From positions 1,486 through 65,485 of the forward strand of contig JACQPJ010000036.1 of assembly GCA_016207605.1 (NCBI GenBank): a stretch of 64,000 bases of DNA, read 5' to 3'. The notes beneath the pieces were generated by a model. The model saw only the letters and a list, made by a program, of their open reading frames with translations. It had not been told where the DNA came from and made no database searches. Numbering within the stretch: the stretch's first letter is position 1; the number at the start of each line of letters is the position of its first letter. This stretch comes from Elusimicrobiota bacterium. Its GTDB lineage: Bacteria; Elusimicrobiota; Elusimicrobia; UBA1565; UBA9628. Below, piece after piece: positions 1 through 64,000 of the stretch. The position numbers and the translations under genes were made by a program.

Positions 1-485
1 TACCAGCGGCGCGCGTTGGCGGAGCCGATCTTGGGCAGGACCCAGCAGGAGATCACGGCGGGCATGATGCCGAGCTTCGTCTCGGAAAAGCAGAGCTTGG
101 CGTCGTCGGCAAGCAGGGCGACGTCGCAGGCCGCGAGCAGGCCCAACCCCCCGCCGAAGACGCTGCCCTGGGCCGCGACGATGACCGGGACCGGGCATTC
201 GTCCACGGCCTTGAGCATGTCGAAAAAGCGCCGCGCGTCCTTTTTGCCCTCCGCCGGCGTCATGCGCCCGCCGGCGCGCATCCACTCGATGTCGGCCCCG
301 GCGCAGAAGTCCTTGCCCTCGCCGGTCACCAGCACGGCGCGCAGGGCGGGGTCCTTGGCCAGGGCGGAAAACGCCGCGGCGAGCTCCTCCAGGGCGGGGG
401 CGCCCATCGCGTTGCGCGCCTGGGGGCGGTTCAAGATCACGCGCGACAGCGGCCCCGGCTCCACGCGCAGGAACGTGTCGGCCAC
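1..485 (-). CDS. enoyl-CoA hydratase/isomerase (crotonase) family protein, C-terminus cut by window edge; probably methylglutaconyl-CoA hydratase given its neighbour
   Basis: Not in the ORF track. My translation of the minus strand from GTG at 485 gives VADTFLRVEPGPLSRVILNRPQARNAMG..VLVTGEGKDFCAGADIEWM..VAAQGSVFGGGLGLLAACD..SETKLGIMPAV, with no stops down to position 1. This is the crotonase-fold pattern. It starts 1 nt after the stop of the upstream carboxylase gene. Confidence 0.8.
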   Translation of the reverse strand, partial: MADTFLRVEPGPLSRVILNRPQARNAMGAPALEELAAAFSALAKDPALRAVLVTGEGKDFCAGADIEWMRAGGRMTPAEGKKDARRFFDMLKAVDECPVPVIVAAQGSVFGGGLGLLAACDVALLADDAKLCFSETKLGIMPAVISCWVLPKIGSANARRW

Positions 486-486
486 G

Positions 487-2172
487 CTACATCCGGAAGA
501 CGGGGCGGTGGAGCGGCTCGAGCGGCGCGTGGGCGGCCGCGGCCAGCGCCAGGGCCACGACCTCGCGGGTGTCCTCCGGCGCGATGATGCCGTCGTCCCA
601 GAGACGCGCGGTGCCGAAATAGGGATGCCCCTCGGCCTCGTACTGGACGCGGATGGGCGCCGAGATCGCCGCGGCGTCCTCCTCGGAGAGCGACCGGCCC
701 TGGCGCTTGAGCTGCTCGCCCTTGATGAGTGTCATCACGGTGGCGGCCTGCTCGGCGCCCATCACGGAAACCCGCGCATTGGGCCAGGTGAAGAGGAAGC
801 GCGCGCCGTAGGCGCGGCCGCACATGGCGTAGTTGCCCGCGCCGTTGGAGGAGCCCACGATCACCGTCACCTTGGGCACGCGCGCCGTGGACACCGCCTG
901 GACCAGCTTGGCGCCGTGCTTGATGATGCCGGCCTGCTCGACCTCCCGGCCGACCATGAATCCGGTGATGTTCTGCAGAAAAAGGAGCGGGACGCGGCGC
1001 TGGTCGCAGAGCTCGATGAAGTGCGCCCCCTTGAGCGACGCCTCGGCCAGCAGGATGCCGCGGTTGGCGACAATGCCGACGGCGCGGCCGCGGATTTTGG
1101 CGAAGCCACAGACCAGCGTGGTCCCGTAGAGCGCCTTGAACTCATGGAAGCGGGAGCCGTCGACGAGGCGCGCGATCAGCTCGCGCGGGTCGCAGGGGCG
1201 GCGCAGGTCGCGGTGCACGACGCCGTAGAGTTCCTCGGCCGGATGGAGGGGCTCTTCTCCTTCTCCGAGCTCGAAGCGCGGAAGGTTGAGGCTGGCGGCG
1301 ATGGAGCGGGCGATGCGCAGGGCGTGCGCGTCGTCGTCGGCCAGGTGGTCGGTCACGCCCGAGACGCGCGAGTGCATGTCGCCCCCGCCCAGCTCCTCGG
1401 CGGAGGACTCCTCGCCGGTGGCGGCCTTGACCAGCGGCGGCCCCCCCAGGTAGATCGTGCCCTGGCCGCGCACGATCACGGACTCGTCGGACATGGCCGG
1501 GACGTAGGCCCCGCCCGCCGTGCACATGCCCATCACCACCGAGATCTGGGGGATGCCCTTGGCCGACATCACGGCCTGATTGAAGAAGATGCGCCCGAAG
1601 TGCTCCTTGTCCGGGAACACCTCCGCCTGGCGGGGCAGGAACACCCCGCCCGAGTCCACCAGATAGACGCAGGGCAGGCGGTTCTCGAGGGCGATCTCCT
1701 GGGCGCGCAGGTGCTTGCGGATCGTCTCGGCGTAGTAGGTGCCGCCCTTGACCGTGGCGTCGTTGGCGGCGATCACGCACAGCCGCCCCGAAACCACGCC
1801 CAGGGCCGTGATCAGTCCGGCCGCGGGGACCTCGTCGTCGTAGAGGCCCAAGGCGGCCAGGGGCGAAAGCTCCAAAAACGGAGCTCCCGGGTCCACCAGC
1901 CGCTCCACCCGCTCGCGCGCGGTGAGCTTGCCCCGCAAGCGGTGCAGGTCCGCCGCCTTCTTGCTCCCCCCCGCCCGCGCCTTCGCCAGCTTCTCTTTGA
2001 GATCGGCCAACAACTCGCGATGGTGCTCGACGTTGGCCGCGTACTCCGAAGATCCGCGGTCCGCGGCGGAGCTCAGCGGCGGCACGTCGTCGAACTCGAC
2101 CATGGCCGTCATGATACAAAATCGGCCCGGGACGAAAACCCGACCGCTGGCCGCCGTGTTGCCTGCGTTCAT
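487..2172 (-). CDS. mccB: methylcrotonyl-CoA carboxylase carboxyltransferase (beta) subunit; true start may be the internal Met at 2112
   Basis: 561-aa ORF. It is collinear with acyl-CoA carboxylase beta chains and closest in my memory to MCCC2/Mcc[80 protein letters not shown]. Confidence 0.85.
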
Positions 2173-2197
2173 ATAGGCCTTTCGACCCAGACGAGGC

Positions 2198-2241
2198 TAG
2201 GTCCAAAGACCATTATCAAAAGTTGATCTGGATCATATACT
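2198..2241 (+). promoter_or_regulatory. shared cis-module: TAGGTCCAAAGACC box (2198-2211), TTATCA -35-like (2213-2218), palindrome TTGATCTGGATCA (2223-2235), TATACT -10-like (2236-2241) 6 nt before the ATG
   Basis: Read directly. The same box-plus-palindrome arrangement recurs upstream of the genes starting at 9461, 13640 and about 25938. The spacer is AT-rich in a GC-rich genome. Confidence 0.5.
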
Positions 2242-2247
2242 ATCTTT

Positions 2248-3582
2248 ATGGCGCGCGAGCTGTTCGTCGACGTCGTCGTGGGAGCCTGGGCCGCGACGCT
2301 GCCCATGGCCGCGGCGGCCTCGATCGTGGGCGCTGCGGGCGTCTTCGGAAACGCGCCGATGAGGGCGCCGGTGATCGTGACCACCTTGGCCCTGGACATG
2401 ACCGGGGACGCGCTGGAGCTCAATGCCGTTGACGCTCTGAGAAACGCGCCCGACAACGCGCCCCTGCTCGTGGCCGCGGCGCTCCGAGAGCACGCGGCGG
2501 AACTTCCGGCCGGGCGGGCCGTCGTCGTTCACGACATGAGGGCCGTCGGCGTCTTTCCCAGCGGGCGCCGCGCCCTGTTCGTGCCGCTCGATCGCAACTC
2601 CGGCCCGGCCAATCTCAAAGCCGCGCGGATCGTCGAGAGCCTGCAGAGCGTCGCCGGCCACGCGGCAAGCTTGGTCGCCCGGCCCCATGCTGGCCCCGCG
2701 AACGCAGCCGCTCTGCACGCGCTCACGGACGCCTTCTACGACCTCCGCGCCAGCGCCGAGGCATCGGACGCCTCCGCCGAAGAACTCGTCCCGGACGATC
2801 TCGACGCGCAGATGCGGACCCGTTGGATCCGCGATCGGGAATACGACGCGCTTCTCCAGAACCACCGGCAGACGCGCGGCCCGCTTCTGGGCCGCCTTCC
2901 GGCGGAGCTGGCGGACGCTTTAGGCCCCTCCCGGCCGACCGACGCGGCCGTGCGCGCGATCGCCTCCGTCCTGCGCGCGGGAATTCGAACGAACTCGGAC
3001 GGGAACGTCCTGAGGGAGAGCGCCCAGACGGCCGCCGAAGCTGCGTCCCGCGTCGCGCCGGGCGTGCGCGTCTTCTACGCCGACAGCGGGAGCAAGGGAG
3101 ACGTCTACAGACTCGAGGCCGGCGGCCGCTCGTTCGCCCTCAAAATCTACCGCCAAGGCTCCGCCCAGGACGAATTCAGGGCGCTGACCTTCTTCGAGGC
3201 GATGGGCGCTCGCGACAGCATGCGCTCCCATGCCGCCGGAATCTTCGATCCGCAAGCCCCCCAAGCGGCGACCTGGCTGCTTTCCGAATGGATCGACCCG
3301 CGCCGTGCATTGACCCTGGAGGACTGGCTGGCGCGCGGGAGTCGTTGGATGCATGACATCGCCGAGGAGTACGGCGTCTACGTCAAGTTCTCGCATGACC
3401 GAATCCAAGGCATCCTGGTGGATCTCGGGGACGCCGTGCACAAAGACGACGCCTCCCTGGTTACGCCCTCTGAATTCAGGCTCAGCACGGCTTATCTGAA
3501 GGGCGGATTGGTTCGCTTTATCGCGCCGTGGAAGCACCTCCTCTTGCCGCCGTCCGGAGAGCAGCCGCGCCCGCCGCGATAG
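2248..3582 (+). CDS. hypothetical protein with hydrophobic N-terminus and a C-terminal region carrying protein-kinase-like motifs
   Basis: 444-aa ORF with a leaderless-type promoter. The C-terminal third shows a G-loop-like DSGSKGDVYRL, a FALKIY lysine, QDEFRALTFFE, and FSHDRIQGILVDLGD (HxD..DxG, atypically compressed). No family is confidently recognised. Confidence 0.55.
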   Translation: MARELFVDVVVGAWAATLPMAAAASIVGAAGVFGNAPMRAPVIVTTLALDMTGDALELNAVDALRNAPDNAPLLVAAALREHAAELPAGRAVVVHDMRAVGVFPSGRRALFVPLDRNSGPANLKAARIVESLQSVAGHAASLVARPHAGPANAAALHALTDAFYDLRASAEASDASAEELVPDDLDAQMRTRWIRDREYDALLQNHRQTRGPLLGRLPAELADALGPSRPTDAAVRAIASVLRAGIRTNSDGNVLRESAQTAAEAASRVAPGVRVFYADSGSKGDVYRLEAGGRSFALKIYRQGSAQDEFRALTFFEAMGARDSMRSHAAGIFDPQAPQAATWLLSEWIDPRRALTLEDWLARGSRWMHDIAEEYGVYVKFSHDRIQGILVDLGDAVHKDDASLVTPSEFRLSTAYLKGGLVRFIAPWKHLLLPPSGEQPRPPR

Positions 3583-3595
3583 GAAGCGGCGAGCC

Positions 3596-4861
3596 CTATT
3601 TGGCGGCGCCGGAGCGCTTGACGGAGGCGACGAGGCGCTCCAGGCGGTCGAGGCCGGCGTGCACGGACTTCTCCGAGGGGCCGAAGGAGAAGCGCACGTA
3701 GGAGCGGAAGCGCGAGCCGCGGCCCGAGCGCCTCTTGCCGGGGTTGACGTCGAAGAACTCCCCGGGGACGGTGATGACCTTGGCCTCCAGGCCCTTGCGA
3801 AAGAAGCCCATCCCGGTGTTGAGGGGCTTGGGCAGGCCCTCCACGTCGCCCCAGCAGTAGAAGGTGCCCTGCGGCGGGGCGTCGAGGCGCACGCCCATGG
3901 CCGTCAGGCGCTCCACCATCAAGTCGCGCTTGGGGCGGAAGGCGTCCGAGATGGCCTTGGCCTCGCCCTCGGCGCGCTTCAAGTCCACGAGCTCGACGGC
4001 CGCGCGCTGGAGCGGGCGCGAGCCGCCGCCGTCTAAAAAGGAGCCCGCCGAGGACACCGCCTGGATCACCGGCTTGGGCGCCAGGATCCAGCTCACGCGC
4101 AGGCCGGGATAGCGCCAGTTCTTGGTCAGTCCGTCCAGGATCACCACCGGATCGCGGTCCACGTCCTCGACGCAGGCGGCGGCGCTCAAGGGGCAGGCGC
4201 CGTCCCAGACGTAGTGGGAATAGAACTCGTCGAGGATCAGGGCGCAGTCGAGCTCGCGCGCCGCGGCCGTCCAGCCGGAGAGCTCCTCGCCGGAGACCAC
4301 CTGTCCGGTGGGGTTGCAGGGATTGGAAGCCAGCACCGCGCCCAGCCCCCGGCCCAGGACCTCGCGCCGGAACTCCGCGGCCGGGAAGGCGTAGCCGCGC
4401 TCCGGCTCGCGCAGGATGGGGATGGAGGCGAAGGAGCGGAAGACGTCGAGAAGCTCCTCGTAGGCCGTGTAGTCCGGCAGGAAATGGCCCAAGTTGACGT
4501 GGCCCAGCGCCGCGGCTACGCGCGTGAGCGCCGCGCGCCCCCCGCCCGCGATGGCCACGTTCTCGGCGCCGTAGCGGCTCCCCCGCCCGCGGCGGTAGCG
4601 CGCGTTGTAGAGGCCGGCCACGGCCTCGCGCAGCTCCCAGATGCCGGGGATGGGCGCGTACTCCAGGTCCCCGGGCAGCACCGGCACGGACTTCAGGCGC
4701 GGCGGGCCGCCCGGCAGAGGCCCCACCTCCGGCATGCCCTGGCCGAGGTTGGACCAGCCGGGGTCGTCCGGGGAGTAGCCGGCCGCGGCCGCCTCGGTCA
4801 TCACGTAGATGACCCCGGTCCGGGGCACGGCGCGAAACGACGGGATGAGGGGTTCGCTCAT
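3596..4861 (-). CDS. PLP-dependent aminotransferase, class I/II (aspartate/aromatic type)
   Basis: 421 aa. Motifs: SNPCNPTG, a LTKNWRYPGLRVSW lysine motif, and overall fold-type I layout. Confidence 0.85.
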   Translation of the reverse strand: MSEPLIPSFRAVPRTGVIYVMTEAAAAGYSPDDPGWSNLGQGMPEVGPLPGGPPRLKSVPVLPGDLEYAPIPGIWELREAVAGLYNARYRRGRGSRYGAENVAIAGGGRAALTRVAAALGHVNLGHFLPDYTAYEELLDVFRSFASIPILREPERGYAFPAAEFRREVLGRGLGAVLASNPCNPTGQVVSGEELSGWTAAARELDCALILDEFYSHYVWDGACPLSAAACVEDVDRDPVVILDGLTKNWRYPGLRVSWILAPKPVIQAVSSAGSFLDGGGSRPLQRAAVELVDLKRAEGEAKAISDAFRPKRDLMVERLTAMGVRLDAPPQGTFYCWGDVEGLPKPLNTGMGFFRKGLEAKVITVPGEFFDVNPGKRRSGRGSRFRSYVRFSFGPSEKSVHAGLDRLERLVASVKRSGAAK

Positions 4862-4870
4862 GGGATCCGC

Positions 4871-4899
4871 TTTACCCGGCTATCGCGGCGTGTTAGAAT
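4871..4899 (+). promoter_or_regulatory. sigma70-like promoter TTTACC-17 nt-TAGAAT, with the -10 ending 7 nt before the ATG at 4907 (leaderless-type)
   Basis: Hexamers and spacing read directly from the sequence. Confidence 0.45.
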
Positions 4900-4906
4900 A
4901 CAAATT

Positions 4907-5656
4907 ATGACGGACCGGACGAATTCCCCTGCAAAAAAGCGGCGCCGCCCCCTCATCGCGATCAATTGCGATTACGATCCCGGAAAACCGGGCGCCCGCA
5001 TACGTCGGCAAGCCACGCTCTACATGCCCTACATCGAGGCCGTCGTCGAGGCCGGAGGCCTTCCCCTGCTCGTGCCGCCCTCTCCGCCCGGGGTCCTGAA
5101 GGAATACCTGGCCCGAGCCGATGGAATCCTGTTCACGGGCGGCCTGGACTATCCGCCAAGCTTCTACAGCCAGACGGCCCGGCCCGAAGTCGTCGTCCAG
5201 CCCCTCCGGCGCGCCGAGAGCGACCGCAGCCTCATGCGCTTGGTTTTGGATTCCTCAAAGCCGGCCATGGGGATATGCGCCGGCCTCCAGCTCATGAACA
5301 TCACGAAAGGCGGGGCTCTCATCCAGCACCTGCCCAACGCGCCCGAGCACAAGGCGGTCCATGCGGAAAAGGACTCGGCCCACTCCGTATCCGTGCTCTC
5401 CGGCACCCGCCTGCGGCGCATCTTCGGCGCGGGCTCGATCACGGTCAACTCCTCGCACCACCAGGCCGCGGACCCGCGGCGCTTGGCGCCCGGGCTGAGG
5501 GTGGCCGCCAAGGCGCCGGACGGCACCATCGAGGCGCTCGAGCTTCAAGACGCCAAGGGCCGCTTCTTTTTGTTCGTCCAGTGGCACCCCGAGCGCATCC
5601 CCGACAGCGAGCACAGGCGCCGGCTCTTCAGGGCCTTCGTGGCGGCCTGCGGCTAG
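4907..5656 (+). CDS. gamma-glutamyl-gamma-aminobutyrate hydrolase family protein (peptidase C26, class I glutamine amidotransferase-like)
   Basis: The track ORF 4214..5656 is trimmed to the in-frame ATG at 4907, because its upstream part is antisense to the aminotransferase. Motifs: GICAGLQLMN nucleophile elbow, FVQWHPE His/Glu motif, PLIAINCDY N-terminus. Confidence 0.8.
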   Translation: MTDRTNSPAKKRRRPLIAINCDYDPGKPGARIRRQATLYMPYIEAVVEAGGLPLLVPPSPPGVLKEYLARADGILFTGGLDYPPSFYSQTARPEVVVQPLRRAESDRSLMRLVLDSSKPAMGICAGLQLMNITKGGALIQHLPNAPEHKAVHAEKDSAHSVSVLSGTRLRRIFGAGSITVNSSHHQAADPRRLAPGLRVAAKAPDGTIEALELQDAKGRFFLFVQWHPERIPDSEHRRRLFRAFVAACG

Positions 5657-7458
5657 GGCTTCCGATCCGTCCGGTAGATCGGATAGAGGTCCTTGCGCTC
5701 GTCCCAGGAAGAGTGGCGGCGATAGAAAAAGGCCAGCCGAGCCTTGGAATCCTTGGCAAAATCCGGGTCGCCGGCGAGCTTGGCTTCGAACGTCTCCTTC
5801 AGCTCGGGGTCCTTGGCCAGCATCTCGCGCGCCGCCGCCTCGACGACGTAGTCCTCCATGTATTCCTTCTGCTCGAAGGCCATGTTGAAAAACCCCCATG
5901 CCGCCAAGGAATCCGGGCCCCGGGGATCGAGAAGATGCGCCAGCAAACGCGCGCCCCTCTGCGCGGAGGGAACATATAAGGAACCGGCGGGCAACGAACG
6001 CGTCTCCGACGTCCAGGAGCCTTTCAAGTCGAGCCTCTGGCGGCCTTCCACGGATCCCGCAGCGAATTTTGTCTCGGTCGCGCGGAACACCTCGACCGGC
6101 AGGGAAACGGCCTCCGCGATCACGTCGCAAGAAAAGCCGTGCCGCTTGAGCTTTTCGGACACGAGCCCCGCCCAGGCGGCGGGCACCACGTAGCCCCCCT
6201 TGGGAAGCCGCGCGCGGACGGCCGGCCGCAACTCGTCGAACAAAGGGATATTCCAGATCCGCGGCGCGGAGTCGTCGTAGCGGATCCAGGGCTGGCCCGA
6301 AACCGTGGACGGCTCCCGGACGTAGGCATAGCCCCGAAAGCCGATCGGCCGGGATTTCCCGGTGCTCTCGAGCGCCAACGCCACCTCGGCGGGGCCCCCG
6401 CGGCGGTCCTCCGCATCCTGAGCCTCGGCGCCCCGGATCCATCCCGCGCCGTCTTGCGCCGCGAGCTCCAGGAAGTCCAGGACCACGTCCCGCGTCGCGC
6501 GCACCCGCGCGGCGTAGTCCTTCCAGGAATGGGTCTCCACCAGCACCGCCAGGCGGTTGCGCAGCGGCCAATACCCATCGCTGAACCGAGGCGGGGAGAC
6601 GTCCACGGAGAAGCCGGACGCGGGGTCGTCCTTCCTGTTGAGCGCGGGATAGAACTCGATGATGGGGAGATGTCCTTGAGCCTGGAGCTTCTTAAAAACG
6701 GCGTCGCGCGCGGCCGCCGCCGGGCCGCGCAGGCGCGCCGGCCCGTCCTGGGTCGGCGCGACCAGAACGGCCACGTCGTGCTCGAACTTCGATCCGTCCG
6801 TCGTGTGCAGGTCCATGTATAAGATGGGATCCCACGCCGCCAGCAAAGCGAGCATCGCGGCCATCTCCGGAGTGTCCGCCTTGGCGTAGTCGCGATTCAA
6901 GTTCAGGTTCTGAGCCGTCACGCGCCACCCCATCTCCTCGGGGCCGTTCTGGTTGGGGCGATTGTTGGGGCCGAAGCGCTCGTGGCCGTCCGGGTTGAAG
7001 ACCGGGACGAAGACGAGGGTCACGCGCTCCAGCACGCCCGGCAGGACCGTCCCGTCCAGGAGCTCGCGCAGGAGCCAGAACCCCGCGTCCTTGCCCTCGA
7101 TCTCTCCAGGGTGGATGCCGCCCTGGACCATGACGACGACGCGGCTGCCGGCGCGCGCCGACGCGGGATCGAGCGCGCCGTCGGCCGAAGCCGCCAAAAA
7201 GACCATCGGCCGGCCCTCCGCCGTCGTCCCGAACCGCCCGCAGCTCACCCGCCCCGGGTAGCGCGCCGCGAAGGCCCCGCAGAGGGCCTCTGCCTCCGCA
7301 TAGCGCCCCGTCCGCCTCCAGCCGCTCCTCTCGGCAACGGTGGTCAAGGACGCCTGCGCCGAGACAAGCGCGGGACAAAAAACCGCCAAAAACGCCCAAA
7401 GCGGCATGCCGCGCCGCGAGAGGGCCCGGAATAGCTTACGGAGAGGGGAATCGTTCAC
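5653..7458 (-). CDS. secreted M14-family zinc carboxypeptidase
   Basis: 601 aa. It has an N-terminal signal-like segment (PLWAFLAVFCPALVSAQA), GGIHPGEIEG (HxxE zinc motif) and YMDLHTTDG (second His). It starts 8 nt after the stop of the ATP-grasp gene at 7467, so it is probably co-transcribed. Confidence 0.75.
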   Translation of the reverse strand: MNDSPLRKLFRALSRRGMPLWAFLAVFCPALVSAQASLTTVAERSGWRRTGRYAEAEALCGAFAARYPGRVSCGRFGTTAEGRPMVFLAASADGALDPASARAGSRVVVMVQGGIHPGEIEGKDAGFWLLRELLDGTVLPGVLERVTLVFVPVFNPDGHERFGPNNRPNQNGPEEMGWRVTAQNLNLNRDYAKADTPEMAAMLALLAAWDPILYMDLHTTDGSKFEHDVAVLVAPTQDGPARLRGPAAAARDAVFKKLQAQGHLPIIEFYPALNRKDDPASGFSVDVSPPRFSDGYWPLRNRLAVLVETHSWKDYAARVRATRDVVLDFLELAAQDGAGWIRGAEAQDAEDRRGGPAEVALALESTGKSRPIGFRGYAYVREPSTVSGQPWIRYDDSAPRIWNIPLFDELRPAVRARLPKGGYVVPAAWAGLVSEKLKRHGFSCDVIAEAVSLPVEVFRATETKFAAGSVEGRQRLDLKGSWTSETRSLPAGSLYVPSAQRGARLLAHLLDPRGPDSLAAWGFFNMAFEQKEYMEDYVVEAAAREMLAKDPELKETFEAKLAGDPDFAKDSKARLAFFYRRHSSWDERKDLYPIYRTDRKP

Positions 7459-7466
7459 GGCAAACG

Positions 7467-9461
7467 CTAATGAGCCGCGCCCTTGCCGTTGGGTGAGGGG
7501 GCCGCCGGAGCCACCTCGACCCGGAGATCATGGCGCCGCCTCTGCTCGGCGTAGTTGCGGCGAGCCTCTCGCGGCGTGTTCCCCTCAACCGCATAGAGCG
7601 CAACAGGGGTCAATTTCAAGGGGTCCGCCTGCAGGGGCTCGCCCGGGGCCTTGGCGCCCACTCCGGACGCCCAAACGACATCGGCCTGCCGCGCGTCCTC
7701 CCAACCCCGGATGCCCAGCAAAGTTCCCGCCCGCGGCGGAAACAGGATGCGCCCGTAAATGTGCTTCATCGGCTTGGGGCTGGCCGCGGGTCGACCCCGA
7801 ATCCCGAGCGCGATCATGGCATGCTCCAGCACCAAGTTGACGCCGAAGACCTCCTGATGGAACGGAACAAACGGCCGCCCCGGCACGCGCGGGTTGGCGT
7901 CAACGACGTACATGTCCCCGTGCCCGTCAATGATTATCTCGAAATGAAAGATGCCGTCCTCAGCGCCGGCGGCCCGGGCCAGCGCGACGGCCTCCTTCAA
8001 GGCGCGCGCCTGGCGCTTGTTGCCCAGCGTGGACGGGAGGGTGAGCCCCGTCAGCGCCGCGGACCCCCTGCGGGGCCGATGATTGTCGGCGATGCGGCCG
8101 TACAAAAGCTCGCCGTCGCGCAGCGCGAAGTCAACGGAAATCTGGCGGCCCTCAAGCAGACGCGCAAACGTGATGCCGAGGTCCGGGTCAAAGGTCTCGT
8201 TATGGACCATGCCGTCGGAACGCGCGGCGGACTCCGCGTGGATCTTGCGCGCGAGCCTGCGGGCCTGCTCGCGGGCCTCGGCGACGGTGCGCACCTTGAC
8301 GACGCCGTCGGAAGAGCCCCCGGTCGCGGGCTTGAGGACGGCGGGCACGCCGACTTCCCGCAAAGCCCGCTCCAGATCGCCCTCGTCCACTTCCCCCTCC
8401 CGCAAACGGACCCTCAGGGACGCAAGCACGGGCAAGCCGGCCCTTGCGGCCAAGACCGGCAGGTTCGCCTTGTCGCGCAGGGCCTGGACCGCCTCGTAAG
8501 ACATATGACGCAAGCCCCAGCGCTGGGCCATCAGCGCCGAGACGTCCACGTCGTCTTCGACGAAGGAAAGGATGCCGTCGCCGCGGATGCCGGCGCGCTC
8601 GACCGCCTCCACGGACAAGCGCGCGAGCCGCCGGCGCCGTTCCTGGTGGGTTTCGCCGTCTTTCGCGGGAATGTCAACCCGCACGACTTTCTCCACGAAC
8701 GGTTCGGGAGGATATCTCGTGTAGATATCCTCAGCCTCGTCCGATTCACGGAGGTAAACCAGGATCACCTTGACTCCGGCGGACGTGAGCATCTCCAGGT
8801 TCTTCTGGTGCTGAGGACCGACGGCATAGCCCACGACGATGAGGACCTTGTCCTGCATGGCGGCCAGGCGCTCGCCTTGGGAAACGGGCTCGGTCTCGCG
8901 GCGCCGGTGCGCGCCGTCAAAGCCGTCGCCGATGAGGGCCGGCGGCTGTTCCGCGAAAGCTTCGAGCTGGACCTGCGCGCCCTGTTGTTCCTCGAGCGCG
9001 GGAGCGTCGGGAGCGGGAGCGGTCGCCCGAAGTGATTGGGAATCGGCGGACGCCGGACGCGCCGAACGCTGAGACCGAAGCCTCCGGCCGCTCCGCGCGA
9101 AGGCGCCGCGAGCCGTGCCCGAGGGCCGCGCCGCAACGCGGGATTCCTCCCGGCCGGTCGCCGTCAATGCCGGAGCCGGCGCGAGCTCCGCGATTTGACC
9201 CGCGGCGGCGGCCCCGGGCTGGGCGAGGACAAACGGCTCGGGCAACCCTTCGAATCCGGCGCCCAAGACAACCTCCAGCGGCGCCGCGTCCTCCAACGGC
9301 AGAGATTGAATCTCAATCGCCGGGCTTTCGGCGACGACGTTCAGCACTCGCGATTGCCCGAAAGACGCCGTCCGCGACCCCGCGAAGAGGACCGCGCCCG
9401 CGGCCCATCCCGCCGCCAGGAAACCGGAACCCCGCCGCCACGCGTTGTCTCGATGCATCAT
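7467..9461 (-). CDS. ATP-grasp domain protein with an N-terminal twin-Arg/hydrophobic export-like segment and a long Ala/Pro/Ser/Arg-rich linker
   Basis: 664 aa. Motifs: GVPAVLKPATGGSSDGVVKVRTVAEA (ATP-grasp Lys/Gly-rich loop), GIFHFEIIIDGHGDMYVVDANPRVPG (Mg/ATP-site E/D-x-N). The pre-domain is DKVLIVVGYAVG..GVKVILVY and the N-terminus is WRRGSGFLAAGWAAGAVLFAG. Confidence 0.75.
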   Translation of the reverse strand: MMHRDNAWRRGSGFLAAGWAAGAVLFAGSRTASFGQSRVLNVVAESPAIEIQSLPLEDAAPLEVVLGAGFEGLPEPFVLAQPGAAAAGQIAELAPAPALTATGREESRVAARPSGTARGAFARSGRRLRSQRSARPASADSQSLRATAPAPDAPALEEQQGAQVQLEAFAEQPPALIGDGFDGAHRRRETEPVSQGERLAAMQDKVLIVVGYAVGPQHQKNLEMLTSAGVKVILVYLRESDEAEDIYTRYPPEPFVEKVVRVDIPAKDGETHQERRRRLARLSVEAVERAGIRGDGILSFVEDDVDVSALMAQRWGLRHMSYEAVQALRDKANLPVLAARAGLPVLASLRVRLREGEVDEGDLERALREVGVPAVLKPATGGSSDGVVKVRTVAEAREQARRLARKIHAESAARSDGMVHNETFDPDLGITFARLLEGRQISVDFALRDGELLYGRIADNHRPRRGSAALTGLTLPSTLGNKRQARALKEAVALARAAGAEDGIFHFEIIIDGHGDMYVVDANPRVPGRPFVPFHQEVFGVNLVLEHAMIALGIRGRPAASPKPMKHIYGRILFPPRAGTLLGIRGWEDARQADVVWASGVGAKAPGEPLQADPLKLTPVALYAVEGNTPREARRNYAEQRRRHDLRVEVAPAAPSPNGKGAAH

Positions 9462-9468
9462 TCTTTTT

Positions 9469-9513
9469 ATTATAGCGAGAATTGACCTAGATCAACCAGG
9501 ACCTTTGGACCTA
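9469..9513 (-). promoter_or_regulatory. shared cis-module (gene orientation): TAGGTCCAAAGGTCC box (9499-9513), palindrome TTGATCTAGGTCAA (9482-9495), TATAAT (9469-9474) 7 nt before the ATG at 9461
   Basis: Read directly. The distance from box to -10 is 24 nt, identical to the module at 2198-2241. Confidence 0.5.
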
Positions 9514-9581
9514 CCTCCATCTAGGCCTAATGGCCCCGCGCTCAGCACGCGCCTGACGCGGCGCAACCGCCGCCGGCAAGC

Positions 9582-12500
9582 CTAAGGGCTCCGCGGCGCG
9601 GATTCCGCGTCGCCCAGCAGCCGCAAAAGTTGGCGCAGGGCTGCGGGCCTGTCCGTCTCCCCCACCCTCTCCACAAGCGTCTGCAGGCGCTGGCGCGATA
9701 TGCGGACCTGCCTACTGTCGCGCCCCATGGCGCGAGCCTCCATGCTCTTCGCGCGGGCCCGGAGCACCGGCGTCCCATCGCGCAGAAGCGCGCCGACCTC
9801 CCGCTCCCTCTGCGCCCTCAGATCGCCCTTCATCTCATCGATCTGGCGCGTTTCGCTGGGGTCCTCGGACCCTTGGACGCCCAGAAGAACGGGCCTGAGC
9901 CGAAGCGGCCGACTCTCTCCATCCTCCTCATCCGTGTACCCCGGCCAAAAGCCGATGCGCAAGACGAGATAATCCTGGCCCGGCATGGACCTAAAAACCG
10001 CGCTGATCAGGGCCTTGACATCCTCCTTCAAGCGCTCATAACGCGTCTTCTTTTCCTTTATGCCCGGCAGCTTATACAGCGTCGCGGCGTCATCCAAACC
10101 ATACAGCTTGAACCAGTAGTCCCAGTTCGAATCCTCCTCCGTCTGCTCTTTCATTTGGAGCGCATAGTCCTCATCGTCGCGATCGGACTTGTAGAGCCGT
10201 TTGTCGAAACCGAACTGCACGCCTTTCCCGGGAACGCGCACCGCCTCAAATTTCATGAACAACGGCTCCGCGCTGCTCTCCACGACGACTGCGCCCTTCT
10301 TTCCGAGCTTTCTTTGGAGCTCCAAGACATAATCGGCGATTTGCGCCCCCTGGTCGGGCGTGAAGATTCGCGGCTCGTCTTCTTCATTCTGGGGCTGGTC
10401 CTCGTCATCCCCTTCACGGCGTTGGTCCTCCGCTCCCGCCCGCGCTCCCTTAAATTGCTCGGCCACGAATTCCTGGGGCTTTTTGCCCAATGATGTGTGC
10501 ACCACGATGCGATTGCCGATATCCTCTCGATGATCCGTCAGCCACCGAGACAGCGTCCGCTGGACCTGGTCCCGGTTAAAGGGCGCGAGCCGGATTTTCC
10601 TTTGGACCCTCTTTTTGACCGCAGGAGCAAAGTTTTTTCTCAAGAGCGGATGTCGCTCGTTGAGGAAAGCCAGGGTGTCGGGCACCTTCACCTCATTCTC
10701 GTCCACGGCTCCGGCAAGCGCCAGCGTCCGCACCGTCAACTGGTCCACGGTCGGGCGGGTGACATCGAAGACATGGGCCACCGCCTGCGGCTTCCTCTTG
10801 TAAGTCGCCAAGACGTACTCCCCCGTCTTGGAGTTGTAGGACAGGCCTGCCGAAACGAATTGGTCCTTTTTCACGAAATCTCGCCTGTCAACCAGCAGGA
10901 AGTCGCCCGGGAAAAGCGTGCAGGCCTCGGCCAGGAGGGCCAAATTCCGCGGCGTCGGGGCGCCAAGGATGGCCACCTTCGGCTTGTCCGCGGCAGGCCG
11001 ATCGCGCAGTTTGAGGGGCGGATATCCCGATCGCCGCAGGGTCCGATCGAGCGCCCGGACCCAGGCCCTCTTGATCAAGCGACCCAAACCCTCCGTGGCC
11101 GCTTGGCGGGAGGCCACCGTGTGGGCCGTCGCGCCCATGTTCGCCTTCCATCCGAGGCCAAGGATGAGGTGCAGCTTCTGATACGGCCCCATGAACCGCA
11201 GGAATTCCTCCAATTCCTGCTCGTCGAGGCCGATCAGCCCCGCGATGATGGCATGATCCGTGGAGTGGGAGTAAACCGGCGTCCCATCCTCCAAGACGAG
11301 GCGTCCCTCGCCGTCGGGCCGCGCGCCCGTCATAACCATCACGGCGCGGGCGCTGTGGGTAAAACCGCCGGCGCGCGGATTCACCTCGACCTTGTACATA
11401 CGCCACCTATTCCCCGTTTTGCCGCGGCGCGCCGCGTTGTCCACGCCCATGAACCCGACGAGTCCATAATCCCGCCACAGCGTCTGGGCGATGACGCGAT
11501 CCCCCCTCATCATATCCGCCCGATAGGCGTCGTTGGCCGGCTGTCTCCCCCCTATGAAGACGCCGTGGTCCAAGTCCTGGTCATGGGTCGTGTGCACGAG
11601 GACCTTGCCGTTGACTTGGACCCGGAGTTGTGTGCTGGGGGCGGGGGAGACCGGGATCCAGTCCAAGAATTCCTCCACCACGGCTCCGAACTCCTTCATC
11701 TGCCGGAAATACGCTTTGCCCACCGGGCTCTTTTTCATGCGCTGCAGGGTCCGGAGGATCAATTCATAGCGCTCCTGTTCCGTGAGCGATTTGGACGCCT
11801 CCCCGCCCTGCAGGAACACGGCCACGTTGCCCAGCCCGGACACGCCGTTGTTGAGCTTCACCATCAGGCGCTTGAGTTTCGGATGCCGATGCCAGAGCGC
11901 GGCGCCCTTGCGCGCCAGGTCCGTGAGGTCGTAGATATGCTCGAACCCGTCGGCCATGTGCATGTTGAGCTCGGGATGCTGCGAGATGATCTCGCGGAAG
12001 ATCTCCCGCTGCACGCTCTTGTTGTCGAGGATGTCGACTTCCAGGGGGCCGTCCAGCGTGGTCCGCAGGCCGAAGCTGTCGCGCAGGTCGGCAATGAGCC
12101 CCCATTCGCTCTTTTGCGCTATGAAGGGAACGACCTTGACCGGATAGCCGCGGTCGGCGGCCCCGGGCTCGACCGCCGCCCGGGCTTGGGCCCGCACGGC
12201 CTGCGCCGCCTCCGCCGCTTTGGCGATCGCCTCCCGAACGGCTCGATTCTCAGGAAGCATCACCATATCGGCCAGGCTCAGATCCTTCTCGGGCAGACGG
12301 TCTCCCAACTCCTTGAACTTCGCATTGAGGCGGGCCGCCAGGGTCTCTTTCGTCGCGCGCCTCTCGCGTTGCGCGCTCTGCGCCGCCTTGGACTTCGCCT
12401 GGAGGCGGGCCTCCGGAGTCTCCGTTGCCCTGCGCTTCTCGTATTCCGCGCTCAGCGCCGCCTTGACCGGCTCCTCGAGACCGCCCGGCCACTCCGGCCG

Positions 12501-13640
12501 ATGCGCGGAGTCCTGCTCCCACAGCTCGAGCTGCTCGATCACGAGCTGGTTCCACCACTTGTAGTCGTTTCTGTTGTCGCTGAGCGCGGGCAGGCGGCCG
12601 GACTCCTCGACGCTGATGAACGTCACCTGGCTCAGGCACCTCTCGCGCTCGGCCGCGGACAGATGCCCGAACAGGTGATCCTTGACGGCCTGGCTCACCT
12701 TCATTTTCGTCACGTAGACGACATCCAAGCCGGGATCCCGCTCCACGGCATACATGAGCGCCCGGGCATCATAGGCCGGCTCGCCCTTGATGTTCTTGCG
12801 GGTCTGCTCGTCGAACGACAGGGACTGGAAATAGATGACCATCCGAGAGACCTTGTCCTTCGCCGCTTGGTCCCACGCCGAAAGGATCTCCCGCTGCTCC
12901 CAAAACTTCTCTATTTGGCTGCGAAGAATCTCCGGAAACTCCCGATATTTTCGCTGCATGTATTCAAGAAGCTTCCGCGGAAACGACCGCTCATCGGCCT
13001 TGGCCGCGCGGGCAAGCCGCGACGACTGGGCCGCGGGAGACGCGGAACGGGATGCTTCGTCTCCGAGAACCGGGTCTGCGGGAGCGCGGGTCTCGCCCTC
13101 GCCCCTTACCCCCTCCTCGCCAAACGGCCTTCTCGCGTCCTCAACGGCGTCGATCAGCGGCTGGGCATGGGCCTGCGGCTCATCCATCACCGGCTTCTCG
13201 TTGTCAACCGCACGACGCAGCTGTTCTGCCGCGCCCCGGACGAGGCGCCTCTCGCGACGTCCGCCATTGGGGGGCAATGGCTTGCCCGAACGTGCCGTGC
13301 GGGAAGCCTCATGGGCCGCAGGCCCGGCAGAGCCCGACGGCTGTGCGGCATGGAGGTAAGAATTCTGCATTTCTGCCGAGCGCGCAAAAAAATCCGTAAG
13401 CGTCCTCTCCATGGCTTCGAAATCCGTCCGAGATAGACTGTCGATGGGCACTGGAGCGGACACGGGAGGGCCGAACATGGTCCCTAAAAGCGGCATTTCA
13501 AGCCCGCCTCCCCCGAACCTGTAGACGCCGAGTTCCCCGCCCTCAACGGCAAAAGCGCGCGGACCCGCAAGCGTCAGGCCGAGGAGAACGAGCCAAGCCC
13601 AGACAGCGGGACTGCGCGTCAATGCCGCTCGACGTGCCAC
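9582..13640 (-). CDS. very large exported protein with a PGM1-like (pre-ATP-grasp plus ATP-grasp) peptide-ligase module and a second, weaker ATP-grasp-like C-terminal module
   Basis: 1352 aa with a GTG start. Signal-like N-terminus: RRAALTRSPAVWAWLVLLGLTLAGPRAFA. Module 1: VVYVTKMKVSQAVKDHLFGHL..TFISVEE, KLNNGVSGLGNVAVF, PSTQLRVQVNGKVLVHTTHDQ, GFMGVDNA..MYKVEVNPRAGGFTH. The C-terminal part (NRIVVHTSLGKKPQEF, AVVVESSAEP) parallels the C-terminus of the 13740..17081 protein. Confidence 0.7.
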   Translation of the reverse strand: MARRAALTRSPAVWAWLVLLGLTLAGPRAFAVEGGELGVYRFGGGGLEMPLLGTMFGPPVSAPVPIDSLSRTDFEAMERTLTDFFARSAEMQNSYLHAAQPSGSAGPAAHEASRTARSGKPLPPNGGRRERRLVRGAAEQLRRAVDNEKPVMDEPQAHAQPLIDAVEDARRPFGEEGVRGEGETRAPADPVLGDEASRSASPAAQSSRLARAAKADERSFPRKLLEYMQRKYREFPEILRSQIEKFWEQREILSAWDQAAKDKVSRMVIYFQSLSFDEQTRKNIKGEPAYDARALMYAVERDPGLDVVYVTKMKVSQAVKDHLFGHLSAAERERCLSQVTFISVEESGRLPALSDNRNDYKWWNQLVIEQLELWEQDSAHRPEWPGGLEEPVKAALSAEYEKRRATETPEARLQAKSKAAQSAQRERRATKETLAARLNAKFKELGDRLPEKDLSLADMVMLPENRAVREAIAKAAEAAQAVRAQARAAVEPGAADRGYPVKVVPFIAQKSEWGLIADLRDSFGLRTTLDGPLEVDILDNKSVQREIFREIISQHPELNMHMADGFEHIYDLTDLARKGAALWHRHPKLKRLMVKLNNGVSGLGNVAVFLQGGEASKSLTEQERYELILRTLQRMKKSPVGKAYFRQMKEFGAVVEEFLDWIPVSPAPSTQLRVQVNGKVLVHTTHDQDLDHGVFIGGRQPANDAYRADMMRGDRVIAQTLWRDYGLVGFMGVDNAARRGKTGNRWRMYKVEVNPRAGGFTHSARAVMVMTGARPDGEGRLVLEDGTPVYSHSTDHAIIAGLIGLDEQELEEFLRFMGPYQKLHLILGLGWKANMGATAHTVASRQAATEGLGRLIKRAWVRALDRTLRRSGYPPLKLRDRPAADKPKVAILGAPTPRNLALLAEACTLFPGDFLLVDRRDFVKKDQFVSAGLSYNSKTGEYVLATYKRKPQAVAHVFDVTRPTVDQLTVRTLALAGAVDENEVKVPDTLAFLNERHPLLRKNFAPAVKKRVQRKIRLAPFNRDQVQRTLSRWLTDHREDIGNRIVVHTSLGKKPQEFVAEQFKGARAGAEDQRREGDDEDQPQNEEDEPRIFTPDQGAQIADYVLELQRKLGKKGAVVVESSAEPLFMKFEAVRVPGKGVQFGFDKRLYKSDRDDEDYALQMKEQTEEDSNWDYWFKLYGLDDAATLYKLPGIKEKKTRYERLKEDVKALISAVFRSMPGQDYLVLRIGFWPGYTDEEDGESRPLRLRPVLLGVQGSEDPSETRQIDEMKGDLRAQREREVGALLRDGTPVLRARAKSMEARAMGRDSRQVRISRQRLQTLVERVGETDRPAALRQLLRLLGDAESAPRSP

Positions 13641-13650
13641 GCGTAAATCG

Positions 13651-13727
13651 TATCTAGATCCGCCCGCGGGCGACAGGGCCTTTGGTCCCAGGCCGGGCTG
13701 GAGAAAAGACCTAGATCCTCCTAGGTC
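13651..13727 (-). promoter_or_regulatory. degenerate copy of the shared cis-module: GATCTAGATA (13651-13660), GGGACCAAAGGCC (13677-13689), GACCTAGGAGGATCTAGGTC (13708-13727)
   Basis: Read directly in the 99-nt spacer between the genes at 13740..17081 and 9582..13640. It is less conserved than the other copies. Confidence 0.35.
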
Positions 13728-13739
13728 GAAAGTCCCATG

Positions 13740-16700
13740 TCACGGCCTCGTCCAGACCGCGCGCGAGCGCGCCGCCGGGCGGCCTCCGGCGTCGGCGCGG
13801 GCGGACATCGCGGCCACGCGCTGGACGGCCAGAGCCTCCGCCTCTTCGCGCTGCGGCGCCAGGTCCGCGCCCCAGCGCGCGCGCCGCACCTCCGGGCTAC
13901 GATCCCGATGGCCGAGAAGGTCCAGGAGCACCCAGCGCGGGGCTGCGCCATTGCGCATGAGGGCGACCCGGACGCGAAGGAAGTCCGTGCGCACGTTGGC
14001 CGGCAGGGTGCGCTCCTCGTAGGCGCGCACGGCCGCCGCGGCCTGCTCGATCGCGGATTGGAGCGCGGCCTCGGCCTTCCGCCAATAGGACTCGTTCTCA
14101 GGATGCCCGAACCCTCCGGGGTGGGGGTCAAAGCCGCGCAGGCCGCTCGCATCGGTCGGCTCGAGCAAGGGGCGACGCCGCCCCTCGCTGGAGCGCGCCC
14201 GGTAGAGCATCCGCACGGGACTTATGTCCACCCGTCCCGAAGGATGAATGGCCGCGGGAACGTCGAACACGTAGTCCCAGACCTTGCCGCTCTCCACCAT
14301 GACGGCGCCGGAACTGCCGAGTTCGTCGAGAAGGTCCAGGACGTACTCCACGATCTCCGCCAGGCGTCCGCGCGCGCCCTGGAAAACCCGTTCCTGGCCG
14401 CCCTGGGACGTGCGGATGACGATGGAATCCTCGACCCGCTCCCCGGAGCGCGCGATCCAATCCGCCAAAGCCCCGCGGATGCCGCGGCGGGAAGTCCGCG
14501 TCATGTCCGCGCCGATCCCGGCGGCTCCCGGGCGCAGGAGATCCTGGACGGCATGCCGGGAACCCGGGATGAACAGAGTCGTGGGAACGTCAACCCCCGC
14601 GGCGGCGGCCAGGCCTCGCGCCAGCAGGCGGTCCTCGACGGTTCTTCCCGCCACGGGGATGGCCAAGCCCGAGCCGAGCTCCGCGCCGGCCTGATCGGCT
14701 GCCACGTAATAGGAAGCGCGCAGCGGCCGCCGATAAGAGGCCAGCACGAAAGCATCCGCGGCGGGGTCATAGCGCAGGCTGCGGCGCACGCCCAGGCGCT
14801 CGCCGCCCTTCGACAGCCAGCCGTTCTCCAGGACCAGGTGAACGCGGCCTCCCGATGCCTTGGCGAGAGCCAGGTTCTGGAAGGTCAGGGCCCCTCGCAC
14901 GACCTCGACATCACCCTCGAAGGGGTCGGCGTCGCGCGGCTCCTCGAGGCGGTCGCCGGCCGCCCGGAGGACCAAGCCCAGCTCGTACTCCCTCAGCCAT
15001 TCCAGGAAGCGGCGTTTGAGATCGGCCACCCCTTGAGCGTCTCCAGCGATGGCTACGTAGCTGATCTTGCCGGCCGTCTGGGGAGAGAAAATGGCCCGGG
15101 GGTTGTCCATGACGACGCCCGCCTTGGGCCCGGGGTCGAAAGCCAGGCCGGAGCGATGGAATGCCGCGAGGAACTCCGAGCGGCTCGTCAAGGCCAGGCC
15201 GGGGAATCCATCCTCGCCCGTGTAGGCCTCATAAGCGACAAGTCCCCCCCCATCAAGACGCTCCAGAAGGCCCTCCTCGTTGACCCGGGCTCCGGTGAGG
15301 TGCATGGCGAGTCGGAACGGATAGGTGGTGCCCGTCTTGCGCAGGTTGGTCTCGACATAGACGAGCTTCCAACCGCTTTCCAGCTCCTCGGCGGAGACTT
15401 CCATCCCGTAGCGATCCCGAGCAATCTGGGCGGGTATGGCCATGAAATCAACCCCAAGGTTGCCCAAGACGCCCTGCTCAGCGAGAGCGCGCCCAACGCG
15501 CAGGCCGGCCTCGTGCAGGGCACGGCGGTAGCGGACATCGGCCGGGTAGCGCGCTCCCACCCAAGCGCCGTTCTTGAGGATCTGATCATGAGTGGATTCC
15601 ACAAAAACCTGCCGCCCCGGGCCGATGCGTAATTGGATGCTCGGAGAGGGGTAATGCGCGGCTCCCTCGATGAACTGCTCCAGGACGCCCCCCATGCCCT
15701 GGAACGTCTGGAAATAGGCCCTATGCCTATGGCTGGCCGCCTCTCGAGCCAGCTTTGTCGCGATCGTGCCGGGCTCATTGGGCCCGCGGAAAACGAGGAA
15801 ACGATTCCCCTCCCCGGAAGCGCCGTCCTCCGCCTTCAGCACGATCTTCTTATCTCCCGTCGCCCTCCGGAGACGAACAATGGCGTCAGTCAAGGCGTCG
15901 AACGTCCTGCCGCCGGGAATGCCGTTGATGCCCCTGACGACGGTCAAACCCACGCGCTCGGCCAGCGCCCGCCCGATGCTCTTGTGGCCCAAAACCCAAT
16001 GCTCCGCGAGCGCGCCGTAGACCGGAAGACCCAGAAATTCGGCGACGGCCTCCACTGCGGACGTGACGTTGTAGGGATCCACGAAAGCGCTGAAGCCGCG
16101 CTCCCGAAATTCCGCGACCGCGCGGGCAACCGCTCCTAGAACATCCGCGCGGCGGAGCAGTTTTTGCGTGAAGCTCTTCCGCGGATCGGCGTCGTCCCGC
16201 TCGCCGAAGCTGTAGAAGCGGATCCGGTCGCGAGTTCCCGAGGGATCCGGCAAGCCGTGGAGGAGATGCCCCTGGAGATCCTCCTCCATGGGCAGCGACG
16301 TCACCATGATCGCGGCTTCATCGGGATCGGCCGCCGCCAGAGCCAATGCCGCGGACCGCCCCTCGGAATGCCGGGAATAAGGAGTCTTGGTCATGACCGC
16401 GTTGAGCTCCTGGCCAGGGAGGATCACGCGCACCCTGCGGGGGCTGGATTGCACCTCCGCCAAGGCGGCTTCCCGTTCCAAGGCTTTGCGATGCAGCGCG
16501 AGCGCGGCGGCATCCGCCTCCACGACGGAAGCCTCCGACGGCCCCCTGGAATCGCCGCGCCCGTCAATGACCGCGTCCGCGACGGCCGCTCCTGCCTCCG
16601 AAGGCAAGCGCGCGGCGCCGCCGAGCGCCCCCAGGGCCTGGGCGGCCTCCTCGGGCGCCGCGCCTGCGGGAACACGCACAGCTTCGCCGCCCTGAGCGCC

Positions 16701-17081
16701 TTCGCGCCCGCCCCGCAGGACGCGCAGCCGCGGAGGGGCGGGGACGGGCTCCGCTACGTGGCGCGACGCCGCGCCGTGAAGATGCGGTCCCGCAAGGACC
16801 CCGGCCATGGCTGCGGCCGCGGGCAGGCCCGCCGCGCTGACGGACAGCGGCGGCACCGCCAGAAGCTGAAGAACCGTCGGCAAATAGGTGAAAGTCACCG
16901 GTTCTGAAAACGCGTCCGCGGACGCCGCAAGACCGACGGGCTGCTCCACGATCCCCTCGGGAACGGAACGGCCCTCCAGCGCCCCGGGGGCGGCGTCCGC
17001 CTGCGGCCGTCCCGTCAGCAGCAGCGCGCCGGCCAGCAGGACTCTCAACCCTCTGAAGGCTGATCTGGTTCGGCGGCCCAA
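13740..17081 (-). CDS. very large exported protein, paralogous in architecture to 9582..13640: a PGM1-like ATP-grasp module plus a second ATP-grasp-like module
   Basis: 1113 aa with a TTG start. N-terminus: GRRTRSAFRGLRVLLAGALLLTGRPQADA. Module 1: AIMVTSLPMEEDLQGHLLHGL..RIRFYSFGE, KIVLKAEDGASGEGNRFLVF, PSPSIQLRIGPGRQVFVESTHDQ, LGVDFMAI..KLVYVETNLRKTGTTYPF. Module 2: VPTTLFIP, DSIVIRTSQGGQERVF, GAVMVESGKV, DFLRVRVAL..RWVLLDL. Confidence 0.7.
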   Translation of the reverse strand: MGRRTRSAFRGLRVLLAGALLLTGRPQADAAPGALEGRSVPEGIVEQPVGLAASADAFSEPVTFTYLPTVLQLLAVPPLSVSAAGLPAAAAMAGVLAGPHLHGAASRHVAEPVPAPPRLRVLRGGREGAQGGEAVRVPAGAAPEEAAQALGALGGAARLPSEAGAAVADAVIDGRGDSRGPSEASVVEADAAALALHRKALEREAALAEVQSSPRRVRVILPGQELNAVMTKTPYSRHSEGRSAALALAAADPDEAAIMVTSLPMEEDLQGHLLHGLPDPSGTRDRIRFYSFGERDDADPRKSFTQKLLRRADVLGAVARAVAEFRERGFSAFVDPYNVTSAVEAVAEFLGLPVYGALAEHWVLGHKSIGRALAERVGLTVVRGINGIPGGRTFDALTDAIVRLRRATGDKKIVLKAEDGASGEGNRFLVFRGPNEPGTIATKLAREAASHRHRAYFQTFQGMGGVLEQFIEGAAHYPSPSIQLRIGPGRQVFVESTHDQILKNGAWVGARYPADVRYRRALHEAGLRVGRALAEQGVLGNLGVDFMAIPAQIARDRYGMEVSAEELESGWKLVYVETNLRKTGTTYPFRLAMHLTGARVNEEGLLERLDGGGLVAYEAYTGEDGFPGLALTSRSEFLAAFHRSGLAFDPGPKAGVVMDNPRAIFSPQTAGKISYVAIAGDAQGVADLKRRFLEWLREYELGLVLRAAGDRLEEPRDADPFEGDVEVVRGALTFQNLALAKASGGRVHLVLENGWLSKGGERLGVRRSLRYDPAADAFVLASYRRPLRASYYVAADQAGAELGSGLAIPVAGRTVEDRLLARGLAAAAGVDVPTTLFIPGSRHAVQDLLRPGAAGIGADMTRTSRRGIRGALADWIARSGERVEDSIVIRTSQGGQERVFQGARGRLAEIVEYVLDLLDELGSSGAVMVESGKVWDYVFDVPAAIHPSGRVDISPVRMLYRARSSEGRRRPLLEPTDASGLRGFDPHPGGFGHPENESYWRKAEAALQSAIEQAAAAVRAYEERTLPANVRTDFLRVRVALMRNGAAPRWVLLDLLGHRDRSPEVRRARWGADLAPQREEAEALAVQRVAAMSARADAGGRPAARSRAVWTRP

Positions 17082-17096
17082 GGTCTTGTCCCGCGC

Positions 17097-18629
17097 CTAC
17101 CTCGCCGCCATCCAGCCCAGAACGGCGTAGCCGGCGAGGGCAAATGCCGCCGCGGCCATGGCGTATGGAAGCTGGGTGCGGATGTGCTCCATGTGATCGG
17201 TATTGGCCGCCAGGGAGGAAAGCACGGAGGTGTCGGAAATGGGAGAGCAATGGTCGCCGAAGGCGCCACCGCTGAGCACCGCGCCGGCAGCCAGGAATGG
17301 ATTCATGCCCGCGCCCAGCGCCAGCGGGACGGCAATCGGCATCATGATGGCCCAGACGCCCCAAGACGTCCCCATGGCAAACGACAGAATCGCCGAAATA
17401 AGGAAAGTCAGAACCGGAATCCAGCCGGCGACGATGTAGGACCGGGTCGCCTCGACAATAAAGGCCGAAGCGCCCAAGCCCTCGGGGGCCGGCGCGCGCA
17501 TCAGGTCGCTGAGGGTCACCGCCAGGAGGATGATCACGGCGCCGATGATCGTGGACTTCCCCCCTTCGAAGGCAAAGTCCAGGAATTCCTTGGCCGTCAT
17601 CAAACCTTTGCGAACGTACAGGATCAACGCCGTCAAAAGCCCGAGCGCGAACGTCGTGGACATGCCGGTCAGGGAGTCCACGCCGGTCTTGGGCAAGCCG
17701 GGATGCCACCTCGTGATGAATCCATCCCAAACCCCCAAGGCCAGCAGGAAGAGGACGGAAACGGTCAACGGGATCATCATGTCGGAGACCCCGCCGCCTC
17801 GGACATGCGCGAGGGCCTTCTTTTCCGCCTCGGGGTCAAGCATGGGCGAGGACCCAGGCTTGTGCAGGAGCCCTTGGGTCTTGACCCGCCGCTCGGCCTC
17901 CTTCATCGGACCGAAGTCTGGAATCGCGCCGAGCGCAAGCAGGACGATGAACCCCAGGACGGCCCAGCAATAGAGATTGTAGGGCATGGTCCGCAGGAAG
18001 CCGACCAAGCCTTCGCCGGCGCGGATGGAAGGGATGTTTTCCTCCAGCAAGGTGATCATAAAGGCGATCCAGCCCGAGACCGGGATCAATGCCTTCGTCG
18101 GCGCCGCGGCCGAGTCGCAGCAGAAGGCAAGCTTTTCCCGAGAGATCCTCATGCGGTCGAAGACCGGCTTCATGGCCGTGCCGCTGACCAAGATGCCGAA
18201 ATAGGCGCTGGTGAAGATGGATATCCCGATCGCAAAACAAGTCAGCACGGCCTCCGCTTCGCTGCGGATGCGCCGAGCCGCGCGCTCGGCGAAGGCCCGG
18301 CTGCCCCCGGACTTCTCGATGACGGCGATGAACGCGCCCAACAGAACGACGCTAAGAAGGAGTTGGCCGCGGCTGGAGTCCTTGGCAAGACCCACTCCCT
18401 TGAGCGTCGCCGACGCCGCATGTCCCGCCAAAGTGGAAAGCGTCTGAGGCAGGAGATAGACCAAGGCATGAACGGCTCCATGGACGCGGTCGTCTATCAC
18501 GACGACGCTCAGCGCGACGCCGACCAGCAGGGACTCGATCACCCGCCGGGTTTTCACGGCCATGGCAACGGCCGCGGCCGCAGGCAGAAGCGAGAGCCAG
18601 CCATAATGCACGACGGCGGCGTCAGGCAT
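17097..18629 (-). CDS. NhaC-family Na+/H+ antiporter-type transporter (many members carry amino or organic acids)
   Basis: Polytopic membrane protein typical of the NhaC/C4 antiporter family. I prefer Met-8 (18629), which is preceded by GGAGG 6 nt upstream; the track start is 18650. Its stop lies only 15 nt before the start of gene 13740..17081. Confidence 0.75.
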   Translation of the reverse strand: MPDAAVVHYGWLSLLPAAAAVAMAVKTRRVIESLLVGVALSVVVIDDRVHGAVHALVYLLPQTLSTLAGHAASATLKGVGLAKDSSRGQLLLSVVLLGAFIAVIEKSGGSRAFAERAARRIRSEAEAVLTCFAIGISIFTSAYFGILVSGTAMKPVFDRMRISREKLAFCCDSAAAPTKALIPVSGWIAFMITLLEENIPSIRAGEGLVGFLRTMPYNLYCWAVLGFIVLLALGAIPDFGPMKEAERRVKTQGLLHKPGSSPMLDPEAEKKALAHVRGGGVSDMMIPLTVSVLFLLALGVWDGFITRWHPGLPKTGVDSLTGMSTTFALGLLTALILYVRKGLMTAKEFLDFAFEGGKSTIIGAVIILLAVTLSDLMRAPAPEGLGASAFIVEATRSYIVAGWIPVLTFLISAILSFAMGTSWGVWAIMMPIAVPLALGAGMNPFLAAGAVLSGGAFGDHCSPISDTSVLSSLAANTDHMEHIRTQLPYAMAAAAFALAGYAVLGWMAAR

Positions 18630-18709
18630 GAAGCCTCCTCGGAAATCCATTCACAAACAGCAGGTGCCGGATTTTATCAAGTTTCTGCGGTTGGCGACGC
18701 ATCGGCGTC

Positions 18710-21700
18710 TCATGAGCGCTGCCGGGAATCCAAAGGCACCCAAACGGGCGGCTCCGGCGGGCGTCCGTTGCCGGACGCTCGCGCTTGCCCGCGGCGAGCC
18801 TTCAATCCCATCCAGTAGGGCGCGACGTACCGCTCGAACGCGCCGATGATCAGCGCAACGGCGTAGACCCCGGCAAACCACGCCAGCACGGGCAGAAAAT
18901 TCTCCGGCGTAAGATGTCCCAGGAGCGTCTCCTGATCCTCCGGCGCCTGAAATGGCTTGCCGTAAAGAATCCCATAAAGGAGGAAGCTGACCAAGGGAAG
19001 CTGGAACATCAGCAGAGCGGAGTGAAAAATCGTGACGCTGGCGGAGGCGTCCCGGCCATTTTCGTCCGTGCTTTGCGTCCGCAGGGCCCGAAGCATGAGG
19101 TTGTTGAGGCCGAGGTCGGTGGCTGTGCCGTAGTAGAAGTACATGAAGCAGCCCGCGGCCGCGGCGAGCAGCCCCAGCACGGGATGGCCGAACGCGATGA
19201 GCCCGAGGGCGGCCGGCAGGAACCCCATCCAAGTCACGGCCTGAAATGCGAAGGAAAAGAACGGCTTATAGTAGTCGTCCCAGAGCCGTTCTTCAGGAAC
19301 GGCACCCGTGGGGCCCCGCCAGCCGACGATGGAGCTCGGCGCCAGCTTCTGACAGAATGCGCATAATTGATAAGCCCAAAATCGCCTGTCCCGCCAGCTC
19401 TGGCCGGGGGGCGGCAAAGGCTGAATCCCCAAACTCATGATCATGGCGCCAAGAAAACCGACGCCCCCAATGGCGCCCCCGAAGACGGAGCACCACAGCA
19501 TGGCGTGCCCGGGATGCAAGGAGGCCGCCGCCGCGTAGGCGATCGTCGGCACGAGCACGACGATGAGGGCGACCTGAACGTTTTTATAGGCAATGTTGGC
19601 AAAGACCCTGACTTTTAGAATCTTGCTTCTCCATGTGGCGACGGCGCCGTGCACCGCGGCGTTCAAGCGTCGTCCCAAAGGCTCCCGGTTGCCCATGTCG
19701 GGCTTGACGCGCAAATCCCGCGAGCGGACATACATCATCCACGTGGTGATGACGAACGCCGCGGCGATTCCCAGCGTGATCAGGGGCCCCAGAACGGCGT
19801 TCAGCTGAGGGTAGCCCTTCACGAGCAGGACGAGCGGAAGGCTGAGAAACCAGCGGCCAAAAACCTGCCCGATGGCCTGCGTGGCCTGGAGACGCACGTT
19901 GGGGGCGCTCTGGTCGGCCTCGTCCAGCGGCAGGTGGAACTGGATGGAGCTCTGCACCCAAAGCGCCTGGTTATAGGAAATCATGGCGCCCGGAGTGACG
20001 ATGAGCCCATCCAAAAAGGCCAAGACGAGGATCGGATTGTAGAGATATCCATACCAGGCGACGGGCGGCTCGATCAAGCCGGGCAGGCAGAAGGCCACGA
20101 CCGCCATCACGCTCCAGCAGGCGGCACGTCCCGCCGAACTCAGCCACAAAAGCGTCTGAATCCGCACCAGGGACAGAACAGGGCCGCTCAACAGCGCGCC
20201 GATGCTGCAGCCCAGAAAACTGTAGGCCCAATAGAAGTTCGTCTGCAGCGTCGGCCCGCCCAGAGCCAGCATGCCGTAAATCATCATCGCCTGAACGACG
20301 ACGAAGCCCAGGCTGCGCCACCACTCCATCTTTTCGAGGATCGGGTAGACCTCGCGGGCCAACTGCAGGCTCGCTTCATAGCGCAGCTTGAACGCGTCCA
20401 GATGGAAGATCGGAAGGAAGGGCCGCTCCTGCGTGACGACCGGCTCCTTGCCGCCCGGGGGTCTGATCGTCAAGGCAACGGGCCCCACCGCGTCCATCCG
20501 ACGCGACGCGGCCTCGACATCCGGGGCCTCCACGCGCAGGGTGGCGACGACGTCGGACGGCTGGACCGCGTCGCCGGCCCTCTTGAGCAGGCGCGCGGTC
20601 CCGTCTGCGACGAGACGCTCCAAGCCCGCGATGCTTTCCACGAACCCGGCGCTTGGGGCGACGAGGGACCATAGCCCGACCACGGAGTCCCGTTTGGACG
20701 CCTTGGCCGGGGCGACTCCGAAGAGAGAGAGTATCTCGTCGCTGACCGAAGGAACCTCGTCGCGCCGGCGGAAGCCGGGGTCCCGGCGGCCCTCGTCCAC
20801 GGCAAGACCGGACGGCTTGGGACCCAGGCCCGTGACCGAAATGTTCACCCGATACGTCCCGGACCAGATCCCGGCAGCCTCCAGCGCCGCCAGCCCGACG
20901 GCGACGAGCTTGTCAATGTGAGCTTTCTGCTCCAGGTTCTGCCGGGCGAACTCCTCCCGCTGCGCCTCGGTCTGTTCAGGAAAGGGCGGGAATTCCCTGG
21001 CCGCGGAGGACGGCATCTGCGACGGGGAAACCGCCGCGGAGCGGTCATCGCTCACGTCCCCGTGGGAGAGAGACGCCACCTGAAGCTTGCCCCCGATGGT
21101 CTGCACGCCGAGATAGAGATCCACCTGGGGCCCATCGTCGCGTCCCGACCTCACCAGATAGATTTCGCCCGCGGGCACCCCGCGGCCGCGAAGGGTCCGC
21201 CACGCCGCGACGGCCTCCAGGCCATCCCGCGCGTCTATGCCGGGCTCGGAGCCGCGGCGGGAATGCAGGGTGACCATCCCGTTGACCTCGTCATAGGCCC
21301 GCGCCACGTCCGCCTCACGAAGCAGGTGGTCGCGGAACGTCATGCTGAGTTCGCGCACCGGGGACAATGCCCTCAGCATCTGCAGCGGATCGGCGACGGC
21401 CTCAACGGCTCGGCTGGAGTTGCCGAGCACGCCGCGACCGCGGCTGAGTCCGCGAAGATGATCAACGACCGCTCCGCCAAGCTCCTGGAAGCCGGGCGCC
21501 GGCCACACCGCGACGGGGCCCGGCGCGCGCGCCGCGGCCCGGGAGACCGACTCAACGGCGTCGGCGACGCCCCGCGCTTCCCGCGCTTCGACCGGCGCCT
21601 CAATGAACTGTTCTGGGCCAAGCAAGTCCCGGTACCGCGCCCCTCGGACCGCGGTGTCCGCGAATTTGACCGTCAATCCGCGCTCGCGCGAAAGCGCCAA

Positions 21701-22408
21701 AATCTCCTGGACCTCATGCCGCCGCGCTCCCAGAACGATCAAAAGACTGCCCCGAAGAGGCTCCGACGTCCCCAGGGAATACGCCCCCGCCGGCATATCC
21801 CTGGGGAGGGACGCCTCCTGGACAGCCCCGGCGTCCGCGCCGACAAGGACGTCCCGCGATTCTAAAACCTGACCATCGAACGCGCCTCCCGTCCGACCCG
21901 GACTCGAACGAACTCCCGCATGGCCGCGGACGGCGCGAACGCCTTGCCGGACCGCGGCCGCCAACGCCGCGCCGGCCCGGCCGACGGCGCCGACCGCCAA
22001 CCCTGCCCAGGACGCTGAAGGTGCGGGCTTCGCGATCAGGCGGCGGGGAGGAGAAGAGTTTGACGCAGCAATCCGACTCCCCGCGTCCTGTCCCCACGCC
22101 GACGCGTGCGCCGCCAAGCCGGGCGCCGCCGGAGCGAGGGCGACCTCTTCGGGAGGGACGCTAGACGCGCCGGCCGACGCATCGCCTCCGCCGGGAAAGC
22201 CTGCCAGCCCGGACCACGGCTCCAACATTCCTCCCGCCGCCGCGAGCGGAGCAAGGGGCGGACGGACCTCGGTTGCCGCGATCGGCTGCATAGACGCCAT
22301 TGCGTGGTAGCAGGGCAGGCCCGGGGAAAATGCGACAAGGATGGCGGCCAGCATCGACGCGGTCAGACGCCTAAGGACCATCCAGGCCCGCCTCACGCAT
22401 TGTGTCAC
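18710..22408 (-). CDS. fusion protein: signal-like N-terminus, low-complexity linker, ATP-grasp-like (possibly degenerate) domain, and a C-terminal polytopic membrane domain of about 550 aa
   Basis: 1232 aa. The GTG start overlaps the upstream stop (GTGA). The N-terminus RRLTASMLAAILVAFSPGLPCYHAMA is paralogous to the 22405..25938 protein. The central layout (LLIVLGARRHE..GLTVKF.., ..NGMVTLHSRRGSEPG..) mirrors the pre-domain and central domain of the 664-aa ATP-grasp but lacks a clear KP..GGS..G motif. At least 10 hydrophobic helices follow from about aa 690 to the end. Confidence 0.6.
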   Translation of the reverse strand: MTQCVRRAWMVLRRLTASMLAAILVAFSPGLPCYHAMASMQPIAATEVRPPLAPLAAAGGMLEPWSGLAGFPGGGDASAGASSVPPEEVALAPAAPGLAAHASAWGQDAGSRIAASNSSPPRRLIAKPAPSASWAGLAVGAVGRAGAALAAAVRQGVRAVRGHAGVRSSPGRTGGAFDGQVLESRDVLVGADAGAVQEASLPRDMPAGAYSLGTSEPLRGSLLIVLGARRHEVQEILALSRERGLTVKFADTAVRGARYRDLLGPEQFIEAPVEAREARGVADAVESVSRAAARAPGPVAVWPAPGFQELGGAVVDHLRGLSRGRGVLGNSSRAVEAVADPLQMLRALSPVRELSMTFRDHLLREADVARAYDEVNGMVTLHSRRGSEPGIDARDGLEAVAAWRTLRGRGVPAGEIYLVRSGRDDGPQVDLYLGVQTIGGKLQVASLSHGDVSDDRSAAVSPSQMPSSAAREFPPFPEQTEAQREEFARQNLEQKAHIDKLVAVGLAALEAAGIWSGTYRVNISVTGLGPKPSGLAVDEGRRDPGFRRRDEVPSVSDEILSLFGVAPAKASKRDSVVGLWSLVAPSAGFVESIAGLERLVADGTARLLKRAGDAVQPSDVVATLRVEAPDVEAASRRMDAVGPVALTIRPPGGKEPVVTQERPFLPIFHLDAFKLRYEASLQLAREVYPILEKMEWWRSLGFVVVQAMMIYGMLALGGPTLQTNFYWAYSFLGCSIGALLSGPVLSLVRIQTLLWLSSAGRAACWSVMAVVAFCLPGLIEPPVAWYGYLYNPILVLAFLDGLIVTPGAMISYNQALWVQSSIQFHLPLDEADQSAPNVRLQATQAIGQVFGRWFLSLPLVLLVKGYPQLNAVLGPLITLGIAAAFVITTWMMYVRSRDLRVKPDMGNREPLGRRLNAAVHGAVATWRSKILKVRVFANIAYKNVQVALIVVLVPTIAYAAAASLHPGHAMLWCSVFGGAIGGVGFLGAMIMSLGIQPLPPPGQSWRDRRFWAYQLCAFCQKLAPSSIVGWRGPTGAVPEERLWDDYYKPFFSFAFQAVTWMGFLPAALGLIAFGHPVLGLLAAAAGCFMYFYYGTATDLGLNNLMLRALRTQSTDENGRDASASVTIFHSALLMFQLPLVSFLLYGILYGKPFQAPEDQETLLGHLTPENFLPVLAWFAGVYAVALIIGAFERYVAPYWMGLKARRGQARASGNGRPPEPPVWVPLDSRQRS

Positions 22409-25400
22409 GGGGCCTTAGGGGCCTTAAGGTCTTTTGCGGCCGCGAGCTCTTCGGGCGTGAAGAGCCAGCCCGGACCATAGATGACGACAACCGCCCCCAC
22501 GAGGACGCACCAGAGGGGAACCAAATTCATCGCGACCGGAACGGCCAGGGACAGGAAAACCGCCTGGGCCGCGCCCGTCACCAGCATCTCCACGGAACCC
22601 TGGATCGCGAACAGCCTTTCCCGGGCGTCCCTTCCCGCGGCGTCATATCCTTGCTGCTGAATCGTGGTCAGCGTCCAGGTGCTGAATCCCACCCGAGGTG
22701 CGATGAAATACATGTGGAACAGAAAGGACCCCAACGCGGCGAGAAGCACGCCGGGCCAAAAGGCATGGGAAACGACCGCCGCGCCAAGGGGAACCAGCAG
22801 CACGGGCAAGGTAGACCAGAACTGCACCTTAAAGAAAGGGCCATACTTGGCGTAACTTTCTTTTGCGTTTTTAGGCGGTTGCCAATCATGCAGGCTCGAG
22901 GGGGTCATGCGCCGCGCCCAGCCCAGCAGGACCGACAAAAAGCGCTCGATGGGGCGGCCGAGCCGCTTCGTGGCGGTCCAGCCGCGAAACGCGCTCAGCA
23001 TGGCTAAGGCGCCCAGCATGCCGACGCTCGTCAAAGCGACGGAGGAAAAGACGCCCCAGGCCTGGGATATCTTGTCGTCGCCGGACACGAGGTAGTGAAG
23101 GCCGAAATACAAAAGCACGACGCTGGGCACGCCCTCGTAGATGGTGCGGTCGCTGGAATTCATCCCGAAGCGCTTGTAAAAAAAAGCTTTTTCGAGCGCC
23201 AAGACGCCAGCCGCCCAGAATTCGGCAAGCACTGAGCCGATGCGGACCGGTTCCGGGTTGCCCATATCCTCGTTTTTAGGCATCGCACGAAGGTAGAAAG
23301 GTAGGCCGATCACGCCCAGCGCGAGACAGGCCGCGGCCATCGCCAAGGCTAAGGCGACGGCCGCCGACCCGGAAGCGCCCGTCGCCAGCAGAACGGCTCC
23401 AAAGGACAGGGCAAGAGGGCTGACGAGACGCAGTCCCGCGCTCCAAGTCTGACGGAACACGCCCCAATCCTTGAAATCGTCTTTATCCACGGGGAAATGG
23501 TGGCGCCGGGCAAGGGCGCCGATCCCGCCCTCGTCGCTGTCTAGGAGACACGCGAACGCGGTGACGACTCCCTGCAGGAACGTGAGGGCGAAATAGGCCG
23601 TGTCAAACGCCGGGCCGCCAAGCAGGAGAGCGGCGGCGGGAACGCCCAACGTCCAGATCAGCGTCGTCGCCGCCATCCCGCCGGGGATGACGGCCCTCAG
23701 GCGCAGGCGTGCGAGTATGGGCGCGGCGATCAGGACCACCAAGGCCACGGGCAGGATATAGCCCCACGTGGCGGTGGCCGCGGTCCAAGCGCCGCCCTTC
23801 ACCAAGCCGAGAGGAATCAAAAAAGAGGACCGGACGATCAACTGCGCGAGGCCGGCGATCTGGCCGCGCATGTAGCCTTGCAGGATATGTTTGCCCCGCA
23901 GAGCCGCCGTCTCGCGGACTTCCTGGTGCGCTTTTTCCACATCCACCCGCGCGCCCGCGCGGTCGTCGCCCGGCCGGCGGACCACCTCTCCCTGCGCGGT
24001 TCGAACGTCCACGAAGATACTCGACATAAACTCCCTGGCGCGCTGATCAACCTGCGCGGGACTGTCTCCGTCCCTGGCGCGGATGGCGATGCGGGCGATG
24101 ACGTCGGCGGGGCCGAGAGAATCCCCCGGTCGTTTGAGCGGCAGAAACCGGACGGTCGGATCAGCCGAAAACGGCGCCACAATGCCGACCAGCGTGCCGG
24201 CAACCTCCGCGACCAGCTCTCGGGATTGAGCCTCCTGCGGGCGGCCCAGCCCCGGCGCCACGGCCGCGCCCAAAAGGGAGAAAAGCTGCGCCTCGACCAG
24301 CGCGGCGCCTTCGGCGGCGTGCAGGACGGAACCCCAAACGCCGCGCGAGACGTCCTCGATCCGGGGGCCCTCCGAAGTCCATGCCAGAACCGCGCTCACC
24401 GCGCCGGATCGGACGCCGAGCTTTTTCGCCGCCCGAAGGAGCGCGCCAACGAACTCATCGTCGCCGGGCCGCGAGGCAAGGACCGCGCCGTTTCGCGTCA
24501 GGCGGTCTGAAACGGCCGCTCGAACCGCTCGCAATTCCAGTCCCTCTTCGCCAAGGACCTCCTCAACGATGAGGTCCACCTGGCGCCGGGGGCCTTCCCA
24601 CTCGCGGTCCATCATGACGCCCTCGGGGTCAACGCGGGCGACCTGCCGCCATGCCTCGGCCGCCTCCTGTTCGCTGGAGGCGCGACGCTCAATGCCCTTC
24701 ACGCGCCGCGACCAAACGCGCGCCGCGACCATGGGTCCGCCGCCCATGTCGCGGAACGCCTTGACGGCGGCCTCAGGACTCGGCAGGTCGCTGCGCACCG
24801 TCGTCGCCTGCTCCGGGTCGCGCTTGAGGCTCTCACGCATCCCCGCGCGCTGCAAGCGGCGCACAGTCTCCAGCGAGTCGCCGAGCACGCGGGGACCGCC
24901 GCCTTGGTTGAGACGGTCTACGATGCGCCCCGCAAGCTCCTCGAAACCCTCCGCCGGCTGTACGGCGGCGAAAGGACGGCGTGCATGGCGACGGGCGATC
25001 TCCTCAAGAACGGCATCCGCCTGTTCCGGGGTCAAGCTGTCCGCGGACGCCGGCATGGCAGGCAGGACGCGTACTTTCCCATCGAGATCGCCGAGTCGGG
25101 ACCATTCGCTCCCATCCTCCAGCACATGAACCTTAACGCCATGCGCTTGGGCGACCCTCGCCCAAGTCCTGGCATACTCAGACCCGTTGGACCCGACCAA
25201 GAGGACGGCCCTGCCGCGGAGGGACGCGGAATCGCGCTTCGCCGGCCGCGCGGCGGCAGGAACGGCCGCGTCCTGCGCGGCCGGCGCGAGCCCCAAGCTG
25301 ACGCGCCCATCGTTGGCGCGCCCGGGCTCGCGCTCCTCCTCCTCCCCGAGGACGTCAGGGCTGTCGGCGCCTGAACGTTTCGCATCTCCCGGCGCCGCCG

Positions 25401-25938
25401 CCTGTCCGTCAAAACGAAGTCTGCCGGGATCGCGGAACCGGGCGCCGCGTTTGTCCTGGGCGTTAGAGACCCCGGAGAGCTCCTGGACTTGGGCCAGCCC
25501 GCCCGTGATGGATGGCTGCTCGGCCCGAGATCGAGGAGACGCGGTCCAATGCGCCGCTTGCGGCGCGCGGGCATGAGCGAGAAAGGCCGGGCGCGCAACG
25601 GTATGAACGGCAGCGCGCCGCAGCAAGCCGGCCGCATCCGCCGTGCCGTTGGCGGACAACTCGAAGACGCCGAAGGAATAGGCGCCGAAAAGCCCCGAAA
25701 AGCCGGCTTCCCCGGCGAAGGCGTCCGCCGCTGCCGGCGGAGTCAAGGCGACGTCGAGCCGGGGAAGAGATAAAACGACCGGGGCGGACGCCTCCCCCTG
25801 GGCCATGGCCTGGTAGCAGGGCAGGCCCGGGGACAGGACGACCAGGGACGCGGCGACAAGCGCGGCCGTCAACCGCTTAAAAACGCCCCGCTGGAAATTG
25901 ACCTGGATCATTTGATTGTAGTCAATTTTATTCAGCAA
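22405..25938 (-). CDS. paralog of 18710..22408: signal-like N-terminus, linker, ATP-grasp-like domain and C-terminal polytopic membrane domain
   Basis: 1177 aa. N-terminus: FKRLTAALVAASLVVLSPGLPCYQAMA. Central region: AVLLVGSNGSEY..GVKVHVLED, GGGPMVAARVWSRRVKGIERRASSEQEA. Multiple TM helices follow from about aa 700. The start is uncertain: TTG at 25938 or ATG at about 25911, and the palindromic motif overlaps the latter. Confidence 0.6.
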   Translation of the reverse strand: MLNKIDYNQMIQVNFQRGVFKRLTAALVAASLVVLSPGLPCYQAMAQGEASAPVVLSLPRLDVALTPPAAADAFAGEAGFSGLFGAYSFGVFELSANGTADAAGLLRRAAVHTVARPAFLAHARAPQAAHWTASPRSRAEQPSITGGLAQVQELSGVSNAQDKRGARFRDPGRLRFDGQAAAPGDAKRSGADSPDVLGEEEEREPGRANDGRVSLGLAPAAQDAAVPAAARPAKRDSASLRGRAVLLVGSNGSEYARTWARVAQAHGVKVHVLEDGSEWSRLGDLDGKVRVLPAMPASADSLTPEQADAVLEEIARRHARRPFAAVQPAEGFEELAGRIVDRLNQGGGPRVLGDSLETVRRLQRAGMRESLKRDPEQATTVRSDLPSPEAAVKAFRDMGGGPMVAARVWSRRVKGIERRASSEQEAAEAWRQVARVDPEGVMMDREWEGPRRQVDLIVEEVLGEEGLELRAVRAAVSDRLTRNGAVLASRPGDDEFVGALLRAAKKLGVRSGAVSAVLAWTSEGPRIEDVSRGVWGSVLHAAEGAALVEAQLFSLLGAAVAPGLGRPQEAQSRELVAEVAGTLVGIVAPFSADPTVRFLPLKRPGDSLGPADVIARIAIRARDGDSPAQVDQRAREFMSSIFVDVRTAQGEVVRRPGDDRAGARVDVEKAHQEVRETAALRGKHILQGYMRGQIAGLAQLIVRSSFLIPLGLVKGGAWTAATATWGYILPVALVVLIAAPILARLRLRAVIPGGMAATTLIWTLGVPAAALLLGGPAFDTAYFALTFLQGVVTAFACLLDSDEGGIGALARRHHFPVDKDDFKDWGVFRQTWSAGLRLVSPLALSFGAVLLATGASGSAAVALALAMAAACLALGVIGLPFYLRAMPKNEDMGNPEPVRIGSVLAEFWAAGVLALEKAFFYKRFGMNSSDRTIYEGVPSVVLLYFGLHYLVSGDDKISQAWGVFSSVALTSVGMLGALAMLSAFRGWTATKRLGRPIERFLSVLLGWARRMTPSSLHDWQPPKNAKESYAKYGPFFKVQFWSTLPVLLVPLGAAVVSHAFWPGVLLAALGSFLFHMYFIAPRVGFSTWTLTTIQQQGYDAAGRDARERLFAIQGSVEMLVTGAAQAVFLSLAVPVAMNLVPLWCVLVGAVVVIYGPGWLFTPEELAAAKDLKAPKAP

Positions 25939-25993
25939 ACACGGAAAATCACAGGGTCTTAAGACCTATTCCTTACGGACCAATGGACCTAGG
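25898..25993 (-). promoter_or_regulatory. shared cis-module upstream of and overlapping the start of gene 22405..25938
   Basis: In gene orientation it holds CTAGGTCCATTGGTCC (about 25977-25993), the perfect palindrome GGTCTTAAGACC (about 25955-25966), TTGACTACAATCAA (25912-25925) and TGATCCAGGTCAA (25898-25910). All were read directly; coordinates are +/-1 nt. Confidence 0.45.
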
Positions 25994-26027
25994 TTTTTCT
26001 GGGCCCTGGGGACCTGCCGCTGTTGCC

Positions 26028-27482
26028 TCAGGCCTGGAGGTTTTCTTTACGGCAGAAGTCCAGGACTTCTTCGTTGGAACGGACTGGAAGCTCGCGATAG
26101 GCTCGGTAGAGTTTCTCCATCGTCGAAATCCAAAGAGTTCGCCGATCGCCTCGTGAGGAGTCGCGGCGGGAGACGGCGCGCAAGGCCTTGATATAGAGAT
26201 CCCGGGAGCGCGTCGTCACGATGATCCCCGAGAATCCCGCCGCCAGCAGATGGGCGTCGGTCATGAGCCGGGCGGCCCGGCCGTTGCCGTCCGTGAAGGG
26301 ATGGACCTCTGAGACCACGAGCCCCAGAAAGACGGCACGGTGAAAAGGTGAGGCGATCTTCCCGCTCAGCTCCCAGCCAGCGAGCAGCGTCGGGCCGACT
26401 TTCGCGGGATCGACGAAACGCGTGCCGCCGGCATGATTGGGCCGCGTCTTGAACTCCCCAGGGCGCAACGCCGGATTGCCGCCCGCCAGGGAAAGATGCA
26501 GGCGCTTCAAGTAGCTCTCGAACGCCGGATGAGAGGCGTTGACGGCCGGAGGAGTCATTGTCGTCAGCAGGGAGAGGTACGTCTGATGCGTCGCCGCGAG
26601 GGTGCGCTGATCCGGCGCGGGACCGTGATCTTCCCCGCGGTACACGATTCCGACGGCGTCCTCCGGCAAGAACTCGGTTCCCTCGATGTAGTTGGAAAAA
26701 TACGCCGCGATGAAGCAGAAGCGGTCGAATTGAACGGCGTCGTTGGACGACCACGCCCTTCCCTCGATCCTTTCGGAGGTGAGTTCGGACATGAACCCCG
26801 CGAGGTCGGCGAAAAGCTCCACCCGGCTCGGGTCGCCATCATTCTTGTTGAAGAGGGCGCGCAGCCTCGGAGAGCGCACCTTGGCGGGATCGCGTGAGCC
26901 GATCGCAGCGATGACCTCGAGGAGCCCCTCGACGTCGCGTTGATTGCGCTTCGCGACGGCCCGCAGAGCCTTCAAGTCGACTCGCGGGCCCGCCGCAAGG
27001 AGAAATTCTTCAAGTTCTTCGGGCGTAAGCGCGGCGCTCGCGTACTCACCGCGGCGTTTCTCCGTGACTTCTAAGAGAGCGTTCTCGAGCGTTGAGATTT
27101 GGCCGGGACTTCCCAGCATGGAAATCTGGCTCGTCTCGGGCTTCGGCATGCCGGCAAGGAGGCGTATCCGCTTGGGGCCTAAAGTGATGGTCCGGTAGCG
27201 CTTCATCGGCCAGGAGACGAACCACTCCGGAGAGTAGGGGTTGAAATGCAGCGCGGTGCGGTGCGAAACATGGCCCTTTGAGTCCGTCAAGCGCCGGACG
27301 ACGTTGGGCCAGTGATCGGCGAGCGCGGCAGCGGGGTCCTCGCCGCCGCGCACGTATATTCCGTGCCCGAGGGCAACCAGTTCGCCGCACGCCGCGGCGC
27401 GCTCAATGCGCTTGCGCTGTGCGGCGTCGGCGGACGTGGTGACGACTTTTGCCCAGAGAATAGGGCCTGGAATGCGGGGCAC
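26028..27482 (-). CDS. Fic/DOC family protein (AMPylase-type)
   Basis: 484 aa with a GTG start. It has the canonical Fic motif HPFTDGNGRAARL. The gene and its flanks are visibly lower in GC than their neighbours. Confidence 0.85.
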   Translation of the reverse strand: MPRIPGPILWAKVVTTSADAAQRKRIERAAACGELVALGHGIYVRGGEDPAAALADHWPNVVRRLTDSKGHVSHRTALHFNPYSPEWFVSWPMKRYRTITLGPKRIRLLAGMPKPETSQISMLGSPGQISTLENALLEVTEKRRGEYASAALTPEELEEFLLAAGPRVDLKALRAVAKRNQRDVEGLLEVIAAIGSRDPAKVRSPRLRALFNKNDGDPSRVELFADLAGFMSELTSERIEGRAWSSNDAVQFDRFCFIAAYFSNYIEGTEFLPEDAVGIVYRGEDHGPAPDQRTLAATHQTYLSLLTTMTPPAVNASHPAFESYLKRLHLSLAGGNPALRPGEFKTRPNHAGGTRFVDPAKVGPTLLAGWELSGKIASPFHRAVFLGLVVSEVHPFTDGNGRAARLMTDAHLLAAGFSGIIVTTRSRDLYIKALRAVSRRDSSRGDRRTLWISTMEKLYRAYRELPVRSNEEVLDFCRKENLQA

Positions 27483-27723
27483 GGTTACAGTGTGTCACAA
27501 TAATAGAAATAAGTCAATGTCTTTCCATTTATTGAGATATTAAATTATAAATTGTGACATTACGCCCGGAGCATTGACACCCCATCGAGGAGTCGCCCTT
27601 CGCAAGACAAATCTGCAACTTGCGACGACAAGTCGAAACTGCCACAATGTGTCTGCGCTGACGTTGCGGCCTCTAACAAGGCAGCTGTCAGTGGTTAATC
27701 AATCGGAACTTTCGGAAGAATTC

Positions 27724-27809
27724 GGTAGGGTGGCTGAGCGGTCAAAAGCACCGGTCTGTAAAACCGGCGGCAAACGCCTACGCAGGTTCGAATCCTGCCC
27801 CTACCACCA
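27724..27809 (+). tRNA. tRNA-Tyr (anticodon GTA) with long variable arm and encoded CCA
   Basis: 86 nt. Hand-folded cloverleaf: acceptor GGTAGGG/CCCTACC, anticodon stem CCGGT/ACCGG with loop CTGTAAA, variable arm GGC-AAAC-GCC, T-arm GCAGG-TTCGAAT-CCTGC, discriminator A plus CCA. Confidence 0.9.
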
Positions 27810-27815
27810 GCTCTT

Positions 27816-28616
27816 ATGCCCATTCATATCGTCGTCTGCGTCAAAAGCGTTCCCTCCAGCGCCGCCATCCCGGTGGACCCGGGCACCGGCCTGCCCAAGA
27901 CCGCCGGCGTCCCGGCGATCCTCAACCCGTTCGACGAGTACGCCGTGGAGGAGGCGGCGCGGCTTAAAGAACGCCTCCCCGGCTCGACGGCGACCGCGCT
28001 GACCGTCGGCGCCGACGTCGAGGTCCTGCGCGAGGCCGCGGCCCGCGGCTGCGACGCGGGCGTGCAGGTCGCCGGGCCGGAGTTCGAGGGCGGCGACTCG
28101 CTGTCTTCGAGCGCGGCCCTCGCGGCCGCGATCAAGAAGCTGCATGCCGACAAGCCCGTGCACCTGGTCCTTTTTGGCAAGAACGCCAGCGACGAGGCCT
28201 CCGGGACGGTGGGCTCCCAGACCGCGGCCTGGCTGGACTGGCCGGGCGCGGCAGGCGTCAAGAAGATCGAGGCGGCCGACGGCGCGTCCGTCACCGTGCA
28301 CCGCATGATGGAGGACGGGATCGACGCGCTGTCCCTGTCGTTGCCCGCCTGCCTGGCCACGGTCAAGGAGATCAACGAGCCGCGCCTGCCCTCGCTCAAG
28401 GGCAAGATGGCGGCCAAAAAGGCCGTCTTCCCCAAGTGGGGCGCGGCCGAGCTGGGCCTCGACCCCGCTCAAGTCGGCGCCGCCGGGGCCGGAACCCGGC
28501 TCGCCAAGGCCTCCCCTCCGCCGCCGCGCCCCGCGGGCGTCAAGGTCGAGGGCGCCACCGCCGCCGAGAAGGCGGCCAAGCTGGTGGACCTCCTTCTAGA
28601 AAGGAAGCTGATCTGA
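27816..28616 (+). CDS. etfB: electron transfer flavoprotein beta subunit
   Basis: 266 aa. The N-terminus MPIHIVVCVKSVPSS..NPFDEYAVEEAARLKE is typical of EtfB. It has an ATGA overlap with etfA. Confidence 0.9.
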   Translation: MPIHIVVCVKSVPSSAAIPVDPGTGLPKTAGVPAILNPFDEYAVEEAARLKERLPGSTATALTVGADVEVLREAAARGCDAGVQVAGPEFEGGDSLSSSAALAAAIKKLHADKPVHLVLFGKNASDEASGTVGSQTAAWLDWPGAAGVKKIEAADGASVTVHRMMEDGIDALSLSLPACLATVKEINEPRLPSLKGKMAAKKAVFPKWGAAELGLDPAQVGAAGAGTRLAKASPPPPRPAGVKVEGATAAEKAAKLVDLLLERKLI

Positions 28617-29584
28617 TGGCCAACCCCGGGATACTGATCGTCGTCGCTCCCCAACGCGGCGTCCTCCCCCCCGCGGCCTTCGAGCTGGTCACCGCGGGCC
28701 GCCGGCTGGCGGACGCCTTGAAGGAGCCGCTGTCGGCCGTCGTGCTGTCGGATAAAGCCCAAGGTCCGGCCGCGGAGCTGGCCGCCCGCGGCGTGGACAA
28801 GGTCTACGCCGTCGAGCACCCCCTCCTCGCCGACTTCGTCGAGGAGCTCCACGCCAAGGCCGCCGCCGAGGCGGCGCGCAAGTCCGGCACGGGCAAGATC
28901 CTGGTCTCCTCCAGCGTCGCCGGACGCGCGCTCGCCGCGCGCCTGGCCGTCCTGCTCAAGGCGGGGCTGGCCGCCGACGTCTTCGAGATCCGCCCGGACG
29001 GCCGCGTCCTGCGCCCCCTCTTCTCCGGCAACCTGATCGCCGAGGTCGAGTTCAAGACGCCGGTCGCCGTGATCAGCGTGGCGCCCATGACCTTCCCCCG
29101 CGCCGAGAAGGCCGCCAAGACGGGAGCCGTCGAGCCCCTGGCCTTCGACCCCGGCGCCCCCCGCTCGCGCTTCGTGTCCTTTAAGGCCGAGGAGTCCAAC
29201 GAAGTGGACCTGGGCGCGGCCGAGCGCGTGGTCTCCGGCGGGCGCGGCCTGGGCGGGCCCGAGGGCTTCAAGCTGGTCTTCGACCTGGCCCACGCCCTGG
29301 GCGCGGCCGTGGGCGCCAGCCGCGCGGCCGTGGACTCCGGCTGGATTCCCTACCGCCACCAGGTGGGCCTGACCGGGCGCAGCGTGCGCCCCAAGCTCTA
29401 CGTCGCGGTGGGAATCTCCGGCCAGATTCAGCACCTGGCCGGCATGTCCTCGTCCGGGACCGTCGTGGCGATCAATCCCGACAAGGACTGCCCGATGATG
29501 CAGACGGCCAACGTCGCCGTCCAGGGCGACTACAAGGAACTCATCCCGCTGATCATCGCCGACATTAAGAAACGCCGGGGCTAG
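28616..29584 (+). CDS. etfA: electron transfer flavoprotein alpha subunit
   Basis: The track ORF is trimmed to the ATG at 28616 (aa 61). Motifs: VVSGGRGLG, the FAD-binding GASRAAVDSGW..QVGLTGRSVRPKLYVAVGISGQIQH, and AINPDKDCPMMQTANV. Confidence 0.9.
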   Translation: MANPGILIVVAPQRGVLPPAAFELVTAGRRLADALKEPLSAVVLSDKAQGPAAELAARGVDKVYAVEHPLLADFVEELHAKAAAEAARKSGTGKILVSSSVAGRALAARLAVLLKAGLAADVFEIRPDGRVLRPLFSGNLIAEVEFKTPVAVISVAPMTFPRAEKAAKTGAVEPLAFDPGAPRSRFVSFKAEESNEVDLGAAERVVSGGRGLGGPEGFKLVFDLAHALGAAVGASRAAVDSGWIPYRHQVGLTGRSVRPKLYVAVGISGQIQHLAGMSSSGTVVAINPDKDCPMMQTANVAVQGDYKELIPLIIADIKKRRG

Positions 29585-29647
29585 ACGCTACAAGGCCTTC
29601 CTCAGCCGCGTCTGTGCCGCGTCCGAAGGATCGCGGCCTAGACGCTC
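29585..29647 (+). repeat. 56-bp structured repeat family, copy A (single unit plus partial), filling the spacer between convergent etfA and the DHH gene
   Basis: Sequence: GACGCTACAAGGCCTTCCTCAGCCGCGTC TGTGCC GCGTCCGAAGGATCGCGGC CTAG. Stem 1 is GACGC/GCGTC and hairpin 2 is GCCGCG-TCC-GAA-GGA-T-CGCGGC. Confidence 0.7.
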
Positions 29648-30688
29648 CTAGACGCCGTCCCGGAAGGCCCAGCGGCGCTGGGCCGGGTCCAGTCCCTGTC
29701 CGGCCAGAAAGCCGGAGGCCGTCTTGTCCTCGGCCTCGCGCCAGGCAGCCTCCGGGGCGCCCTCGCCGACCTCAACCGAGCCCCCCGCGATCATGGCGTG
29801 CCCCCCGCCGCGGTTGCCGCCGCCGAGCAGGCGCTTGAGCAGGCGCCCGGCCCCGGCGCCGGGGTCGCTGGAGCGCAGGGAAACGTGGAGGCGGCCGGCG
29901 TAGCGGGCGGTGACCAGGGACCAACGCAGGCCGTTGAGCGTCAGCAGGAAGTCCGCCATCTGGGCCGCGCGGTCCGGCGTGTCCACCTCGCCCAGGTGCG
30001 CGCCGAGCGCGCGCCCGACGACGAACGCCTCCTGGATGCCGCGGGCCAGCGTCGTGAAGAAGCGTTCCGAGCGACGCGGGTAGGAGATGCGCCAGAGGGT
30101 CTTCATGTGCGCCTTGGGCCAGAGGGCCTGGTAGGCCTCCATGTCGCGGGGCGCGGCCTCGCGGCCGAGGTTCTGGGTCTCGGAGCCGATGCCGTAGATG
30201 ACGGCGGTGGCCAGGCGCCGGGGAACGCGCACGCCGGACAGGCGCAGAGCCTCGACGAGAATGGTGGTGGTGGCGCCGACGCCCTCGTCGACGAGGGCGA
30301 GGTCGGCCGGGGTGTCGGGGTGGCGCGGGTGGTGGTCGATGATCAAGTCGGGGATGCGGCGCGGCGGGCAGCGGTTGTTCTTGAAGGGCGGCTGGGTGTC
30401 CACCAGCGCGAGATGGGGCACTCCCGCCAGTTCGCCCTTGCGCAGGGGGCGCGCCGGCATCAGGAGCCGCTCGGCCATCATGCGGTTCTCGGCGCGGCCG
30501 ATGGCGCCGCCGTAGACGATGCGGGAGCGGATGCGCCCCAGGGCTTGGGCCAAATGGGCCAGCGCCCAGGCGCTGGCCAGGGCGTCGGGATCGGGATGGT
30601 CGTGGGTGAGGATGGTCAGAGGAGAGAGGGACCGGCCTTTCTCCGTGAACAGCTTGATGAGGCGGCCCGCGTGAAAGCCCGGCCTCAC
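29648..30688 (-). CDS. DHH/DHHA1-family phosphoesterase (NrnA/DhhP-like; candidate c-di-AMP or pApA phosphodiesterase)
   Basis: 346 aa. Motifs: THDHPDPDALAS (DHH motif I/II region), IIDHHP (DHH), and GGGHAMIAGG (DHHA1 GGGH motif). It overlaps cdaA by 4 nt. Confidence 0.8.
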   Translation of the reverse strand: MRPGFHAGRLIKLFTEKGRSLSPLTILTHDHPDPDALASAWALAHLAQALGRIRSRIVYGGAIGRAENRMMAERLLMPARPLRKGELAGVPHLALVDTQPPFKNNRCPPRRIPDLIIDHHPRHPDTPADLALVDEGVGATTTILVEALRLSGVRVPRRLATAVIYGIGSETQNLGREAAPRDMEAYQALWPKAHMKTLWRISYPRRSERFFTTLARGIQEAFVVGRALGAHLGEVDTPDRAAQMADFLLTLNGLRWSLVTARYAGRLHVSLRSSDPGAGAGRLLKRLLGGGNRGGGHAMIAGGSVEVGEGAPEAAWREAEDKTASGFLAGQGLDPAQRRWAFRDGV

Positions 30689-31566
30689 CTCCCCCTCCCG
30701 ATCCCCACGAAGAAGATCCAGAGCAGGACCGCGGCCGCCGCCGCGATCAGCTTCTCGCGCCAGTTCTGCGAGAGAAAGCGCAGCAGCACGTTCTCGGACT
30801 GAAGCGGCAGGCGCTCGCGGAAGAAAAGCTCGATCTCGTCCTGCAGGTCCTCCAGGCCGTCCACGGCCTTGAGCCCCCCGCGACGCGCCGTCGAGATGGT
30901 GCCGTGCTCCTCGCTGACGGCCAGGCAGAGCGCGTCGGCGCGCTCCGAGAGTCCCAGCGCCGCGGAGTGCCGCGTGCCCAGGTGCGTGACCTTGGCGAAG
31001 TCCTTGGAGAGCGGGAGCTGGACGCCGAAGCGGGAGACGCGCCCTTCCTCAATAAGCAGGGCCCCGTCGTGGCCCAGCGAGTGCGAGTCGAAGATGCTCT
31101 TGATCAGGGCCTCGGAGAGGTCGCCGTTCAAGTCCCAGCCGCCCGAGAGATGCCGGTCGAGGGGATCGAGGCCGCGCAGGACCACCAGCGCGCCGATGCG
31201 GTCGCGCGCCAGGTCGCCGAGCGAGCGCACCAGGATCTCGACTTGGCGGTGCGTGGGCGCGGACTTGAGCACGCCGCCCGTCAGGCTCCATACCGCCAGG
31301 CGCTCGAAGGCGGAGCGGATTTCCTCCTGGAAGATGACGATCACCGCGACGATGAAGACCGCGAAAAACCCCTGGAACAGCCCCACCGTCATGTGCATCC
31401 CGGAGAGGTAGGCGAGCGCGTACACCAACGCGAGCAAAAACAGGCCTATCGCCACGAACGCCGCGCGCGTGCGCTTGAACCAAAGCAGGAGCGCGTAGAT
31501 CAGCGCCCCGACCAGCGCCATATCCAGCACGTCGGCAGCCACGGCGTGCCTGAGGTTGGAGAGCAT
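30685..31566 (-). CDS. cdaA: diadenylate cyclase (c-di-AMP synthase), membrane-anchored CdaA type
   Basis: The track ORF 30685..32106 is trimmed to Met-181 (31566). It has three N-terminal TM helices followed by DisA_N motifs: HDGALLIEEGRV, LGTRHSAALGLSE, LAVSEEHGTIS. Confidence 0.85.
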   Translation of the reverse strand: MLSNLRHAVAADVLDMALVGALIYALLLWFKRTRAAFVAIGLFLLALVYALAYLSGMHMTVGLFQGFFAVFIVAVIVIFQEEIRSAFERLAVWSLTGGVLKSAPTHRQVEILVRSLGDLARDRIGALVVLRGLDPLDRHLSGGWDLNGDLSEALIKSIFDSHSLGHDGALLIEEGRVSRFGVQLPLSKDFAKVTHLGTRHSAALGLSERADALCLAVSEEHGTISTARRGGLKAVDGLEDLQDEIELFFRERLPLQSENVLLRFLSQNWREKLIAAAAAVLLWIFFVGIGRGR

Positions 31567-31666
31567 CGCGCCTTTAGTATAGCGCAAGAAGCGCGAGCCC
31601 GCCAGGAAGCCGCGGCGCGCGATCTCCCGTGTAATCGGAGCCGCGGTATGGCTATAATCCTCAGAT

Positions 31667-33817
31667 ATGACCATGAACTTAGGGCTGGAAGAAGAAGCGG
31701 GCCGTTTGGCTTCGGCCGTGCGCGAGGACGGCCTGGATGGAGCGGCCAACAGGCCCTTGAGCCCCGCGGCGAACGAGAAACTGCAGGCCAGCCTGCGAAC
31801 GATGCGCGCGGCCGCTCTTGACGGACGCCCCGCCAACGCCCGCATGAACGCCGCCGAGGCGCTGGAGGTCCTGCGCGCGGACACCGAGGAGGCCGGCTGG
31901 GATTTCAATCGGCTGGACGCCGTCGTGACGCGGACCCTCGACGAAACCGCCGCGCGCCGGGTCCGCCAGGGCGAGGAGCCCGCTCGGTTCGCGCGGACTC
32001 TGCTCGAAAGCCCCTCCACGCAGAATGCGGCTCTGCAAGGCGCTTCCTCCACGTGGGCCGCCCGCCGGCTCGCGGACTTGTCGATGCCGCGGACGTTCAC
32101 GTCCAAGACCCTGGTCCTGATGCTCCTCGGAGCCTCGATCCAAGTCCTGACCTACCCCTACCTGGTCCTCAAGGCCGGCATCGCCTCCGGCATCAGCATC
32201 TCGTCGGCGTTTCTGGCTTTTGCGCTGCAGAAGCTGACGTCCCGCTCGGGGCGCGTGGACGTGCGGGAGACCAACCAAATCCAGACCTTCATCGCCGCCT
32301 CGGGCTACGTCAGCTTCATGGTGGTGGTCCTGGCCGCCATGGACATGCTGGGCATTCTTCCCCCCAATCCCTGGCTCGTAGGCCTGTGGCTGGCGACCCT
32401 CGCCGTCCTGGGAACCTGGATGGTCGTTCCTTTCCGGCATCAAATGCTGGAAGTGGAGAAGCTGCCGTTCCCGGACGGCGCCGCCGTCGGCGAGCTGCTG
32501 CTGACGCTGGAGGATCCCACGGGCGCGAGCGCGGCGCAGACCAAATCGCTGGGTCTGGCCGCGGGGATCGCCGTCTTTTTCGTCGTGATCAAGGACTGGC
32601 TGCGCTGGATTCCCGCGCTTTTCGCCAACGAATTCCGCGTCGGCTTCGAGCCGTCCACGCTGCTGATGGGCGCCGGCGCGATCATCGGGCAGGAATCCTC
32701 CGGCAGAAAGACGCTGTTCTGGGCCTGCGCGACCGCCCTGGTCACCTGGGTCCTCGCGGCCCCGTGGATGGTAAGCTCGGGCTTGGCGCAGGAAGTCGCT
32801 GGGATCTTCGGGACGACCAAGGCGCTGGCCAACCGCAACTATTACCCCGTCCTCATGAGCTGGACGATGTGGCCGGCGACGATGCTGATGGTCGCCCACG
32901 GCCTGACGGCCCTGGCGCTGAATTGGAGACAGTTCAGGGACTCGTTCATGTCCCTGCAGGCGGCGGCGAAGGGCTTCCAGGCCCCGCAGAAGGACGTGCC
33001 CTTGAAGCCGCTGCTCGCGGGCATTCTGGCGCTCACGGCGCTGCTGGGCTGGCTGCAGCACGTTCTGTTCGGCATCAGCCCCCTGATCTCGGCCCTGGGC
33101 GTCCTGGTCTCCATTCCGCTGATGATGATGGGCATGCGCGTCAAAGGGCTCTCGGGCATCGGCCCCGTCTCCATCATCGGGTCCGTGGTGCAGCTGGTCT
33201 TCGGCTTCATCGCGCCGGGCAACCTGCCCGTGAACATGGCCACCTCCGCCAGCGGAGCCACGATCGCCGGGACGTCGGAAGCCGAGGGCGACGAGTTCCG
33301 AGCGGGCGCCATCGTCGGCAACCATCCCCGGACCTTGGTGATCATCCAATCCTGGGCCATGCCGTTTGCGACCATGCTCCTGGGGGTGGTCAGCTATCCC
33401 GTCGTCAAGACAATCTGGGGGTTCGGAGAAAACGGCCTGCCGGCCCCCACCGCCCACAAATGGCAGGGGCTCGCCCAGATCCTGAACAAGGGCGCAGCCG
33501 CGCTGCCCCACAGCAGCATCCCGGCGATGGAGATCGCCATCGCCGCGGGGATTCTCCTGGCCCTCTTGGAGACCCGGACGCAAAAGACGCGCTGGGCGTT
33601 CTGGACGCCCTCCTGCACGGGAATCGGCCTGGCCATGCTTCTGCCGGCGTCCATCATGTTCTCGATGGCGGCGGGCGCCTTGATCGCGTGGCTGCTGGGC
33701 CGCTCCTGGAGCCGGAGCAGGTCCTTCGTGGTCCCTACGGCCGCCGGCCTCATCGTCGGCGACGCGATGACGAGCCTGGCCGGCGGCGTGCTCCGGGTCG
33801 CCGGCCTGCTGCGCTGA
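31667..33817 (+). CDS. OPT-superfamily oligopeptide transporter with an N-terminal soluble extension of about 130 aa
   Basis: 716 aa. Polytopic and OPT-like from about aa 140 (KTLVLMLLGASIQVLTYPYLVLKAGIASGISISSAF ...). TATAAT at 31653-31658 lies 8 nt before the ATG, supporting this start. Confidence 0.75.
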   Translation: MTMNLGLEEEAGRLASAVREDGLDGAANRPLSPAANEKLQASLRTMRAAALDGRPANARMNAAEALEVLRADTEEAGWDFNRLDAVVTRTLDETAARRVRQGEEPARFARTLLESPSTQNAALQGASSTWAARRLADLSMPRTFTSKTLVLMLLGASIQVLTYPYLVLKAGIASGISISSAFLAFALQKLTSRSGRVDVRETNQIQTFIAASGYVSFMVVVLAAMDMLGILPPNPWLVGLWLATLAVLGTWMVVPFRHQMLEVEKLPFPDGAAVGELLLTLEDPTGASAAQTKSLGLAAGIAVFFVVIKDWLRWIPALFANEFRVGFEPSTLLMGAGAIIGQESSGRKTLFWACATALVTWVLAAPWMVSSGLAQEVAGIFGTTKALANRNYYPVLMSWTMWPATMLMVAHGLTALALNWRQFRDSFMSLQAAAKGFQAPQKDVPLKPLLAGILALTALLGWLQHVLFGISPLISALGVLVSIPLMMMGMRVKGLSGIGPVSIIGSVVQLVFGFIAPGNLPVNMATSASGATIAGTSEAEGDEFRAGAIVGNHPRTLVIIQSWAMPFATMLLGVVSYPVVKTIWGFGENGLPAPTAHKWQGLAQILNKGAAALPHSSIPAMEIAIAAGILLALLETRTQKTRWAFWTPSCTGIGLAMLLPASIMFSMAAGALIAWLLGRSWSRSRSFVVPTAAGLIVGDAMTSLAGGVLRVAGLLR

Positions 33818-33827
33818 GCGCCGCCGG

Positions 33828-33890
33828 GGCCGCGACCCTTCGGGCTCGGCACAGACGCGTCTGAGGAAAGCCTCTTAGCGTCTAGCGTCC
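33828..33890 (-). repeat. 56-bp structured repeat family, copy B (inverted orientation), between convergent OPT and M28 genes; overlaps the last ~5 codons and stop of the M28 gene
   Basis: The reverse complement reads GACGCTAAGAGGCTTTCCTCAGACGCGTC TGTGCC GAGCCCGAAGGGTCGCGGC. Confidence 0.7.
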
Positions 33891-35452
33891 TTGAACTCGG
33901 CCCCGGGCTTCCAGCGCGGCCAGCGGTCGCTGTCGGCCAGCCGCCGGCCCGTCTCATAAAAGAAGCGCAGGTCCTCGACCATGCCGGAGAGGTCCCAGTC
34001 GGGTTTGATCGTGTCGCTGGTCCGGTGGTAGTGGTTGGCGGAGTACTCCTCCCGCTTGCGTCGGACGTGGTCCGGGTCGGGGCCCAGGCCCTCCACCCCG
34101 GCGCCGTAGTCCACCGCGGGCACGCCGTGCTTGGCGAACTCGAAATGGTCGGCGCGGAAGAAGTTGCCTTTCTCGGGCGTGGCGGTGTCCCGGACCACGC
34201 GGCCGCGCTCGCGGGCGAGGGCCTCCAGCTCCTCGCCGAGCGTGGAGAGGCCGTGCCCGATCGCGACGAAATCGCGCGTGCGGCCCCAAGCGTTGAGGAT
34301 GTCCATGTTGAAGTCGGCCACGGTCTTGGACAGGGGGTAGAAGGGGTTCTCGGCGTAGTACTTGGCGCCCAACAAGCCCTTCTCCTCGGCCGTCGTGGCC
34401 AGGAACAGGATCGAGCGCTTGGTCCGCGGCGTGAGGGAGGCGAAGGCCCGCGCCAGGTTGAAGAGGGCGGAGACGCCGGACGCGTCGTCGAGCGCGCCGC
34501 TGTAGATCCCGCCGTCGGCGTCGCGCCCCAGGTGATCCCAGTGCGCGCTGTAGATCACGTGCTCATCCTTGAGCTTGGGATCGGAGCCCTCCAGCCGGGC
34601 GACCACGTTGGCCGAGCGCACCGAGCGCAACTCGCTGCGCAGGGAGAAGTCCGCCTTCACCGGCAGCTCCACGGGCCTGAAGTCGGGGCGCAGCGCCGCC
34701 GTCTTGAGCGCGTCGAAGTCCTGGCCTCCCAGCGCCAGGAGCCGGCGCGCCGTCTCGGCGTCGATCCAGGCCCGAGCCGCCACGCTGGAGGCGTTGCCGT
34801 CCGGGCGCTGAAGGTCGCAGGTCTCGATCCCCGCCATCGAGTTCTGGACCACGCTCCACGGGTAGCCCGCCGGCCCGGTCTCGTGCACGATGATGCAGGC
34901 CGCGGCCTTCTTCTCGGCGGCGATCTCGTACTTGTAGGTCCAGCGCCCATAGTACGTCATCGCCTTGCCCTTGAAGCCTGGGTCGTTGACGAGCACCAGC
35001 AGCGTCTTGCCCGTCATGTCCATGCCCTTGAAGTCGTCCCAGCCGTACTCCGGCGCGACGACGCCGTAGCCCGCGAAGACGACCGGAGACCCGGCGACCT
35101 CGACGGAGGGTCTGGCGCGAAGGGTGGCCGCGACCAACTCCTCGGGAATCCGCGGAGCGAAAGCTCCCCTCGCGCCGCGGAAGGCCGCCGTCGCGGCGGT
35201 CTTGAGCCCCAGCAGCGGGACCATCTGCGTGAAGGAGCCGTCCGGATTGCCCGGCGCCAGCCCCAGCGCCTGGAACTGCTCGGTCAGGTACCTGACCGTG
35301 AGATCCTCGCCCCGCGAGGCCGGCGCCCGCCCCTCGAACTCGTCGGCGCTCAGGACCCGGATGTGCCTCATCAACTCGTCGGCCGTGATGAGGTCCTCTC
35401 CCGCGGGCATCATGACGGCGTCATTATATCCCATCTCGTCGCCTCCAGGCAT
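33875..35452 (-). CDS. M28-family aminopeptidase with PA domain
   Basis: 525 aa. Motifs: VIYSAHWDHLG, GALDDASGVSALFNLARAF, FLATTAEEKGLLGAKYY, FFRADHFEFAKHGVP. These are the M28 zinc-ligand motifs. Confidence 0.8.
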   Translation of the reverse strand: MPGGDEMGYNDAVMMPAGEDLITADELMRHIRVLSADEFEGRAPASRGEDLTVRYLTEQFQALGLAPGNPDGSFTQMVPLLGLKTAATAAFRGARGAFAPRIPEELVAATLRARPSVEVAGSPVVFAGYGVVAPEYGWDDFKGMDMTGKTLLVLVNDPGFKGKAMTYYGRWTYKYEIAAEKKAAACIIVHETGPAGYPWSVVQNSMAGIETCDLQRPDGNASSVAARAWIDAETARRLLALGGQDFDALKTAALRPDFRPVELPVKADFSLRSELRSVRSANVVARLEGSDPKLKDEHVIYSAHWDHLGRDADGGIYSGALDDASGVSALFNLARAFASLTPRTKRSILFLATTAEEKGLLGAKYYAENPFYPLSKTVADFNMDILNAWGRTRDFVAIGHGLSTLGEELEALARERGRVVRDTATPEKGNFFRADHFEFAKHGVPAVDYGAGVEGLGPDPDHVRRKREEYSANHYHRTSDTIKPDWDLSGMVEDLRFFYETGRRLADSDRWPRWKPGAEFKDARR

Positions 35453-35480
35453 TGACAGACAGGCTCGCTGCCTATATAAT
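35452..35480 (+). promoter_or_regulatory. perfect sigma70 consensus promoter TTGACA-17 nt-TATAAT upstream of the AAA ATPase gene
   Basis: TTGACA at 35452-35457 and TATAAT at 35475-35480, counted directly. A perfect consensus is unusual in a GC-rich genome. Confidence 0.55.
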
Positions 35481-35510
35481 GGAGATGCTAACTCCTAAAA
35501 AGAAGAGTTT

Positions 35511-36680
35511 ATGGAAACTATAGGGAGATTTTTCAAACCGCCCAAGGACAGCTTTTTTCTCTTTGGCCCGCGCGGAACGGGAAAATCCACGTGGCTTAAG
35601 ACGAACGCTCCCGATGCGCTGTGGGCGGATCTCCTGGATCCGGACTCCTACCGCGCCTACGTGAGCCGTCCGGAACAATTGCGCGCGCTGGTGGACGGGC
35701 GTCCGGGGGTCTCCCAGGTCGTCATCGATGAAATCCAGAAGGTCCCGGCTCTCCTGGACGTGGTGCACCAACTGATCGAGGAGAAATCCCGCCGCCCCCT
35801 GCAGTTCATCCTCACGGGCTCCAGCAGCCGCAAGCTGCGGCGCGCCGGCGTGGACTTGCTTGCGGGCCGCGTGCTGCTCAAGACTCTGCACCCGTTTCTA
35901 GCCGCCGAACTCGGGAGCCGCTTCAACCTCGATCAAAGCCTGCGCTTGGGAACTTTGCCCCTCGTGCTGGCGGCCGCGGGACCGGAGGAAACGCTCAAGT
36001 CCTACATCGCCCTGTATCTCCGCGAGGAAGTTCAGGCGGAAGGCTTGGTTCGCAACGTCGGGAGCTTCTCCCGGTTTCTGGAAGCCATGAGCTTCTCGCA
36101 CGCCTCGCTCCTGAACACGGCGGAAGTCGCGCGCGAATGCCAAGTGGGGCGAAAAACCGTGGAAGGATTCGTGGAAGTCCTTGAAGACCTGCTCTTGGGA
36201 TTCCGGCTCCAAGTCTTCACTCGGAAAGCAAAAAGACACCTGGTTCAGCATCCGAAGTTCTACTACATGGACGCCGGCATCTTCCAAACGCTGCGGCCCA
36301 AGGGCCCGCTGGACGCTTCCGCCGAAACCGCGGGCGCAGCCCTGGAAGGCCTGGTCGCCCAGCAACTTCGCGCCTGGATCGCCTACGGCCAAAAAGACCG
36401 CCGGCTCAATTTCTGGCGCACGAAATCCGGCGTCGAGGTGGATTTTGTCGTCTATGGACAGGACACATTCCTGGCGGTGGAAGTGAAATCCTCCCGCCGC
36501 GTCTCCTCCAAGGACGTGCGCCCCTTGAAGGCGTTCCTGGAAGACTATCCCCAAGCTCGCGCCTGCCTTCTCTACGGCGGCCGCGAGCGCCTGCGCCTGG
36601 ACGGCATCCCCTGCCTGCCCTGCGGCGAATTCCTCGCGCGCCTCATCCCCGACGCCCCCGTCTCAGACCTCCTGAAGTAG
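35511..36680 (+). CDS. AAA-family ATPase (AAA_14 plus DUF4143 type, frequently island-borne)
   Basis: 389 aa. Motifs: Walker A FGPRGTGKST and Walker B VVIDEIQ. The C-terminal restriction-endonuclease-like region (EVDFVV..AVEVKSS) is typical of DUF4143 ATPases. Confidence 0.8.
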   Translation: METIGRFFKPPKDSFFLFGPRGTGKSTWLKTNAPDALWADLLDPDSYRAYVSRPEQLRALVDGRPGVSQVVIDEIQKVPALLDVVHQLIEEKSRRPLQFILTGSSSRKLRRAGVDLLAGRVLLKTLHPFLAAELGSRFNLDQSLRLGTLPLVLAAAGPEETLKSYIALYLREEVQAEGLVRNVGSFSRFLEAMSFSHASLLNTAEVARECQVGRKTVEGFVEVLEDLLLGFRLQVFTRKAKRHLVQHPKFYYMDAGIFQTLRPKGPLDASAETAGAALEGLVAQQLRAWIAYGQKDRRLNFWRTKSGVEVDFVVYGQDTFLAVEVKSSRRVSSKDVRPLKAFLEDYPQARACLLYGGRERLRLDGIPCLPCGEFLARLIPDAPVSDLLK

Positions 36681-36951
36681 AGAACTGCTCTTCCGCGGCC
36701 TCATCGCGGGAGCGATCTTTCGACGCCTGCCTTTCTGGACGGCCAACCTGCTTCAGGCCGCCGCGTTCCTGCTCCCCCATCTTCTGATTCTGCTCATCGC
36801 CCCCCGCCTATGGCCGCTCATGTTCCTTCCGCTGGCGCATGGGCTGGCCGCGGGCTGGCTGCGCCAAACCTCCGGAAGCATCGGGCCGGCAATCCTCCTG
36901 CACGCGATCCCCAACGTCGTCGGCGCGCTTTGGGTCATCCGCTGGCATTGA
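36676..36951 (+). pseudogene. 5'-truncated CPBP-family (CAAX/Abi) intramembrane protease remnant
   Basis: Not in the track. My translation of this frame gives (S)RELLFRGLIAGAIFRRLPFWTANLLQAAAFLLPHLL...GPAILLHAIPNVVGALWVIRWH*. It contains CPBP motifs 1-3 (E-LLFRG, F..PH, HxxxN). However, the frame opens right after a stop at 36673-36675, with no start codon and no N-terminal helices. Confidence 0.5.
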
Positions 36952-36967
36952 CGTCGCCATGGAGCAC

Positions 36968-36996
36968 TTATAAGTAGCACTTTTTAGGCTTATACT
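36968..36996 (+). promoter_or_regulatory. promoter-like TTATAA-17 nt-TATACT ending 5 nt before the GTG start of the Fic gene (leaderless-type)
   Basis: Hexamers and spacing read directly. The same -10 (TATACT) and geometry occur at 2213-2241. Confidence 0.4.
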
Positions 36997-37001
36997 GAGC
37001 C

Positions 37002-38159
37002 GTGCTCTCGGCCCTGCCGTCAAGAACGACGCCCGAACTGGACGAGCTCGCCGCCCGGGTTCTCGCGTCCTCGGCCGCGCTCGGCCGAGGCCTCCATCCC
37101 CTGATCTTGGAAGAGATCGCCCGCCTCATGGTCAAGGTCAACAGCTACTACACCAATGCCATGGAGGGCAATCCCTCCAAGCTCAAGGACATCGAGGCGG
37201 CCCTGAACAAGAAGTTCGCGAAGGACGAGACGAAACGGAATTTCCAGCGGGAGCACGTCGCTCATATCCAGGTCGAGGAGGCGATGCTCCAACGTCTAAA
37301 AGAGAACCCCTCCCCGCGCGTCTGCTCCGCGGATTTTCTTTGCTGGCTGCATAAAGAATTCTTTTTGAAACTTCCGCCGGAGCCGCGGCACGCCAAGACC
37401 GAAAGCGGCAAGCTGGTCGCCGTGGAGCCGGGCCGCCTGCGCGATCGCGGCATCACGGTCGGCCGGCATCACGGCCCGGAAACGAAAGCGGAAATCGAAG
37501 GCCACATGACCCGGTTCGAGGAGCTGCTGAGCCCCGAACGGCTGACGGGATCGCAAAAACTCCTCGGCATGGCGGCCTCCCATCACCGCTTTCTTTGGAT
37601 ACATCCCTTCCCCGAAGGCAACGGTCGCGTCGCGCGCCTGTTGACCACCGCCTACGGAATCCGGATCGGAGTCGGCGAAAACGGGCTTTGGACCGTCGCC
37701 CGCGCCTTCGCGCGCGAACGCGCGGAATACGATGGGCATCTGGCCCAAGCGGACCTGCCCCGGCGCAACGACCTCGACGGCCGAGGCCCTCTCTCCGAGG
37801 AAGGACTGATCGCGTTCTGCGCCTTCTTCCTGCGCGGATGCGCCGATCAAATCCAGTTCATGGACCGGATGCTCCGGCTTCAGGAACTCGATCGCCGCTA
37901 CAAGCGCTTTGTCGCCGGACTCGCCGCCGAAAAGCAGGTCTCAAAAGCCGGCGCGAAGGTCATGGACCGCCTTCTGCTCCAAGGCGAAGTCCCCCGCGCG
38001 CAGATTCAGGAAATCTGCGGCGTCAAGAAGCGCCGCATGACCCAGATCGCCCAGGAGCTTCTCGCCGCGCGCCTGACGCGCAGCGAATCGGCCTACGGCC
38101 CGCTGCGCCTCAATGTCTCGGCCGACATGGCCGCCGTGCTCTTCCCGGAACTGGCCTAA
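37002..38159 (+). CDS. Fic family protein (second Fic protein in the window)
   Basis: 385 aa with a GTG start. It has the Fic motif HPFPEGNGRVARLL. Confidence 0.8.
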   Translation: MLSALPSRTTPELDELAARVLASSAALGRGLHPLILEEIARLMVKVNSYYTNAMEGNPSKLKDIEAALNKKFAKDETKRNFQREHVAHIQVEEAMLQRLKENPSPRVCSADFLCWLHKEFFLKLPPEPRHAKTESGKLVAVEPGRLRDRGITVGRHHGPETKAEIEGHMTRFEELLSPERLTGSQKLLGMAASHHRFLWIHPFPEGNGRVARLLTTAYGIRIGVGENGLWTVARAFARERAEYDGHLAQADLPRRNDLDGRGPLSEEGLIAFCAFFLRGCADQIQFMDRMLRLQELDRRYKRFVAGLAAEKQVSKAGAKVMDRLLLQGEVPRAQIQEICGVKKRRMTQIAQELLAARLTRSESAYGPLRLNVSADMAAVLFPELA

Positions 38160-38692
38160 ACGCGCGGCAGCTTGGGGACGTCGCCGAGGAGCTCGGGCAT
38201 GTTCCAGATCATGTCCCGGCGGGTGTAGGCGCTCAACTCGACGTCCTGGGCGTCCATGCGGATGGCGTCGACGGGGCAGGCCTCGACGCAGTAGCCGCAG
38301 AAGACGCACAGGCCCAGGTCGATGTCGAAGGTCTTGGCGCGCTTCTCGATGCGCGGGTCGGGGGCGTCCTCGGCGGTGATGCGGATGCATTTGGCGGGGC
38401 AGATGGTCTCGCAGAGGAGGCAGGCGGTGCAGCGCGGCGCGCCGTCGCCGCGCTTGAGCAGGCGGTGGCGCGTGCGCGCGCGGCGGCCGAGGACGGCGGG
38501 GTCCTCGGGGTACTGGATGGTGACGGCCCCGGGCGCGGCGGTCTTGACGCCCAGGGCGCGCAGGGCGTGGCGGCCGAGGTTGACGAAGAGGTGGCGGAAG
38601 GTGATCGCTAAGCCGCGCCAGACCTCGAGAAGATAGATTTGGGTGCCGAACGTGCGCCGAGGACGCTCCACCGGCCGGACGGTCATCGCCAC
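38156..38692 (-). CDS. nuoI: NADH-quinone oxidoreductase subunit I
   Basis: 178 aa with two 4Fe-4S ferredoxin motifs: CTACLLCETICP and CVFCGYCVEACP. Confidence 0.9.
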   Translation of the reverse strand: MAMTVRPVERPRRTFGTQIYLLEVWRGLAITFRHLFVNLGRHALRALGVKTAAPGAVTIQYPEDPAVLGRRARTRHRLLKRGDGAPRCTACLLCETICPAKCIRITAEDAPDPRIEKRAKTFDIDLGLCVFCGYCVEACPVDAIRMDAQDVELSAYTRRDMIWNMPELLGDVPKLPRV

Positions 38693-39729
38693 AAGTAAAT
38701 CCCCCAGATGGTCGCCAGGAAGTTGAGCAAAGACAGCGGCAGAAGATTTTTCCAGCCCAAATCGAGGAGCTGATCAAAACGAAAACGCGGCAAGGTCCAA
38801 CGAATCTGCATTAAAAGAAACAACAGCAATAGGACCTTGACCGAGAATGATGCTGCCATCAGCAGGCCGCCCAGAGCGCCCATGCCCGGCAAGTTGAGAC
38901 CGGGGACGGACCAGCCGCCCAAAAATAACGCCGTGACGAGGCCGCAGATCACGATGGACTCGACGAAGTCGGTCATCAGGAACATGCCGAACTTCATGCC
39001 GGAGTATTCGACGTGGTAGCCGACGATCTCGGACTCGCCCTCGGGCAGGTCGAAGGGCGCGCGTTTGGTGGCCGCGGCGCCGGCGGTCAAAAAGAGCAGA
39101 AAAGCCAAGGGCTGGACGAAAATTCCCCACAAACCATGACGGACCTGCCAGAGAACCGCCTCTTGCAGGTCCAAGGTGCCGTACAAAAAGAGCACGCCGG
39201 CCAAGGAAGCGGCCAGGCACACCTCGTAGGCGACCATCTGCGCCGCGCCGCGCAGGGCCCCGAGCAGGCCGTAGCCGGAGCCCGAGGCGTAGCCCGCCAT
39301 CACGATTCCATGCGCGCCCAAGGCCAGGACGGCCAGGACCAGCGGCACGCCGACCGGGGAAGCGATGGGCTGGAGGTCCCACGCGCGGCCGAGCGCCGTC
39401 ACCGTCCCGCCGAAAGGCAGGGCCGCCAGGCAGAAGAGGCCTGCGCCCAGCGAGATCATGGGAGCCAGGGCGTGGAGGGTCTTGTCCGCGCCGCGGGGGA
39501 CGAAGTCCTCCTTGGTCAGCATCTTGATCGCGTCGGCGATCGGGTGGAAAAGCCCCAGGGCTCGGAAGCCGAAAATGGAGGCCCGGTTGGCGCCGATGCG
39601 GTCCTGCATCACCGCGCTCTGCTTGCGTTCCACCCAGCCGAGAAAGCCGGCGATGCCGAGGCCGAAGCCGAAGATCGCGAAGACGACCTTGGCGGCGGTC
39701 CAGGCGGCCTGGTCGAGGGCGAGGCTCAT
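38683..39729 (-). CDS. nuoH: NADH-quinone oxidoreductase subunit H
   Basis: 348 aa, polytopic. Its position and sequence pattern (..VMQDRIGANR.., EGESEIVGYHVEYSGMKF) match NuoH/ND1. Confidence 0.9.
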   Translation of the reverse strand: MSLALDQAAWTAAKVVFAIFGFGLGIAGFLGWVERKQSAVMQDRIGANRASIFGFRALGLFHPIADAIKMLTKEDFVPRGADKTLHALAPMISLGAGLFCLAALPFGGTVTALGRAWDLQPIASPVGVPLVLAVLALGAHGIVMAGYASGSGYGLLGALRGAAQMVAYEVCLAASLAGVLFLYGTLDLQEAVLWQVRHGLWGIFVQPLAFLLFLTAGAAATKRAPFDLPEGESEIVGYHVEYSGMKFGMFLMTDFVESIVICGLVTALFLGGWSVPGLNLPGMGALGGLLMAASFSVKVLLLLFLLMQIRWTLPRFRFDQLLDLGWKNLLPLSLLNFLATIWGIYLWR

Positions 39730-41246
39730 GCCGCGGCCCCTTCCCGCGAGCGAATCCCCTCCAGGGCCGCGGCCACCAAGCCGAAGATGGCCGCGTCCGG
39801 CCGCGCCGCGCCGATGGGGTCAAGGGCCCGGCGGTAGGCCTGGACCCGGCCCTCGAAGTTCGTGAAGTGACCCTCCTCCTCGACGTAGGCGGTGGCGGGC
39901 AGGCGGTAGGCATACGCATCTCCCAAAGCGCCCTTGAAGGGGCTCTGATAGACGGTCAATTCGGGCTTGGCCAAAAGCTCGGCCGCCCTGCGGCCCCAGA
40001 CGCGGTCGAGATCCCGCTCGATCACCCACAGGCCCCAGATTTTGCCGGCGGCCAGGTCCGCGGCCAGAGCGTCGAAGGAGCCGCCGCGCAGGCCCAGGGC
40101 CTCGGCGGCCTTGAGGTTGGGGACCTTCTCGCGCCGGCGCAGGAGTTCGTCCTGCTCGCCGACCTGGTCCGGGTCCGCCGCAAAGTAGAGGCGCGGGAGC
40201 TTGAGCGCGTCGACGAACAGCGCCTTGAACGCGGCCCAGTCCTCGTTGGAAAGGGCGCCGGAGGCGGCCACGGCCAGGCCCTCGGGGCCCCCGGCCGCCA
40301 GGCCCCCGCGCAGGCGGCCGGCGAGCTCCGCGGCCAGCACCTCCCAGGACAGCTCCTCGCGCGACGGCCGCAGGCGCAGGACCTTGCCCAGCCGGTTCTC
40401 ATCAAGAGACTTGTAGGAATAGCGCCCCTCGTCGCAGATCCAGTGGCCGTTGACCGCGGCGTTGTAGCGCGGCTTGAGCCGCGCCACGCGCCGCCCGCCG
40501 TTGTGCCAGGGGCGCTTGGTGCTGGTGTGCACGGAGATGCTGCAGCCGCGCGCGCAGCCGGGGCAGATCGAGTCGGTCTTGTCCAGGTACCAGACGCGGA
40601 CTTTGTAGCGGAAGTCGCGGTCGGTGAGGGCCCCGACCGGGCAGAGATCCACCACGTTGCCGGAGTAGGCGTTGTCGAGGACCTTGTCGGGCGCCAGGTC
40701 GAGGCGCTCCTCGTGCCCCCGCCCGAAGATGCCCAGCTCGTGGGTCTTGGTCACGTCATCGACGAAGCGCGTGCAGCGGGTGCAGAGGATGCAGCGCTCC
40801 TGGTCGAGCATCACGTGGGGGCCGGCCTCGACGCGCTTGCTCTTGTGCTCCTTGTCTTCGCGCGCCTGGCTCTGGTAGCGGCCGACCGTCATGTAGTAGT
40901 CCTGGAGCCCGCACTCGCCGGACTGGTCGCAGACCGGACAGTCGAGCGGGTGGTTGACCAGGTGCAGCTCCAGGGCGGAGGCCTGCGCGCGCTTGGCCGC
41001 GGGCGAGTCGGAGCGGACGTCGAGCCCCTCGCGCACGGCCAGGCGGCAGGAGACCTGGGGCTTGGGCGCGCCCGCGACCTCGACGACGCACATGCGGCAG
41101 TTGCCGGGGTTGCCCAGGGCCGGGTGGTAGCAGTAGTGCGGGATCTCGACGCCGGCGTCCTTGGCCGCGTCGATGACGAGCCGGCCCTCCTCGGCCTCGA
41201 CCGTGCGCCCGTTGAGCTGGAAGGTGACGTGCCTAGGAGTTGCCAC
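39726..41246 (-). CDS. nuoG: NADH-quinone oxidoreductase subunit G (short form, 506 aa)
   Basis: The N-terminus has the 2Fe-2S and 4Fe-4S cluster motifs: CYHPALGNPGNCRMCVVEV, HPLDCPVCDQSGECGLQD, CILCTRCTRF. The C-terminal molybdopterin-like region is much shorter than in E. coli NuoG. Confidence 0.85.
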   Translation of the reverse strand: MATPRHVTFQLNGRTVEAEEGRLVIDAAKDAGVEIPHYCYHPALGNPGNCRMCVVEVAGAPKPQVSCRLAVREGLDVRSDSPAAKRAQASALELHLVNHPLDCPVCDQSGECGLQDYYMTVGRYQSQAREDKEHKSKRVEAGPHVMLDQERCILCTRCTRFVDDVTKTHELGIFGRGHEERLDLAPDKVLDNAYSGNVVDLCPVGALTDRDFRYKVRVWYLDKTDSICPGCARGCSISVHTSTKRPWHNGGRRVARLKPRYNAAVNGHWICDEGRYSYKSLDENRLGKVLRLRPSREELSWEVLAAELAGRLRGGLAAGGPEGLAVAASGALSNEDWAAFKALFVDALKLPRLYFAADPDQVGEQDELLRRREKVPNLKAAEALGLRGGSFDALAADLAAGKIWGLWVIERDLDRVWGRRAAELLAKPELTVYQSPFKGALGDAYAYRLPATAYVEEEGHFTNFEGRVQAYRRALDPIGAARPDAAIFGLVAAALEGIRSREGAAA

Positions 41247-42462
41247 GAGGGATTTTCGCCTTGAAGTCGTCGGGGAACTTGCCCAGCCAGGCGCGCGCGA
41301 CCACGCCCACGGTGTCGCCCAGCGCGCAGATGACCTTGCCCGTGATGTTCTCGCCCACGCGCTTGAGGTTGTCCAGGTCCTCCGGGACGCCCCCGCCGCG
41401 GAGCAGGCGCTCCAGAATGCGCTCCAGCCAGGCCGCGCCCTCGCGGCAGGGCGTGCACTGGCCGCAGGACTCGTGGGAGAGGAAGCGCTCGATGTTGTGG
41501 GCGACCGCGACCGCGTCGGCGCTCTCGTCGAGCACGATCATGCCGCCCGCCCCCAGGAAAGTGCCGGCCGCGCGCACCGCGTCGAAATCAAGCGCGACGT
41601 CGAGGTCCTTCTCCACCAGCGGCGGCATCGAGGTGCCCCCCGGGATCACGGCCTTGAGCCGCCTGCCCCCGCGCACGCCGCCCGCCAGGGCGAGCACGTC
41701 GCGCAGCTTGGAGCCCATCGGCACTTCATACACGCCCGGCTTCTCGACGTGCCCCGAAACGGAGAAGAGGACCGTGCCGCCGTTGCGGGCCGAACCGATC
41801 TTGGCGAAAACCTCGCCGCCCTCGCGCAGGATGAACGGAAGCATGGATAATGTCTCGACGTTGTTGACCACCGTGGGTTTGCCCATGAGGCCGGCGACCG
41901 TGGGAAAGGGCGGCGGCTGACGGGGCCAGGCCTTCTTGCCTTCCATCGTCTCCAGCAGGGCGGTGTCGAGCCCGGAGATGTAGGCCCCCGCGCCGCGCAT
42001 CAGCGAGATCGAGGCGGCCTTCGTCCAGCCGGCGGCGTCGGCCTCTTGGACGGCCTTTTCCAGAATGTCGTATTGGTTCTGATACTCGCCGCGCAGGAAA
42101 ATGAAGGTCTCCTTGGCGCCGACGGCGTGCGCCGCGATCAGCAGGCCCTCGAGGAGCTGGTGCGGCGCGCGCGTCAGCAGGACGCGGTCCTTGAAGCACC
42201 CGGGCTCCGACTCGTCGGCGTTGACGACCACGTAGCGCGGCCCGGGGACCTTGTCCTCCGGCGGCACCGTCTCCCACTTCATGCCCACGGGGAATCCCGC
42301 GCCGCCCAGGCCCCGCAGGTTGGACTTCTTGACCTCGGCCGTGACCGCGGCGGGCGCCATGGCGCGCGCCTTCTGAAGAGCCTCGTAGCCGCCCAGCCGG
42401 CGGTAGGTCTCCAGCTCGTGGAGGCGAGGCTCGTCGAAGTGTTTGGTGAGAATTTTAGTCAT
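41233..42462 (-). CDS. nuoF: NADH-quinone oxidoreductase subunit F
   Basis: 409 aa. Motifs: GLGGAGFPVGMKW, the NADH/FMN site motifs, and ESCGQCTPCREG for the 4Fe-4S cluster. Confidence 0.9.
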   Translation of the reverse strand: MTKILTKHFDEPRLHELETYRRLGGYEALQKARAMAPAAVTAEVKKSNLRGLGGAGFPVGMKWETVPPEDKVPGPRYVVVNADESEPGCFKDRVLLTRAPHQLLEGLLIAAHAVGAKETFIFLRGEYQNQYDILEKAVQEADAAGWTKAASISLMRGAGAYISGLDTALLETMEGKKAWPRQPPPFPTVAGLMGKPTVVNNVETLSMLPFILREGGEVFAKIGSARNGGTVLFSVSGHVEKPGVYEVPMGSKLRDVLALAGGVRGGRRLKAVIPGGTSMPPLVEKDLDVALDFDAVRAAGTFLGAGGMIVLDESADAVAVAHNIERFLSHESCGQCTPCREGAAWLERILERLLRGGGVPEDLDNLKRVGENITGKVICALGDTVGVVARAWLGKFPDDFKAKIPRGNS

Positions 42463-42949
42463 GCCGCTCCTCCGCCAGCGTGGCGATCATTTTTTCCGTC
42501 GCCGCGCCTTTCAAGCGGTCATTGACCTGGAGGGCGGGGGCCTGCTCGCAGGCGCCCAGGCATTCCATCGGCTCCCAAGAGAACTTTCCGTCGGGGGTGA
42601 CCGCGCGGGCCTTGACCCCGAGCGTCTTCTCCAGGCAAGCCTCCATCGCGTCGGAGCCGGCCAGCCAGCAGGACAGGCCGCGGCACGAACCAATGCGATA
42701 TTTTCCGACCGGCTTCATCGTAAATGCCGGGAAAAACGTCGCCACGCCCCAGACATGGCTGAAGGGCATGTGAAATATTTCGGCGACGCGGGATGCCGTC
42801 TCGGGAGAGATCATGCGGTGCCAGTCCTGAACCGAGCGCAGCGCCTCGACCAGGCCCATGTTCGGGTAGGGATAGCGCGTCGTCCACTCCGTCAAGATTT
42901 TCTCCTGCTCGGGCGAAAACGGCGATTTCACGGGAGCCTGGGCGCTCAT
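42455..42949 (-). CDS. nuoE: NADH-quinone oxidoreductase subunit E
   Basis: The track ORF 42455..44083 is trimmed to Met-379. The product is 164 aa with thioredoxin-like 2Fe-2S motifs CRGLSC and CLGACEQAP. Confidence 0.9.
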   Translation of the reverse strand: MSAQAPVKSPFSPEQEKILTEWTTRYPYPNMGLVEALRSVQDWHRMISPETASRVAEIFHMPFSHVWGVATFFPAFTMKPVGKYRIGSCRGLSCWLAGSDAMEACLEKTLGVKARAVTPDGKFSWEPMECLGACEQAPALQVNDRLKGAATEKMIATLAEERHD

Positions 42950-44289
42950 CGGTCCAGCTCCCCCGCGATCATGTTGACCGAGCCGAAGGTCGGAACGATG
43001 TCGGCGATCAGGGCGCCCCGAAGCAGCTCGGGCAGGGCGGCCATGATGAAGAGGCAGGGCGGACGGCAGCGCAGGCGGTAGGGACCGTCGCCGCCGGCGC
43101 TGACGGCGTGGAAGCCGAGCTCTCCGTTGCCTCCCTCCACGGCGGAGTAGGTCTCGCCCGCCGGGATCTTGATGCCCCAGGACCACATCACCAGCTCGAA
43201 ATGGTTCATCAAGCCTTCGATGTTGGTATAGGTTTGTTCCTTGGTCGGCAAAGTGACCGCGCGATCGCCGGCGCGCGTGGCGGCGGCCGCGGCCGGACCC
43301 ATGCCCTCCAAGGTCTGGTCCACCCTGGCCGCGTACTTGCGCAGCAGCGCGGTGTCGCCGAACTTGCCCAGGTCCTGAATCTCGTAGGCGTCCTTCATCT
43401 CCTTGGGATCGAGGGAGTGCGGGCCCGCGGGGATCTTCTCCAGGCACTGCTCGACCAGGCGCAAGGACTGCTCGATCTCGGCCATGCGGCAGAGGTAGCG
43501 GTCGTAGTTGTCGCCGGCCCTGCCCACGGGAATGTCGAAGTCGAGCCGGTCGTAGACCAGGTGGGGATGGGCGCGGCGCACGTCGTAGGGAACGCCGCTG
43601 GCGCGCAGGAAGGGGCCGGTGATCCCGTAGGCCAGCGCCCGCTCCTTGGAACAGACGCCCGTGCCCTCCATCCGATCCATGAAGATGCGGTTCTTGGTCA
43701 GGAGTTGGTCGCTCTCGGAGACGGCCTCCCGCACTTTGGCGGCTGCGCCGCGAAATCCCGCCGCGAAGTCGGCCGGCAGGTCGGCCTTGACCCCCCCCAC
43801 GCGCGTGAAGGCGGTGGTGATGCGCGCGCCCGTGAGCTGGTCGATGAGCTGGTAGAGGTATTCGCGCGCCTTGATCATGTAGAGGAAGACGGTGAAGGCG
43901 CCCAGCTCCATCGCGGAAGCGCCCACGCAGGTGAGATGGTCGGTCACGCGCGAGATCTCGCAGGCGATGGTCCGGATGTGCTGGCCGCGCTCGGGGACAA
44001 CGATGCCGCCGAGCTTCTCGACCGCCAGCGCGTAGCCGACGTTGTTGATCAGCGGCGAAACGTAATTGAGCCGGTCCGTCCAAGGCACGACGTTGTTCCA
44101 GGTCTCCGCCTCGGCGTGCTTCTCGAAGGCGCGGTGCAGGTAGCCGATCTCGCAGTCGGCCGAGGCGACGCGCTCCCCCTCCAGCTCCAGGATCAGGCGC
44201 ACGACCCCGTGCATGGCCGGGTGGGCCGGGCCCATGTTGAGCATGTACGTCTTTTGGCTGCGTTCAGTCGCGTGAGTGCCGTTTTCCAT
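42946..44289 (-). CDS. nuoD: NADH-quinone oxidoreductase subunit D
   Basis: 447 aa. Motifs: MLNMGPAHPAMHGVVRL, LGYLHRAFEK-like, and a C-terminus IADIVPTFGSVNMIAGELDR typical of NuoD. Confidence 0.9.
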   Translation of the reverse strand: MENGTHATERSQKTYMLNMGPAHPAMHGVVRLILELEGERVASADCEIGYLHRAFEKHAEAETWNNVVPWTDRLNYVSPLINNVGYALAVEKLGGIVVPERGQHIRTIACEISRVTDHLTCVGASAMELGAFTVFLYMIKAREYLYQLIDQLTGARITTAFTRVGGVKADLPADFAAGFRGAAAKVREAVSESDQLLTKNRIFMDRMEGTGVCSKERALAYGITGPFLRASGVPYDVRRAHPHLVYDRLDFDIPVGRAGDNYDRYLCRMAEIEQSLRLVEQCLEKIPAGPHSLDPKEMKDAYEIQDLGKFGDTALLRKYAARVDQTLEGMGPAAAAATRAGDRAVTLPTKEQTYTNIEGLMNHFELVMWSWGIKIPAGETYSAVEGGNGELGFHAVSAGGDGPYRLRCRPPCLFIMAALPELLRGALIADIVPTFGSVNMIAGELDR

Positions 44290-44430
44290 GAATGGCTTAC
44301 ATCAAAAATGAACCACAAAGACACGAAGACGCGAAGCGCGTTGGATCGAGAAAAAACTCGAATCTGTTTTTGTGAACTTTGTGTCTTTGTGGTTTTATTT
44401 TCATGCTTACTCTGGAGCAAGCCGCTGTTT
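44290..44430. other. AT-rich 141-nt structured spacer between nuoC and nuoD containing a perfect 14-bp inverted repeat
   Basis: AACCACAAAGACAC (44311-44324) pairs with GTGTCTTTGTGGTT (44381-44394). Inner mini-hairpins are CGCG-AAG-CGCG and CGAG-AAAAAA-CTCG. All other nuo junctions overlap or are at most 23 nt. Confidence 0.6.
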
Positions 44431-44919
44431 TCACTCGCCTACAATGGTCGGCTTGAGGATGTTGAACGACGGGCTGCCCGGCAAATCGCCGTCCTGAGGC
44501 CCGATCAGGGGCTGGCGCTTGGCGATGGGATAGTCCTTGCGCAGGGGGTGGCCGACGAACTCCTCGTACATCAGCAGGCGCTTGATGTCCGGGCGGTCGG
44601 CGAACCTCACGCCGAACATGTCCCAGACCTCGCGCTCGAGCCAGTCGGCGACGGGCCACAGGGACCGGACCGAGCGCAGGATCGGCGCGTCATCCACGGC
44701 GCAGTGAATTTCGACGCGGCCCAGGTCGCGGCCGTCAACCGGGTCGAGCTTCATCAGGCGGTAGATCACGTCAAAACGAGGCGACTTCTTCTGCGCCGAA
44801 TAGTCCACGCACGTCAGATCAACCAACACATTGAAGCCCTCGTCCTTGAGCCTGGACAGCGACTCCAAGTGATCCGATGGAGAGATGTCGCGGCGCTCGC
44901 CGCGCGGGAGATCGCTCAC
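44431..44919 (-). CDS. nuoC: NADH-quinone oxidoreductase subunit C
   Basis: The track ORF is trimmed to the GTG at 44919, which overlaps the nuoB stop (GTGA). The product is 162 aa with WPVADWLEREVWDMFGVRFADRPDIKRLL, typical of NuoC. Confidence 0.85.
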   Translation of the reverse strand: MSDLPRGERRDISPSDHLESLSRLKDEGFNVLVDLTCVDYSAQKKSPRFDVIYRLMKLDPVDGRDLGRVEIHCAVDDAPILRSVRSLWPVADWLEREVWDMFGVRFADRPDIKRLLMYEEFVGHPLRKDYPIAKRQPLIGPQDGDLPGSPSFNILKPTIVGE

Positions 44920-45359
44920 GCGCCGCCCCTCCCCTGAGCCTCGATCTTCTTCTGGAGCAGCGTCAGGCCCTGAATCACGGTCTCCGGGCGCGGCGGGCAG
45001 CCCGGGATGTAGAGGTCCACCGGCAGGATGGTGTCGATGCCCTGCACCACGGCGTAGTCGTTGTAGAAGCCGCCCGTGCAGGTGCACACGCCGAAGGCCA
45101 CGACCCACTTGGGCCGCGGCATCTGGTCGTAGATGCGGCGCAGGACCGGGGCGATCTTGTGGTTGATCGTGCCCACGACCATGAGCACGTCGGCCTGACG
45201 CGGCGAGAACCGCGGGAAGCCCGCCCCGAAGCGGTCCATGTCGTAGTGGCTGGCCGCGGTGGACATGAACTCCATGCCGCAACAGGCGGTCACGAACGGA
45301 TACTGGAAGATGGAGTACTCGCGCGCCCAGCCCAGCGCCGCGTCGAGCTTGGTCGTCAT
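44916..45359 (-). CDS. nuoB: NADH-quinone oxidoreductase subunit B
   Basis: The track ORF is trimmed to Met-49. The product is 147 aa with CCGMEFM, GVCTCTGG and GCPPRPE, the N2 cluster cysteines. Confidence 0.9.
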   Translation of the reverse strand: MTTKLDAALGWAREYSIFQYPFVTACCGMEFMSTAASHYDMDRFGAGFPRFSPRQADVLMVVGTINHKIAPVLRRIYDQMPRPKWVVAFGVCTCTGGFYNDYAVVQGIDTILPVDLYIPGCPPRPETVIQGLTLLQKKIEAQGRGGA

Positions 45360-45382
45360 CGTGCCGGCCGGCGCGGCGTCCT

Positions 45383-45751
45383 CTAGCTGCACTCGAGAAC
45401 TCCCTTGCGCCAGAAGTAGGCGAGCATGAACAGGACCAAGACGGTGAAGACCGTCGCCGCGGCCAGGCCGGCGGCGTCGAAGGCCGGACGGTTGAGCGCC
45501 CAAGGCAGCAGGAAGGCCAGGTCCACGTCGAAGACCACGAAGAGCACGGCGAAGCGGTGATACAGGGCCGTCATCGGCTCGTGCGCGGGCGCCAGCGGCG
45601 GCAGGCCCGTCTCGTAGGGCATGTCCGCGTCGCCCTCGCGGCGGCCGGCCGGCCCGAAGAGGCGGCCGGCCGCCGCGAAGAAGCCGGTGAGCGCCAGCAC
45701 CGCCAGCAGGTTGACGCCTAAGCCCAGCAGGGCGAGCGCGCTCACGGCCAA
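45383..45751 (-). CDS. nuoA: NADH-quinone oxidoreductase subunit A
   Basis: 122 aa with three TM helices and YETGLPP..FDVDLAFLLPWA, typical of NuoA/ND3. Its start overlaps the 3' end of nuoN by 10 nt. Confidence 0.85.
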   Translation of the reverse strand: MAVSALALLGLGVNLLAVLALTGFFAAAGRLFGPAGRREGDADMPYETGLPPLAPAHEPMTALYHRFAVLFVVFDVDLAFLLPWALNRPAFDAAGLAAATVFTVLVLFMLAYFWRKGVLECS

Positions 45752-47139
45752 AGCCCCCCGATGAAGAGCGGCGCCGCGCCCAGCAGAACCGCGCCCAGCG
45801 CGCCCACCGCGAGCACGGCCGCCGCCTGGACGCTGTCAGGATTTCCGTCGCCGCGTCCGTGCCGCGTCCGCAGGATCGCGGCCTCGGGCGAGGCGGCGCG
45901 GCCCGCCGGCTCCGGGACGGGCTCCTCGAAATACAGGTCGCGCATGAGGCCCAGGTAGTAGCCCAGCGAGATCAGGGCCGCCAGCGCGCCGAAGAGGACG
46001 GGCGCGGCCAGCTCCGCGCGCACGGCCTGCCAAAAGACCAGGAGCTTGGCCAGGAAGCCGCCCGTGGGCGGCACGCCCGCCAAGGCGAAGAGGAGCACGG
46101 TCATGGCCAGGGCCTCCCGCGGCCGCCGCGCCGCCAGGCCGCGCAGGTCCGCGCGCGAGCGCGCGCCGGTCGCGCCCAGGAAGGCGAAGGCGCCGTTGCT
46201 CATGAAAACGTAGGCGACGAGGTAGAAGAGCAGCGCGGCCGCGGCCCCGGGGTCGCGGCCCAGGCGCTCCCAGGCGCCCACGCCCAGCACCAGGAAGCCC
46301 GCGTGCGCCAAGGACGAGCAGGCGAGCAGGCGCTGGAGCTTCTCCTGGCGCAGGGCCAGGACCGCGCCGACCAGGGCGGTGAGCGCGCCCGCAGCCGGCA
46401 GCCAGGCCGCGAAGGCGGGGGCGGGAGAAAGCTCGACGACGCGCATCAAAAAGAGGACGGCCGCGGCCTTGACGGCGGTGGACAGGAAACCCGCCACCTC
46501 CGGGGCGCAGGCCTCGTAGACGTCGGGCAGCCACCAGTGCAGGGGCACGGCGCCGATCTTGAACAGGGCGGCCGCGGCCATGAGCGCCAAGCCCCCCTGG
46601 CCCAGCGCTCCCGGCGCGGACGCCGCGGGGCCCAGCGTCCCCGCGTCGGCGTAATAGAGCGCCAGGCCGAACAGGAACAGCGCCCCGGCGAGGGCTCCCG
46701 AAAAGAAGTACTTGACCGCGGCCTCCAGCCGCCGCCCGGCCGCGCCCGGCTCGCCCACGCGCGCCACGAGCAGGTAGGCGGGGAGGGACATGAACTCCAG
46801 GCCCAGAAAGAGCATGGGCAGGTTCGCCGCGGCGCAGAGCAGGCCGATGCCCAGCGTCGTCCCGAGGAACAGCGCCGTCTCCACGTCGTCGCCCGAGGAG
46901 CGCAGGGCCAGGGGCAGGGCGGCGAGGTAGGCCGCGAACTGCCAGCCCAGGCCCTTGAGGTCCGCGGCGAAGAGCGGCGGCCGCGCGGCCGGAGACGCCA
47001 GGGTCAGCAAGAGGAGGGCGGCCAGCGGCGCGGCCAGGGCGAGGGCGCGCGCGAGCGCGGGGGACGGGCGGCGCAGGAGGCCCAAGCCCAGGGCGCCCAA
47101 GGTCCCCGCCGCCAGCGCGGCCTGCGGCAGGAGGCTCAT
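45742..47139 (-). CDS. nuoN: NADH-quinone oxidoreductase subunit N
   Basis: The track ORF 45742..48573 is trimmed to MSLLPQAALAAG. The product is 465 aa and antiporter-like (LEFMSLPAYLLV, KYFFSGALAGALFLFG, LFKIGAVPLHWWLPDVYE). Confidence 0.85.
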   Translation of the reverse strand: MSLLPQAALAAGTLGALGLGLLRRPSPALARALALAAPLAALLLLTLASPAARPPLFAADLKGLGWQFAAYLAALPLALRSSGDDVETALFLGTTLGIGLLCAAANLPMLFLGLEFMSLPAYLLVARVGEPGAAGRRLEAAVKYFFSGALAGALFLFGLALYYADAGTLGPAASAPGALGQGGLALMAAAALFKIGAVPLHWWLPDVYEACAPEVAGFLSTAVKAAAVLFLMRVVELSPAPAFAAWLPAAGALTALVGAVLALRQEKLQRLLACSSLAHAGFLVLGVGAWERLGRDPGAAAALLFYLVAYVFMSNGAFAFLGATGARSRADLRGLAARRPREALAMTVLLFALAGVPPTGGFLAKLLVFWQAVRAELAAPVLFGALAALISLGYYLGLMRDLYFEEPVPEPAGRAASPEAAILRTRHGRGDGNPDSVQAAAVLAVGALGAVLLGAAPLFIGGLWP

Positions 47140-48593
47140 CGCACCAGCCCCCGGAGCGACGGCTCCAGAAACGCGACCCAGCCCGCCGGGGCCAGGCCGA
47201 TCCAGAGCATCAGGCCGCAGAGCAGCCAGAGAATCGCCTTTTCGCGGGCGTCGAGATCGGCCACGAACGCGCTGGCCGAGCCCGGCCCCGCCGGAGCCCA
47301 GAACACGGCCTGGTAGGCGGGCAGGGCGTAGGCCGCGGACAGCGTCACGCCCAGCACGCCGGCCGCCGCGAAGACGGGCGGGGCGGAGCGCGCGATGCCG
47401 GCCAGGCACAAGAACTCGCCGACGAAGCCGTTCAAGCCCGGCAGGCCGATCGAGGCCAGCGTCGCGAAGCCGAAGAAGAAGGACAGCCAGGGCGCGCGAA
47501 CGGCCAACTCGCCGAAATCGGAGAGCCCGCGCCGGTGCGCGCGCTGGTAGAGGAAGCCGACGAGCAGGAACAGCGCGCCGGTGGTCAGGCCGTGGTTGAT
47601 CATCTGCAGGGCGCTTCCAGCCAGGCCCTGGCTCGTGCCGGAGGCCGCGCCGAAAAGGCAGAAGCCCATATGCGCGATCGAGGAATAGGCGATGAGGCGC
47701 TTGAGGTCGGCCTGGGCCATCGCGCAGAGCGCCCCGTAGATCGCGTTGACCGCGGCCAGGGCCGCCAGGGTGGGCGCCCACGCCGCCGTCAGGCCCGGCA
47801 TCAGCGGGAAAGAGACGCGCAGGAGCCCGTAGAGGCCCATTTTGAGCATCACGCCGGCCAGCATCACCGAGCCCGCGGCCGGGGCCTCGGTGTGCGCGTC
47901 CGCAAGCCATGAGTGCAGGGGCACGATGGGAATCTTGACGCCAAAGCCAAGCAGAAGCCCCAGAAAGACCCAGGGCGCGGCCGGGCCCAGCGGCGTCCCC
48001 TTCAAGGACTCCAGGTCCCAGGTCCACTCCCCCGAGGCCGCGTGGCGCGCCGTGACCAGGGCGAGCAGGGCCAGCAGCATGAGCAGCGAGCCCGCGAACG
48101 TGAACAGGAAGAACTTCACGGCCGCGCGGCGGCGGTTCTCCGAACCCCAGAGGCCGATGAGGAAGAACATCGGGACCAACGTCGCTTCCCAGAAGACGTA
48201 GAAAAGGAACAAGTCGCGGGCCAGGAAGACGCCCGTCGCCGCCGAGGCCAGCGCCAGGAAGCAGGCCCAATAGCCGGCCGAGACGTCGAGCGTCCAGGAC
48301 GCGGCGACGCAGACCAGCGTCAGGAAGGCGGTCAGCGCGATCAGGGACAGCGAGAGGCCGTCGGCCGCCAGCCGATAGGAGATTCCGAACGCCCAGGTCC
48401 GCCCTCCCTCGGCGAAGACGGCCGCTCCCCCCGCCGCCAGGCAGGGCAGAAGGGCGAGCAGGGCGGCGGCCAGGAAGCTCGCCGCGGCCGCGAGCGCGCA
48501 GAGGCGGGCGGCCCCGCGGCCCAGGCGGCCCGCCAGCAGGCAGGCCCCGGCGCCGGCCAGCGGCAGGACCCACAAGGTCGTCAAGGGGCTCAT
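47136..48593 (-). CDS. nuoM: NADH-quinone oxidoreductase subunit M
   Basis: The track ORF is trimmed to MSPLTTLWVLPL. The product is 485 aa with FYVFWEATLVPMFFLIGLWG, KIPIVPLHSWLADAHTEAPAAGSVMLAG and SIAHMGF. Confidence 0.85.
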   Translation of the reverse strand: MSPLTTLWVLPLAGAGACLLAGRLGRGAARLCALAAAASFLAAALLALLPCLAAGGAAVFAEGGRTWAFGISYRLAADGLSLSLIALTAFLTLVCVAASWTLDVSAGYWACFLALASAATGVFLARDLFLFYVFWEATLVPMFFLIGLWGSENRRRAAVKFFLFTFAGSLLMLLALLALVTARHAASGEWTWDLESLKGTPLGPAAPWVFLGLLLGFGVKIPIVPLHSWLADAHTEAPAAGSVMLAGVMLKMGLYGLLRVSFPLMPGLTAAWAPTLAALAAVNAIYGALCAMAQADLKRLIAYSSIAHMGFCLFGAASGTSQGLAGSALQMINHGLTTGALFLLVGFLYQRAHRRGLSDFGELAVRAPWLSFFFGFATLASIGLPGLNGFVGEFLCLAGIARSAPPVFAAAGVLGVTLSAAYALPAYQAVFWAPAGPGSASAFVADLDAREKAILWLLCGLMLWIGLAPAGWVAFLEPSLRGLVR

Positions 48594-50491
48594 CGCAGGG
48601 CCCCCGCCAAGAGAACCGCCGCGCCCGCGGTCATCCACCAGAGGTAGTCGTTGAGGCGCCCGTCGGCGGCGCGGGCGGCCAGGCCGCCGGCGCCGCGCGC
48701 GGCCGCGGCGCCGGACTCGAGCAGGCCGTCCCACCAGGCCCGGTCCAGGACGCGTCCGACGAAGCCCGCCAACGCGGCGACGGCGGCGGCCAGCCGGGCC
48801 ATCAGCGTCGTCCAGCCGAAGTCGGACGCCAGGACGGCCTCGGCGCGTCCGCCGCGCCAGCGCCAGTCCCAGCCCGGGTCGGCCATGGTCAGACGGTAGG
48901 CCGCGGCGGCGCCCGCCGCCGCGAAGGCCGCGCTGAGCAGGGCGGTCGTCCACGAGAAGGCGGGCAGGGCGGGGTCTCCGGGAAGGTTGAGGACCAAGTC
49001 GCCGCCGAGGCGGCCCACGGGGAGGCCGCGCAGGCCGGAGAACACGAGACGGGAACCGGTCGGGCCCAAGGCGCCCGCCGCCGCCGCGCCCAGCGCCAGG
49101 AACAGCGGCGGCGCCGCCAGGCCGGGCCCGGCCTCGTGGGGATGGGCGGCCAGGCCCTTCTGCTCCGGGCGCGCCCCATGGAAGGTGAGCAGGAGCATGC
49201 GAAAGATGTAGAAGGCCGAGCCGGCGCAAACGAGCAGGGCCGCCGCCGCCAGGAGGCCGCCGCGCTCCCAGGCCGCGTCCACGATCGCGTCCTTGCTGAA
49301 GAACCCGGCCAGAGGCCAAACGCCGGCCAGGGACAGCGCCGCGACGACGAAGGACGCGTAGGTCAGAGGCATCGCGCGGCCCCAGCCGCCGACCTCGTCC
49401 ACGCTCGCGGTGGGCTGGCGGAGCGCGTGGGCCACGTTGCCCGCGCACAGGAACAGCGCCGCCTTGAAGAAGCCGTGCACGACCAGGTGGAAGATCGCCG
49501 CGCCCACGCGGCCCAGGCCCAGGGCCAGCATCATCAAGCCGAGGTGGCTGACCGTGGAGTAGGCGAGGATGCGCTTCAGATCCTTCCTCGTCCCCGCGAT
49601 CAGCGCCGCAGCCAGCGCGGTGAAGGCGCCGATCCAGGCGACGACGACGGGCAGGCCCGGCACCGCCGCGATCAGGGGCCAGGAGCGCACGAGGAGGAAC
49701 ACGCCCGCCGTGACCATCGTGGCGGCGTGCATGAGGGCCGAGGTCGGCGTGGGGCCCTCCATGGCGTCGGGAAGCCAAAAGTAGAGCGGCCACTGCGCGG
49801 ACTTGGCGCAGGCGGCCCAAATCAGCAGGCCCGCGATCACGGGCAGCATCTCGTGCCGGCCGGCGGCGACGAGCAGGTAGAGCAAGTGGAAGCGCGCGAC
49901 CTTGTAGCGCGCCAGCAGCAGCAGCAGGGCGAGCAGGAAGCCGAAGTCGCCGACGCGGTTGACCAGGAAGGCCTGCAGGGCGGCCCGGCGCGCCGACGCC
50001 TTGTGGAACCAGTGGCCCACCAGCAGGTAGGAGGCCAGGCCCACGAGCTCCCAGAACAAGTAGAGCTGGACGTAGTTGTTGGCCGTAAGCAGGCCGATCA
50101 TCGCGAGGAAAAAGAGATGGAAGACGAGAAAAAAGCGCGAGAAACCCGGATCGCCCTTCATGTAGCCGGCCGCGTAGAGATGGATGAGCGAGCCCACCAC
50201 CGCCACCATCGCGAGCACGGCCGCGCCCGGGCCGTCCACGCGCAGGCCGAAGTCCACGCCCCAGCCCTCGACCGCCGCCCAGCGCCAAACGTTGACGTCG
50301 AAGCTGCGGCCCGCCAGGACCTGGCCGGCCAGGGACAGGCTGGCCGCGGTCACGACCGCGCACGAGAGCAGGATGGGCCAATGCGTCTTCTCGGGCGCCA
50401 GGGGACGCATGAGGAAGAAGCCGATCAGCAGCGCGGCGACGGGGGCGGCGAAGAGGAGCCAGGCCTCGAGCGGGACGGCGACATGGCTCAT
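48590..50491 (-). CDS. nuoL: NADH-quinone oxidoreductase subunit L
   Basis: The track ORF is trimmed to MSHVAVPLEAW. The product is 633 aa with IHLYAAGYMKGDPGFSRFF, FWELVGLASYLLVGHW, KSAQWPLYFWLPDAMEGPTPTSALMHAATMVTAGV. Confidence 0.85.
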   Translation of the reverse strand: MSHVAVPLEAWLLFAAPVAALLIGFFLMRPLAPEKTHWPILLSCAVVTAASLSLAGQVLAGRSFDVNVWRWAAVEGWGVDFGLRVDGPGAAVLAMVAVVGSLIHLYAAGYMKGDPGFSRFFLVFHLFFLAMIGLLTANNYVQLYLFWELVGLASYLLVGHWFHKASARRAALQAFLVNRVGDFGFLLALLLLLARYKVARFHLLYLLVAAGRHEMLPVIAGLLIWAACAKSAQWPLYFWLPDAMEGPTPTSALMHAATMVTAGVFLLVRSWPLIAAVPGLPVVVAWIGAFTALAAALIAGTRKDLKRILAYSTVSHLGLMMLALGLGRVGAAIFHLVVHGFFKAALFLCAGNVAHALRQPTASVDEVGGWGRAMPLTYASFVVAALSLAGVWPLAGFFSKDAIVDAAWERGGLLAAAALLVCAGSAFYIFRMLLLTFHGARPEQKGLAAHPHEAGPGLAAPPLFLALGAAAAGALGPTGSRLVFSGLRGLPVGRLGGDLVLNLPGDPALPAFSWTTALLSAAFAAAGAAAAYRLTMADPGWDWRWRGGRAEAVLASDFGWTTLMARLAAAVAALAGFVGRVLDRAWWDGLLESGAAAARGAGGLAARAADGRLNDYLWWMTAGAAVLLAGALR

Positions 50492-50790
50492 CCGCGCAGC
50501 TCCGACATGGCCCCGGCGTCCAAGCCGCGGCCGGCGCGAAAAGCCCTGAGGATCAGCGAGAGGCCCACGACCGCCTCGGCCGCCGCGACCGCCAGGATCA
50601 GCGCGACCGCGGCCTGGGCCTGCGCGTCGGCGCGCAGTCCCGCCTGCCGCACGACGGCGAGGTTGGCCGCGGCCAGCATGAGCTCGACGCCGAGGAACAT
50701 CGCCAGCAGGCCGCGGCGCAGAACGAGCATGGCCAGGCCCAGGGCAAAGAGCGTCCCCGCGATCGTCCACACCGCCGAACTGATGGTCAA
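50488..50790 (-). CDS. nuoK: NADH-quinone oxidoreductase subunit K
   Basis: Tail of the track ORF 50488..52467. A TTG start overlaps the nuoJ stop (TTGA). The product is 100 aa with RRGLLAMFLGVELMLAAANL, typical of NuoK. Confidence 0.8.
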   Translation of the reverse strand: MTISSAVWTIAGTLFALGLAMLVLRRGLLAMFLGVELMLAAANLAVVRQAGLRADAQAQAAVALILAVAAAEAVVGLSLILRAFRAGRGLDAGAMSELRG

Positions 50791-51269
50791 GTCCCCTCCC
50801 GATCGGGAAGGACCGCCAGCGCGGCCAGGAACATGAGCAGGGCGGCCGCCTCGACGGCCGGCGCGTAGGAGCCGAAGAGGACCGAGGCGAAGGCGGCCGG
50901 AGCGGCGGCCGCGAGGGCGGGCTCGGGGCGCGCCGGCGCCGCGCGCAGGATCAGGGCGGCCTCCGCCGCGGCCCCGGCCAGGCCCAGGAAGGCCACCCAG
51001 CGCGGAAACCCGAAGCGGGCGAAGCGCTCCTCCGGAGCGCCGCCCGCGGCCATGATCGTCACCACGGCCAGGACCATGACCGCCCCGGCGCAGATCATGA
51101 CCTGCAGGAGTCCCAGCAGGGGCGCGCCGCAAAGAAGGAAGAGGACGCCCGTCTGCAGGAGCGCGCCCAGCAGGCACACGGCGCTGACGTAGAGGGAGCG
51201 GTGCAGGAGCATCACGGCGGCGCAGAGCACGGCGGCGGCGCCGGCCAGAAGAACGGCCCAAAGCGTCAT
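50787..51269 (-). CDS. nuoJ: NADH-quinone oxidoreductase subunit J
   Basis: 160 aa and hydrophobic. Position and pattern (SLYVSAVCLLGALLQTGVLFLLCGAPLLGLLQVMICAGAVMVL) match NuoJ/ND6. Confidence 0.8.
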   Translation of the reverse strand: MTLWAVLLAGAAAVLCAAVMLLHRSLYVSAVCLLGALLQTGVLFLLCGAPLLGLLQVMICAGAVMVLAVVTIMAAGGAPEERFARFGFPRWVAFLGLAGAAAEAALILRAAPARPEPALAAAAPAAFASVLFGSYAPAVEAAALLMFLAALAVLPDREGT

Positions 51270-51278
51270 TTGGGGATT

Positions 51279-52343
51279 TTACTTTTTTAGCGCGGCGTCG
51301 ACAAAATCCGCGGCCTCCTGCAGAACCGCGGGCTCCGACACCTTGAGCCCCCAAAGCACGAGCACGCTCAACAAGGAGGGAGCCACGTAATAACAGAGCC
51401 GGAACAGCATCGCCGCCACCAGCGCCGCGCCGGGCTCCACGCCCAGGCCGCTCATCAAGGCCGTGATCGAGCCCTCGGCCGCGCCCAGCCCGCCGGGAAG
51501 CAGGGGGATCAAAGTCGCCGCCTGGCCGGTCGTGAAGGCGGCGCTCAAATGGCCGACCGGGAGCAGGACCCCGGCGGCGCGGAAGCAGAGCCACAGGGAG
51601 GTCATGGCCAGCCCCCAGTCCAGGCAGGTGTAGAGCACCGTCGCCGTCACTCGGCCCCGGCCAGCCCGGATGCGGGCCAGACCCTGCGTGAGTTGGACCT
51701 CGAAAGCGGCGAAGTCCTCGGGCGGGATCTCGCGCTGGGACAGGGAATAGGCGGCGAGGTTGGTCAGGCGGAAAAGCCGGTGCGCGAGGCGGCCGCGCAC
51801 GCGGCGGCTGAAAAAGGCCGCCAGGAGCACGCCGGAGGCGGCCAGCAGAAAGAGCAGGCCCAAGCCGCTCTCCAGGACGGCCCAATGCGCCCCGTTGCGG
51901 AACAGAAGCAGCGTCACGAAGCCCTGGGCCAGGATCATGGCCAGGACGGCGTAGAGGATCGCGGAGGTCACGGCCGAGGCCGTGACGGTCGTGGCGATGG
52001 GCACGCGCCTTTTGTGCAGAAGATGCGCCTTGAGCGCGAAGCCGGTCACGCCGCCCGCGGAAACGAGATAGTTGGCCGTGTTGGAGACGAGCGCGATGCC
52101 CAGCACCGCGGGCCCCTCCACCGAATGGCCGAGCAGGGCCAGCGTCTCGGAGAGAGCCAGGCCCGCCATGGCGTGGCTGGCCAGAGCGCAGGCCAGCGAG
52201 ACCAAAACCCAGGACCAGGTCACGGCCTCGCCCGCGCGGCGCACCTCGTCGAGCCGCGCGCCGACCAGGACGGCGAGGAGGGCCAGCGCCCCCAAGGCGC
52301 CCAGGCTCAAGAACGCGCCGCGCCGCCCCTTGAACCGTCCCAT
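51279..52343 (-). CDS. flippase-like / lysylphosphatidylglycerol-synthase TM-domain family (UPF0104) membrane protein, first gene of the nuo transcription unit
   Basis: 354 aa with about 8 TM helices and the motif LLPGGLGAAEGS, typical of this family. It ends 9 nt before nuoJ. Confidence 0.65.
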   Translation of the reverse strand: MGRFKGRRGAFLSLGALGALALLAVLVGARLDEVRRAGEAVTWSWVLVSLACALASHAMAGLALSETLALLGHSVEGPAVLGIALVSNTANYLVSAGGVTGFALKAHLLHKRRVPIATTVTASAVTSAILYAVLAMILAQGFVTLLLFRNGAHWAVLESGLGLLFLLAASGVLLAAFFSRRVRGRLAHRLFRLTNLAAYSLSQREIPPEDFAAFEVQLTQGLARIRAGRGRVTATVLYTCLDWGLAMTSLWLCFRAAGVLLPVGHLSAAFTTGQAATLIPLLPGGLGAAEGSITALMSGLGVEPGAALVAAMLFRLCYYVAPSLLSVLVLWGLKVSEPAVLQEAADFVDAALKK

Positions 52344-52361
52344 GGCTAGGGCCTGTCAAAC

Positions 52362-52604
52362 AATAATATGACCATTTTGGACGGACGATTTTGGAGCGAG
52401 CCAAGGAGCGAGGAGCGAGCATACCCTCTGCGGTATGTGAGCGACGAGCGACGCGGGCGCAGCCCAAAATCGTCCGTCCCCTTCGGGGCGACCCGATTCC
52501 GGCCGCTTTCTTCGTTGCTCCTCGGTCACATAGCCTTCGGCTATGCTCCCTCGTCGCGCCTCGAAATCGCCACAGACTCGGGTCGCCAAAACGGTCATAT
52601 TATT
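52362..52604. repeat. 243-bp nested-palindrome element (MITE-like or structured RNA)
   Basis: The outer inverted repeat is AATAATATGACCATTTTGG (52362-52380) with CCAAAACGGTCATATTATT (52586-52604), matching 18 of 19. The left inner stem is GGACGGACGATTTTGG (52379-52394) with CCAAAATCGTCCGTCC (52464-52479). The right inner stem is GGCGACCCGA (52487-52496) with TCGGGTCGCC (52577-52586). Apical hairpins are CATACC..GGTATG and CATAGCC-TTC-GGCTATG, and the centre is CCCC-TTCG-GGGG. Confidence 0.65.
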
Positions 52605-52617
52605 TGATTGCAACCCC

Positions 52618-54855
52618 TTACTTATCGTCGGCGACGTGGATGCCGTCCCAGTCCGCCGGGGGCGGCGAGGCGCGAAAGCCCGCGACGCGGGCGGCATAAA
52701 GATCGTAAAGCCGCTCCAGACGGAACGGTCCACCGAGGGCGCGAGCTTCTTTCATAAAGCGTTCGGCCGCGTCCCAATCGCGGACGCGGTAGGCGGCCAG
52801 CATCGCGCCGTGCGCCGTCGCCAGCCGGCGGAAGGGCTCCGAGGCGGCCGTCTCCGCGCCGCCCAGCAGGGTGAAGATGCGCGCGGGGCGCGTCTTGCCC
52901 TTGACTTTGAGGAGGTCCAGCTCCAAGGTCGCAAAGCGCGGGGCCTCCGCGCGCGTGACCGGGCCGATGACGATGCCCGCGCCGTAGGTCTTGGACTGGC
53001 TCTCCAGGCGCGAGGCGAGGTTGACGTCGTCGCCCAGCACCGTGTACTCGAGGCGCAGCGCCGAGCCCATGTTTCCCACCACGCCCGTCCCCGTGTTGAG
53101 CCCCGTGCCCATCTCGATGCGGGGCAGGGAGCGGCCGGCGGCCGCGGCCTCGGCCTGCCACTGTACGTTGAGCTCGGCCAGCCGCGCGTGCATGGCCAGG
53201 GCCGCGGCGCAGGCCTTGGCGGCGTGGTCGGGCACGTCGTGGGGCGCGTTCCAGAAGGCCATGAGGCTGTCGCCCATGTACTTGTCCACGGTGCCGTCGT
53301 GGTCCAGCACGATCTGCGTCATCGGGGTCAGGAAGCGGTTGATCAATTCAGTCAGTCTGTGGGGGTCTAAGCCCTCCGAGATGGCCGTGAATCCCCGGAT
53401 GTCGCAGAAGTGGAAGGTCATCTCGCGGGTCTCGCCCCCCAGCTCGACGTCCTTGTCGTCCTCGGCCAGGCGCGCCACGACCTTCGGGGAGAGATACCGG
53501 CCGAACTGGCCGGTCAGCCGGCGGCGGTCCCGTTCGCTGCGCACGAAGCCGGTCGCGGCGAAGGCCAGATAGACCGCGGCGGGGGCGAACGCGGGAAAGA
53601 CCGGGTCGAGCAGGAGGTGCCAGGCCGTGAAGGCGCGCCAGGACAGCCACAGGGCGCCGGCCGCGGCCCCCAGGCCCAGCGGAGCCGACCAGGCCGGGCC
53701 CAGCCGGGTCAGGGCGGCGAGCAGGAGCAGGCCGAGGAGGGCGGTCAGGAGCATCTCGGCGCCGTCGGCCCAGTCCGGCCGCTCGAGGTAATCGCCGGTC
53801 AGAATCTGCTCGACGATGCCGGCGTGCACCGCGACGCCGGAGGCCGCGGGGTCGAGCGGCGTGGCGCGCAGGTCGCGCAGGCCCGCCGCGCTGGTCCCGA
53901 TGAAGCAGATCGCGCCCTGGAGCTCCTCCAGCCGCTCCGTGGGGTCGAGGACCTTCCAGGCTGGGATCGAGCGTCCCGGCGCGTCCTTGGCGTAGTGAAC
54001 CCACAGGCGGCCGTGGGCGTCGGTCGGGACGCGCCAGCGCCCGACCTTGATCGCCACGAGGCCGGTGCGCTGGCCGAAGCCGGACTCTCCGCTGGCGCCG
54101 GAGGCCTTGACCTGGATCGCGCCGGCGCCTTGGGCGACGCGCAGGGCCTCGACGGCGAGCGCGGGATACGGCGCGTCGCCTATGCGGACCACCAGCGGCG
54201 CGCGGCGCAGGATCCCGTCGTGCTCGGGAGTGAAGCCGATGCTGCCGACCCCGGCCGCCTGCGCGTCCAGCAGAGGCAGGTTGGCGATGGCTCCGGGAAA
54301 GGCGTCCATCCAGCGCAGCGGCTCGTCTCCGCTGAAGGCGAAGCCGGCCTTGCGCGGCGGCCGCCCTGCGCTCGCTTCGGCGACGGGCGCGAAGCCCGCG
54401 ACGACGCGCGAACGCTGGAACTCCCGGGCCAGGAGGTCGTCGTGATCGGGCAGGCGCCGGACCCGCGCCTTCAGGGCCTCCAGGGAGGGGTCGTCGGGCC
54501 AGAGTTCGACGGCGCGCGACGGCGCGGTCCGGTCCGGCTCCGGGAAGATCGCGTCGAAGGCGATCGCCGCGGCGCCGCGCTCGCGCAGCCGCCGCGTCAG
54601 TTTCGCGACGAGCGTGCGCGGCCAAGGCCACTGCCCGAGGCGGGCCAAGGACGCGTCGTCGATGTCCACGATGCGCACGCCCGCGTCCGCGTAGGGGCGC
54701 GGGGCCAGGTTCTGCAGGGCGTCGAAAGCCCGGTGCTGGAGGCCCTCCACCCAGGGCCAGCCCGAGGCGCGCAGGGCCATCAGGCCCGCCAGCACGCCAA
54801 GCGGGACGAGACGGTCGGCGCCCCAGCGCCGTAGGTGCCGCATCGCGGGGAGCAT
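52618..54855 (-). CDS. CHASE2 sensor domain-containing class III adenylate/guanylate cyclase
   Basis: 745 aa. It has an N-terminal periplasmic CHASE2-type region with flanking TM helices, then a cyclase catalytic core: MTFHFCDIRGFTAISE, KYMGDSLMAFWNAP, IGLNTGTGVVGNMGS..EYTVLGDDVNLASRLE. Confidence 0.85.
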   Translation of the reverse strand: MLPAMRHLRRWGADRLVPLGVLAGLMALRASGWPWVEGLQHRAFDALQNLAPRPYADAGVRIVDIDDASLARLGQWPWPRTLVAKLTRRLRERGAAAIAFDAIFPEPDRTAPSRAVELWPDDPSLEALKARVRRLPDHDDLLAREFQRSRVVAGFAPVAEASAGRPPRKAGFAFSGDEPLRWMDAFPGAIANLPLLDAQAAGVGSIGFTPEHDGILRRAPLVVRIGDAPYPALAVEALRVAQGAGAIQVKASGASGESGFGQRTGLVAIKVGRWRVPTDAHGRLWVHYAKDAPGRSIPAWKVLDPTERLEELQGAICFIGTSAAGLRDLRATPLDPAASGVAVHAGIVEQILTGDYLERPDWADGAEMLLTALLGLLLLAALTRLGPAWSAPLGLGAAAGALWLSWRAFTAWHLLLDPVFPAFAPAAVYLAFAATGFVRSERDRRRLTGQFGRYLSPKVVARLAEDDKDVELGGETREMTFHFCDIRGFTAISEGLDPHRLTELINRFLTPMTQIVLDHDGTVDKYMGDSLMAFWNAPHDVPDHAAKACAAALAMHARLAELNVQWQAEAAAAGRSLPRIEMGTGLNTGTGVVGNMGSALRLEYTVLGDDVNLASRLESQSKTYGAGIVIGPVTRAEAPRFATLELDLLKVKGKTRPARIFTLLGGAETAASEPFRRLATAHGAMLAAYRVRDWDAAERFMKEARALGGPFRLERLYDLYAARVAGFRASPPPADWDGIHVADDK

Positions 54856-54998
54856 CCCATTTCCGGAGCGCGGCTTTCAACTCAAAGGGCGCGGCGCAAC
54901 ATTTTTGTTATCACGTCCGCCCCGCTTTCATTTATAATGCGCCCCATGACCGAGCATAGGCGAGGAAATGGTTGCATCCATCGCCGTAGGAGGCAACC

Positions 54999-56402
54999 AT
55001 GAACATGAACCAGATTGGCCGCGCCGCCGCGATTGCCGTCCTGCTCGCCGCCGCGCGGGCTTGGGCCCAGCAGCCGCCTCCCAATATCGACCAGGAGAGC
55101 CAGGACCAGAGGCGGCGCGGCGGCCTGGAGCAGAAAGCCGCCGCCGCCGCCCAGGAAGCGGAGGCCGGATCCTTGGCGGGCGAGCCCACCTTCGAGGACA
55201 TCCTGCGCTCCCCCGATGACGTGAATCTCAACATGCGCTTCGCGCGGGCCCAAATCCGCAAGGGCGACCTGCGCGGTGCCGCGACCACGCTCGAGCGTCT
55301 GGTCATGCTGCGGCCCGAGGACGCGCGCGTTCGGCTGCTTTACGCGGTCGTGCTTTACCGTCTCGACGATGCGGTGGAGGCCCAGCGCGAGATCGAGACC
55401 GTCCTCCGGGCACCCGGCCTTCCCCCGGACGTCCGCGGCGAGGCGTCCCGCTATCTGGCCTTGGCCCGCGCGCGCCAGCGCGACACGCACTACGACGCGC
55501 GCCTTTCCTTCGGCTTTGGCTGGGACGACAACCGCAACGCCGCTCCCGGCGGGGGAGGCGCGCTCTTCCAGGGCGTCGTGGTGCCTCTCGACGCCGGCTC
55601 CCAGCGCAAGAAGGACACCAACCTCCAGTTCGTGGGCTCCTTGGGCGCCAGCCACGACTTCGGAGGCCCGCGAGGCCACTCCATGTTCGGCCGCCTCACC
55701 TACTACCGCGGGGAGCAGACGGTCTACCGCATCCTCAACCTGCAGGCCTACTCGGCGAAGCTGGGCAGCGTCCTGCGCACCCGCTGGGCGGAACTGACGC
55801 CGTCCGTCTCCTACGACCACGTTCTCCTGCACCAAAGCATTTATCTGCGCAGCCGCAATGCGGGCCTGCGCGTCGAGCGGCGCCTGTCGCGCGCCATGAC
55901 GGGCTGGTTGGAATTCGGCCACTCCTACCAGGACTTCGCCAACACCCCCCAGCTCGCCACCGCCGAGGATCGCACGGGCGAGCAGCTCGACTCCACGCTC
56001 GGGGCGGCCTGGACGCCCGCGCCGGCGGACCGCCTCTCCCTGAGCGTCCTGCACCGCCGCAAGTTCGCCCGGCAGGCTTTCGACGCCTACCGCCGGGAGT
56101 CCGGCACCCTCGAATGGCTGCATCTCCTCGGGCGCGGGGCCTTCTTTCAAGGGGCCTTCACCGGCCAGCTCGACCGCTACGAGATCCCGGATGCCACGGT
56201 CGTCTCCGGCGTGGTGCGCCACGACGACGGCTGGCGCGCCCAGGCCCTTCTCGGCGCGCCGTTGAGCCTGTTCTGGTCCCCTCTGCGCGACTTCACGGGC
56301 ACGATCGGCTACGAGTACTTCCGGCAGACCTCGAACGTGGTCAACTACGACTATTTCAACCACAACGCCACCGTGCTCCTCACGTACAAGTGGGGGATGT
56401 AG
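54999..56402 (+). CDS. outer-membrane protein: signal peptide, TPR region and C-terminal beta-barrel (DUF560/Slam-like architecture)
   Basis: 467 aa with signal AVLLAAARAWAQQ. TPR-like helices are RFARAQIRKGDLRGAATTLERLV..LLYAVVLYRLDD. The rest, from YDARLSFGFGWDDNRNAAP to the C-terminus, has alternating beta-strand patterns. Family assignment is from memory of the architecture only. Confidence 0.5.
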   Translation: MNMNQIGRAAAIAVLLAAARAWAQQPPPNIDQESQDQRRRGGLEQKAAAAAQEAEAGSLAGEPTFEDILRSPDDVNLNMRFARAQIRKGDLRGAATTLERLVMLRPEDARVRLLYAVVLYRLDDAVEAQREIETVLRAPGLPPDVRGEASRYLALARARQRDTHYDARLSFGFGWDDNRNAAPGGGGALFQGVVVPLDAGSQRKKDTNLQFVGSLGASHDFGGPRGHSMFGRLTYYRGEQTVYRILNLQAYSAKLGSVLRTRWAELTPSVSYDHVLLHQSIYLRSRNAGLRVERRLSRAMTGWLEFGHSYQDFANTPQLATAEDRTGEQLDSTLGAAWTPAPADRLSLSVLHRRKFARQAFDAYRRESGTLEWLHLLGRGAFFQGAFTGQLDRYEIPDATVVSGVVRHDDGWRAQALLGAPLSLFWSPLRDFTGTIGYEYFRQTSNVVNYDYFNHNATVLLTYKWGM

Positions 56403-56490
56403 CCCCCCTTGACAGGTCAATGGGATCCCCTTATACTCCCGTCATGCGTCGGTTGACGCGCCGAGCGTCCGCCTTGGAGGAAGTCCGCCC

Positions 56491-58110
56491 ATGAAAAGGA
56501 TGCTCGCCGCGAGCCTTGCCGCGTTCCTGGCCGTTACTCCCTCCGCCGCCCAGCCCGCGCTCGTCCCCGCCGCCGGCCTGGCGCGCATCGGCGTGGCCGC
56601 GGCCGTGCGCGGGCCCGTGAAGGCCCTCGCCCCGGGCCAGGCCGTCGGCCGCGTCATCGAGAGCGGACGCGCGCTCTACGTCAACGACCACGTTGTCACC
56701 GGCCCCGACAGCCGCCTCCAGATCCTCCTTCTCGACCAGACCACCTTCACGATCGGCCCGAACAGCGACCTGGTCCTCGACGAGTTCGTCTACGATCCCA
56801 AGACGAACGCGGGCAAGCTGTCGGCCCGCATGGTCAAGGGCGTCTTTCGCTTCGTCACGGGCAAGATCGCCAAGAAGCACCCCGACGACGTGCGCGTGAA
56901 GGTGCCGACCGGGACCATCGGCATCCGCGGCACCATGGTCGCCGGGATGATCGAGGGCGGGAGGGCCGACGTCGCTCTTCTCGGCCCCGGCCCCGCCAAC
57001 GACGCCCGCGAGCCCGTGGGCGGCATCACCATCTCCAACGACCACGGCCAAGTGGACATCGACCGGGGCGGCTTCTACACCTCCATGCGCGCCGACGCCC
57101 CGCCGACTCCTCCAGCGCCGGTCTCGGCGCAGGAGATGCAGGGCTGGATGGCCCGGATTGATTCCCACGAGCCCGGACGTCCCGGCGGGCCCGAGAACGA
57201 GCGGGGTGAGCGCGGCGCCGGGGACCGCCAAGGTCCCAGGGACGGCGAACGCATGAACGGCGAGCAGGGCCGCCGGGACGGCCAGGGCCGCGATGAGCGC
57301 GGTCCACGGGAGGGAGACCGCCGAGGCGGCGAGCAGGGCCAGTGGGACGGCGAGCATCAGGACGGCGAACAAGGGCGCTGGAGCGGAGACCGCCGCGACG
57401 GCGACCAGCACGAGGGCGATCGTCCCCGCGACGGCCATCGCCAGCCCGAGGGCGACCGTCCGGGCGGCGAGAGGGGCGGCCAGTATCGGAATGGTCATGA
57501 CGGGCGGGGTCCGGGTTCCGGCCCCGCGTTTTCGGCGGGCGACTTCTCCGGGGAGAACATGGCATCGGGAGACGCCCGTTCCGCGCTGATTTCAAGCCAG
57601 ATCGAGTACGCCCAGCACCAGGCCGCGGCCTTCGCGGCCCAGGATCAAGTCAGCGCGACCGCCGGGCTCCCCGACAGCCTCTCCTCATGGGATCAGGTCC
57701 GCGCCATCACGGCCGGTACGGGCAAGTACGTGGGGGCCGGAAGCTACGTCTGTTCGGGCGGGCCGTGCGGTTCTTCCGGGACGGGAGGATTCCAGACCGA
57801 GATCGCCATTGATTTCGGTCAAAGGACCATCGGGGGCGGCAGCTCCAACATCTCCCTGACGGCCGGCTCCCTCGGCACCTCCATCACCACCGGCATCAAC
57901 GCCGTCAGCTACGCGGGGCTGCCCGACTTGGCGGCCCTCGACTTGAGCCATAAGGTGACGAACGCGAAGTTCGTCTTCGCCGGCATCGCGCTCAGCAACA
58001 GCGACGACGGGATCGCGAGCGACGGGCTCGTGGGCTTCTCCTACAGTGACACGAGCGCGAGCGTCATCGCGGAGGGCCGGGCCGCGACCGACCTGGTGGT
58101 CGGCCACTAG
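56491..58110 (+). CDS. secreted FecR-domain protein with a ~110-aa Asp/Glu/Arg/Gly-rich low-complexity region and a Gly/Ser-rich beta C-terminal domain
   Basis: 539 aa with signal LAAFLAVTPSAAQP. The FecR-type region is GRALYVNDHVVTGPDSRLQILLLDQTTFTIGPNSDLVLDEF..GTIGIRGT. The repeat-like tract is GERGAGDRQGPRDGERMNGEQGRRDGQGRDERGPREGDRRGGEQGQWDGEHQDGEQGRW... Confidence 0.7.
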   Translation: MKRMLAASLAAFLAVTPSAAQPALVPAAGLARIGVAAAVRGPVKALAPGQAVGRVIESGRALYVNDHVVTGPDSRLQILLLDQTTFTIGPNSDLVLDEFVYDPKTNAGKLSARMVKGVFRFVTGKIAKKHPDDVRVKVPTGTIGIRGTMVAGMIEGGRADVALLGPGPANDAREPVGGITISNDHGQVDIDRGGFYTSMRADAPPTPPAPVSAQEMQGWMARIDSHEPGRPGGPENERGERGAGDRQGPRDGERMNGEQGRRDGQGRDERGPREGDRRGGEQGQWDGEHQDGEQGRWSGDRRDGDQHEGDRPRDGHRQPEGDRPGGERGGQYRNGHDGRGPGSGPAFSAGDFSGENMASGDARSALISSQIEYAQHQAAAFAAQDQVSATAGLPDSLSSWDQVRAITAGTGKYVGAGSYVCSGGPCGSSGTGGFQTEIAIDFGQRTIGGGSSNISLTAGSLGTSITTGINAVSYAGLPDLAALDLSHKVTNAKFVFAGIALSNSDDGIASDGLVGFSYSDTSASVIAEGRAATDLVVGH

Positions 58111-58778
58111 AACAGCGCCAGGAAGCGGTCCTCGTACTCCTCGAAGAGGCCGTACTCCCGCAGGCGGGCGCCCAGGTGCGCGCGCTTTTCGGGATTCCGC
58201 GCGGCGTCGGCGAAGAGCGCTTCCACCTGCCGACGCCGACGGTCACCCTCCCCGCGGTCGGGCGCGAACATCCCGCGCCGCTCCAGGTCGCGCACGTGCC
58301 CGGGGAAGGAGCGCGCGGCCTCGTCCAGCGTCAGCTTCATGAGAGCCAGCGCCCAGCCGGCGTCGGGGCAGCGCACGACGGCTCGGTCCGAGGCGCCGCG
58401 AGCGTCCAGGTCGGCGAGCAGGCGGTCGGAGACCTGGCGGGCGTCCTCGGCGAGCACGCGCGCGGACAGGTCTTGGTTGCGAAAGCCGTATTCGAGCGCG
58501 CGCAGCAGGTCGGCGTAGGACGCCGAGAGCCAGCGGCCGAACTCGGCGGGGCCCTCCCCGAAGCCTTGGAAACGCTCGCGCAGGGCGTCGGGCGTCAGAA
58601 TCCGCGGGCGCGCGGAGACCACCGCGCCCTCGCGCAGGCGCGTGCGGCGAGCCGCCGCCCCGAGGGGGGAGATCAGGTGGTAGCTGATGCGCGTCGCCCC
58701 GAACGTCGCCAGGGGCCGCCGCGGCACGCGCAGGACCTCAGTGTCCGCCAGAAGGCGCCGGATCGAGGCGTTCTCCAT
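58107..58778 (-). CDS. hypothetical protein (no family recognised)
   Basis: 223-aa ORF filling the gap between convergent and divergent neighbours. Its codon usage is GC3-rich like the real genes, and no alternative real gene covers this region. Confidence 0.45.
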   Translation of the reverse strand: MENASIRRLLADTEVLRVPRRPLATFGATRISYHLISPLGAAARRTRLREGAVVSARPRILTPDALRERFQGFGEGPAEFGRWLSASYADLLRALEYGFRNQDLSARVLAEDARQVSDRLLADLDARGASDRAVVRCPDAGWALALMKLTLDEAARSFPGHVRDLERRGMFAPDRGEGDRRRRQVEALFADAARNPEKRAHLGARLREYGLFEEYEDRFLALF

Positions 58779-58836
58779 GCGGTCTTTGTACCAAAAACCG
58801 GGACGGACCGGGGAGCCGTGCTAGAATAGACGCCCA

Positions 58837-61500
58837 GTGAAGCCGCTCCCGACCCGCGCCTTCCGCCTGCCCAACGGCCTGCGCGTCGTGGTGCAGACCG
58901 ACCGTTCCGTTCCTCTGGTCGCGCTCTCCATCACCTACCGCGTGGGCTCTCTGGACGAGGAGCCCGGCCGGGCCGGCTTCGCCCATCTCTTTGAGCACCT
59001 GATGTTCCAAGGCACGGAGCTTCTGCCTCCCAACGGACTCTCCAAGCTGGTCGAAAGCCACGGCGGCTCCGACAATGCCTACACCATGAAGACCAACACG
59101 ACCTACCACGAGGTGGTTCCCTCCTGGGCCCTGGAGGCGGCGCTGTGGGGGGAGGCCGACCGCATGCGCGGCCTGCGTCTGTCGCCGCGCGAGCTGGAGA
59201 TCGAGAAGCGCGTCGTCCTTGAGGAGATGAGCCAGAGCTACTTCAACCAGCCCTACCGCCGCGCCGCCGACGCGGAGATGGGAACCCTCGCCTTCGCGCG
59301 CTGGGAGTCCGCGCACCCCACCATCGGCGAGGAGGCCGACCTGCGCGCGGCTTCGCTCGAGGACGTCCGCCGCTTCTACGACCTCCACTACGCCCCCGAC
59401 AACGCGGCGCTGGCGCTCGTGGGCGACGTGTCCCCGGCTCAGGCGCGGCGCCTGGCCCTGCGCTACTTTGGGGCCGTGCCGCGCCGTCCGCGCCGGCGGC
59501 GTCCCGCGCCGGCCGAGCGCCGTCCCGCCGCGCCGCGCCGCCGCCGGGTGGAGGATCCGCTGGCGTCCGCCCCGCTTCTCGTGCGGGGCTGGCACGCGCC
59601 GCCGCGCGGGAGCGCCGACTACTGGGCGCTGACCGCGCTGGCCGCCGTCCTGGCCGGCGGCGAGGACGGTCCTCTGCATCAGGAGCTGGTCAAGTCGCGC
59701 CGCCTGGCGCTCTCGGTCTCGGCCCACATGCCCTACTGGTCGAGCCATCACAACGCCCGCGGCGCCGACCTTTTCGGCTTGTTCGCCACCCTGCGGGCCG
59801 AGGCCGACCCCGAGGAGGCGCTGGCGGCCGTCGAGGGAGTGCTCGCCCGCCTGCGCCGCGAGGGGCCCAGCGTTGAAGAGCTCGCCCGGGCCCGCGTCCA
59901 GCTCGAGCGGGCCTGGTTCGAGAGCCAGCAGTCCCTGGTCGAGCGCGCCCAGACGCTGAGCTCCTATGCCGCCCTGGTCGGCGATCCGGCCGGCCTGCGT
60001 CGGGACCTGCGCCGCCTGTTGGCCGCGTCCCCGCGCGGCATCGCCGCCGCCGCGCGCCGCTGGCTGCCCGCCCGTCGGAGCCTGACCTTGGAGATCGTTC
60101 CCGGCCCGCCGCGGCCGGCGATCCCGCCCTCGCTGCCGTCCGCGCCGCCGCCCGAGGAGTCCCGCGGCCCCGCCGCGCCGCCCCCGCCGCCTGGTCCGCC
60201 GCGCGCGCCGTCCCTGCCGGTCCTCGCGCGCGGCGCGCTGGCCTGCGGCCTGGATGTCCTGGTCCTGCGCGACCCGCGGCTGCCCCTGGTCGAGGCGCGG
60301 CTCGGCCTGCGCGCGGGCCGCGTCCACGAGGAGCCGGGGGAGGACGCGCTCTCGCCCGCCTGCGAGGAGATGCTCTTCAAGGGCTGCGAGGGGCAGGACG
60401 CGGCGTCCGTGGCCCGGGCCTTCGCCGGGCTCGGCTGGGCCGCCTCCGCCGCCAGCGAGCCCGAGTGGCTCAAGATCGCGGCCTCGGGGCTGTCCAGGCG
60501 CTTCGCGGAGTTCTGCGCCCAGCTTGGCCGCGTCCTGGCCTCGGCGGCCTACCCGGACGACGAGACGGCGCTCTGGCGCGAGAACGCCGTCCAGGAGCTC
60601 GCGGTGCGCCGCTCCCAGCCGTCCTTCCTCGCCGACGAGCGCCTGCGCGCCGAGCTCTTCGGCGCCCATCCCTACGGCCGCGGAGCGCCCGACGAGGCGG
60701 CGATCGAGGCCGTTAACTCCGCGCGCCTGCGCGCCTTCCACGCGGCCCGCCTGCGCCCCGCCGGCGGCTACCTGGTCCTGGCCGGAGACGTCGACCCGGA
60801 CGCCGCCGTTCGAATCTTGGAGGACGTCTTCGCTTTCTGGCCGTCGGGTCCCGTCCCGGCGGCGGCGGCTCCCCTGCCCGAGCGGGGGCCGGGGCGCGCG
60901 GCCGTCGTCGCGCGTCCGGGGTCGTCGCAGGCCAGCCTGCTGGCCGCGCAGACTCTCGCGCTGGCGCCGAAGGACCCCGACTACGCCGATTTCGCCGCGG
61001 CCAACCACGTGCTGGGCGGGACGGCGAACTCGCGCCTGTTCGAGAACCTGCGCACGCGGCGCGGCTACACCTACGGGGCCTATTCGTCCTTCGACCTCTA
61101 CGCCCGCGGCGCGGTTTGGTCGGCTGCGGCGGACGTGCGCCCGGACGCGGCCAAGGCCGCGCTGGCCGAGATCCGCGTCGAGCTCGGGCGCCTGATCGCG
61201 GAGCCGATCCCGGAGGAGGCGCTGTCCGCAGCCAAGCGCCACATGGCCGGGCTTTTCCTCATGCGCCTGTCGTCCTTGGACCGCGCCGCGAGCTACCTGT
61301 CGGCGGTCGTGGAGGGCGGGCGCGACCCGGCCGCGGCGATGGCTTCCTATCAATCCCGGCTCGACGCGGTCACCCCGGAGTCCGCGCGCCGGGCCGCGGC
61401 CGCGCGCCTGGACCCGGAGCGTTTGATTGCGGTCGCCGTCGGCGACCCCGCCGTCCTCGACTTCGGCCTCGACCCTTCGGGCTCGGCACAGGTGTGCTGA
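58837..61500 (+). CDS. M16-family (pitrilysin/insulinase) zinc peptidase, fused double-unit form
   Basis: 887 aa with a GTG start. It has the inverted zinc motif HLFEHLMFQGT (HxxEH) near the N-terminus and a second, inactive M16-like half. A TAGAAT -10 lies 9 nt upstream. The last ~11 codons are encoded by repeat copy C. Confidence 0.85.
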   Translation: MKPLPTRAFRLPNGLRVVVQTDRSVPLVALSITYRVGSLDEEPGRAGFAHLFEHLMFQGTELLPPNGLSKLVESHGGSDNAYTMKTNTTYHEVVPSWALEAALWGEADRMRGLRLSPRELEIEKRVVLEEMSQSYFNQPYRRAADAEMGTLAFARWESAHPTIGEEADLRAASLEDVRRFYDLHYAPDNAALALVGDVSPAQARRLALRYFGAVPRRPRRRRPAPAERRPAAPRRRRVEDPLASAPLLVRGWHAPPRGSADYWALTALAAVLAGGEDGPLHQELVKSRRLALSVSAHMPYWSSHHNARGADLFGLFATLRAEADPEEALAAVEGVLARLRREGPSVEELARARVQLERAWFESQQSLVERAQTLSSYAALVGDPAGLRRDLRRLLAASPRGIAAAARRWLPARRSLTLEIVPGPPRPAIPPSLPSAPPPEESRGPAAPPPPPGPPRAPSLPVLARGALACGLDVLVLRDPRLPLVEARLGLRAGRVHEEPGEDALSPACEEMLFKGCEGQDAASVARAFAGLGWAASAASEPEWLKIAASGLSRRFAEFCAQLGRVLASAAYPDDETALWRENAVQELAVRRSQPSFLADERLRAELFGAHPYGRGAPDEAAIEAVNSARLRAFHAARLRPAGGYLVLAGDVDPDAAVRILEDVFAFWPSGPVPAAAAPLPERGPGRAAVVARPGSSQASLLAAQTLALAPKDPDYADFAAANHVLGGTANSRLFENLRTRRGYTYGAYSSFDLYARGAVWSAAADVRPDAAKAALAEIRVELGRLIAEPIPEEALSAAKRHMAGLFLMRLSSLDRAASYLSAVVEGGRDPAAAMASYQSRLDAVTPESARRAAAARLDPERLIAVAVGDPAVLDFGLDPSGSAQVC

Positions 61501-61522
61501 GGAATGGTTCATAACACCTAGC
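61465..61522 (-). repeat. 56-bp structured repeat family, copy C (inverted orientation), overlapping the 3' end of the M16 peptidase gene
   Basis: The reverse complement reads CTAGGTGTTATGAACCATTCCTCAGCACACC TGTGCC GAGCCCGAAGGGTCGAGGCC. Its first half is identical to unit 3 of the array at 62484-62660. Confidence 0.7.
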
Positions 61523-61548
61523 GCCCGGAATTAACTAGGATTGCCGGC

Positions 61549-62487
61549 ATGAACCCACGACCCCGTCCGTTCGCCGCCCTTGCTTTCGCCGTCCTCGCCG
61601 CGCCCGCCGCCGCTCTCGTCAGCGGGGGCGTCGACCAGACGTTCGGCTCCCATGGCTACCGGGGGACGAGCGCCCACGCCTCCCTGGACCTGGGCGACGC
61701 GTGGTACGCGGTTCCTTCCTACTCGAACGCGCAGTCGGACGCGGTCGCGGGCGTCTACCACCGCTACGGTCTCCGGGTCGGCTACGAGAGGGGCCCCCTC
61801 AGCCTGGGCGTGCAAGGGGATGTCCTGCCCAAGGTTGACGGCTACCAGCGGGCCTCCGCCGGCGCCGACCTTACGGTCTCGCTGCTCTCCGGCGGCTCGG
61901 CGCACCAGCACAAGATGGCCGGCCCCGGCGCGGCGGGGGGCAACCGCTCCATGGGCTCGGGTTTGACCGGGGTCGACGCCGGCGTCTCCGGCGTCTACGT
62001 CCGCCACCAGGACGACGCGCTCGGCGTCGCGGGAGCCTCCGGCTCCGGCTTGAACCGGACGGGCGCCCGCCGCGCGGCGCCGTTCAAGGCGGACGAGGGG
62101 GACTTTTCGGTCTTCGCGGGCGCGCGCCTGCTGCTGGCTGAGGTCAGCGCCCAGGCGACCAAGAGCGTCTACTCCAAGACCCTCGACGGCAACCAGCTCC
62201 GCCAGGCGCCCTATCTGGCCCTCGCCGGCTTCGGCCCGGCCGCGCAGGGCTACCCGGACGCCGCCTTCAGCGCGCGGGTCAAATGGACGCTGCTCCCGCT
62301 CATCCATCCGTACGCGTCCTACGCGCACACGACGTTCAAGCTCGGCCAGCGTCCCTCCGACGGCTACGAGGCCGGCGTTGCCGTGGGCCTTCGCTTGGCG
62401 GACGTCAAGGCCGGCTGGCAGCGCTACGTCCAGAGCGGATTTCCGACCCGCGACACCGCGTCCGTGGGCGCGAGCTTGAACTTCTAG
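61549..62487 (+). CDS. hypothetical outer-membrane beta-barrel-like protein
   Basis: 312 aa with signal FAALAFAVLAAPAAALVSG. It shows alternating hydrophobic patterns and a C-terminal ..VGASLNF (terminal Phe), typical of OMPs. The gene is bracketed by inverted copies of the 56-bp repeat. Confidence 0.5.
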   Translation: MNPRPRPFAALAFAVLAAPAAALVSGGVDQTFGSHGYRGTSAHASLDLGDAWYAVPSYSNAQSDAVAGVYHRYGLRVGYERGPLSLGVQGDVLPKVDGYQRASAGADLTVSLLSGGSAHQHKMAGPGAAGGNRSMGSGLTGVDAGVSGVYVRHQDDALGVAGASGSGLNRTGARRAAPFKADEGDFSVFAGARLLLAEVSAQATKSVYSKTLDGNQLRQAPYLALAGFGPAAQGYPDAAFSARVKWTLLPLIHPYASYAHTTFKLGQRPSDGYEAGVAVGLRLADVKAGWQRYVQSGFPTRDTASVGASLNF

Positions 62488-62660
62488 ATGCTATGAGCCT
62501 TTCCTCGCCGCATCTGTGCCGAGCCCGAAGGGTCGAGGCCTGGATGCTATGAGCCTTTCCTCGCCGCATCTGTGCCGAGCCCGAAGGGTCGAGGCCTAGG
62601 TGTTATGAACCATTCCTCAGCACACCTGTGCCGCGTCCGAAGGATCGCGGCCTGGATGCT
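62484..62660 (+). repeat. tandem array of the 56-bp structured repeat: 3 full units plus a 6-nt start of a fourth
   Basis: Units start at 62487, 62543 and 62599, giving an exact period of 56 nt. Units 1 and 2 are identical (GATGCTATGAGCCTTTCCTCGCCGCATCTGTGCCGAGCCCGAAGGGTCGAGGCCT). Unit 3 is a variant (GGTGTTATGAACCATTCCTCAGCACACCTGTGCCGCGTCCGAAGGATCGCGGCCT). Confidence 0.85.
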
Positions 62661-62666
62661 GCCAGG

Positions 62667-63122
62667 CTAGCGCAGCTTCTCCCAGGCCGTGATGTACCAG
62701 CGCCCGCCGCGCTGGATCAGTTTGTCGCGCTCGGTCCCGCCGAAGGAGACCGCTCCGTCCCGCGTCGTGACCGAGTAGGTCAGCGTCACGACCGCCGATG
62801 CGGGACCCACGCGCTCGAATTCCATCGCGTGAATCCGGAAGGACGCCGCGCCGTGCTTGCCGAACAGCTCCCGCCCCTTGGCCCGGATTTCCTCCTTGGT
62901 CATGGGCTTGGCGATGGCGGAGTCGAAGAGTTCCGCGATCGCGTCGGCGTTGCCCGCCGCGAAGCCCGCGGCAATCTGGTCGTAATACGAGCCGATCTCG
63001 GCGCGCAGGTGGAGCTCCTCGCCGCTCACCTTGCGGCCGAACCCGACCTCCAGGCAGCCCGCCGCCAAAAGGGCCAGGCCCGCCAGCGACGCCGCGACGA
63101 CGCGCCGGCCGTCGGATTTCAA
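62667..63122 (-). CDS. lipoprotein with NTF2-like/SnoaL-like (DUF4440-type) fold
   Basis: 151 aa. It has a lipobox LLAAGC and a C-terminal pattern (..FERVGPASAVVTLTYSVTT..RGGRWYITAWE) typical of NTF2-like small proteins. Confidence 0.55.
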   Translation of the reverse strand: MKSDGRRVVAASLAGLALLAAGCLEVGFGRKVSGEELHLRAEIGSYYDQIAAGFAAGNADAIAELFDSAIAKPMTKEEIRAKGRELFGKHGAASFRIHAMEFERVGPASAVVTLTYSVTTRDGAVSFGGTERDKLIQRGGRWYITAWEKLR

Positions 63123-63126
63123 TCTT

Positions 63127-63534
63127 TCAGGCCCGCGGCGTCTCGATGCGCGTCAGACGCTGGTCGTGGCTGTCGAGCAGGTTGTGGTGGCGCAGGAGGA
63201 CATCGCTCTGGACGGCCCAGCGCGTGCGCGAGTCCTCGAGCAGCGCGGTGAAGCCATCCATCCGCTTGAGGATTTCATCCTTGAACGCGACCAGTTCTTT
63301 TCTCGTGGCTAGGCCAGCCTGCTTTTCCTGAAGATCGAGGATAGCTCCTGCCATCCCTCTATTGACTGAACGGACGTCTTTTAGATCCGCCTTTAAGTTG
63401 GAGACGTCGCTCTTCAGGATGGATACGTCGGTCTTGAGGACAGACACATCCGTCTTTATGGACGAGACATCGGTCTTAAGGACGGACACGTCGTTTTTCA
63501 GGCGCTTCACGTCGCCGCGCAATTCATTGGTCAT
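63127..63534 (-). CDS. coiled-coil protein with seven tandem 7-residue repeats (xDVSxLK)
   Basis: The track ORF is trimmed to Met-25 (63534), preceded by GGGGAGGG 7 nt upstream. Repeats: GDVKRLK NDVSVLK TDVSSIK TDVSVLK TDVSILK SDVSNLK ADLKDVR. A helical C-terminal half follows. Confidence 0.6.
   Translation of the reverse strand: MTNELRGDVKRLKNDVSVLKTDVSSIKTDVSVLKTDVSILKSDVSNLKADLKDVRSVNRGMAGAILDLQEKQAGLATRKELVAFKDEILKRMDGFTALLEDSRTRWAVQSDVLLRHHNLLDSHDQRLTRIETPRA
63373..63512. repeat. 21-bp tandem DNA repeats (about 6-7 units) encoding the heptad repeats of the 63127..63534 protein
   Basis: Plus-strand units: GACGTCGCTCTTCAGGATGGA / TACGTCGGTCTTGAGGACAGA / CACATCCGTCTTTATGGACGA / GACATCGGTCTTAAGGACGGA / CACGTCGTTTTTCAGGCGCTT. 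The tract is locally AT-richer. Confidence 0.7.
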
Positions 63535-63612
63535 GTTCGTTCCCTCCCCGGCGGCCTCATGGGCCTCCAGGTATACGCATGAGGGGCCGAAAAAGTTCCA
63601 TGACAACGACGG

Positions 63613-64000
<388 letters not shown>

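What the first reader, a model, noticed from the sequence alone, without database searches (positions are those of the whole stretch)
7467..25938. Topological paradox: ATP-dependent ligase folds carrying signal or twin-arginine-like export sequences
- The N-termini read WRRGSGFLAAGWAAGAVLFAG, ARRAALTRSPAVWAWLVLLGLTLAGPRAFA, GRRTRSAFRGLRVLLAGALLLTGRPQADA, VRRAWMVLRRLTASMLAAILVAF and FKRLTAALVAASLVVL.
- Four of the five have an RR pair before the hydrophobic core, and several end in AxA-like cleavage sites (AFA, ADA, AMA).
- By the positive-inside rule these domains would be extracytoplasmic, where ATP is not available.
- There are several possible explanations. The proteins could be Tat-exported as folded units. 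They could be uncleaved N-in anchors with an unexpected topology. They could be pseudo-enzymes acting as binding modules. Or they could be effectors delivered to another cell. Each would be unusual for this fold.
Basis: inference. Interest (0 to 1): 0.6.

Follow-up and report, generated by a model that had tools for sequence, protein, structure and literature searches.

The report
Signal-like heads on cytoplasm-type ligases
Five neighbouring genes of an uncultured Elusimicrobiota bacterium encode ATP-grasp-type proteins that begin with what look like secretion signals, but the fused transporter domains and related proteins indicate that the enzymes stay on the cytoplasmic side, so these heads probably tether rather than export them.

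Summary
All five N-termini read as quoted, sit on translated, conserved sequence, and have the n/h/c anatomy of cleavable signal peptides (h-regions of 11-19 residues, AxA-type ends). The folds are ATP-grasp: P1 is BacD-like, P2 and P3 are BesA/PGM1-like, and P6 is ATP-grasp by AlphaFold plus Foldseek.

The five fall into two classes.

- **P5 and P6.** They carry a specific 30-residue N-terminal module ([KR]2-x13-[SA]PG-x3-Y-x-A-x-A), a disordered linker of about 200 aa, an ATP-grasp domain that has lost its Lys/Glu/Asn/Arg catalytic residues, and a 12-helix MFS transporter. The transporter's K+R distribution (25:0 and 22:0) and motif A put the soluble domain on the cytoplasmic face. The same module heads up to 16 large polytopic membrane proteins per genome in this order, including MFS, ABC exporter and M48 peptidase proteins, always before a first helix whose N-flank is more basic than its C-flank. 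It is therefore not an ordinary export signal.
- **P1, P2 and P3.** They keep intact ATP/Mg sites and have generic signal-like heads. Their catalytic parts are homologous to the cytoplasmic tails of about 1,600-aa MFS-ligase fusions.

Best reading, at about 50%: these heads are membrane tethers or leaders that keep cytoplasmic ligases beside their transporters. Genuine Sec/Tat export of P1-P3 is not excluded. TatA and TatC are present.

The parts
22405..25938 (-). P6, 1177 aa: N-module, disordered linker, degenerate ATP-grasp domain and 12-TM MFS domain
   Evidence: ORF. The AF2 model has pLDDT 75.7, with residues 47-234 below 50, 235-660 folded and 667-1171 helical. Only 22 relatives were found among 1.84e9 representative proteins.
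25789..25890 (-). P6 N-terminal module (residues ~17-50): FKR-LTAALVAASLVVL-SPG-LPCYQAMA
   Evidence: An HMM built only from other genomes hits it at 1e-11 (43 bits). Generic signal-like N-termini of this genome score at most about 8 bits. AF2 gives helix 7-35, a break at S36-P37-G38, then helix 39-49, at low confidence.
23959..25236 (-). P6 ATP-grasp-fold domain (residues 235-660), catalytic residues replaced
   Evidence: Foldseek matches biotin carboxylase, PurT and the L-amino-acid ligases RizA and BL00235 at about 1e-9. In the alignment to intact relatives P0004 and P0007, K becomes A, hvE becomes V, ExN becomes D..S and R becomes G.
22426..23940 (-). P6 MFS transporter domain (residues 667-1171), N-in/C-in
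   Evidence: AF2 of the domain alone gives pLDDT 86.4 and pTM 0.87 with 12 long helices. Foldseek matches MdfA at 5e-6, plus PepT, G6PT and XylE. K+R is 25 on the side of the soluble domain against 0 on the other side. A motif-A-like G-x-L-x-E-R-x3-R follows TM2.
18710..22408 (-). P5, 1232 aa: paralogue of P6 with the same architecture (N-module at about 22283-22375, MFS at about 18824-20341)
   Evidence: blastp P5 against P6 gives 25% identity over 1188 aa. The module HMM scores 1.7e-7 with the independent model. K+R is 22:0. The catalytic residues are replaced. The GTG start overlaps the P6 stop.
17097..18650 (-). NhaC-family transporter gene inside the operon
   Evidence: Pfam Na_H_antiporter at 4e-40.
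13740..17081 (-). P3, 1113 aa: generic signal-like head (residues 1-30), Ala/Pro-rich linker, BesA/PGM1-like ATP-grasp (residues ~227-612) and a C-terminal 'X' module
   Evidence: NCBIfam BesA at 3.7e-21. PDB 8yi6 at 4e-14 with K, D and E-x-N-x-R kept. Residues 733-847 match the domain just after TM12 of the ~1600-aa MFS fusions at 2e-10.
9582..13640 (-). P2, 1352 aa: generic signal-like head (residues 1-31, ...AGPRAFA), linker, BesA/PGM1-like ATP-grasp and 'X' module
   Evidence: NCBIfam BesA at 3e-14. It is a paralogue of P3 at 26% over 580 aa. The PRAFA end is shared with the G186 798-aa homologue.
7467..9461 (-). P1, 664 aa: weakly hydrophobic signal-like head (RR-GSGFLAAGWAAGAVLFAG-SR), linker and L-amino-acid-ligase-type ATP-grasp (residues ~289-643)
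   Evidence: Pfam ATP-grasp_4 at 3e-9 and LAL_C2. BacD at 1.6e-8 with K, E, D-x-N-x-R kept. Its catalytic part matches the C-terminal ligase domain of the ~1600-aa MFS fusions at 1e-32.
5653..7458 (-). M14 carboxypeptidase with an ordinary signal peptide and no linker; last gene of the operon
   Evidence: Pfam Peptidase_M14 at 3e-20. The N-terminus reads ...RRGMPLWAFLAVFCPALVSAQA|S.

Best explanation
The signal-like N-termini are real and functional, but they do not carry the ligase domains out of the cytoplasm. They hold the proteins at the inner face of the cytoplasmic membrane, as a re-entrant or interfacial anchor or as a leader recognised by a partner. A flexible Ala/Pro-rich arm of 150-230 residues then lets each enzyme swing beside the transporters of the same operon.

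P5 and P6 are MFS transporters. Each carries a catalytically degenerate ATP-grasp domain on its cytoplasmic N-flank, probably for substrate or partner binding. P1, P2 and P3 are active ATP-grasp peptide or amino-acid ligases that use cytoplasmic ATP. Together they are a split version of the cytoplasmic tail of the ~1,600-aa MFS-ligase fusions seen in related genomes.

The product would be exported through the MFS or NhaC-type carriers and trimmed outside by the genuinely secreted M14 carboxypeptidase.

Shown:
- the folds
- residue conservation or loss
- the MFS fold and its charge bias
- conservation and spread of the N-module
- the domain homologies

Inferred:
- that the head does not translocate what follows it
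- the tether mechanism
- the pathway logic
For: 1. The membrane domain of P6 is an MFS fold. It has 12 helices, all long loops lie on one side, K+R is 25:0 (22:0 in P5; 10-26 against 0-1 in nine family members) and a motif-A-like loop follows TM2. The soluble domain joins the K/R-rich N-flank directly, with no hydrophobic segment in between.
2. No second membrane-spanning segment exists in any linker. The best 19-residue windows have dG of +3.9 to +12.5.
3. The same N-module precedes a second architecture, module-linker-MFS-X-ligase. There the linker runs straight into TM1 of a 12-TM MFS, and the ligases follow the K/R-rich C-flank. The number of helices between linker and ligases is even, so the linker end is cytoplasmic.
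4. The module is a specific conserved element. It has no indels in 14 sequences, and an independent HMM finds only P6 and P5 among 6,999 ORFs. It heads up to 16 large proteins per genome. The ten or so examined were mostly polytopic membrane proteins with cytoplasm-type parts: MFS, an ABC exporter with two NBDs, an M48 peptidase and BatA/VWA/DUF58 giants. Their first helix after the linker has a more basic N-flank than C-flank in most cases.
5. P1-P3 keep all ATP/Mg/catalytic residues.
6. The P1 catalytic domain matches the ligase domain, and the P2/P3 C-terminal module matches the X domain, that follow TM12 in the fusions.
7. PGM1-like ligases with signal-like heads occur only in genomes that also have P5/P6-type fusions (3 of 401). 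In G186 they are adjacent.
8. There is a precedent. The PglC N-terminal Lys-Arg...Ser-Pro helix was predicted to span the membrane but is re-entrant (PMC6133551). The module has a basic pair, 13 residues, then [SA]-P-G.
Against: - On sequence alone the heads are textbook SPase I substrates. The -1 position is A or G and the -3 position is A, L or V in every module copy seen, and an acidic residue often follows.
- The return arm after the Pro-Gly is only about 8-9 residues, shorter than in PglC.
- '[AG]-P-[AS]' before the cleavage-type site is also common in the generic signal-like N-termini of this genome, so the Ser/Ala-Pro alone is not diagnostic.
- P1-P3 do not carry the specific module. 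They score like the genome's generic signal-like N-termini, including the M14 peptidase's, and they have no membrane domain to fix their side. Their cytoplasmic location rests on homology and chemistry only.
- The linker motif shared between the classes is enriched but far from universal (12 of 32 and 3 of 6).
- No signal-peptide or topology predictor, and no experiment, was available.
Confidence: 0.5

Rival explanations
1. The heads of P1, P2 and P3 are working Sec or Tat signal peptides. These active ATP-grasp ligases are exported to the periplasm or beyond. There they would use an unknown ATP supply, act once from a pre-charged state, or work where ATP is available, for example in another cell. 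P5 and P6 would be a separate case.
For: - The heads have generic n/h/c anatomy with AxA ends and score the same against the module HMM as the genome's other signal-like N-termini.
- A signal-like head is kept in all five PGM1-like homologues seen.
- Four of the five PGM1-like proteins seen (P2, P3, G186_798, L087_1231; not G009_839), and P1, have RR, and P1 has a weak Gly/Ala-rich core plus a basic c-region.
- TatA and two TatC genes are present.
- The next gene in the operon is a secreted M14 peptidase.
- Periplasm-targeted ATP-dependent Lig E DNA ligases show that such targeting exists (PMC10799422; bioRxiv 10.64898/2026.03.22.713542).
Against: - No ATP source in the periplasm is known.
- The Tat consensus is not matched, and RR is not kept in the G009 homologue.
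- An Arg in the c-region is common in this genome's signal-like N-termini (ARA| sites), so it is not a Tat mark here.
- The homologous catalytic domains sit on the cytoplasmic side of MFS domains in the fused relatives.
- The partner proteins P5 and P6 present their soluble domains to the cytoplasm.
Confidence: 0.22
2. Everything is outside. The module is a cleaved signal peptide. The linkers and ATP-grasp domains are periplasmic. The MFS domains are inserted upside-down, with both termini out, perhaps feeding ATP or substrates to the fused domain.
For: - It is the only other arrangement that satisfies chain parity in both architectures: module-linker-ligase-MFS and module-linker-MFS-ligase.
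- The conserved -3/-1 pattern favours cleavage.
- The MFS fold includes nucleotide carriers; AtNTT1 is among the Foldseek hits, though only as one generic MFS match.
Against: - It would put 10-26 Lys/Arg and all long loops of every family member in the periplasm, against 0-1 inside. It would also put motif A outside.
- The same logic would place ABC nucleotide-binding domains and DUF58/MoxR-type parts of other module-bearing proteins outside.
- No known MFS has this orientation.
Confidence: 0.08
3. The heads are cleaved or inserted normally, and a cryptic, weakly hydrophobic or protein-lined crossing in the linker returns the chain to the cytoplasm. This would leave an N-terminal periplasmic tail.
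For: - The first 40-140 residues after the head are nearly free of Lys/Arg in many members, and Arg-rich stretches follow.
- P3 has an Ala-rich stretch (residues 79-97, dG +3.9) no worse than some MFS helices of P6.
Against: - P1 and P2 have nothing comparable (dG +10.6 and +12.5).
- Most linkers are Pro/Asn/Gly-rich with best windows of +5.7 to +8.
- The pattern is not consistent across members.
Confidence: 0.1
4. This is an annotation artefact. The true starts lie downstream of the hydrophobic segments, and the heads are untranslated open frame in GC-rich DNA.
For: - Three of the five starts are GTG or TTG.
- The public gene call for P5 starts at residue 223 and that for P3 at residue 12.
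- No clear Shine-Dalgarno sequence is seen.
Against: - The heads are conserved at protein level in other genomes. P6 and P0003 share LSPGLPCYQA[ML]A while the linkers between have diverged.
- No stop separates head and enzyme in any homologue.
- GC3 stays at 0.65-0.85 from the first codons.
- The P5 start overlaps the P6 stop.
Confidence: 0.03

Closest known systems
BacD (YwfE) L-amino-acid ligase with the MFS exporter BacE of the Bacillus subtilis bacilysin operon; related ligases RizA and BL00235
   Same: P1 and the soluble domains of the P5/P6 family are L-amino-acid-ligase-type ATP-grasp domains (ATP-grasp_4 plus LAL_C2; BacD at 1.6e-8). As with BacD and BacE, they are paired with an MFS carrier.
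   Different: - In the P5/P6 family the ligase-type domain and the MFS are one polypeptide.
- In P5 and P6 the ligase site is degenerate.
- Every enzyme carries a signal-like head and a long disordered arm.
- The product is unknown.
PGM1 / BesA-type ATP-grasp peptide ligases (pheganomycin PGM1; L-propargylglycine--L-glutamate ligase BesA, PDB 8yi6)
   Same: P2 and P3 match BesA over the whole catalytic domain with the ATP/Mg residues kept.
   Different: - P2 and P3 are 1113-1352 aa.
- They add a signal-like head, a linker and a C-terminal module shared with the Elusimicrobiota MFS-ligase fusions.
- The scores are far below the equivalog cut-off (75 against 750 bits), so they are relatives, not orthologues.
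PglC-type re-entrant membrane helix of monotopic phosphoglycosyl transferases (PMC6133551)
   Same: - Both have an N-terminal basic pair, then about 13-14 hydrophobic residues, then a Ser/Ala-Pro break.
- Both are read by the standard rules as N-in/C-out, although the catalytic domain must be cytoplasmic.
   Different: - There is no sequence homology.
- The return arm here is short.
- A 150-250-aa disordered linker follows instead of a packed globular domain.
- An AxA-type site is conserved.
- The topology is untested.
Lig E periplasm-targeted ATP-dependent DNA ligases of Gram-negative bacteria (PMC10799422)
   Same: An ATP-dependent enzyme carries an N-terminal export signal, which raises the same question of where the ATP comes from.
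   Different: - The fold is different (nucleotidyltransferase, not ATP-grasp).
- Lig E can carry a covalent AMP across the membrane.
- ATP-grasp enzymes form acyl-phosphates and need ATP at each turnover.

Membership tests
ATP-grasp superfamily | Three-domain ATP-grasp fold | tested here: met
   - P1: Pfam ATP-grasp_4 at 37 bits against a 27-bit cut-off.
- P2 and P3: BesA model and PDB 8yi6.
- P6: AF2 plus Foldseek at about 1e-9 to biotin carboxylase, PurT and L-amino-acid ligases.
- P5: by paralogy to P6.
ATP-grasp superfamily | Catalytic set: ATP-binding Lys, Mg-binding Glu and Glu/Asp-x-Asn, catalytic Arg | tested here: met
   This applies to P1, P2 and P3. The residues are VLKP, hfE and vvDaNpR in P1; vlKa, gvD and vEtNlRk in P3; and vKl, gvD and vEvNpR in P2.
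ATP-grasp superfamily (P5 and P6 as active enzymes) | Same catalytic set | tested here: not met
   In P6, K becomes A, E becomes V, E-x-N becomes D-x-S and R becomes G. In P5, K becomes H, E becomes N, E-x-N becomes A-x-D and R becomes G. The close relative P0003 is degenerate too, whereas P0004, P0007, P0022, G009 and G186 keep the residues.
Sec-type cleavable signal peptide (SPase I) | Basic n-region, 7-15-residue hydrophobic core, small residues at -3 and -1 | tested here: met
   All five proteins meet this. In 16 of 16 module copies the -1 position is A or G and the -3 position is A, L or V.
Sec-type cleavable signal peptide (SPase I) | The polypeptide that follows lies outside the cytoplasm | tested here: not met
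   This applies to P5 and P6. The following domain joins the cytoplasmic N-flank of an MFS with a 25:0 and 22:0 K+R bias. For P1-P3 it is inconclusive, because they have no membrane domain.
Sec-type cleavable signal peptide (SPase I) | Cleavage by signal peptidase shown, or predicted by trained tools | not testable with these tools
   No SignalP, DeepTMHMM or proteomic data were available.
Tat (twin-arginine) signal peptide | S/T-R-R-x-F-L-K consensus with a near-invariant RR | tested here: inconclusive
   RR is present in P1, P2, P3 and P5, but the consensus is not matched (RRGSGFL, RRAALT, RRTRSA). Homologues have KK, KR or RSR. Clear Tat-type heads elsewhere in the genome read RRSFLA and SRRALM.
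Tat (twin-arginine) signal peptide | Tat machinery encoded in the genome | tested here: met
   TatC is present twice (169 and 155 bits) and TatA once (63 bits).
Major facilitator superfamily (C-terminal domain of P5 and P6) | 12 helices in two six-helix bundles; fold match to solved MFS | tested here: met
   AF2 gives pLDDT 86.4. Foldseek matches MdfA at 5e-6 (TM 0.53/0.66), plus PepT, G6PT, XylE and others, with 128 hits at E <= 1e-3.
Major facilitator superfamily (C-terminal domain of P5 and P6) | Motif A (G-x-L-a-D-R-x-G-R-R) in the cytoplasmic loop between TM2 and TM3 | tested here: met
   The family consensus is A-G-x-L-x-E-R-x-x-x-R after TM2. P6 itself has ILARLRLR.
Major facilitator superfamily (C-terminal domain of P5 and P6) | Pfam MFS_1 over the gathering score | tested here: not met
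   P5 and P6 give no hit. P0007 and P0010 are sub-threshold at 1.2e-4 and 7e-4. A profile against PDB sequences found nothing. The domain is a divergent member by fold, not by sequence model.
PglC-type re-entrant membrane helix | Conserved basic pair at the N-terminus and a helix-breaking Ser/branched-Pro about 14 residues later | tested here: met
   This applies to P5, P6 and the module family. [KR][KR]-x13-[SA]-P-G aligns without indels in 14 sequences. AF2 breaks the helix at S36-P37-G38. P1 does not meet it because it has no Pro. P2 and P3 have G-P and R-P at other spacings.
PglC-type re-entrant membrane helix | Both ends of the hydrophobic segment on the cytoplasmic face, shown experimentally | not testable with these tools
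   This needs SCAM or reporter fusions.
Bacterial lipoprotein signal (lipobox) | [LVI][ASTVI][GAS]C with an invariant Cys | tested here: not met
   GLPC in P5 and P6 is not a lipobox (Pro at -1), and the Cys is not conserved in the module family.

The most novel reading that the evidence does not exclude
The [KR]2-x13-[SA]PG-x3-Y-x-A-x-A head with its long disordered arm is a previously undescribed, order-wide N-terminal device of Elusimicrobiota membrane proteins. There are two possibilities. It may be a new kind of leader that looks exactly like a cleavable signal peptide yet leaves everything behind it in the cytoplasm, a systematic exception to topology rules with its own recognition partner. 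Or the signal may work as it appears to, in which case this lineage runs ATP-grasp chemistry outside the cytoplasm on inverted transporters.
Probability: 0.3. Interest if true: 0.85.

Novelty: new variant of a known kind. Interest (0 to 1): 0.62.

Why it matters
Signal peptides and the positive-inside rule are the two most trusted sequence rules for locating bacterial proteins. Here they contradict each other in dozens of proteins of one lineage.

- **If the heads are tethers or leaders.** Standard predictors would systematically misplace a whole class of Elusimicrobiota proteins, and a new membrane-association or sorting element with an unknown partner awaits description.
- **If the heads are true export signals.** ATP-dependent amide-bond synthesis outside the cytoplasm would be new biochemistry.

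Either way, the operon is a rare and compact test bed. It encodes three intact ligases, two ligase-derived transporter fusions, a carrier and a secreted carboxypeptidase. It probably makes an unknown exported peptide-like product, and simple reporter fusions can settle the topology.

Tried and rejected
- **Downstream true starts.** Rejected, because the heads are conserved in other genomes and the coding signal runs from the listed starts.
- **Uncleaved single-pass anchors.** Unlikely, because the cores are 11-14 residues in four of the five and the 19-residue windows are poor.
- **A second helix hidden in the linkers.** Only P3 has a marginal candidate.
- **Lipoprotein signal at GLPC.** Rejected, because the Cys is not conserved.
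- **The [SA]-P-G break as proof of a re-entrant helix.** Weakened, because A-P-A or G-P-A before the cleavage-type site is common in the genome's generic signal-like N-termini.
- **A c-region Arg as a Tat 'Sec-avoidance' mark.** Weakened for the same reason: ARA| sites are common.
- **A universal linker motif linking all five proteins.** Only partly true. The strict motif [LIVMFA][YF][DE][GN] occurs in 12 of 32 module linkers and 3 of 6 PGM1-like homologues. P5 has it, but P1, P2, P3 and P6 have only near-matches.

Searches that gave nothing:
- The search for homologous proteins with P3, whole and by region, returned only itself.
- The search for related loci with P5 returned nothing.
- The profile of the membrane domain against PDB sequences returned nothing.
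- P0008 against the PDB returned nothing useful, so the ~900-aa soluble region of the P0008/P0010/P0014 class stays unidentified.
- Literature searches for ATP-grasp with a signal peptide, or in Elusimicrobia, found no description of this.

The small assembly (1.44 Mb) is not evidence of a reduced genome. Same-genus genomes are 2.5-4 Mb and this one is 75% complete.

Full report
**What is there.** On the minus strand of window 5653-25938 lie seven tightly packed genes. They are P6 (22405-25938, 1177 aa), P5 (18710-22408, 1232 aa), an NhaC-family transporter (17097-18650), P3 (13740-17081, 1113 aa), P2 (9582-13640, 1352 aa), P1 (7467-9461, 664 aa) and an M14 carboxypeptidase (5653-7458). A C26 peptidase gene converges on the end of the operon. 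The closest named relatives of a housekeeping gene in the window are Elusimicrobiota MAGs, at 82% and 74% identity. The assembly is 1.44 Mb and 75% complete, while same-genus genomes are 2.5-4 Mb.

**Check of the observation.** Each has three parts:
- a basic n-region with net charge +2 to +5
- an uncharged core of 11-20 residues whose truly hydrophobic part is 11-14 residues in four of the five
- an end of the AxA type (AFA, ADA, AMA)

On the Hessa scale the best 19-residue windows are +3.3 to +7.5 kcal/mol, and the 12-residue cores are -1.4 to +0.6. P1-P3 do not reach a Kyte-Doolittle TM threshold. This is the anatomy of cleavable signal peptides, not of membrane anchors.

The heads are translated sequence:
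- The GC1>GC2<GC3 coding pattern runs from the first codons.
- The P5 GTG start overlaps the P6 stop.
- Homologues in other genomes keep the same kind of head in frame with the enzyme.

A crude scan finds signal-like heads on 147 of 1,392 long ORFs of this genome. Five of six adjacent genes having one is therefore not chance. A cytoplasm-type double ATP-grasp protein elsewhere in the same genome (C5, 848-aa ORF) has no such head. The heads are thus not a general artefact of GC-rich ORF extension.

**The folds.**
- P1 is an L-amino-acid-ligase-type ATP-grasp. It hits Pfam ATP-grasp_4 over the cut-off and LAL_C2, and BacD at 1.6e-8.
- P2 and P3 are BesA/PGM1-type ATP-grasp ligases (NCBIfam at 3e-14 and 4e-21; PDB 8yi6 at 4e-14).
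- P5 and P6 hit no family model.
- An AlphaFold2 model of P6, built on the 22 relatives found among 1.84 billion representative proteins, has mean pLDDT 75.7. Residues 47-234 are disordered, 235-660 form a confident soluble domain and 667-1171 form a helical domain.
- Foldseek places the soluble domain with biotin carboxylase, PurT and the L-amino-acid ligases RizA and BL00235 at about 1e-9.

**Active or dead.** P1, P2 and P3 keep the ATP-binding Lys, the Mg-binding acidic residues, the E/D-x-N and the catalytic Arg. P5 and P6, with their closest relative P0003, have replaced them. In P6, K becomes A, E becomes V, ExN becomes DxS and R becomes G. In P5, K becomes H, E becomes N, ExN becomes AxD and R becomes G. 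Other members of the same fusion family (P0004, P0007, P0022, and those of G009 and G186) keep them.

**The membrane domain fixes the side for P5 and P6.**
- Modelled alone, residues 667-1177 of P6 give pLDDT 86.4 and pTM 0.87 with twelve long helices.
- The best structural matches are all MFS transporters: MdfA at 5e-6, then PepT, G6PT, XylE and ferroportin, with 128 hits at E <= 1e-3.
- The family has a motif-A-like G-x-L-x-E-R-x3-R after TM2.
- With the AF2 helix boundaries, every loop on one face is 1-5 residues long and carries no Lys/Arg.
- The N-flank, the loops 2-3, 4-5, 6-7, 8-9 and 10-11, and the C-tail carry 25 K+R in P6, 22 in P5, and 10-26 in seven further members, against 0-1 on the other face.

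This is a standard N-in/C-in MFS. The ATP-grasp domain runs straight into the K/R-rich N-flank of TM1 with no hydrophobic segment between, so it sits on the cytoplasmic face. No linker holds a credible second crossing. The best windows are +3.9 in P3, +4.5 in P5 (with an Arg in the middle), +6.5 in P6 and +10 to +12 in P1 and P2. For P5 and P6 a working, translocating signal peptide is therefore incompatible with the rest of the protein, unless the whole transporter is inverted.

**The P5/P6 head is a specific, widespread module.**
- Full-length relatives from other organisms begin with almost the same sequence. P0003 reads MKKLMASSLAAALILLSPGLPCYQALA and P6 reads ...FKRLTAALVAASLVVLSPGLPCYQAMA, although the linkers that follow have diverged.
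- Fourteen such heads from other genomes align without a single indel between the basic pair and the [SA]-P-G.
- An HMM of those heads finds, among 6,999 ORFs of this genome, only P6 (1e-11, 43 bits) and P5 (1.7e-7, 30 bits). Everything else scores below 8 bits.
- The module is present in 57 of 61 sampled genomes of the family, with up to 16 copies per genome.
- It is present in 51 of 401 genomes (21 of 122 genera) of the phylum at E <= 1e-7. These are confined to the window's order and a few neighbouring families.

It heads large proteins:
- MFS carriers, one with a HAD-like domain
- an ABC exporter with two nucleotide-binding domains
- an M48 peptidase
- BatA/VWA/TPR/DUF58 giants
- several unassigned multi-helix proteins

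It also heads a second ligase architecture of about 1,600 aa: module, a 230-260-aa linker, a 12-TM MFS, an 'X' domain and an L-amino-acid ligase. In that architecture the linker runs directly into TM1, whose N-flank is K/R-rich. The helix count to the ligases is twelve, and the ligases follow a K/R-rich C-flank. In most module proteins where the first helix follows the linker, the 25 residues before it hold 2-4 K+R against 0-1 after it. Across several unrelated protein families, then, the end of the linker is predicted to be cytoplasmic. The module does not behave as an export signal for what follows it.

**P1, P2 and P3.** Their heads are different. Against the module HMM they score -10 to +0.4 bits, like the M14 peptidase and the genome's other signal-like heads, and they have no membrane domain to fix their side. 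Three lines of evidence tie them to the cytoplasmic face:
- Their active sites are intact and need ATP at every turnover.
- The P1 catalytic domain matches the C-terminal ligase domain of the ~1,600-aa fusions at 1e-32. The C-terminal modules of P3 and P2 match the 'X' domain that follows TM12 at 2e-10 and 1e-7. In the contig that encodes P0003, the P3-like and P1-like parts are fused in one 1,231-aa protein with the same kind of head. The operon thus looks like a split version of the cytoplasmic tail of those fusions.
- PGM1-like ligases occur in only 3 of 401 phylum genomes, the same ones that have P5/P6-type fusions. In G186 they are adjacent.

A linker motif [LIVMFA][YF][DE][GN] is enriched in module proteins (12 of 32 against 0.7 expected) and in PGM1-like homologues (3 of 6), against 6 of 93 generic signal-bearing proteins. 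P1, P2, P3 and P6 carry only near-matches, so I give this little weight.

**Most likely mechanism.** The heads act at the membrane without translocating the chain. For the module, a re-entrant or interfacial insertion is plausible. A basic pair, 13 hydrophobic residues and a [SA]-P-G break recall the Lys-Arg...Ser-Pro re-entrant helix of PglC, which was also read as membrane-spanning until tested (PMC6133551). AF2 breaks the P6 helix at S36-P37-G38 (low confidence). The Ala/Pro-rich arms would then tether three active ligases and two ligase-derived binding domains beside the MFS and NhaC-type carriers. The product would be exported and trimmed by the secreted M14 carboxypeptidase. The folds, residues, charge bias, module spread and homologies are shown. 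The insertion mode and the pathway are inferred.

**What speaks against it.**
- The heads obey the -3/-1 rule in every copy seen, often with an acidic residue just after. A tether has no obvious need for that.
- The return arm after the Pro-Gly is only 8-9 residues.
- A-P-A or G-P-A before the cleavage-type site is common in this genome's generic signal-like heads.
- For P1-P3 the standard reading is export. The Tat machinery exists, P1 has some Tat-like traits, and periplasm-targeted ATP-dependent Lig E ligases are a precedent.
- The 'all outside, inverted MFS' arrangement also satisfies chain parity in both architectures, at the price of placing 10-26 basic residues and motif A in the periplasm.

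I put the tether reading at about 0.5, genuine export of P1-P3 at about 0.2, a cryptic crossing at about 0.1, the all-outside arrangement below 0.1 and an annotation artefact at about 0.03.

**Relation to earlier notes of this scan.** Notes on other genomes describe Elusimicrobiota ligase-MFS fusions behind a signal-like leader and the same conflict. I reached the conflict from this window's own data. I then extended it with the parity test, the charge counts, the module HMM and its spread, and the homology of P1-P3 to the fusion tails. Those notes are not independent evidence.

**Novelty.** I found no description in the searched literature of signal-like heads on ATP-grasp enzymes of bacteria, or of this module. 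The enzymes and carriers belong to known kinds. The head-plus-arm device and the resulting clash of topology rules are the new part.

Noticed in passing
window 22283-22375 and 25789-25890; loci L143-L145, L176-L195: The P5/P6 head is a lineage-specific N-terminal module, [KR]2-x13-[SA]PG-x3-Y-x-A-x-A. It heads up to 16 large proteins per genome, mostly polytopic membrane proteins, in this order of Elusimicrobiota. Each time a low-complexity linker of 150-260 aa follows. Only two copies occur in this (incomplete) genome.
   Followed up: yes
L187 (G423:C54:14100-19000): A 1,555-aa protein carries the same N-module and linker ahead of a full ABC exporter (two ABC_tran domains and ABC_membrane). 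This is another case where the head precedes parts that need cytoplasmic ATP.
   Followed up: partly
L177, L190, L195: Giant fusions of 1,016-3,219 aa combine aerotolerance-operon-type parts (BatA N-terminus, VWA domains, TPR, DUF58) behind the same N-module.
   Followed up: partly
P0008, P0010, P0014; L106 (G252:C110:1085-5272): A third architecture has the N-module, a linker, a soluble region of about 900 aa with no Pfam or PDB match (it contains a conserved RGFCGRDCSKSL...VGYVQ(L/M)(V/M)EA(R/K)K stretch), and then the same DIDEGG-motif MFS domain.
   Followed up: partly
window 22426-23940 and 18824-20341: The MFS family has a conserved acidic insert, LVD-x-D-x-GG...FP-x-DD..RNR, in the cytoplasmic loop between TM4 and TM5. 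It is kept in P6 (DSDEGG...FPVDKDD) but largely lost in P5 (SYNQAL...LPLDEAD).
   Followed up: no
window 9462-9485: A TATAAT box lies 8 nt upstream of the P1 ATG (ctcgcTATAATaaaaagaATGATG). This suggests an internal promoter and a very short or absent leader for P1.
   Followed up: no
G000 contig C5, about 18336-19346 (outside the window): An ~815-aa protein combines an L-amino-acid-ligase-type and a Ddl-like ATP-grasp domain without any signal-like head. Similar ORFs of ~820-850 aa recur in many genomes of the phylum.
   Followed up: partly
G167:C12:11263-15441: A single open frame of 5,940 aa contains both an MFS match and an L-amino-acid-ligase match.
   Followed up: no
L004 262-1104 and L108 10919-11761: A 280-aa protein starting MCRLYGQIS (an N-terminal Cys, as in class-II amidotransferase/Ntn-type enzymes) lies next to the PGM1-like ligase gene in both G009 and G186. 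M28/M20 and C26 peptidase genes recur near these clusters (L087, L108, and window 4907-5656).
   Followed up: no
window 18710-22408, 22405-25938, 13740-17081: Public gene calls cut off the heads. P5 is called from residue 223 (P0009, 1010 aa), P6 from Met10 (P0002) and P3 from residue 12 (P0001). Database versions of these proteins therefore hide the feature.
   Followed up: yes

What the first reader, a model, noticed from the sequence alone, without database searches (positions are those of the whole stretch)
9582..17081. Two neighbouring PGM1-like peptide-ligase giants, each apparently carrying a second ATP-grasp-like module
- Both proteins contain the pre-ATP-grasp pattern: (V/I)xVT..hxxxhLxGL..RhxFxSxxE.
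- Both contain a Gly-rich loop: KLNNGVSGLGN in one, KAEDGASGEGN in the other.
- Both contain PSxQLRh..G.hxVxxTHDQ, and E(V/T)N(P/L)R..G(F/T)T(H/Y).
- From memory I associate these with the PGM1 (pheganomycin peptide ligase) family.
- C-terminal to this, both have a further ~400-aa region with a Rossmann-like start and ATP-grasp-like strands. Examples are IVIRTSQGGQERVF with AVMVESGKV, and IVVHTSLGKKPQEF with AVVVESSAEP.
- The 1352-aa protein also has Lys/Glu-rich insertions and visibly lower GC, so the two have diverged considerably.
- Tandem ligase modules suggest successive ligation steps on one scaffold.
Basis: partly seen in the sequence, partly recalled or inferred. Interest (0 to 1): 0.65.

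Follow-up and report, generated by a model that had tools for sequence, protein, structure and literature searches.

The report
Ligase giants with dead second module
Two neighbouring giant bacterial proteins each join an apparently working amide-bond-forming enzyme (nearest studied relative BesA) to a second copy of the same general fold that has lost its catalytic residues, an arrangement found nowhere else in 1.8 billion representative proteins; what it makes is unknown.

Summary
ORFs 13740-17081 (1113 aa, "A1") and 9582-13640 (1352 aa, "A2"), both on the minus strand, are paralogs, and every quoted motif is present.

- **Module 1** is a BesA/PGM1-related ATP-grasp ligase with all catalytic residues intact. 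A profile of it hits BesA (PDB 8yi6) at E 6.5e-62.
- **Module 2** is also ATP-grasp. Its predicted structure matches only ATP-grasp enzymes in Foldseek. It is homologous (hhalign 98.9%, E 3e-17) to a rare module, "X". X is otherwise seen only in Elusimicrobiota giants built as signal, MFS transporter, X, then an L-amino-acid-ligase (LAL) module.
- **Module 2 looks catalytically dead.** In both paralogs the ATP-binding Lys is Arg or His, the Mg-binding Asp is Arg, and the E-x-N motif is lost.

"Successive ligations" is therefore not supported. One active ligase plus one pseudo-module is more likely.

The surrounding row holds seven ATP-grasp-like modules in five proteins. I judge three active and four degenerate. 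The same locus also has a transporter, an M14 carboxypeptidase and a gamma-glutamyl hydrolase. Six of the row's proteins start with signal-peptide-like ends, which is unexplained.

I call this a new variant of a known kind. Substrate and product are unknown.

The parts
13740..17081 (-). Gene A1, 1113 aa from the longest ORF (the database call is 1102 aa, starting at the TTG 11 codons in)
   Evidence: GC3 is about 0.8 from the first codon onward.
16989..17081 (-). A1 aa 1-31: signal-peptide-like N-terminus (five Arg, then VLLAGALLL, then ..ADA/AP)
   Evidence: Read directly from the sequence. This is a heuristic call only; no SignalP was run.
16440..16988 (-). A1 aa 32-214: Ala/Gly/Pro-rich low-complexity linker (24% Ala)
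   Evidence: for composition. No family hit.
14985..16439 (-). A1 module 1 (aa 215-699): BesA/PGM1-related ATP-grasp ligase. K416, D545 and E577-x-N579-x-R581 are intact.
   Evidence: NCBIfam NF042917 E 3.7e-21 over aa 229-614. PDB 8yi6 E 4e-14. Profile A3 vs 8yi6 E 6.5e-62. Pfam ATP-grasp_IQCH 7e-6 and PGM1_C 0.026. Residues located.
13803..14984 (-). A1 module 2 (aa 700-1093): degenerate ATP-grasp of the 'X' family. The Lys position is R890, the Mg-Asp position is R1038, and E-x-N is D1054-x-L1056.
   Evidence: AF2 model has pLDDT 63 and pTM 0.59. Foldseek top 50 are all ATP-grasp enzymes, E down to 3e-8. hhalign vs 19 X modules gives Prob 98.9, E 3.3e-17. Alignments; residues.
9582..13640 (-). 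Gene A2, 1352 aa from the longest ORF. The start is uncertain: GTG 13640 gives a signal-like N-terminus but has no RBS; ATG 13496 has GGAGG upstream; the NCBI call is 1201 aa.
   Evidence: The coding signature is weak in the first ~210 codons.
11019..12926 (-). A2 module 1 (aa 239-874): BesA/PGM1-related ATP-grasp ligase. K595, D734 and E752-x-N754-x-R756 are intact. The N-domain is aa 260-343 and the core is aa 538-791.
   Evidence: NF042917 E 3e-14. A profile built without A2 hits aa 260-343 (1.3e-5) and aa 538-791 (2.2e-39). Alignment A3.
12030..12611 (-). A2 insertion aa 344-537 (Lys/Glu/Arg/Ala-rich) inside module 1. It contains a 75-bp tandem duplication at 12311-12466, i.e. two 25-aa repeats (EKRRATETPEARLQAK / RERRATKETLAARLNAK).
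9705..11018 (-). A2 module 2 (aa 875-1312): degenerate ATP-grasp of the 'X' family. The Lys position is H1048, the Mg-Asp position is R1228, and E-x-N is G1254-x-Q1256. An acidic insert lies at aa 1069-1096.
   Evidence: 31% identical to A1 module 2. Whole-library HMMER hits to X modules at 8e-8 to 6e-4..
13708..13727 (-). Terminator-like hairpin (8-bp stem, then TTTTCT) starting 13 nt after the A1 stop codon, in the A1-A2 spacer
   Evidence: It is one of 20 sites where 17 are expected by chance, so the position is suggestive only.
7467..9461 (-). Context gene LAL664: signal-like N-terminus, low-complexity linker, then an intact L-amino-acid-ligase-type ATP-grasp (K377, E508, D521-x-N523-x-R525)
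   Evidence: Pfam ATP-grasp_4 and LAL_C2. BacD 3wo1 E 1.6e-8. 41% identical to the C-terminal module of giant P0008. Residues.
18710..25938 (-). Context genes B2 (18710-22408, 1232 aa) and B1 (22405-25938, 1177 aa). They are paralogs, each built as signal-like N-terminus, low-complexity linker, degenerate LAL-like ATP-grasp, then a ~540-aa multi-pass membrane domain.
   Evidence: One search shows they are paralogs. hhalign of the soluble domain vs an LAL profile gives Prob 96.8, E 2.5e-10 over 383 columns. Hydrophobic segments. No Pfam hit.
17097..18650 (-). Context gene: NhaC/ArcD/DcuC-type transporter lying between the B and A genes
   Evidence: Pfam Na_H_antiporter 4e-40. NCBIfam hits.
5653..7458 (-). 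Context gene: M14 zinc carboxypeptidase with a signal-like N-terminus, 8 nt downstream of LAL664
   Evidence: Pfam Peptidase_M14 3e-20..
4907..5656 (+). Context gene, convergent (3' end to 3' end) with the M14 gene: class-I glutamine amidotransferase / C26 gamma-glutamyl hydrolase (PuuD-like), 249 aa
   Evidence: Gene call and Pfam C26/GATase. NCBIfam gamma-glutamyl-GABA hydrolase 5e-23.

Best explanation
A1 and A2 are paralogous two-module proteins. Each has a signal-like N-terminus, a ~200-aa low-complexity tether, a catalytically competent BesA/PGM1-type ATP-grasp amide ligase, and then a catalytically dead ATP-grasp-derived module (X').

**Shown**
- The module boundaries.
- The family of module 1 and its intact Lys, Asp and E-x-N-x-R residues.
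- The ATP-grasp fold of module 2 and its homology to the X module of the Elusimicrobiota giants (signal, MFS, X, LAL).
- Loss of the Lys and of all three Mg-ligand positions in both paralogs.

**Inferred**
- Module 1 activates a carboxylate as an acyl-phosphate and joins it to an amine of an amino acid or peptide. A gamma-glutamyl-type bond is plausible, given the BesA kinship and the adjacent PuuD-like gamma-glutamyl hydrolase and M14 carboxypeptidase.
- X' does not ligate. It more likely serves as a docking or regulatory module.

**Speculative**
- In the giants, X sits in tandem with an LAL-type module next to a membrane transporter. In this locus the two B proteins carry a degenerate LAL-like module fused to a membrane domain.
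- So X' of each A protein may dock on the LAL' module of a B protein. That would bring the active ligase to the membrane exporter: two A proteins, two B proteins, plus one free active ligase (LAL664).
For: **Module 1**
- NF042917 (BesA) E 3.7e-21 for A1 and 3e-14 for A2. PDB 8yi6 E 4e-14. Profile A3 vs 8yi6 E 6.5e-62 over 460 positions.
- The nearest database relatives are 'peptide ligase PGM1-related' proteins carrying PF18105.
- Invariant K, GxSGxGN, PSxQ, THDQ, GVD and ExNxR.

**Module 2**
- A whole-library HMMER search (1.84e9 representatives) found only 8 foreign hits. All are X modules in giants or fragments of them.
- hhalign gives Prob 98.9, E 3.3e-17 over 337 columns. It aligns IVIRTS with VVVKPS, DFLRVRVAL with DFIGLDVML, and VLLDLLGH with VIEVNDH.
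- 18 of 19 X modules keep K, D and E-x-N. A1 has R/R/D-x-L and A2 has H/R/G-x-Q.
- The AF2 model places these residues on the expected strands. Foldseek returns only ATP-grasp enzymes in the top 50.
- Module 2 is at least as conserved between the paralogs (31%) as module 1 (23-26%). That argues for retained function rather than decay.

**Context**
- The genes form a tight co-directional row with gaps from -4 to 120 nt.
- The B soluble domain is LAL-like at E 2.5e-10 with changed catalytic positions.
- LAL664 is intact and 41% identical to the LAL module of a giant.
- One giant (P0007) also has a degenerate X beside a retained LAL region.
Against: - No experiment supports any of this, and there is no second genome with this architecture. 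No covariation or conservation test of the docking idea is possible.
- The mapping of catalytic positions in X rests on motif position and a medium-confidence model (pLDDT 63; Foldseek TM only 0.3-0.4). X has no significant sequence match to any solved ATP-grasp.
- Arg at the Lys position of A1 could still bind ATP.
- All the A, B and LAL664 proteins have signal-peptide-like N-termini. If these are real and cleaved, the ligases would be outside the cytoplasm, away from ATP. That does not fit a simple cytoplasmic ligase model.
- The substrate inference is weak. It rests on neighbours only, and the closest module-1 relative sits beside a basic-amino-acid decarboxylase instead.
Confidence: 0.6

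Rival explanations
1. Both modules are active ligases and carry out two successive ATP-dependent ligations on one scaffold, building a tri- or oligopeptide.
For: Both modules have the ATP-grasp fold. In the Elusimicrobiota giants two apparently intact ATP-grasp modules (X and LAL) do sit in tandem, so tandem active modules exist in this wider family.
Against: In both A1 and A2 the phosphate-binding Lys is R or H, the Mg-ligand Asp is Arg, and E-x-N is D-x-L or G-x-Q. 18 of 19 homologous X modules keep all four residues. The Gly-rich loop (GPxFHSGxGV) is also missing.
Confidence: 0.1
2. Module 2 is not a ligase but still binds a nucleotide or a substrate. It would act as an allosteric sensor or substrate-holding domain for module 1 in the same chain, with no role in docking to the B proteins.
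For: The hinge strand GAV(M/V)VES, the DxL..R...A..V.VP motif and the N-domain are conserved between the paralogs and with X. R890 in A1 could still contact phosphate.
Against: A2 has His at that position, and both paralogs place Arg where the Mg-binding Asp should be. The region between the hinge and the C-domain is poorly conserved and modelled at low confidence.
Confidence: 0.2
3. The whole row is a decaying, non-functional remnant of a horizontally acquired cluster, and the degenerate modules are simply on the way to loss.
For: GC3 of the row (0.77-0.86) is lower than in the flanking housekeeping genes (0.89-0.96). Fic and DUF4143 genes lie nearby. Four of the seven modules are degenerate.
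Against: Five ORFs of 664-1352 aa are uninterrupted and keep a coding GC3 signature. The paralog pairs have diverged to 25-31% identity yet keep collinear modules. The same Asp-to-Arg change is shared by both X' modules, so it is old and has been retained.
Confidence: 0.07

Closest known systems
BesA, L-propargylglycine--L-glutamate ligase of Streptomyces cattleya (PDB 8yi6; NCBIfam NF042917)
   Same: Module 1 of A1 aligns with BesA residues 18-379. The profile of both module 1 sequences plus two relatives hits it at E 6.5e-62. Shared features are the Lys, HDQ, PAD..R, GVDF and E-x-N-L-R-K motifs. A C26 gamma-glutamyl hydrolase lies next to the row; I connect this with gamma-glutamyl chemistry from my own knowledge of the Bes pathway.
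   Different: The score is 75 bits against an equivalog cutoff of 750, so this is not an ortholog. BesA is a ~475-aa single-module protein. A1 and A2 add a signal-like N-terminus, a 200-aa linker and a ~400-aa second ATP-grasp-derived module. Substrates are unknown.
PGM1, pheganomycin peptide ligase (Noike et al. 2015, as cited in PMC8939145), and the 'peptide ligase PGM1-related protein' family
   Same: The closest database relatives of module 1 (P0002, P0003; 31% identity) carry Pfam PGM1_C, and NCBI names them PGM1-related. A1 has a sub-threshold PGM1_C match at aa 643-691.
   Different: No sequence-level hit to a PGM1 structure from A1, from the module-1 profile or from P0003. No gene for a short precursor peptide is evident; the intergenic gaps are only 8-120 nt. 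No guanidino-acid biosynthesis genes are present.
Uncharacterised Elusimicrobiota giants of ~1600-1730 aa, e.g. MEK7859031.1 (P0014). They are built as signal-like N-terminus, low-complexity linker, MFS, X ATP-grasp, then LAL-type ATP-grasp.
   Same: Module 2 of A1 and A2 is homologous to their X module. The window's LAL664 and the B soluble domains are homologous to their LAL module. B1 and B2 share their N-terminal 'SPGLxxYxAxA' motif. A peptidase gene lies nearby in both cases: M28 there, M14 here.
   Different: In the giants everything is in one chain, and X keeps K, D and E-x-N in 18 of 19 sequences. Here the parts are spread over five genes, X is fused to a BesA-like ligase that the giants lack, and X and the B-type LAL modules are degenerate. 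The B membrane domain is not detectably MFS.
L-amino acid ligases such as BacD (PDB 3wo1) and BL00235 (3vot)
   Same: The neighbouring LAL664 matches them (E 1.6e-8; Pfam LAL_C2). A ligase paired with an exporter is the logic of dipeptide-antibiotic clusters (my own knowledge).
   Different: This applies to the neighbour, not to A1 and A2. LAL664 carries an extra signal-like N-terminus and linker.
Catalytically inactive ATP-grasp/TTL-like domains, e.g. human TTLL12 (PMC3520985)
   Same: A precedent for an ATP-grasp-type domain that is retained without the expected ligase activity (abstract seen).
   Different: Eukaryotic, unrelated in sequence, and not fused to an active ATP-grasp ligase.

Membership tests
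ATP-grasp superfamily (module 1 of A1 and A2) | Significant sequence match to a solved ATP-grasp enzyme across the N, central and C domains | tested here: met
   A1 aa 227-612 vs 8yi6, E 4e-14. Profile A3 vs 8yi6, E 6.5e-62. A2 core aa 538-791, E 2.2e-39, plus N-domain aa 260-343, 1.3e-5, against a profile built without A2.
ATP-grasp superfamily (module 1 of A1 and A2) | Phosphate-binding Lys before a Gly-rich loop, plus the Mg ligands Asp and E-x-N (with Arg) | tested here: met
   A1 has K416, GASGEGN, D545 and E577/N579/R581. A2 has K595, GVSGLGN, D734 and E752/N754/R756. All are invariant in alignment A3.
BesA equivalog (NCBIfam NF042917) | Score at or above the curated equivalog cutoff (750 bits) | tested here: not met
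   75.4 bits for A1 and 52.6 bits for A2. They are relatives, not orthologs.
PGM1-related peptide ligases | Pfam PGM1_C (PF18105) C-terminal domain at or above the gathering score | tested here: not met
   A1 aa 643-691 gives E 0.026 and 14.5 bits against a cutoff of 22.5. A2 has no hit. The nearest relatives P0002 and P0003 do carry it.
PGM1-related peptide ligases | Structural superposition on the PGM1 crystal structure | not tested
   Both structure-prediction jobs went to module 2 and to the B domain. By sequence, no PGM1 chain was hit at E<=1.
PGM1-related peptide ligases | A ribosomal precursor peptide or peptide substrate encoded nearby | tested here: inconclusive
   The intergenic gaps in the row are 8-120 nt, which leaves no room for a separate small gene. 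No dedicated small-ORF search was run.
ATP-grasp superfamily (module 2, X') | ATP-grasp fold | tested here: met
   AF2 pLDDT 63, pTM 0.59. 275 Foldseek PDB hits at E<=1e-3. The top 50 are all ATP-grasp enzymes (Ddl, PurK, VanA, pyruvate carboxylase) at prob 1.00, but TM is only 0.3-0.4.
ATP-grasp superfamily (module 2, X') | Catalytic Lys and the Mg ligands (Asp, E-x-N) | tested here: not met
   A1 has R890, R1038 and D1054-x-L1056. A2 has H1048, R1228 and G1254-x-Q1256. The X modules have K, D and E-x-N in 18 of 19 sequences.
Module X of the Elusimicrobiota MFS-X-LAL giants (unnamed family) | Profile-level homology over the whole module | tested here: met
   Whole-library E-values of 7.8e-8 to 6.4e-4 over the first ~200 positions. 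hhalign Prob 98.9, E 3.3e-17 over 337 columns, including the C-terminal strands.
   Module 2 lacks them in both paralogs.
Internal duplication (module 2 derived from module 1) | Detectable profile similarity between the two modules | tested here: not met
   hhalign of X against module 1 gives Prob 0.9, E 0.057, for a 64-column local match only.

The most novel reading that the evidence does not exclude
The row encodes a membrane-associated, possibly extracytoplasmic, multi-ATP-grasp machine. Dead ATP-grasp modules (X' on A1 and A2, LAL' on B1 and B2) would act as matched docking pairs that copy the X-LAL tandem of the Elusimicrobiota giants. They would assemble three active ligases (A1, A2, LAL664) on two transporter-like membrane domains, so that a gamma-glutamyl-type peptide or polyamide is made and exported in one step and then trimmed by the M14 and C26 peptidases. 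That would be a new way of building a ligase assembly line, from pseudoenzyme adaptors rather than carrier domains.
Probability: 0.15. Interest if true: 0.75.

Novelty: new variant of a known kind. Interest (0 to 1): 0.5.

Why it matters
BesA/PGM1-type ligases are of interest for natural-product biosynthesis and as biocatalysts for peptide bonds. Here such a ligase is permanently fused to a pseudo-ATP-grasp module. The locus mixes three intact and four degenerate ATP-grasp modules with membrane domains and peptidases.

If the dead modules are adaptors, this would show how ATP-grasp ligases can be organised into multi-enzyme, membrane-coupled systems without carrier proteins.

It also links a singleton locus to a recurrent but unstudied family of 1600-aa MFS/ATP-grasp giants in Elusimicrobiota. 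That gives two entry points to the same unknown chemistry.

The signal-peptide-like N-termini on ATP-dependent enzymes are a separate puzzle worth a topology experiment.

Against this, it is one metagenome-derived instance with no known product, so the immediate impact is modest.

Tried and rejected
- **Word-indexed homolog searches.** Full-length A1, and A1 with the linker trimmed, returned only A1 itself plus two PGM1-related proteins at 31% identity. Low-complexity words dominate the candidate set. A search with the X alignment returned only two fragments.
- **Search for the architecture elsewhere.** A GTDB species-representative scan for A1 found no relative. A metagenome scan with the B soluble-domain alignment found none. 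tblastn against plasmids hit module 1 only; no record has the C-terminal module.
- **Pfam and PDB on module 2.** Pfam on the isolated module 2, the A2 module 1 and the B domains gave nothing at E<=10. A PDB sequence search with the X profile gave nothing at E<=10.
- **Internal duplication.** The idea that module 2 is a diverged copy of module 1 is rejected. X against an LAL profile is also not significant (Prob 8). B against X is not significant.
- **Structure of the B2 soluble domain.** The model is poor (pLDDT 48), and its Foldseek hits are weak (PurT 1.7e-4, RizA at rank 18, then Rossmann folds). I rely on hhalign instead.
- **Defence-system reading.** There are no PADLOC hits for A1, A2, B1, B2, LAL664 or M14. 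Only the Fic gene resembles SoFic/PDC-S04.
- **Conserved partners near the giants.** No homologs of A module 1, M14, C26 or B were found there. The neighbours are M28, a Clp-like protease, a ceramidase-like protein and AddAB-like genes.
- **Literature.** No paper was found on BesA-type fusions, MFS-LAL fusions or the SRA run.
- **Taxonomy.** NuoD, NuoF and NuoH of the window are singletons at 90% identity, with source names withheld. The organism stays unidentified.
- **Separate origin for A2.** Lower GC as a sign of foreign origin is rejected, because GC3 is the same as in A1.

Full report
**1. What is at the coordinates**

The window is high-GC (~69%) chromosomal DNA. It carries complex I genes, ETF, an acyl-CoA carboxyltransferase and other housekeeping genes.

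The finding covers two adjacent minus-strand ORFs. A1 is 13740-17081 (1113 aa) and A2 is 9582-13640 (1352 aa).

A1 and A2 are paralogs. BLASTP gives E 6e-29 and 26% identity over one collinear stretch that spans the end of module 1 and most of module 2.

The A2 start is uncertain:
- GTG 13640 gives a signal-like N-terminus but has no ribosome-binding site.
- ATG 13496 has GGAGG 10 nt upstream.
- The NCBI call starts 151 codons in.
- The coding signature is weak in the first ~210 codons.

**2. Module 1**

A1 aa 229-614 matches the NCBIfam BesA model at E 3.7e-21, and A2 aa 643-791 matches at 3e-14. Both score far below the equivalog cutoff.

A1 aa 227-612 aligns with the BesA crystal structure 8yi6 at E 4e-14. 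A four-sequence profile (A1, A2, P0002, P0003) hits 8yi6 at E 6.5e-62 over 460 positions.

Among 5.8 billion clustered proteins, the nearest relatives are only 31% identical. They carry Pfam PGM1_C, and NCBI names them 'peptide ligase PGM1-related protein'.

A profile built without A2 shows that A2's module 1 is split. The N-domain is aa 260-343 and the core is aa 538-791. Between them lies a ~190-aa Lys/Glu/Arg/Ala-rich insertion, which contains a 75-bp tandem duplication.

The phosphate-binding Lys, the Gly-rich loop, the Mg-ligand Asp and E-x-N-x-R are invariant. On sequence grounds module 1 looks active in both proteins.

PGM1 itself was never hit by sequence, and the PGM1_C match in A1 is sub-threshold. 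'BesA/PGM1-related' is therefore the accurate label, with BesA as the closest characterised enzyme.

**3. Module 2**

The C-terminal regions (A1 aa 700-1113, A2 aa 875-1352) are 31% identical. They have no Pfam, NCBIfam or PDB sequence match.

A full HMMER pass over 1.84 billion representative proteins found only ten proteins at E<=1e-3. Two of them are the window's own.

The other eight are 1250-1730-aa giants or fragments of them. In the full-length ones, the matched stretch lies between an MFS domain and an LAL-type ATP-grasp.

Twenty such loci were recovered from species-representative genomes, all Elusimicrobiota MAGs.

In these giants the matched module ('X') carries textbook ATP-grasp motifs: NDKLLTR..GV.VPAT, VVVKPSGPxFHSGxGV, GAVLID, DFIGLDVML and VIEVNDH.

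hhalign of the A1/A2 pair against 19 X modules gives Prob 98.9 and E 3.3e-17 over 337 columns, up to and including the E-x-N strand.

An AlphaFold2 model of A1 aa 700-1093 (pLDDT 63, pTM 0.59) retrieves only ATP-grasp enzymes among the top 50 PDB matches. These are Ddl, VanA, PurK and pyruvate carboxylase, with E down to 3e-8 and prob 1.00, although TM is only 0.3-0.4.

It is not a copy of module 1, since hhalign between the two is not significant.

**4. Module 2 is degenerate**

| Position in X (kept in 18 of 19 sequences) | A1 | A2 |
|---|---|---|
| Lys | R890 | H1048 |
| Mg-ligand Asp | R1038 | R1228 |
| Glu of E-x-N | D1054 | G1254 |
| Asn of E-x-N | L1056 | Q1256 |

The Gly-rich loop is also gone.

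The Asp-to-Arg change is shared by both paralogs, so it predates their split.

Module 2 is no less conserved between the paralogs than module 1 (31% vs 23-26%). It therefore appears to be maintained for a non-catalytic role.

One giant (P0007) shows the same kind of decay in X (R, T, D-x-S) while keeping its LAL region.

This removes the basis for 'successive ligation steps'.

**5. Surroundings**

A1 and A2 sit in a tight co-directional row, in the order B1, B2, NhaC-type transporter, A1, A2, LAL664, M14 carboxypeptidase. The gaps run from -4 to 120 nt. A PuuD-like C26 gamma-glutamyl hydrolase lies convergent with the M14 gene at that end of the row.

- **LAL664** is an intact L-amino-acid-ligase-type ATP-grasp. 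BacD matches at E 1.6e-8. It is 41% identical to the LAL module of giant P0008.
- **B1 and B2** are paralogs. Their soluble domain is LAL-like by hhalign (Prob 96.8, E 2.5e-10, 383 columns) but has altered catalytic positions, for example TLHS where LAL664 has VLKP. A ~540-aa multi-pass membrane domain with no family match follows.

The row thus holds seven ATP-grasp-like modules in five proteins. I judge three active (A1 module 1, A2 module 1, LAL664) and four degenerate.

The parts of the Elusimicrobiota giants are all here, but redistributed. Those parts are the signal-like N-terminus, the low-complexity linker, the membrane domain, X and LAL. A BesA-like ligase has been added.

B1 and B2 even share the giants' N-terminal 'SPGLxxYxAxA' motif.

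**6. Mechanism proposed**

- *Shown:* the architecture and the residue states.
- *Inferred:* module 1 is the working ligase, using acyl-phosphate chemistry as in the ATP-grasp family. The BesA kinship and the adjacent gamma-glutamyl hydrolase and carboxypeptidase make an amino-acid or peptide substrate with a gamma-glutamyl-type bond plausible.
- *Speculative:* X' docks on the LAL' module of a B protein, recreating the X-LAL pairing of the giants. This would bring the ligase to the membrane domain for coupled export.

Rival readings are an allosteric or substrate-binding module, two active modules, and a decaying cluster. They are weighed in the structured fields.

**7. Unexplained**

A1, A2 (with the longest ORF), B1, B2, LAL664 and M14 all begin with signal-peptide-like segments. 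All but M14 follow this with ~150-210 aa of Ala/Pro/Gly-rich sequence.

Taken at face value, this would place ATP-dependent ligases outside the cytoplasm. No predictor or experiment was available to settle it.

**8. Novelty**

The fusion of a BesA/PGM1-type ligase with an X-type pseudo-ATP-grasp was found nowhere else:
- not among 1.84 billion representative proteins;
- not in 185,579 species genomes;
- not in 72,556 plasmids.

The enzyme kinds are known. The combination and the pseudo-module logic are new, so I call it a new variant of a known kind. Function remains unproven and rests on a single assembled lineage whose housekeeping proteins are themselves singletons.

Noticed in passing
window 5653-25938 (-): the N-termini of M14, LAL664, A2, A1, B2 and B1: All six proteins start with signal-peptide-like segments (Arg-rich, then a hydrophobic run, then AxA-like). 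All except M14 follow this with ~150-210 aa of Ala/Pro/Gly-rich low-complexity sequence. That is odd for ATP-dependent ligases.
   Followed up: partly
window 22300-22408 and 25800-25938 (-); L002-L018 giants, first ~30 aa: B1 and B2 share an N-terminal motif 'L..SPGLPCY(H/Q)AMA' with the Elusimicrobiota giants (LSPGLTGYEAIAA, LAPGLGPYRACAN, and others). The giants' profile hits B2 aa 9-46 and B1 aa 19-52 at domain E ~1e-3. It may be an undescribed sorting signal.
   Followed up: partly
window 18710-25938 (-): B1 and B2 are giants in their own right. Each has a degenerate LAL-type ATP-grasp (hhalign E 2.5e-10) fused to a ~540-aa multi-pass membrane domain with no Pfam or NCBIfam match.
   Followed up: partly
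window 5653-27482 compared with the flanks: GC3 of the cluster genes is 0.77-0.86, against 0.89-0.96 in the flanking housekeeping genes. The whole row is compositionally atypical and may be an acquired island.
   Followed up: no
window 12311-12466: A 75-bp tandem repeat (2.1 copies, 77% match) lies inside the A2 insertion and encodes two 25-aa repeats. The insertion therefore grew at least partly by local duplication.
   Followed up: yes
window 13708-13727 (-): A terminator-like hairpin with a T-run sits 13 nt after the A1 stop codon, in the 99-nt spacer before A2. The overall site count is not above chance.
   Followed up: no
window 26028-27482 (-), 37002-38159 (+), 35511-36680 (+): Two Fic-domain genes are present. 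The first resembles the SoFic/PDC-S04 defence candidates and 'mobile mystery protein B'. A DUF4143/AAA_14 ATPase lies near the cluster.
   Followed up: no
window 31667-35452; L010 14894-16156: An OPT oligopeptide transporter and an M28 peptidase lie ~6 kb from the cluster. An M28 peptidase is also the conserved downstream neighbour of the Elusimicrobiota giants, in 5 or more loci.
   Followed up: partly
L022 1166-5037: The closest relative of module 1 (P0002, JGI metagenome) lies directly downstream of a 752-aa Orn/Lys/Arg decarboxylase. This hints that some members of the family act on amines or polyamines.
   Followed up: no
P0007 (Logan contig, 1269 aa), X module ~aa 470-925: This giant has independently lost the X catalytic residues (FVIRPS, GVTVM, IDISDH) while keeping the region homologous to the LAL module.
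   Followed up: partly
window 45742-48573 (-): A 943-aa ORF whose Proton_antipo_M domain covers only aa 582-869. Its codon-position GC profile is unusual (0.86/0.62/0.75). The long N-terminal extension may be an over-called start or an unusual fusion.
   Followed up: no
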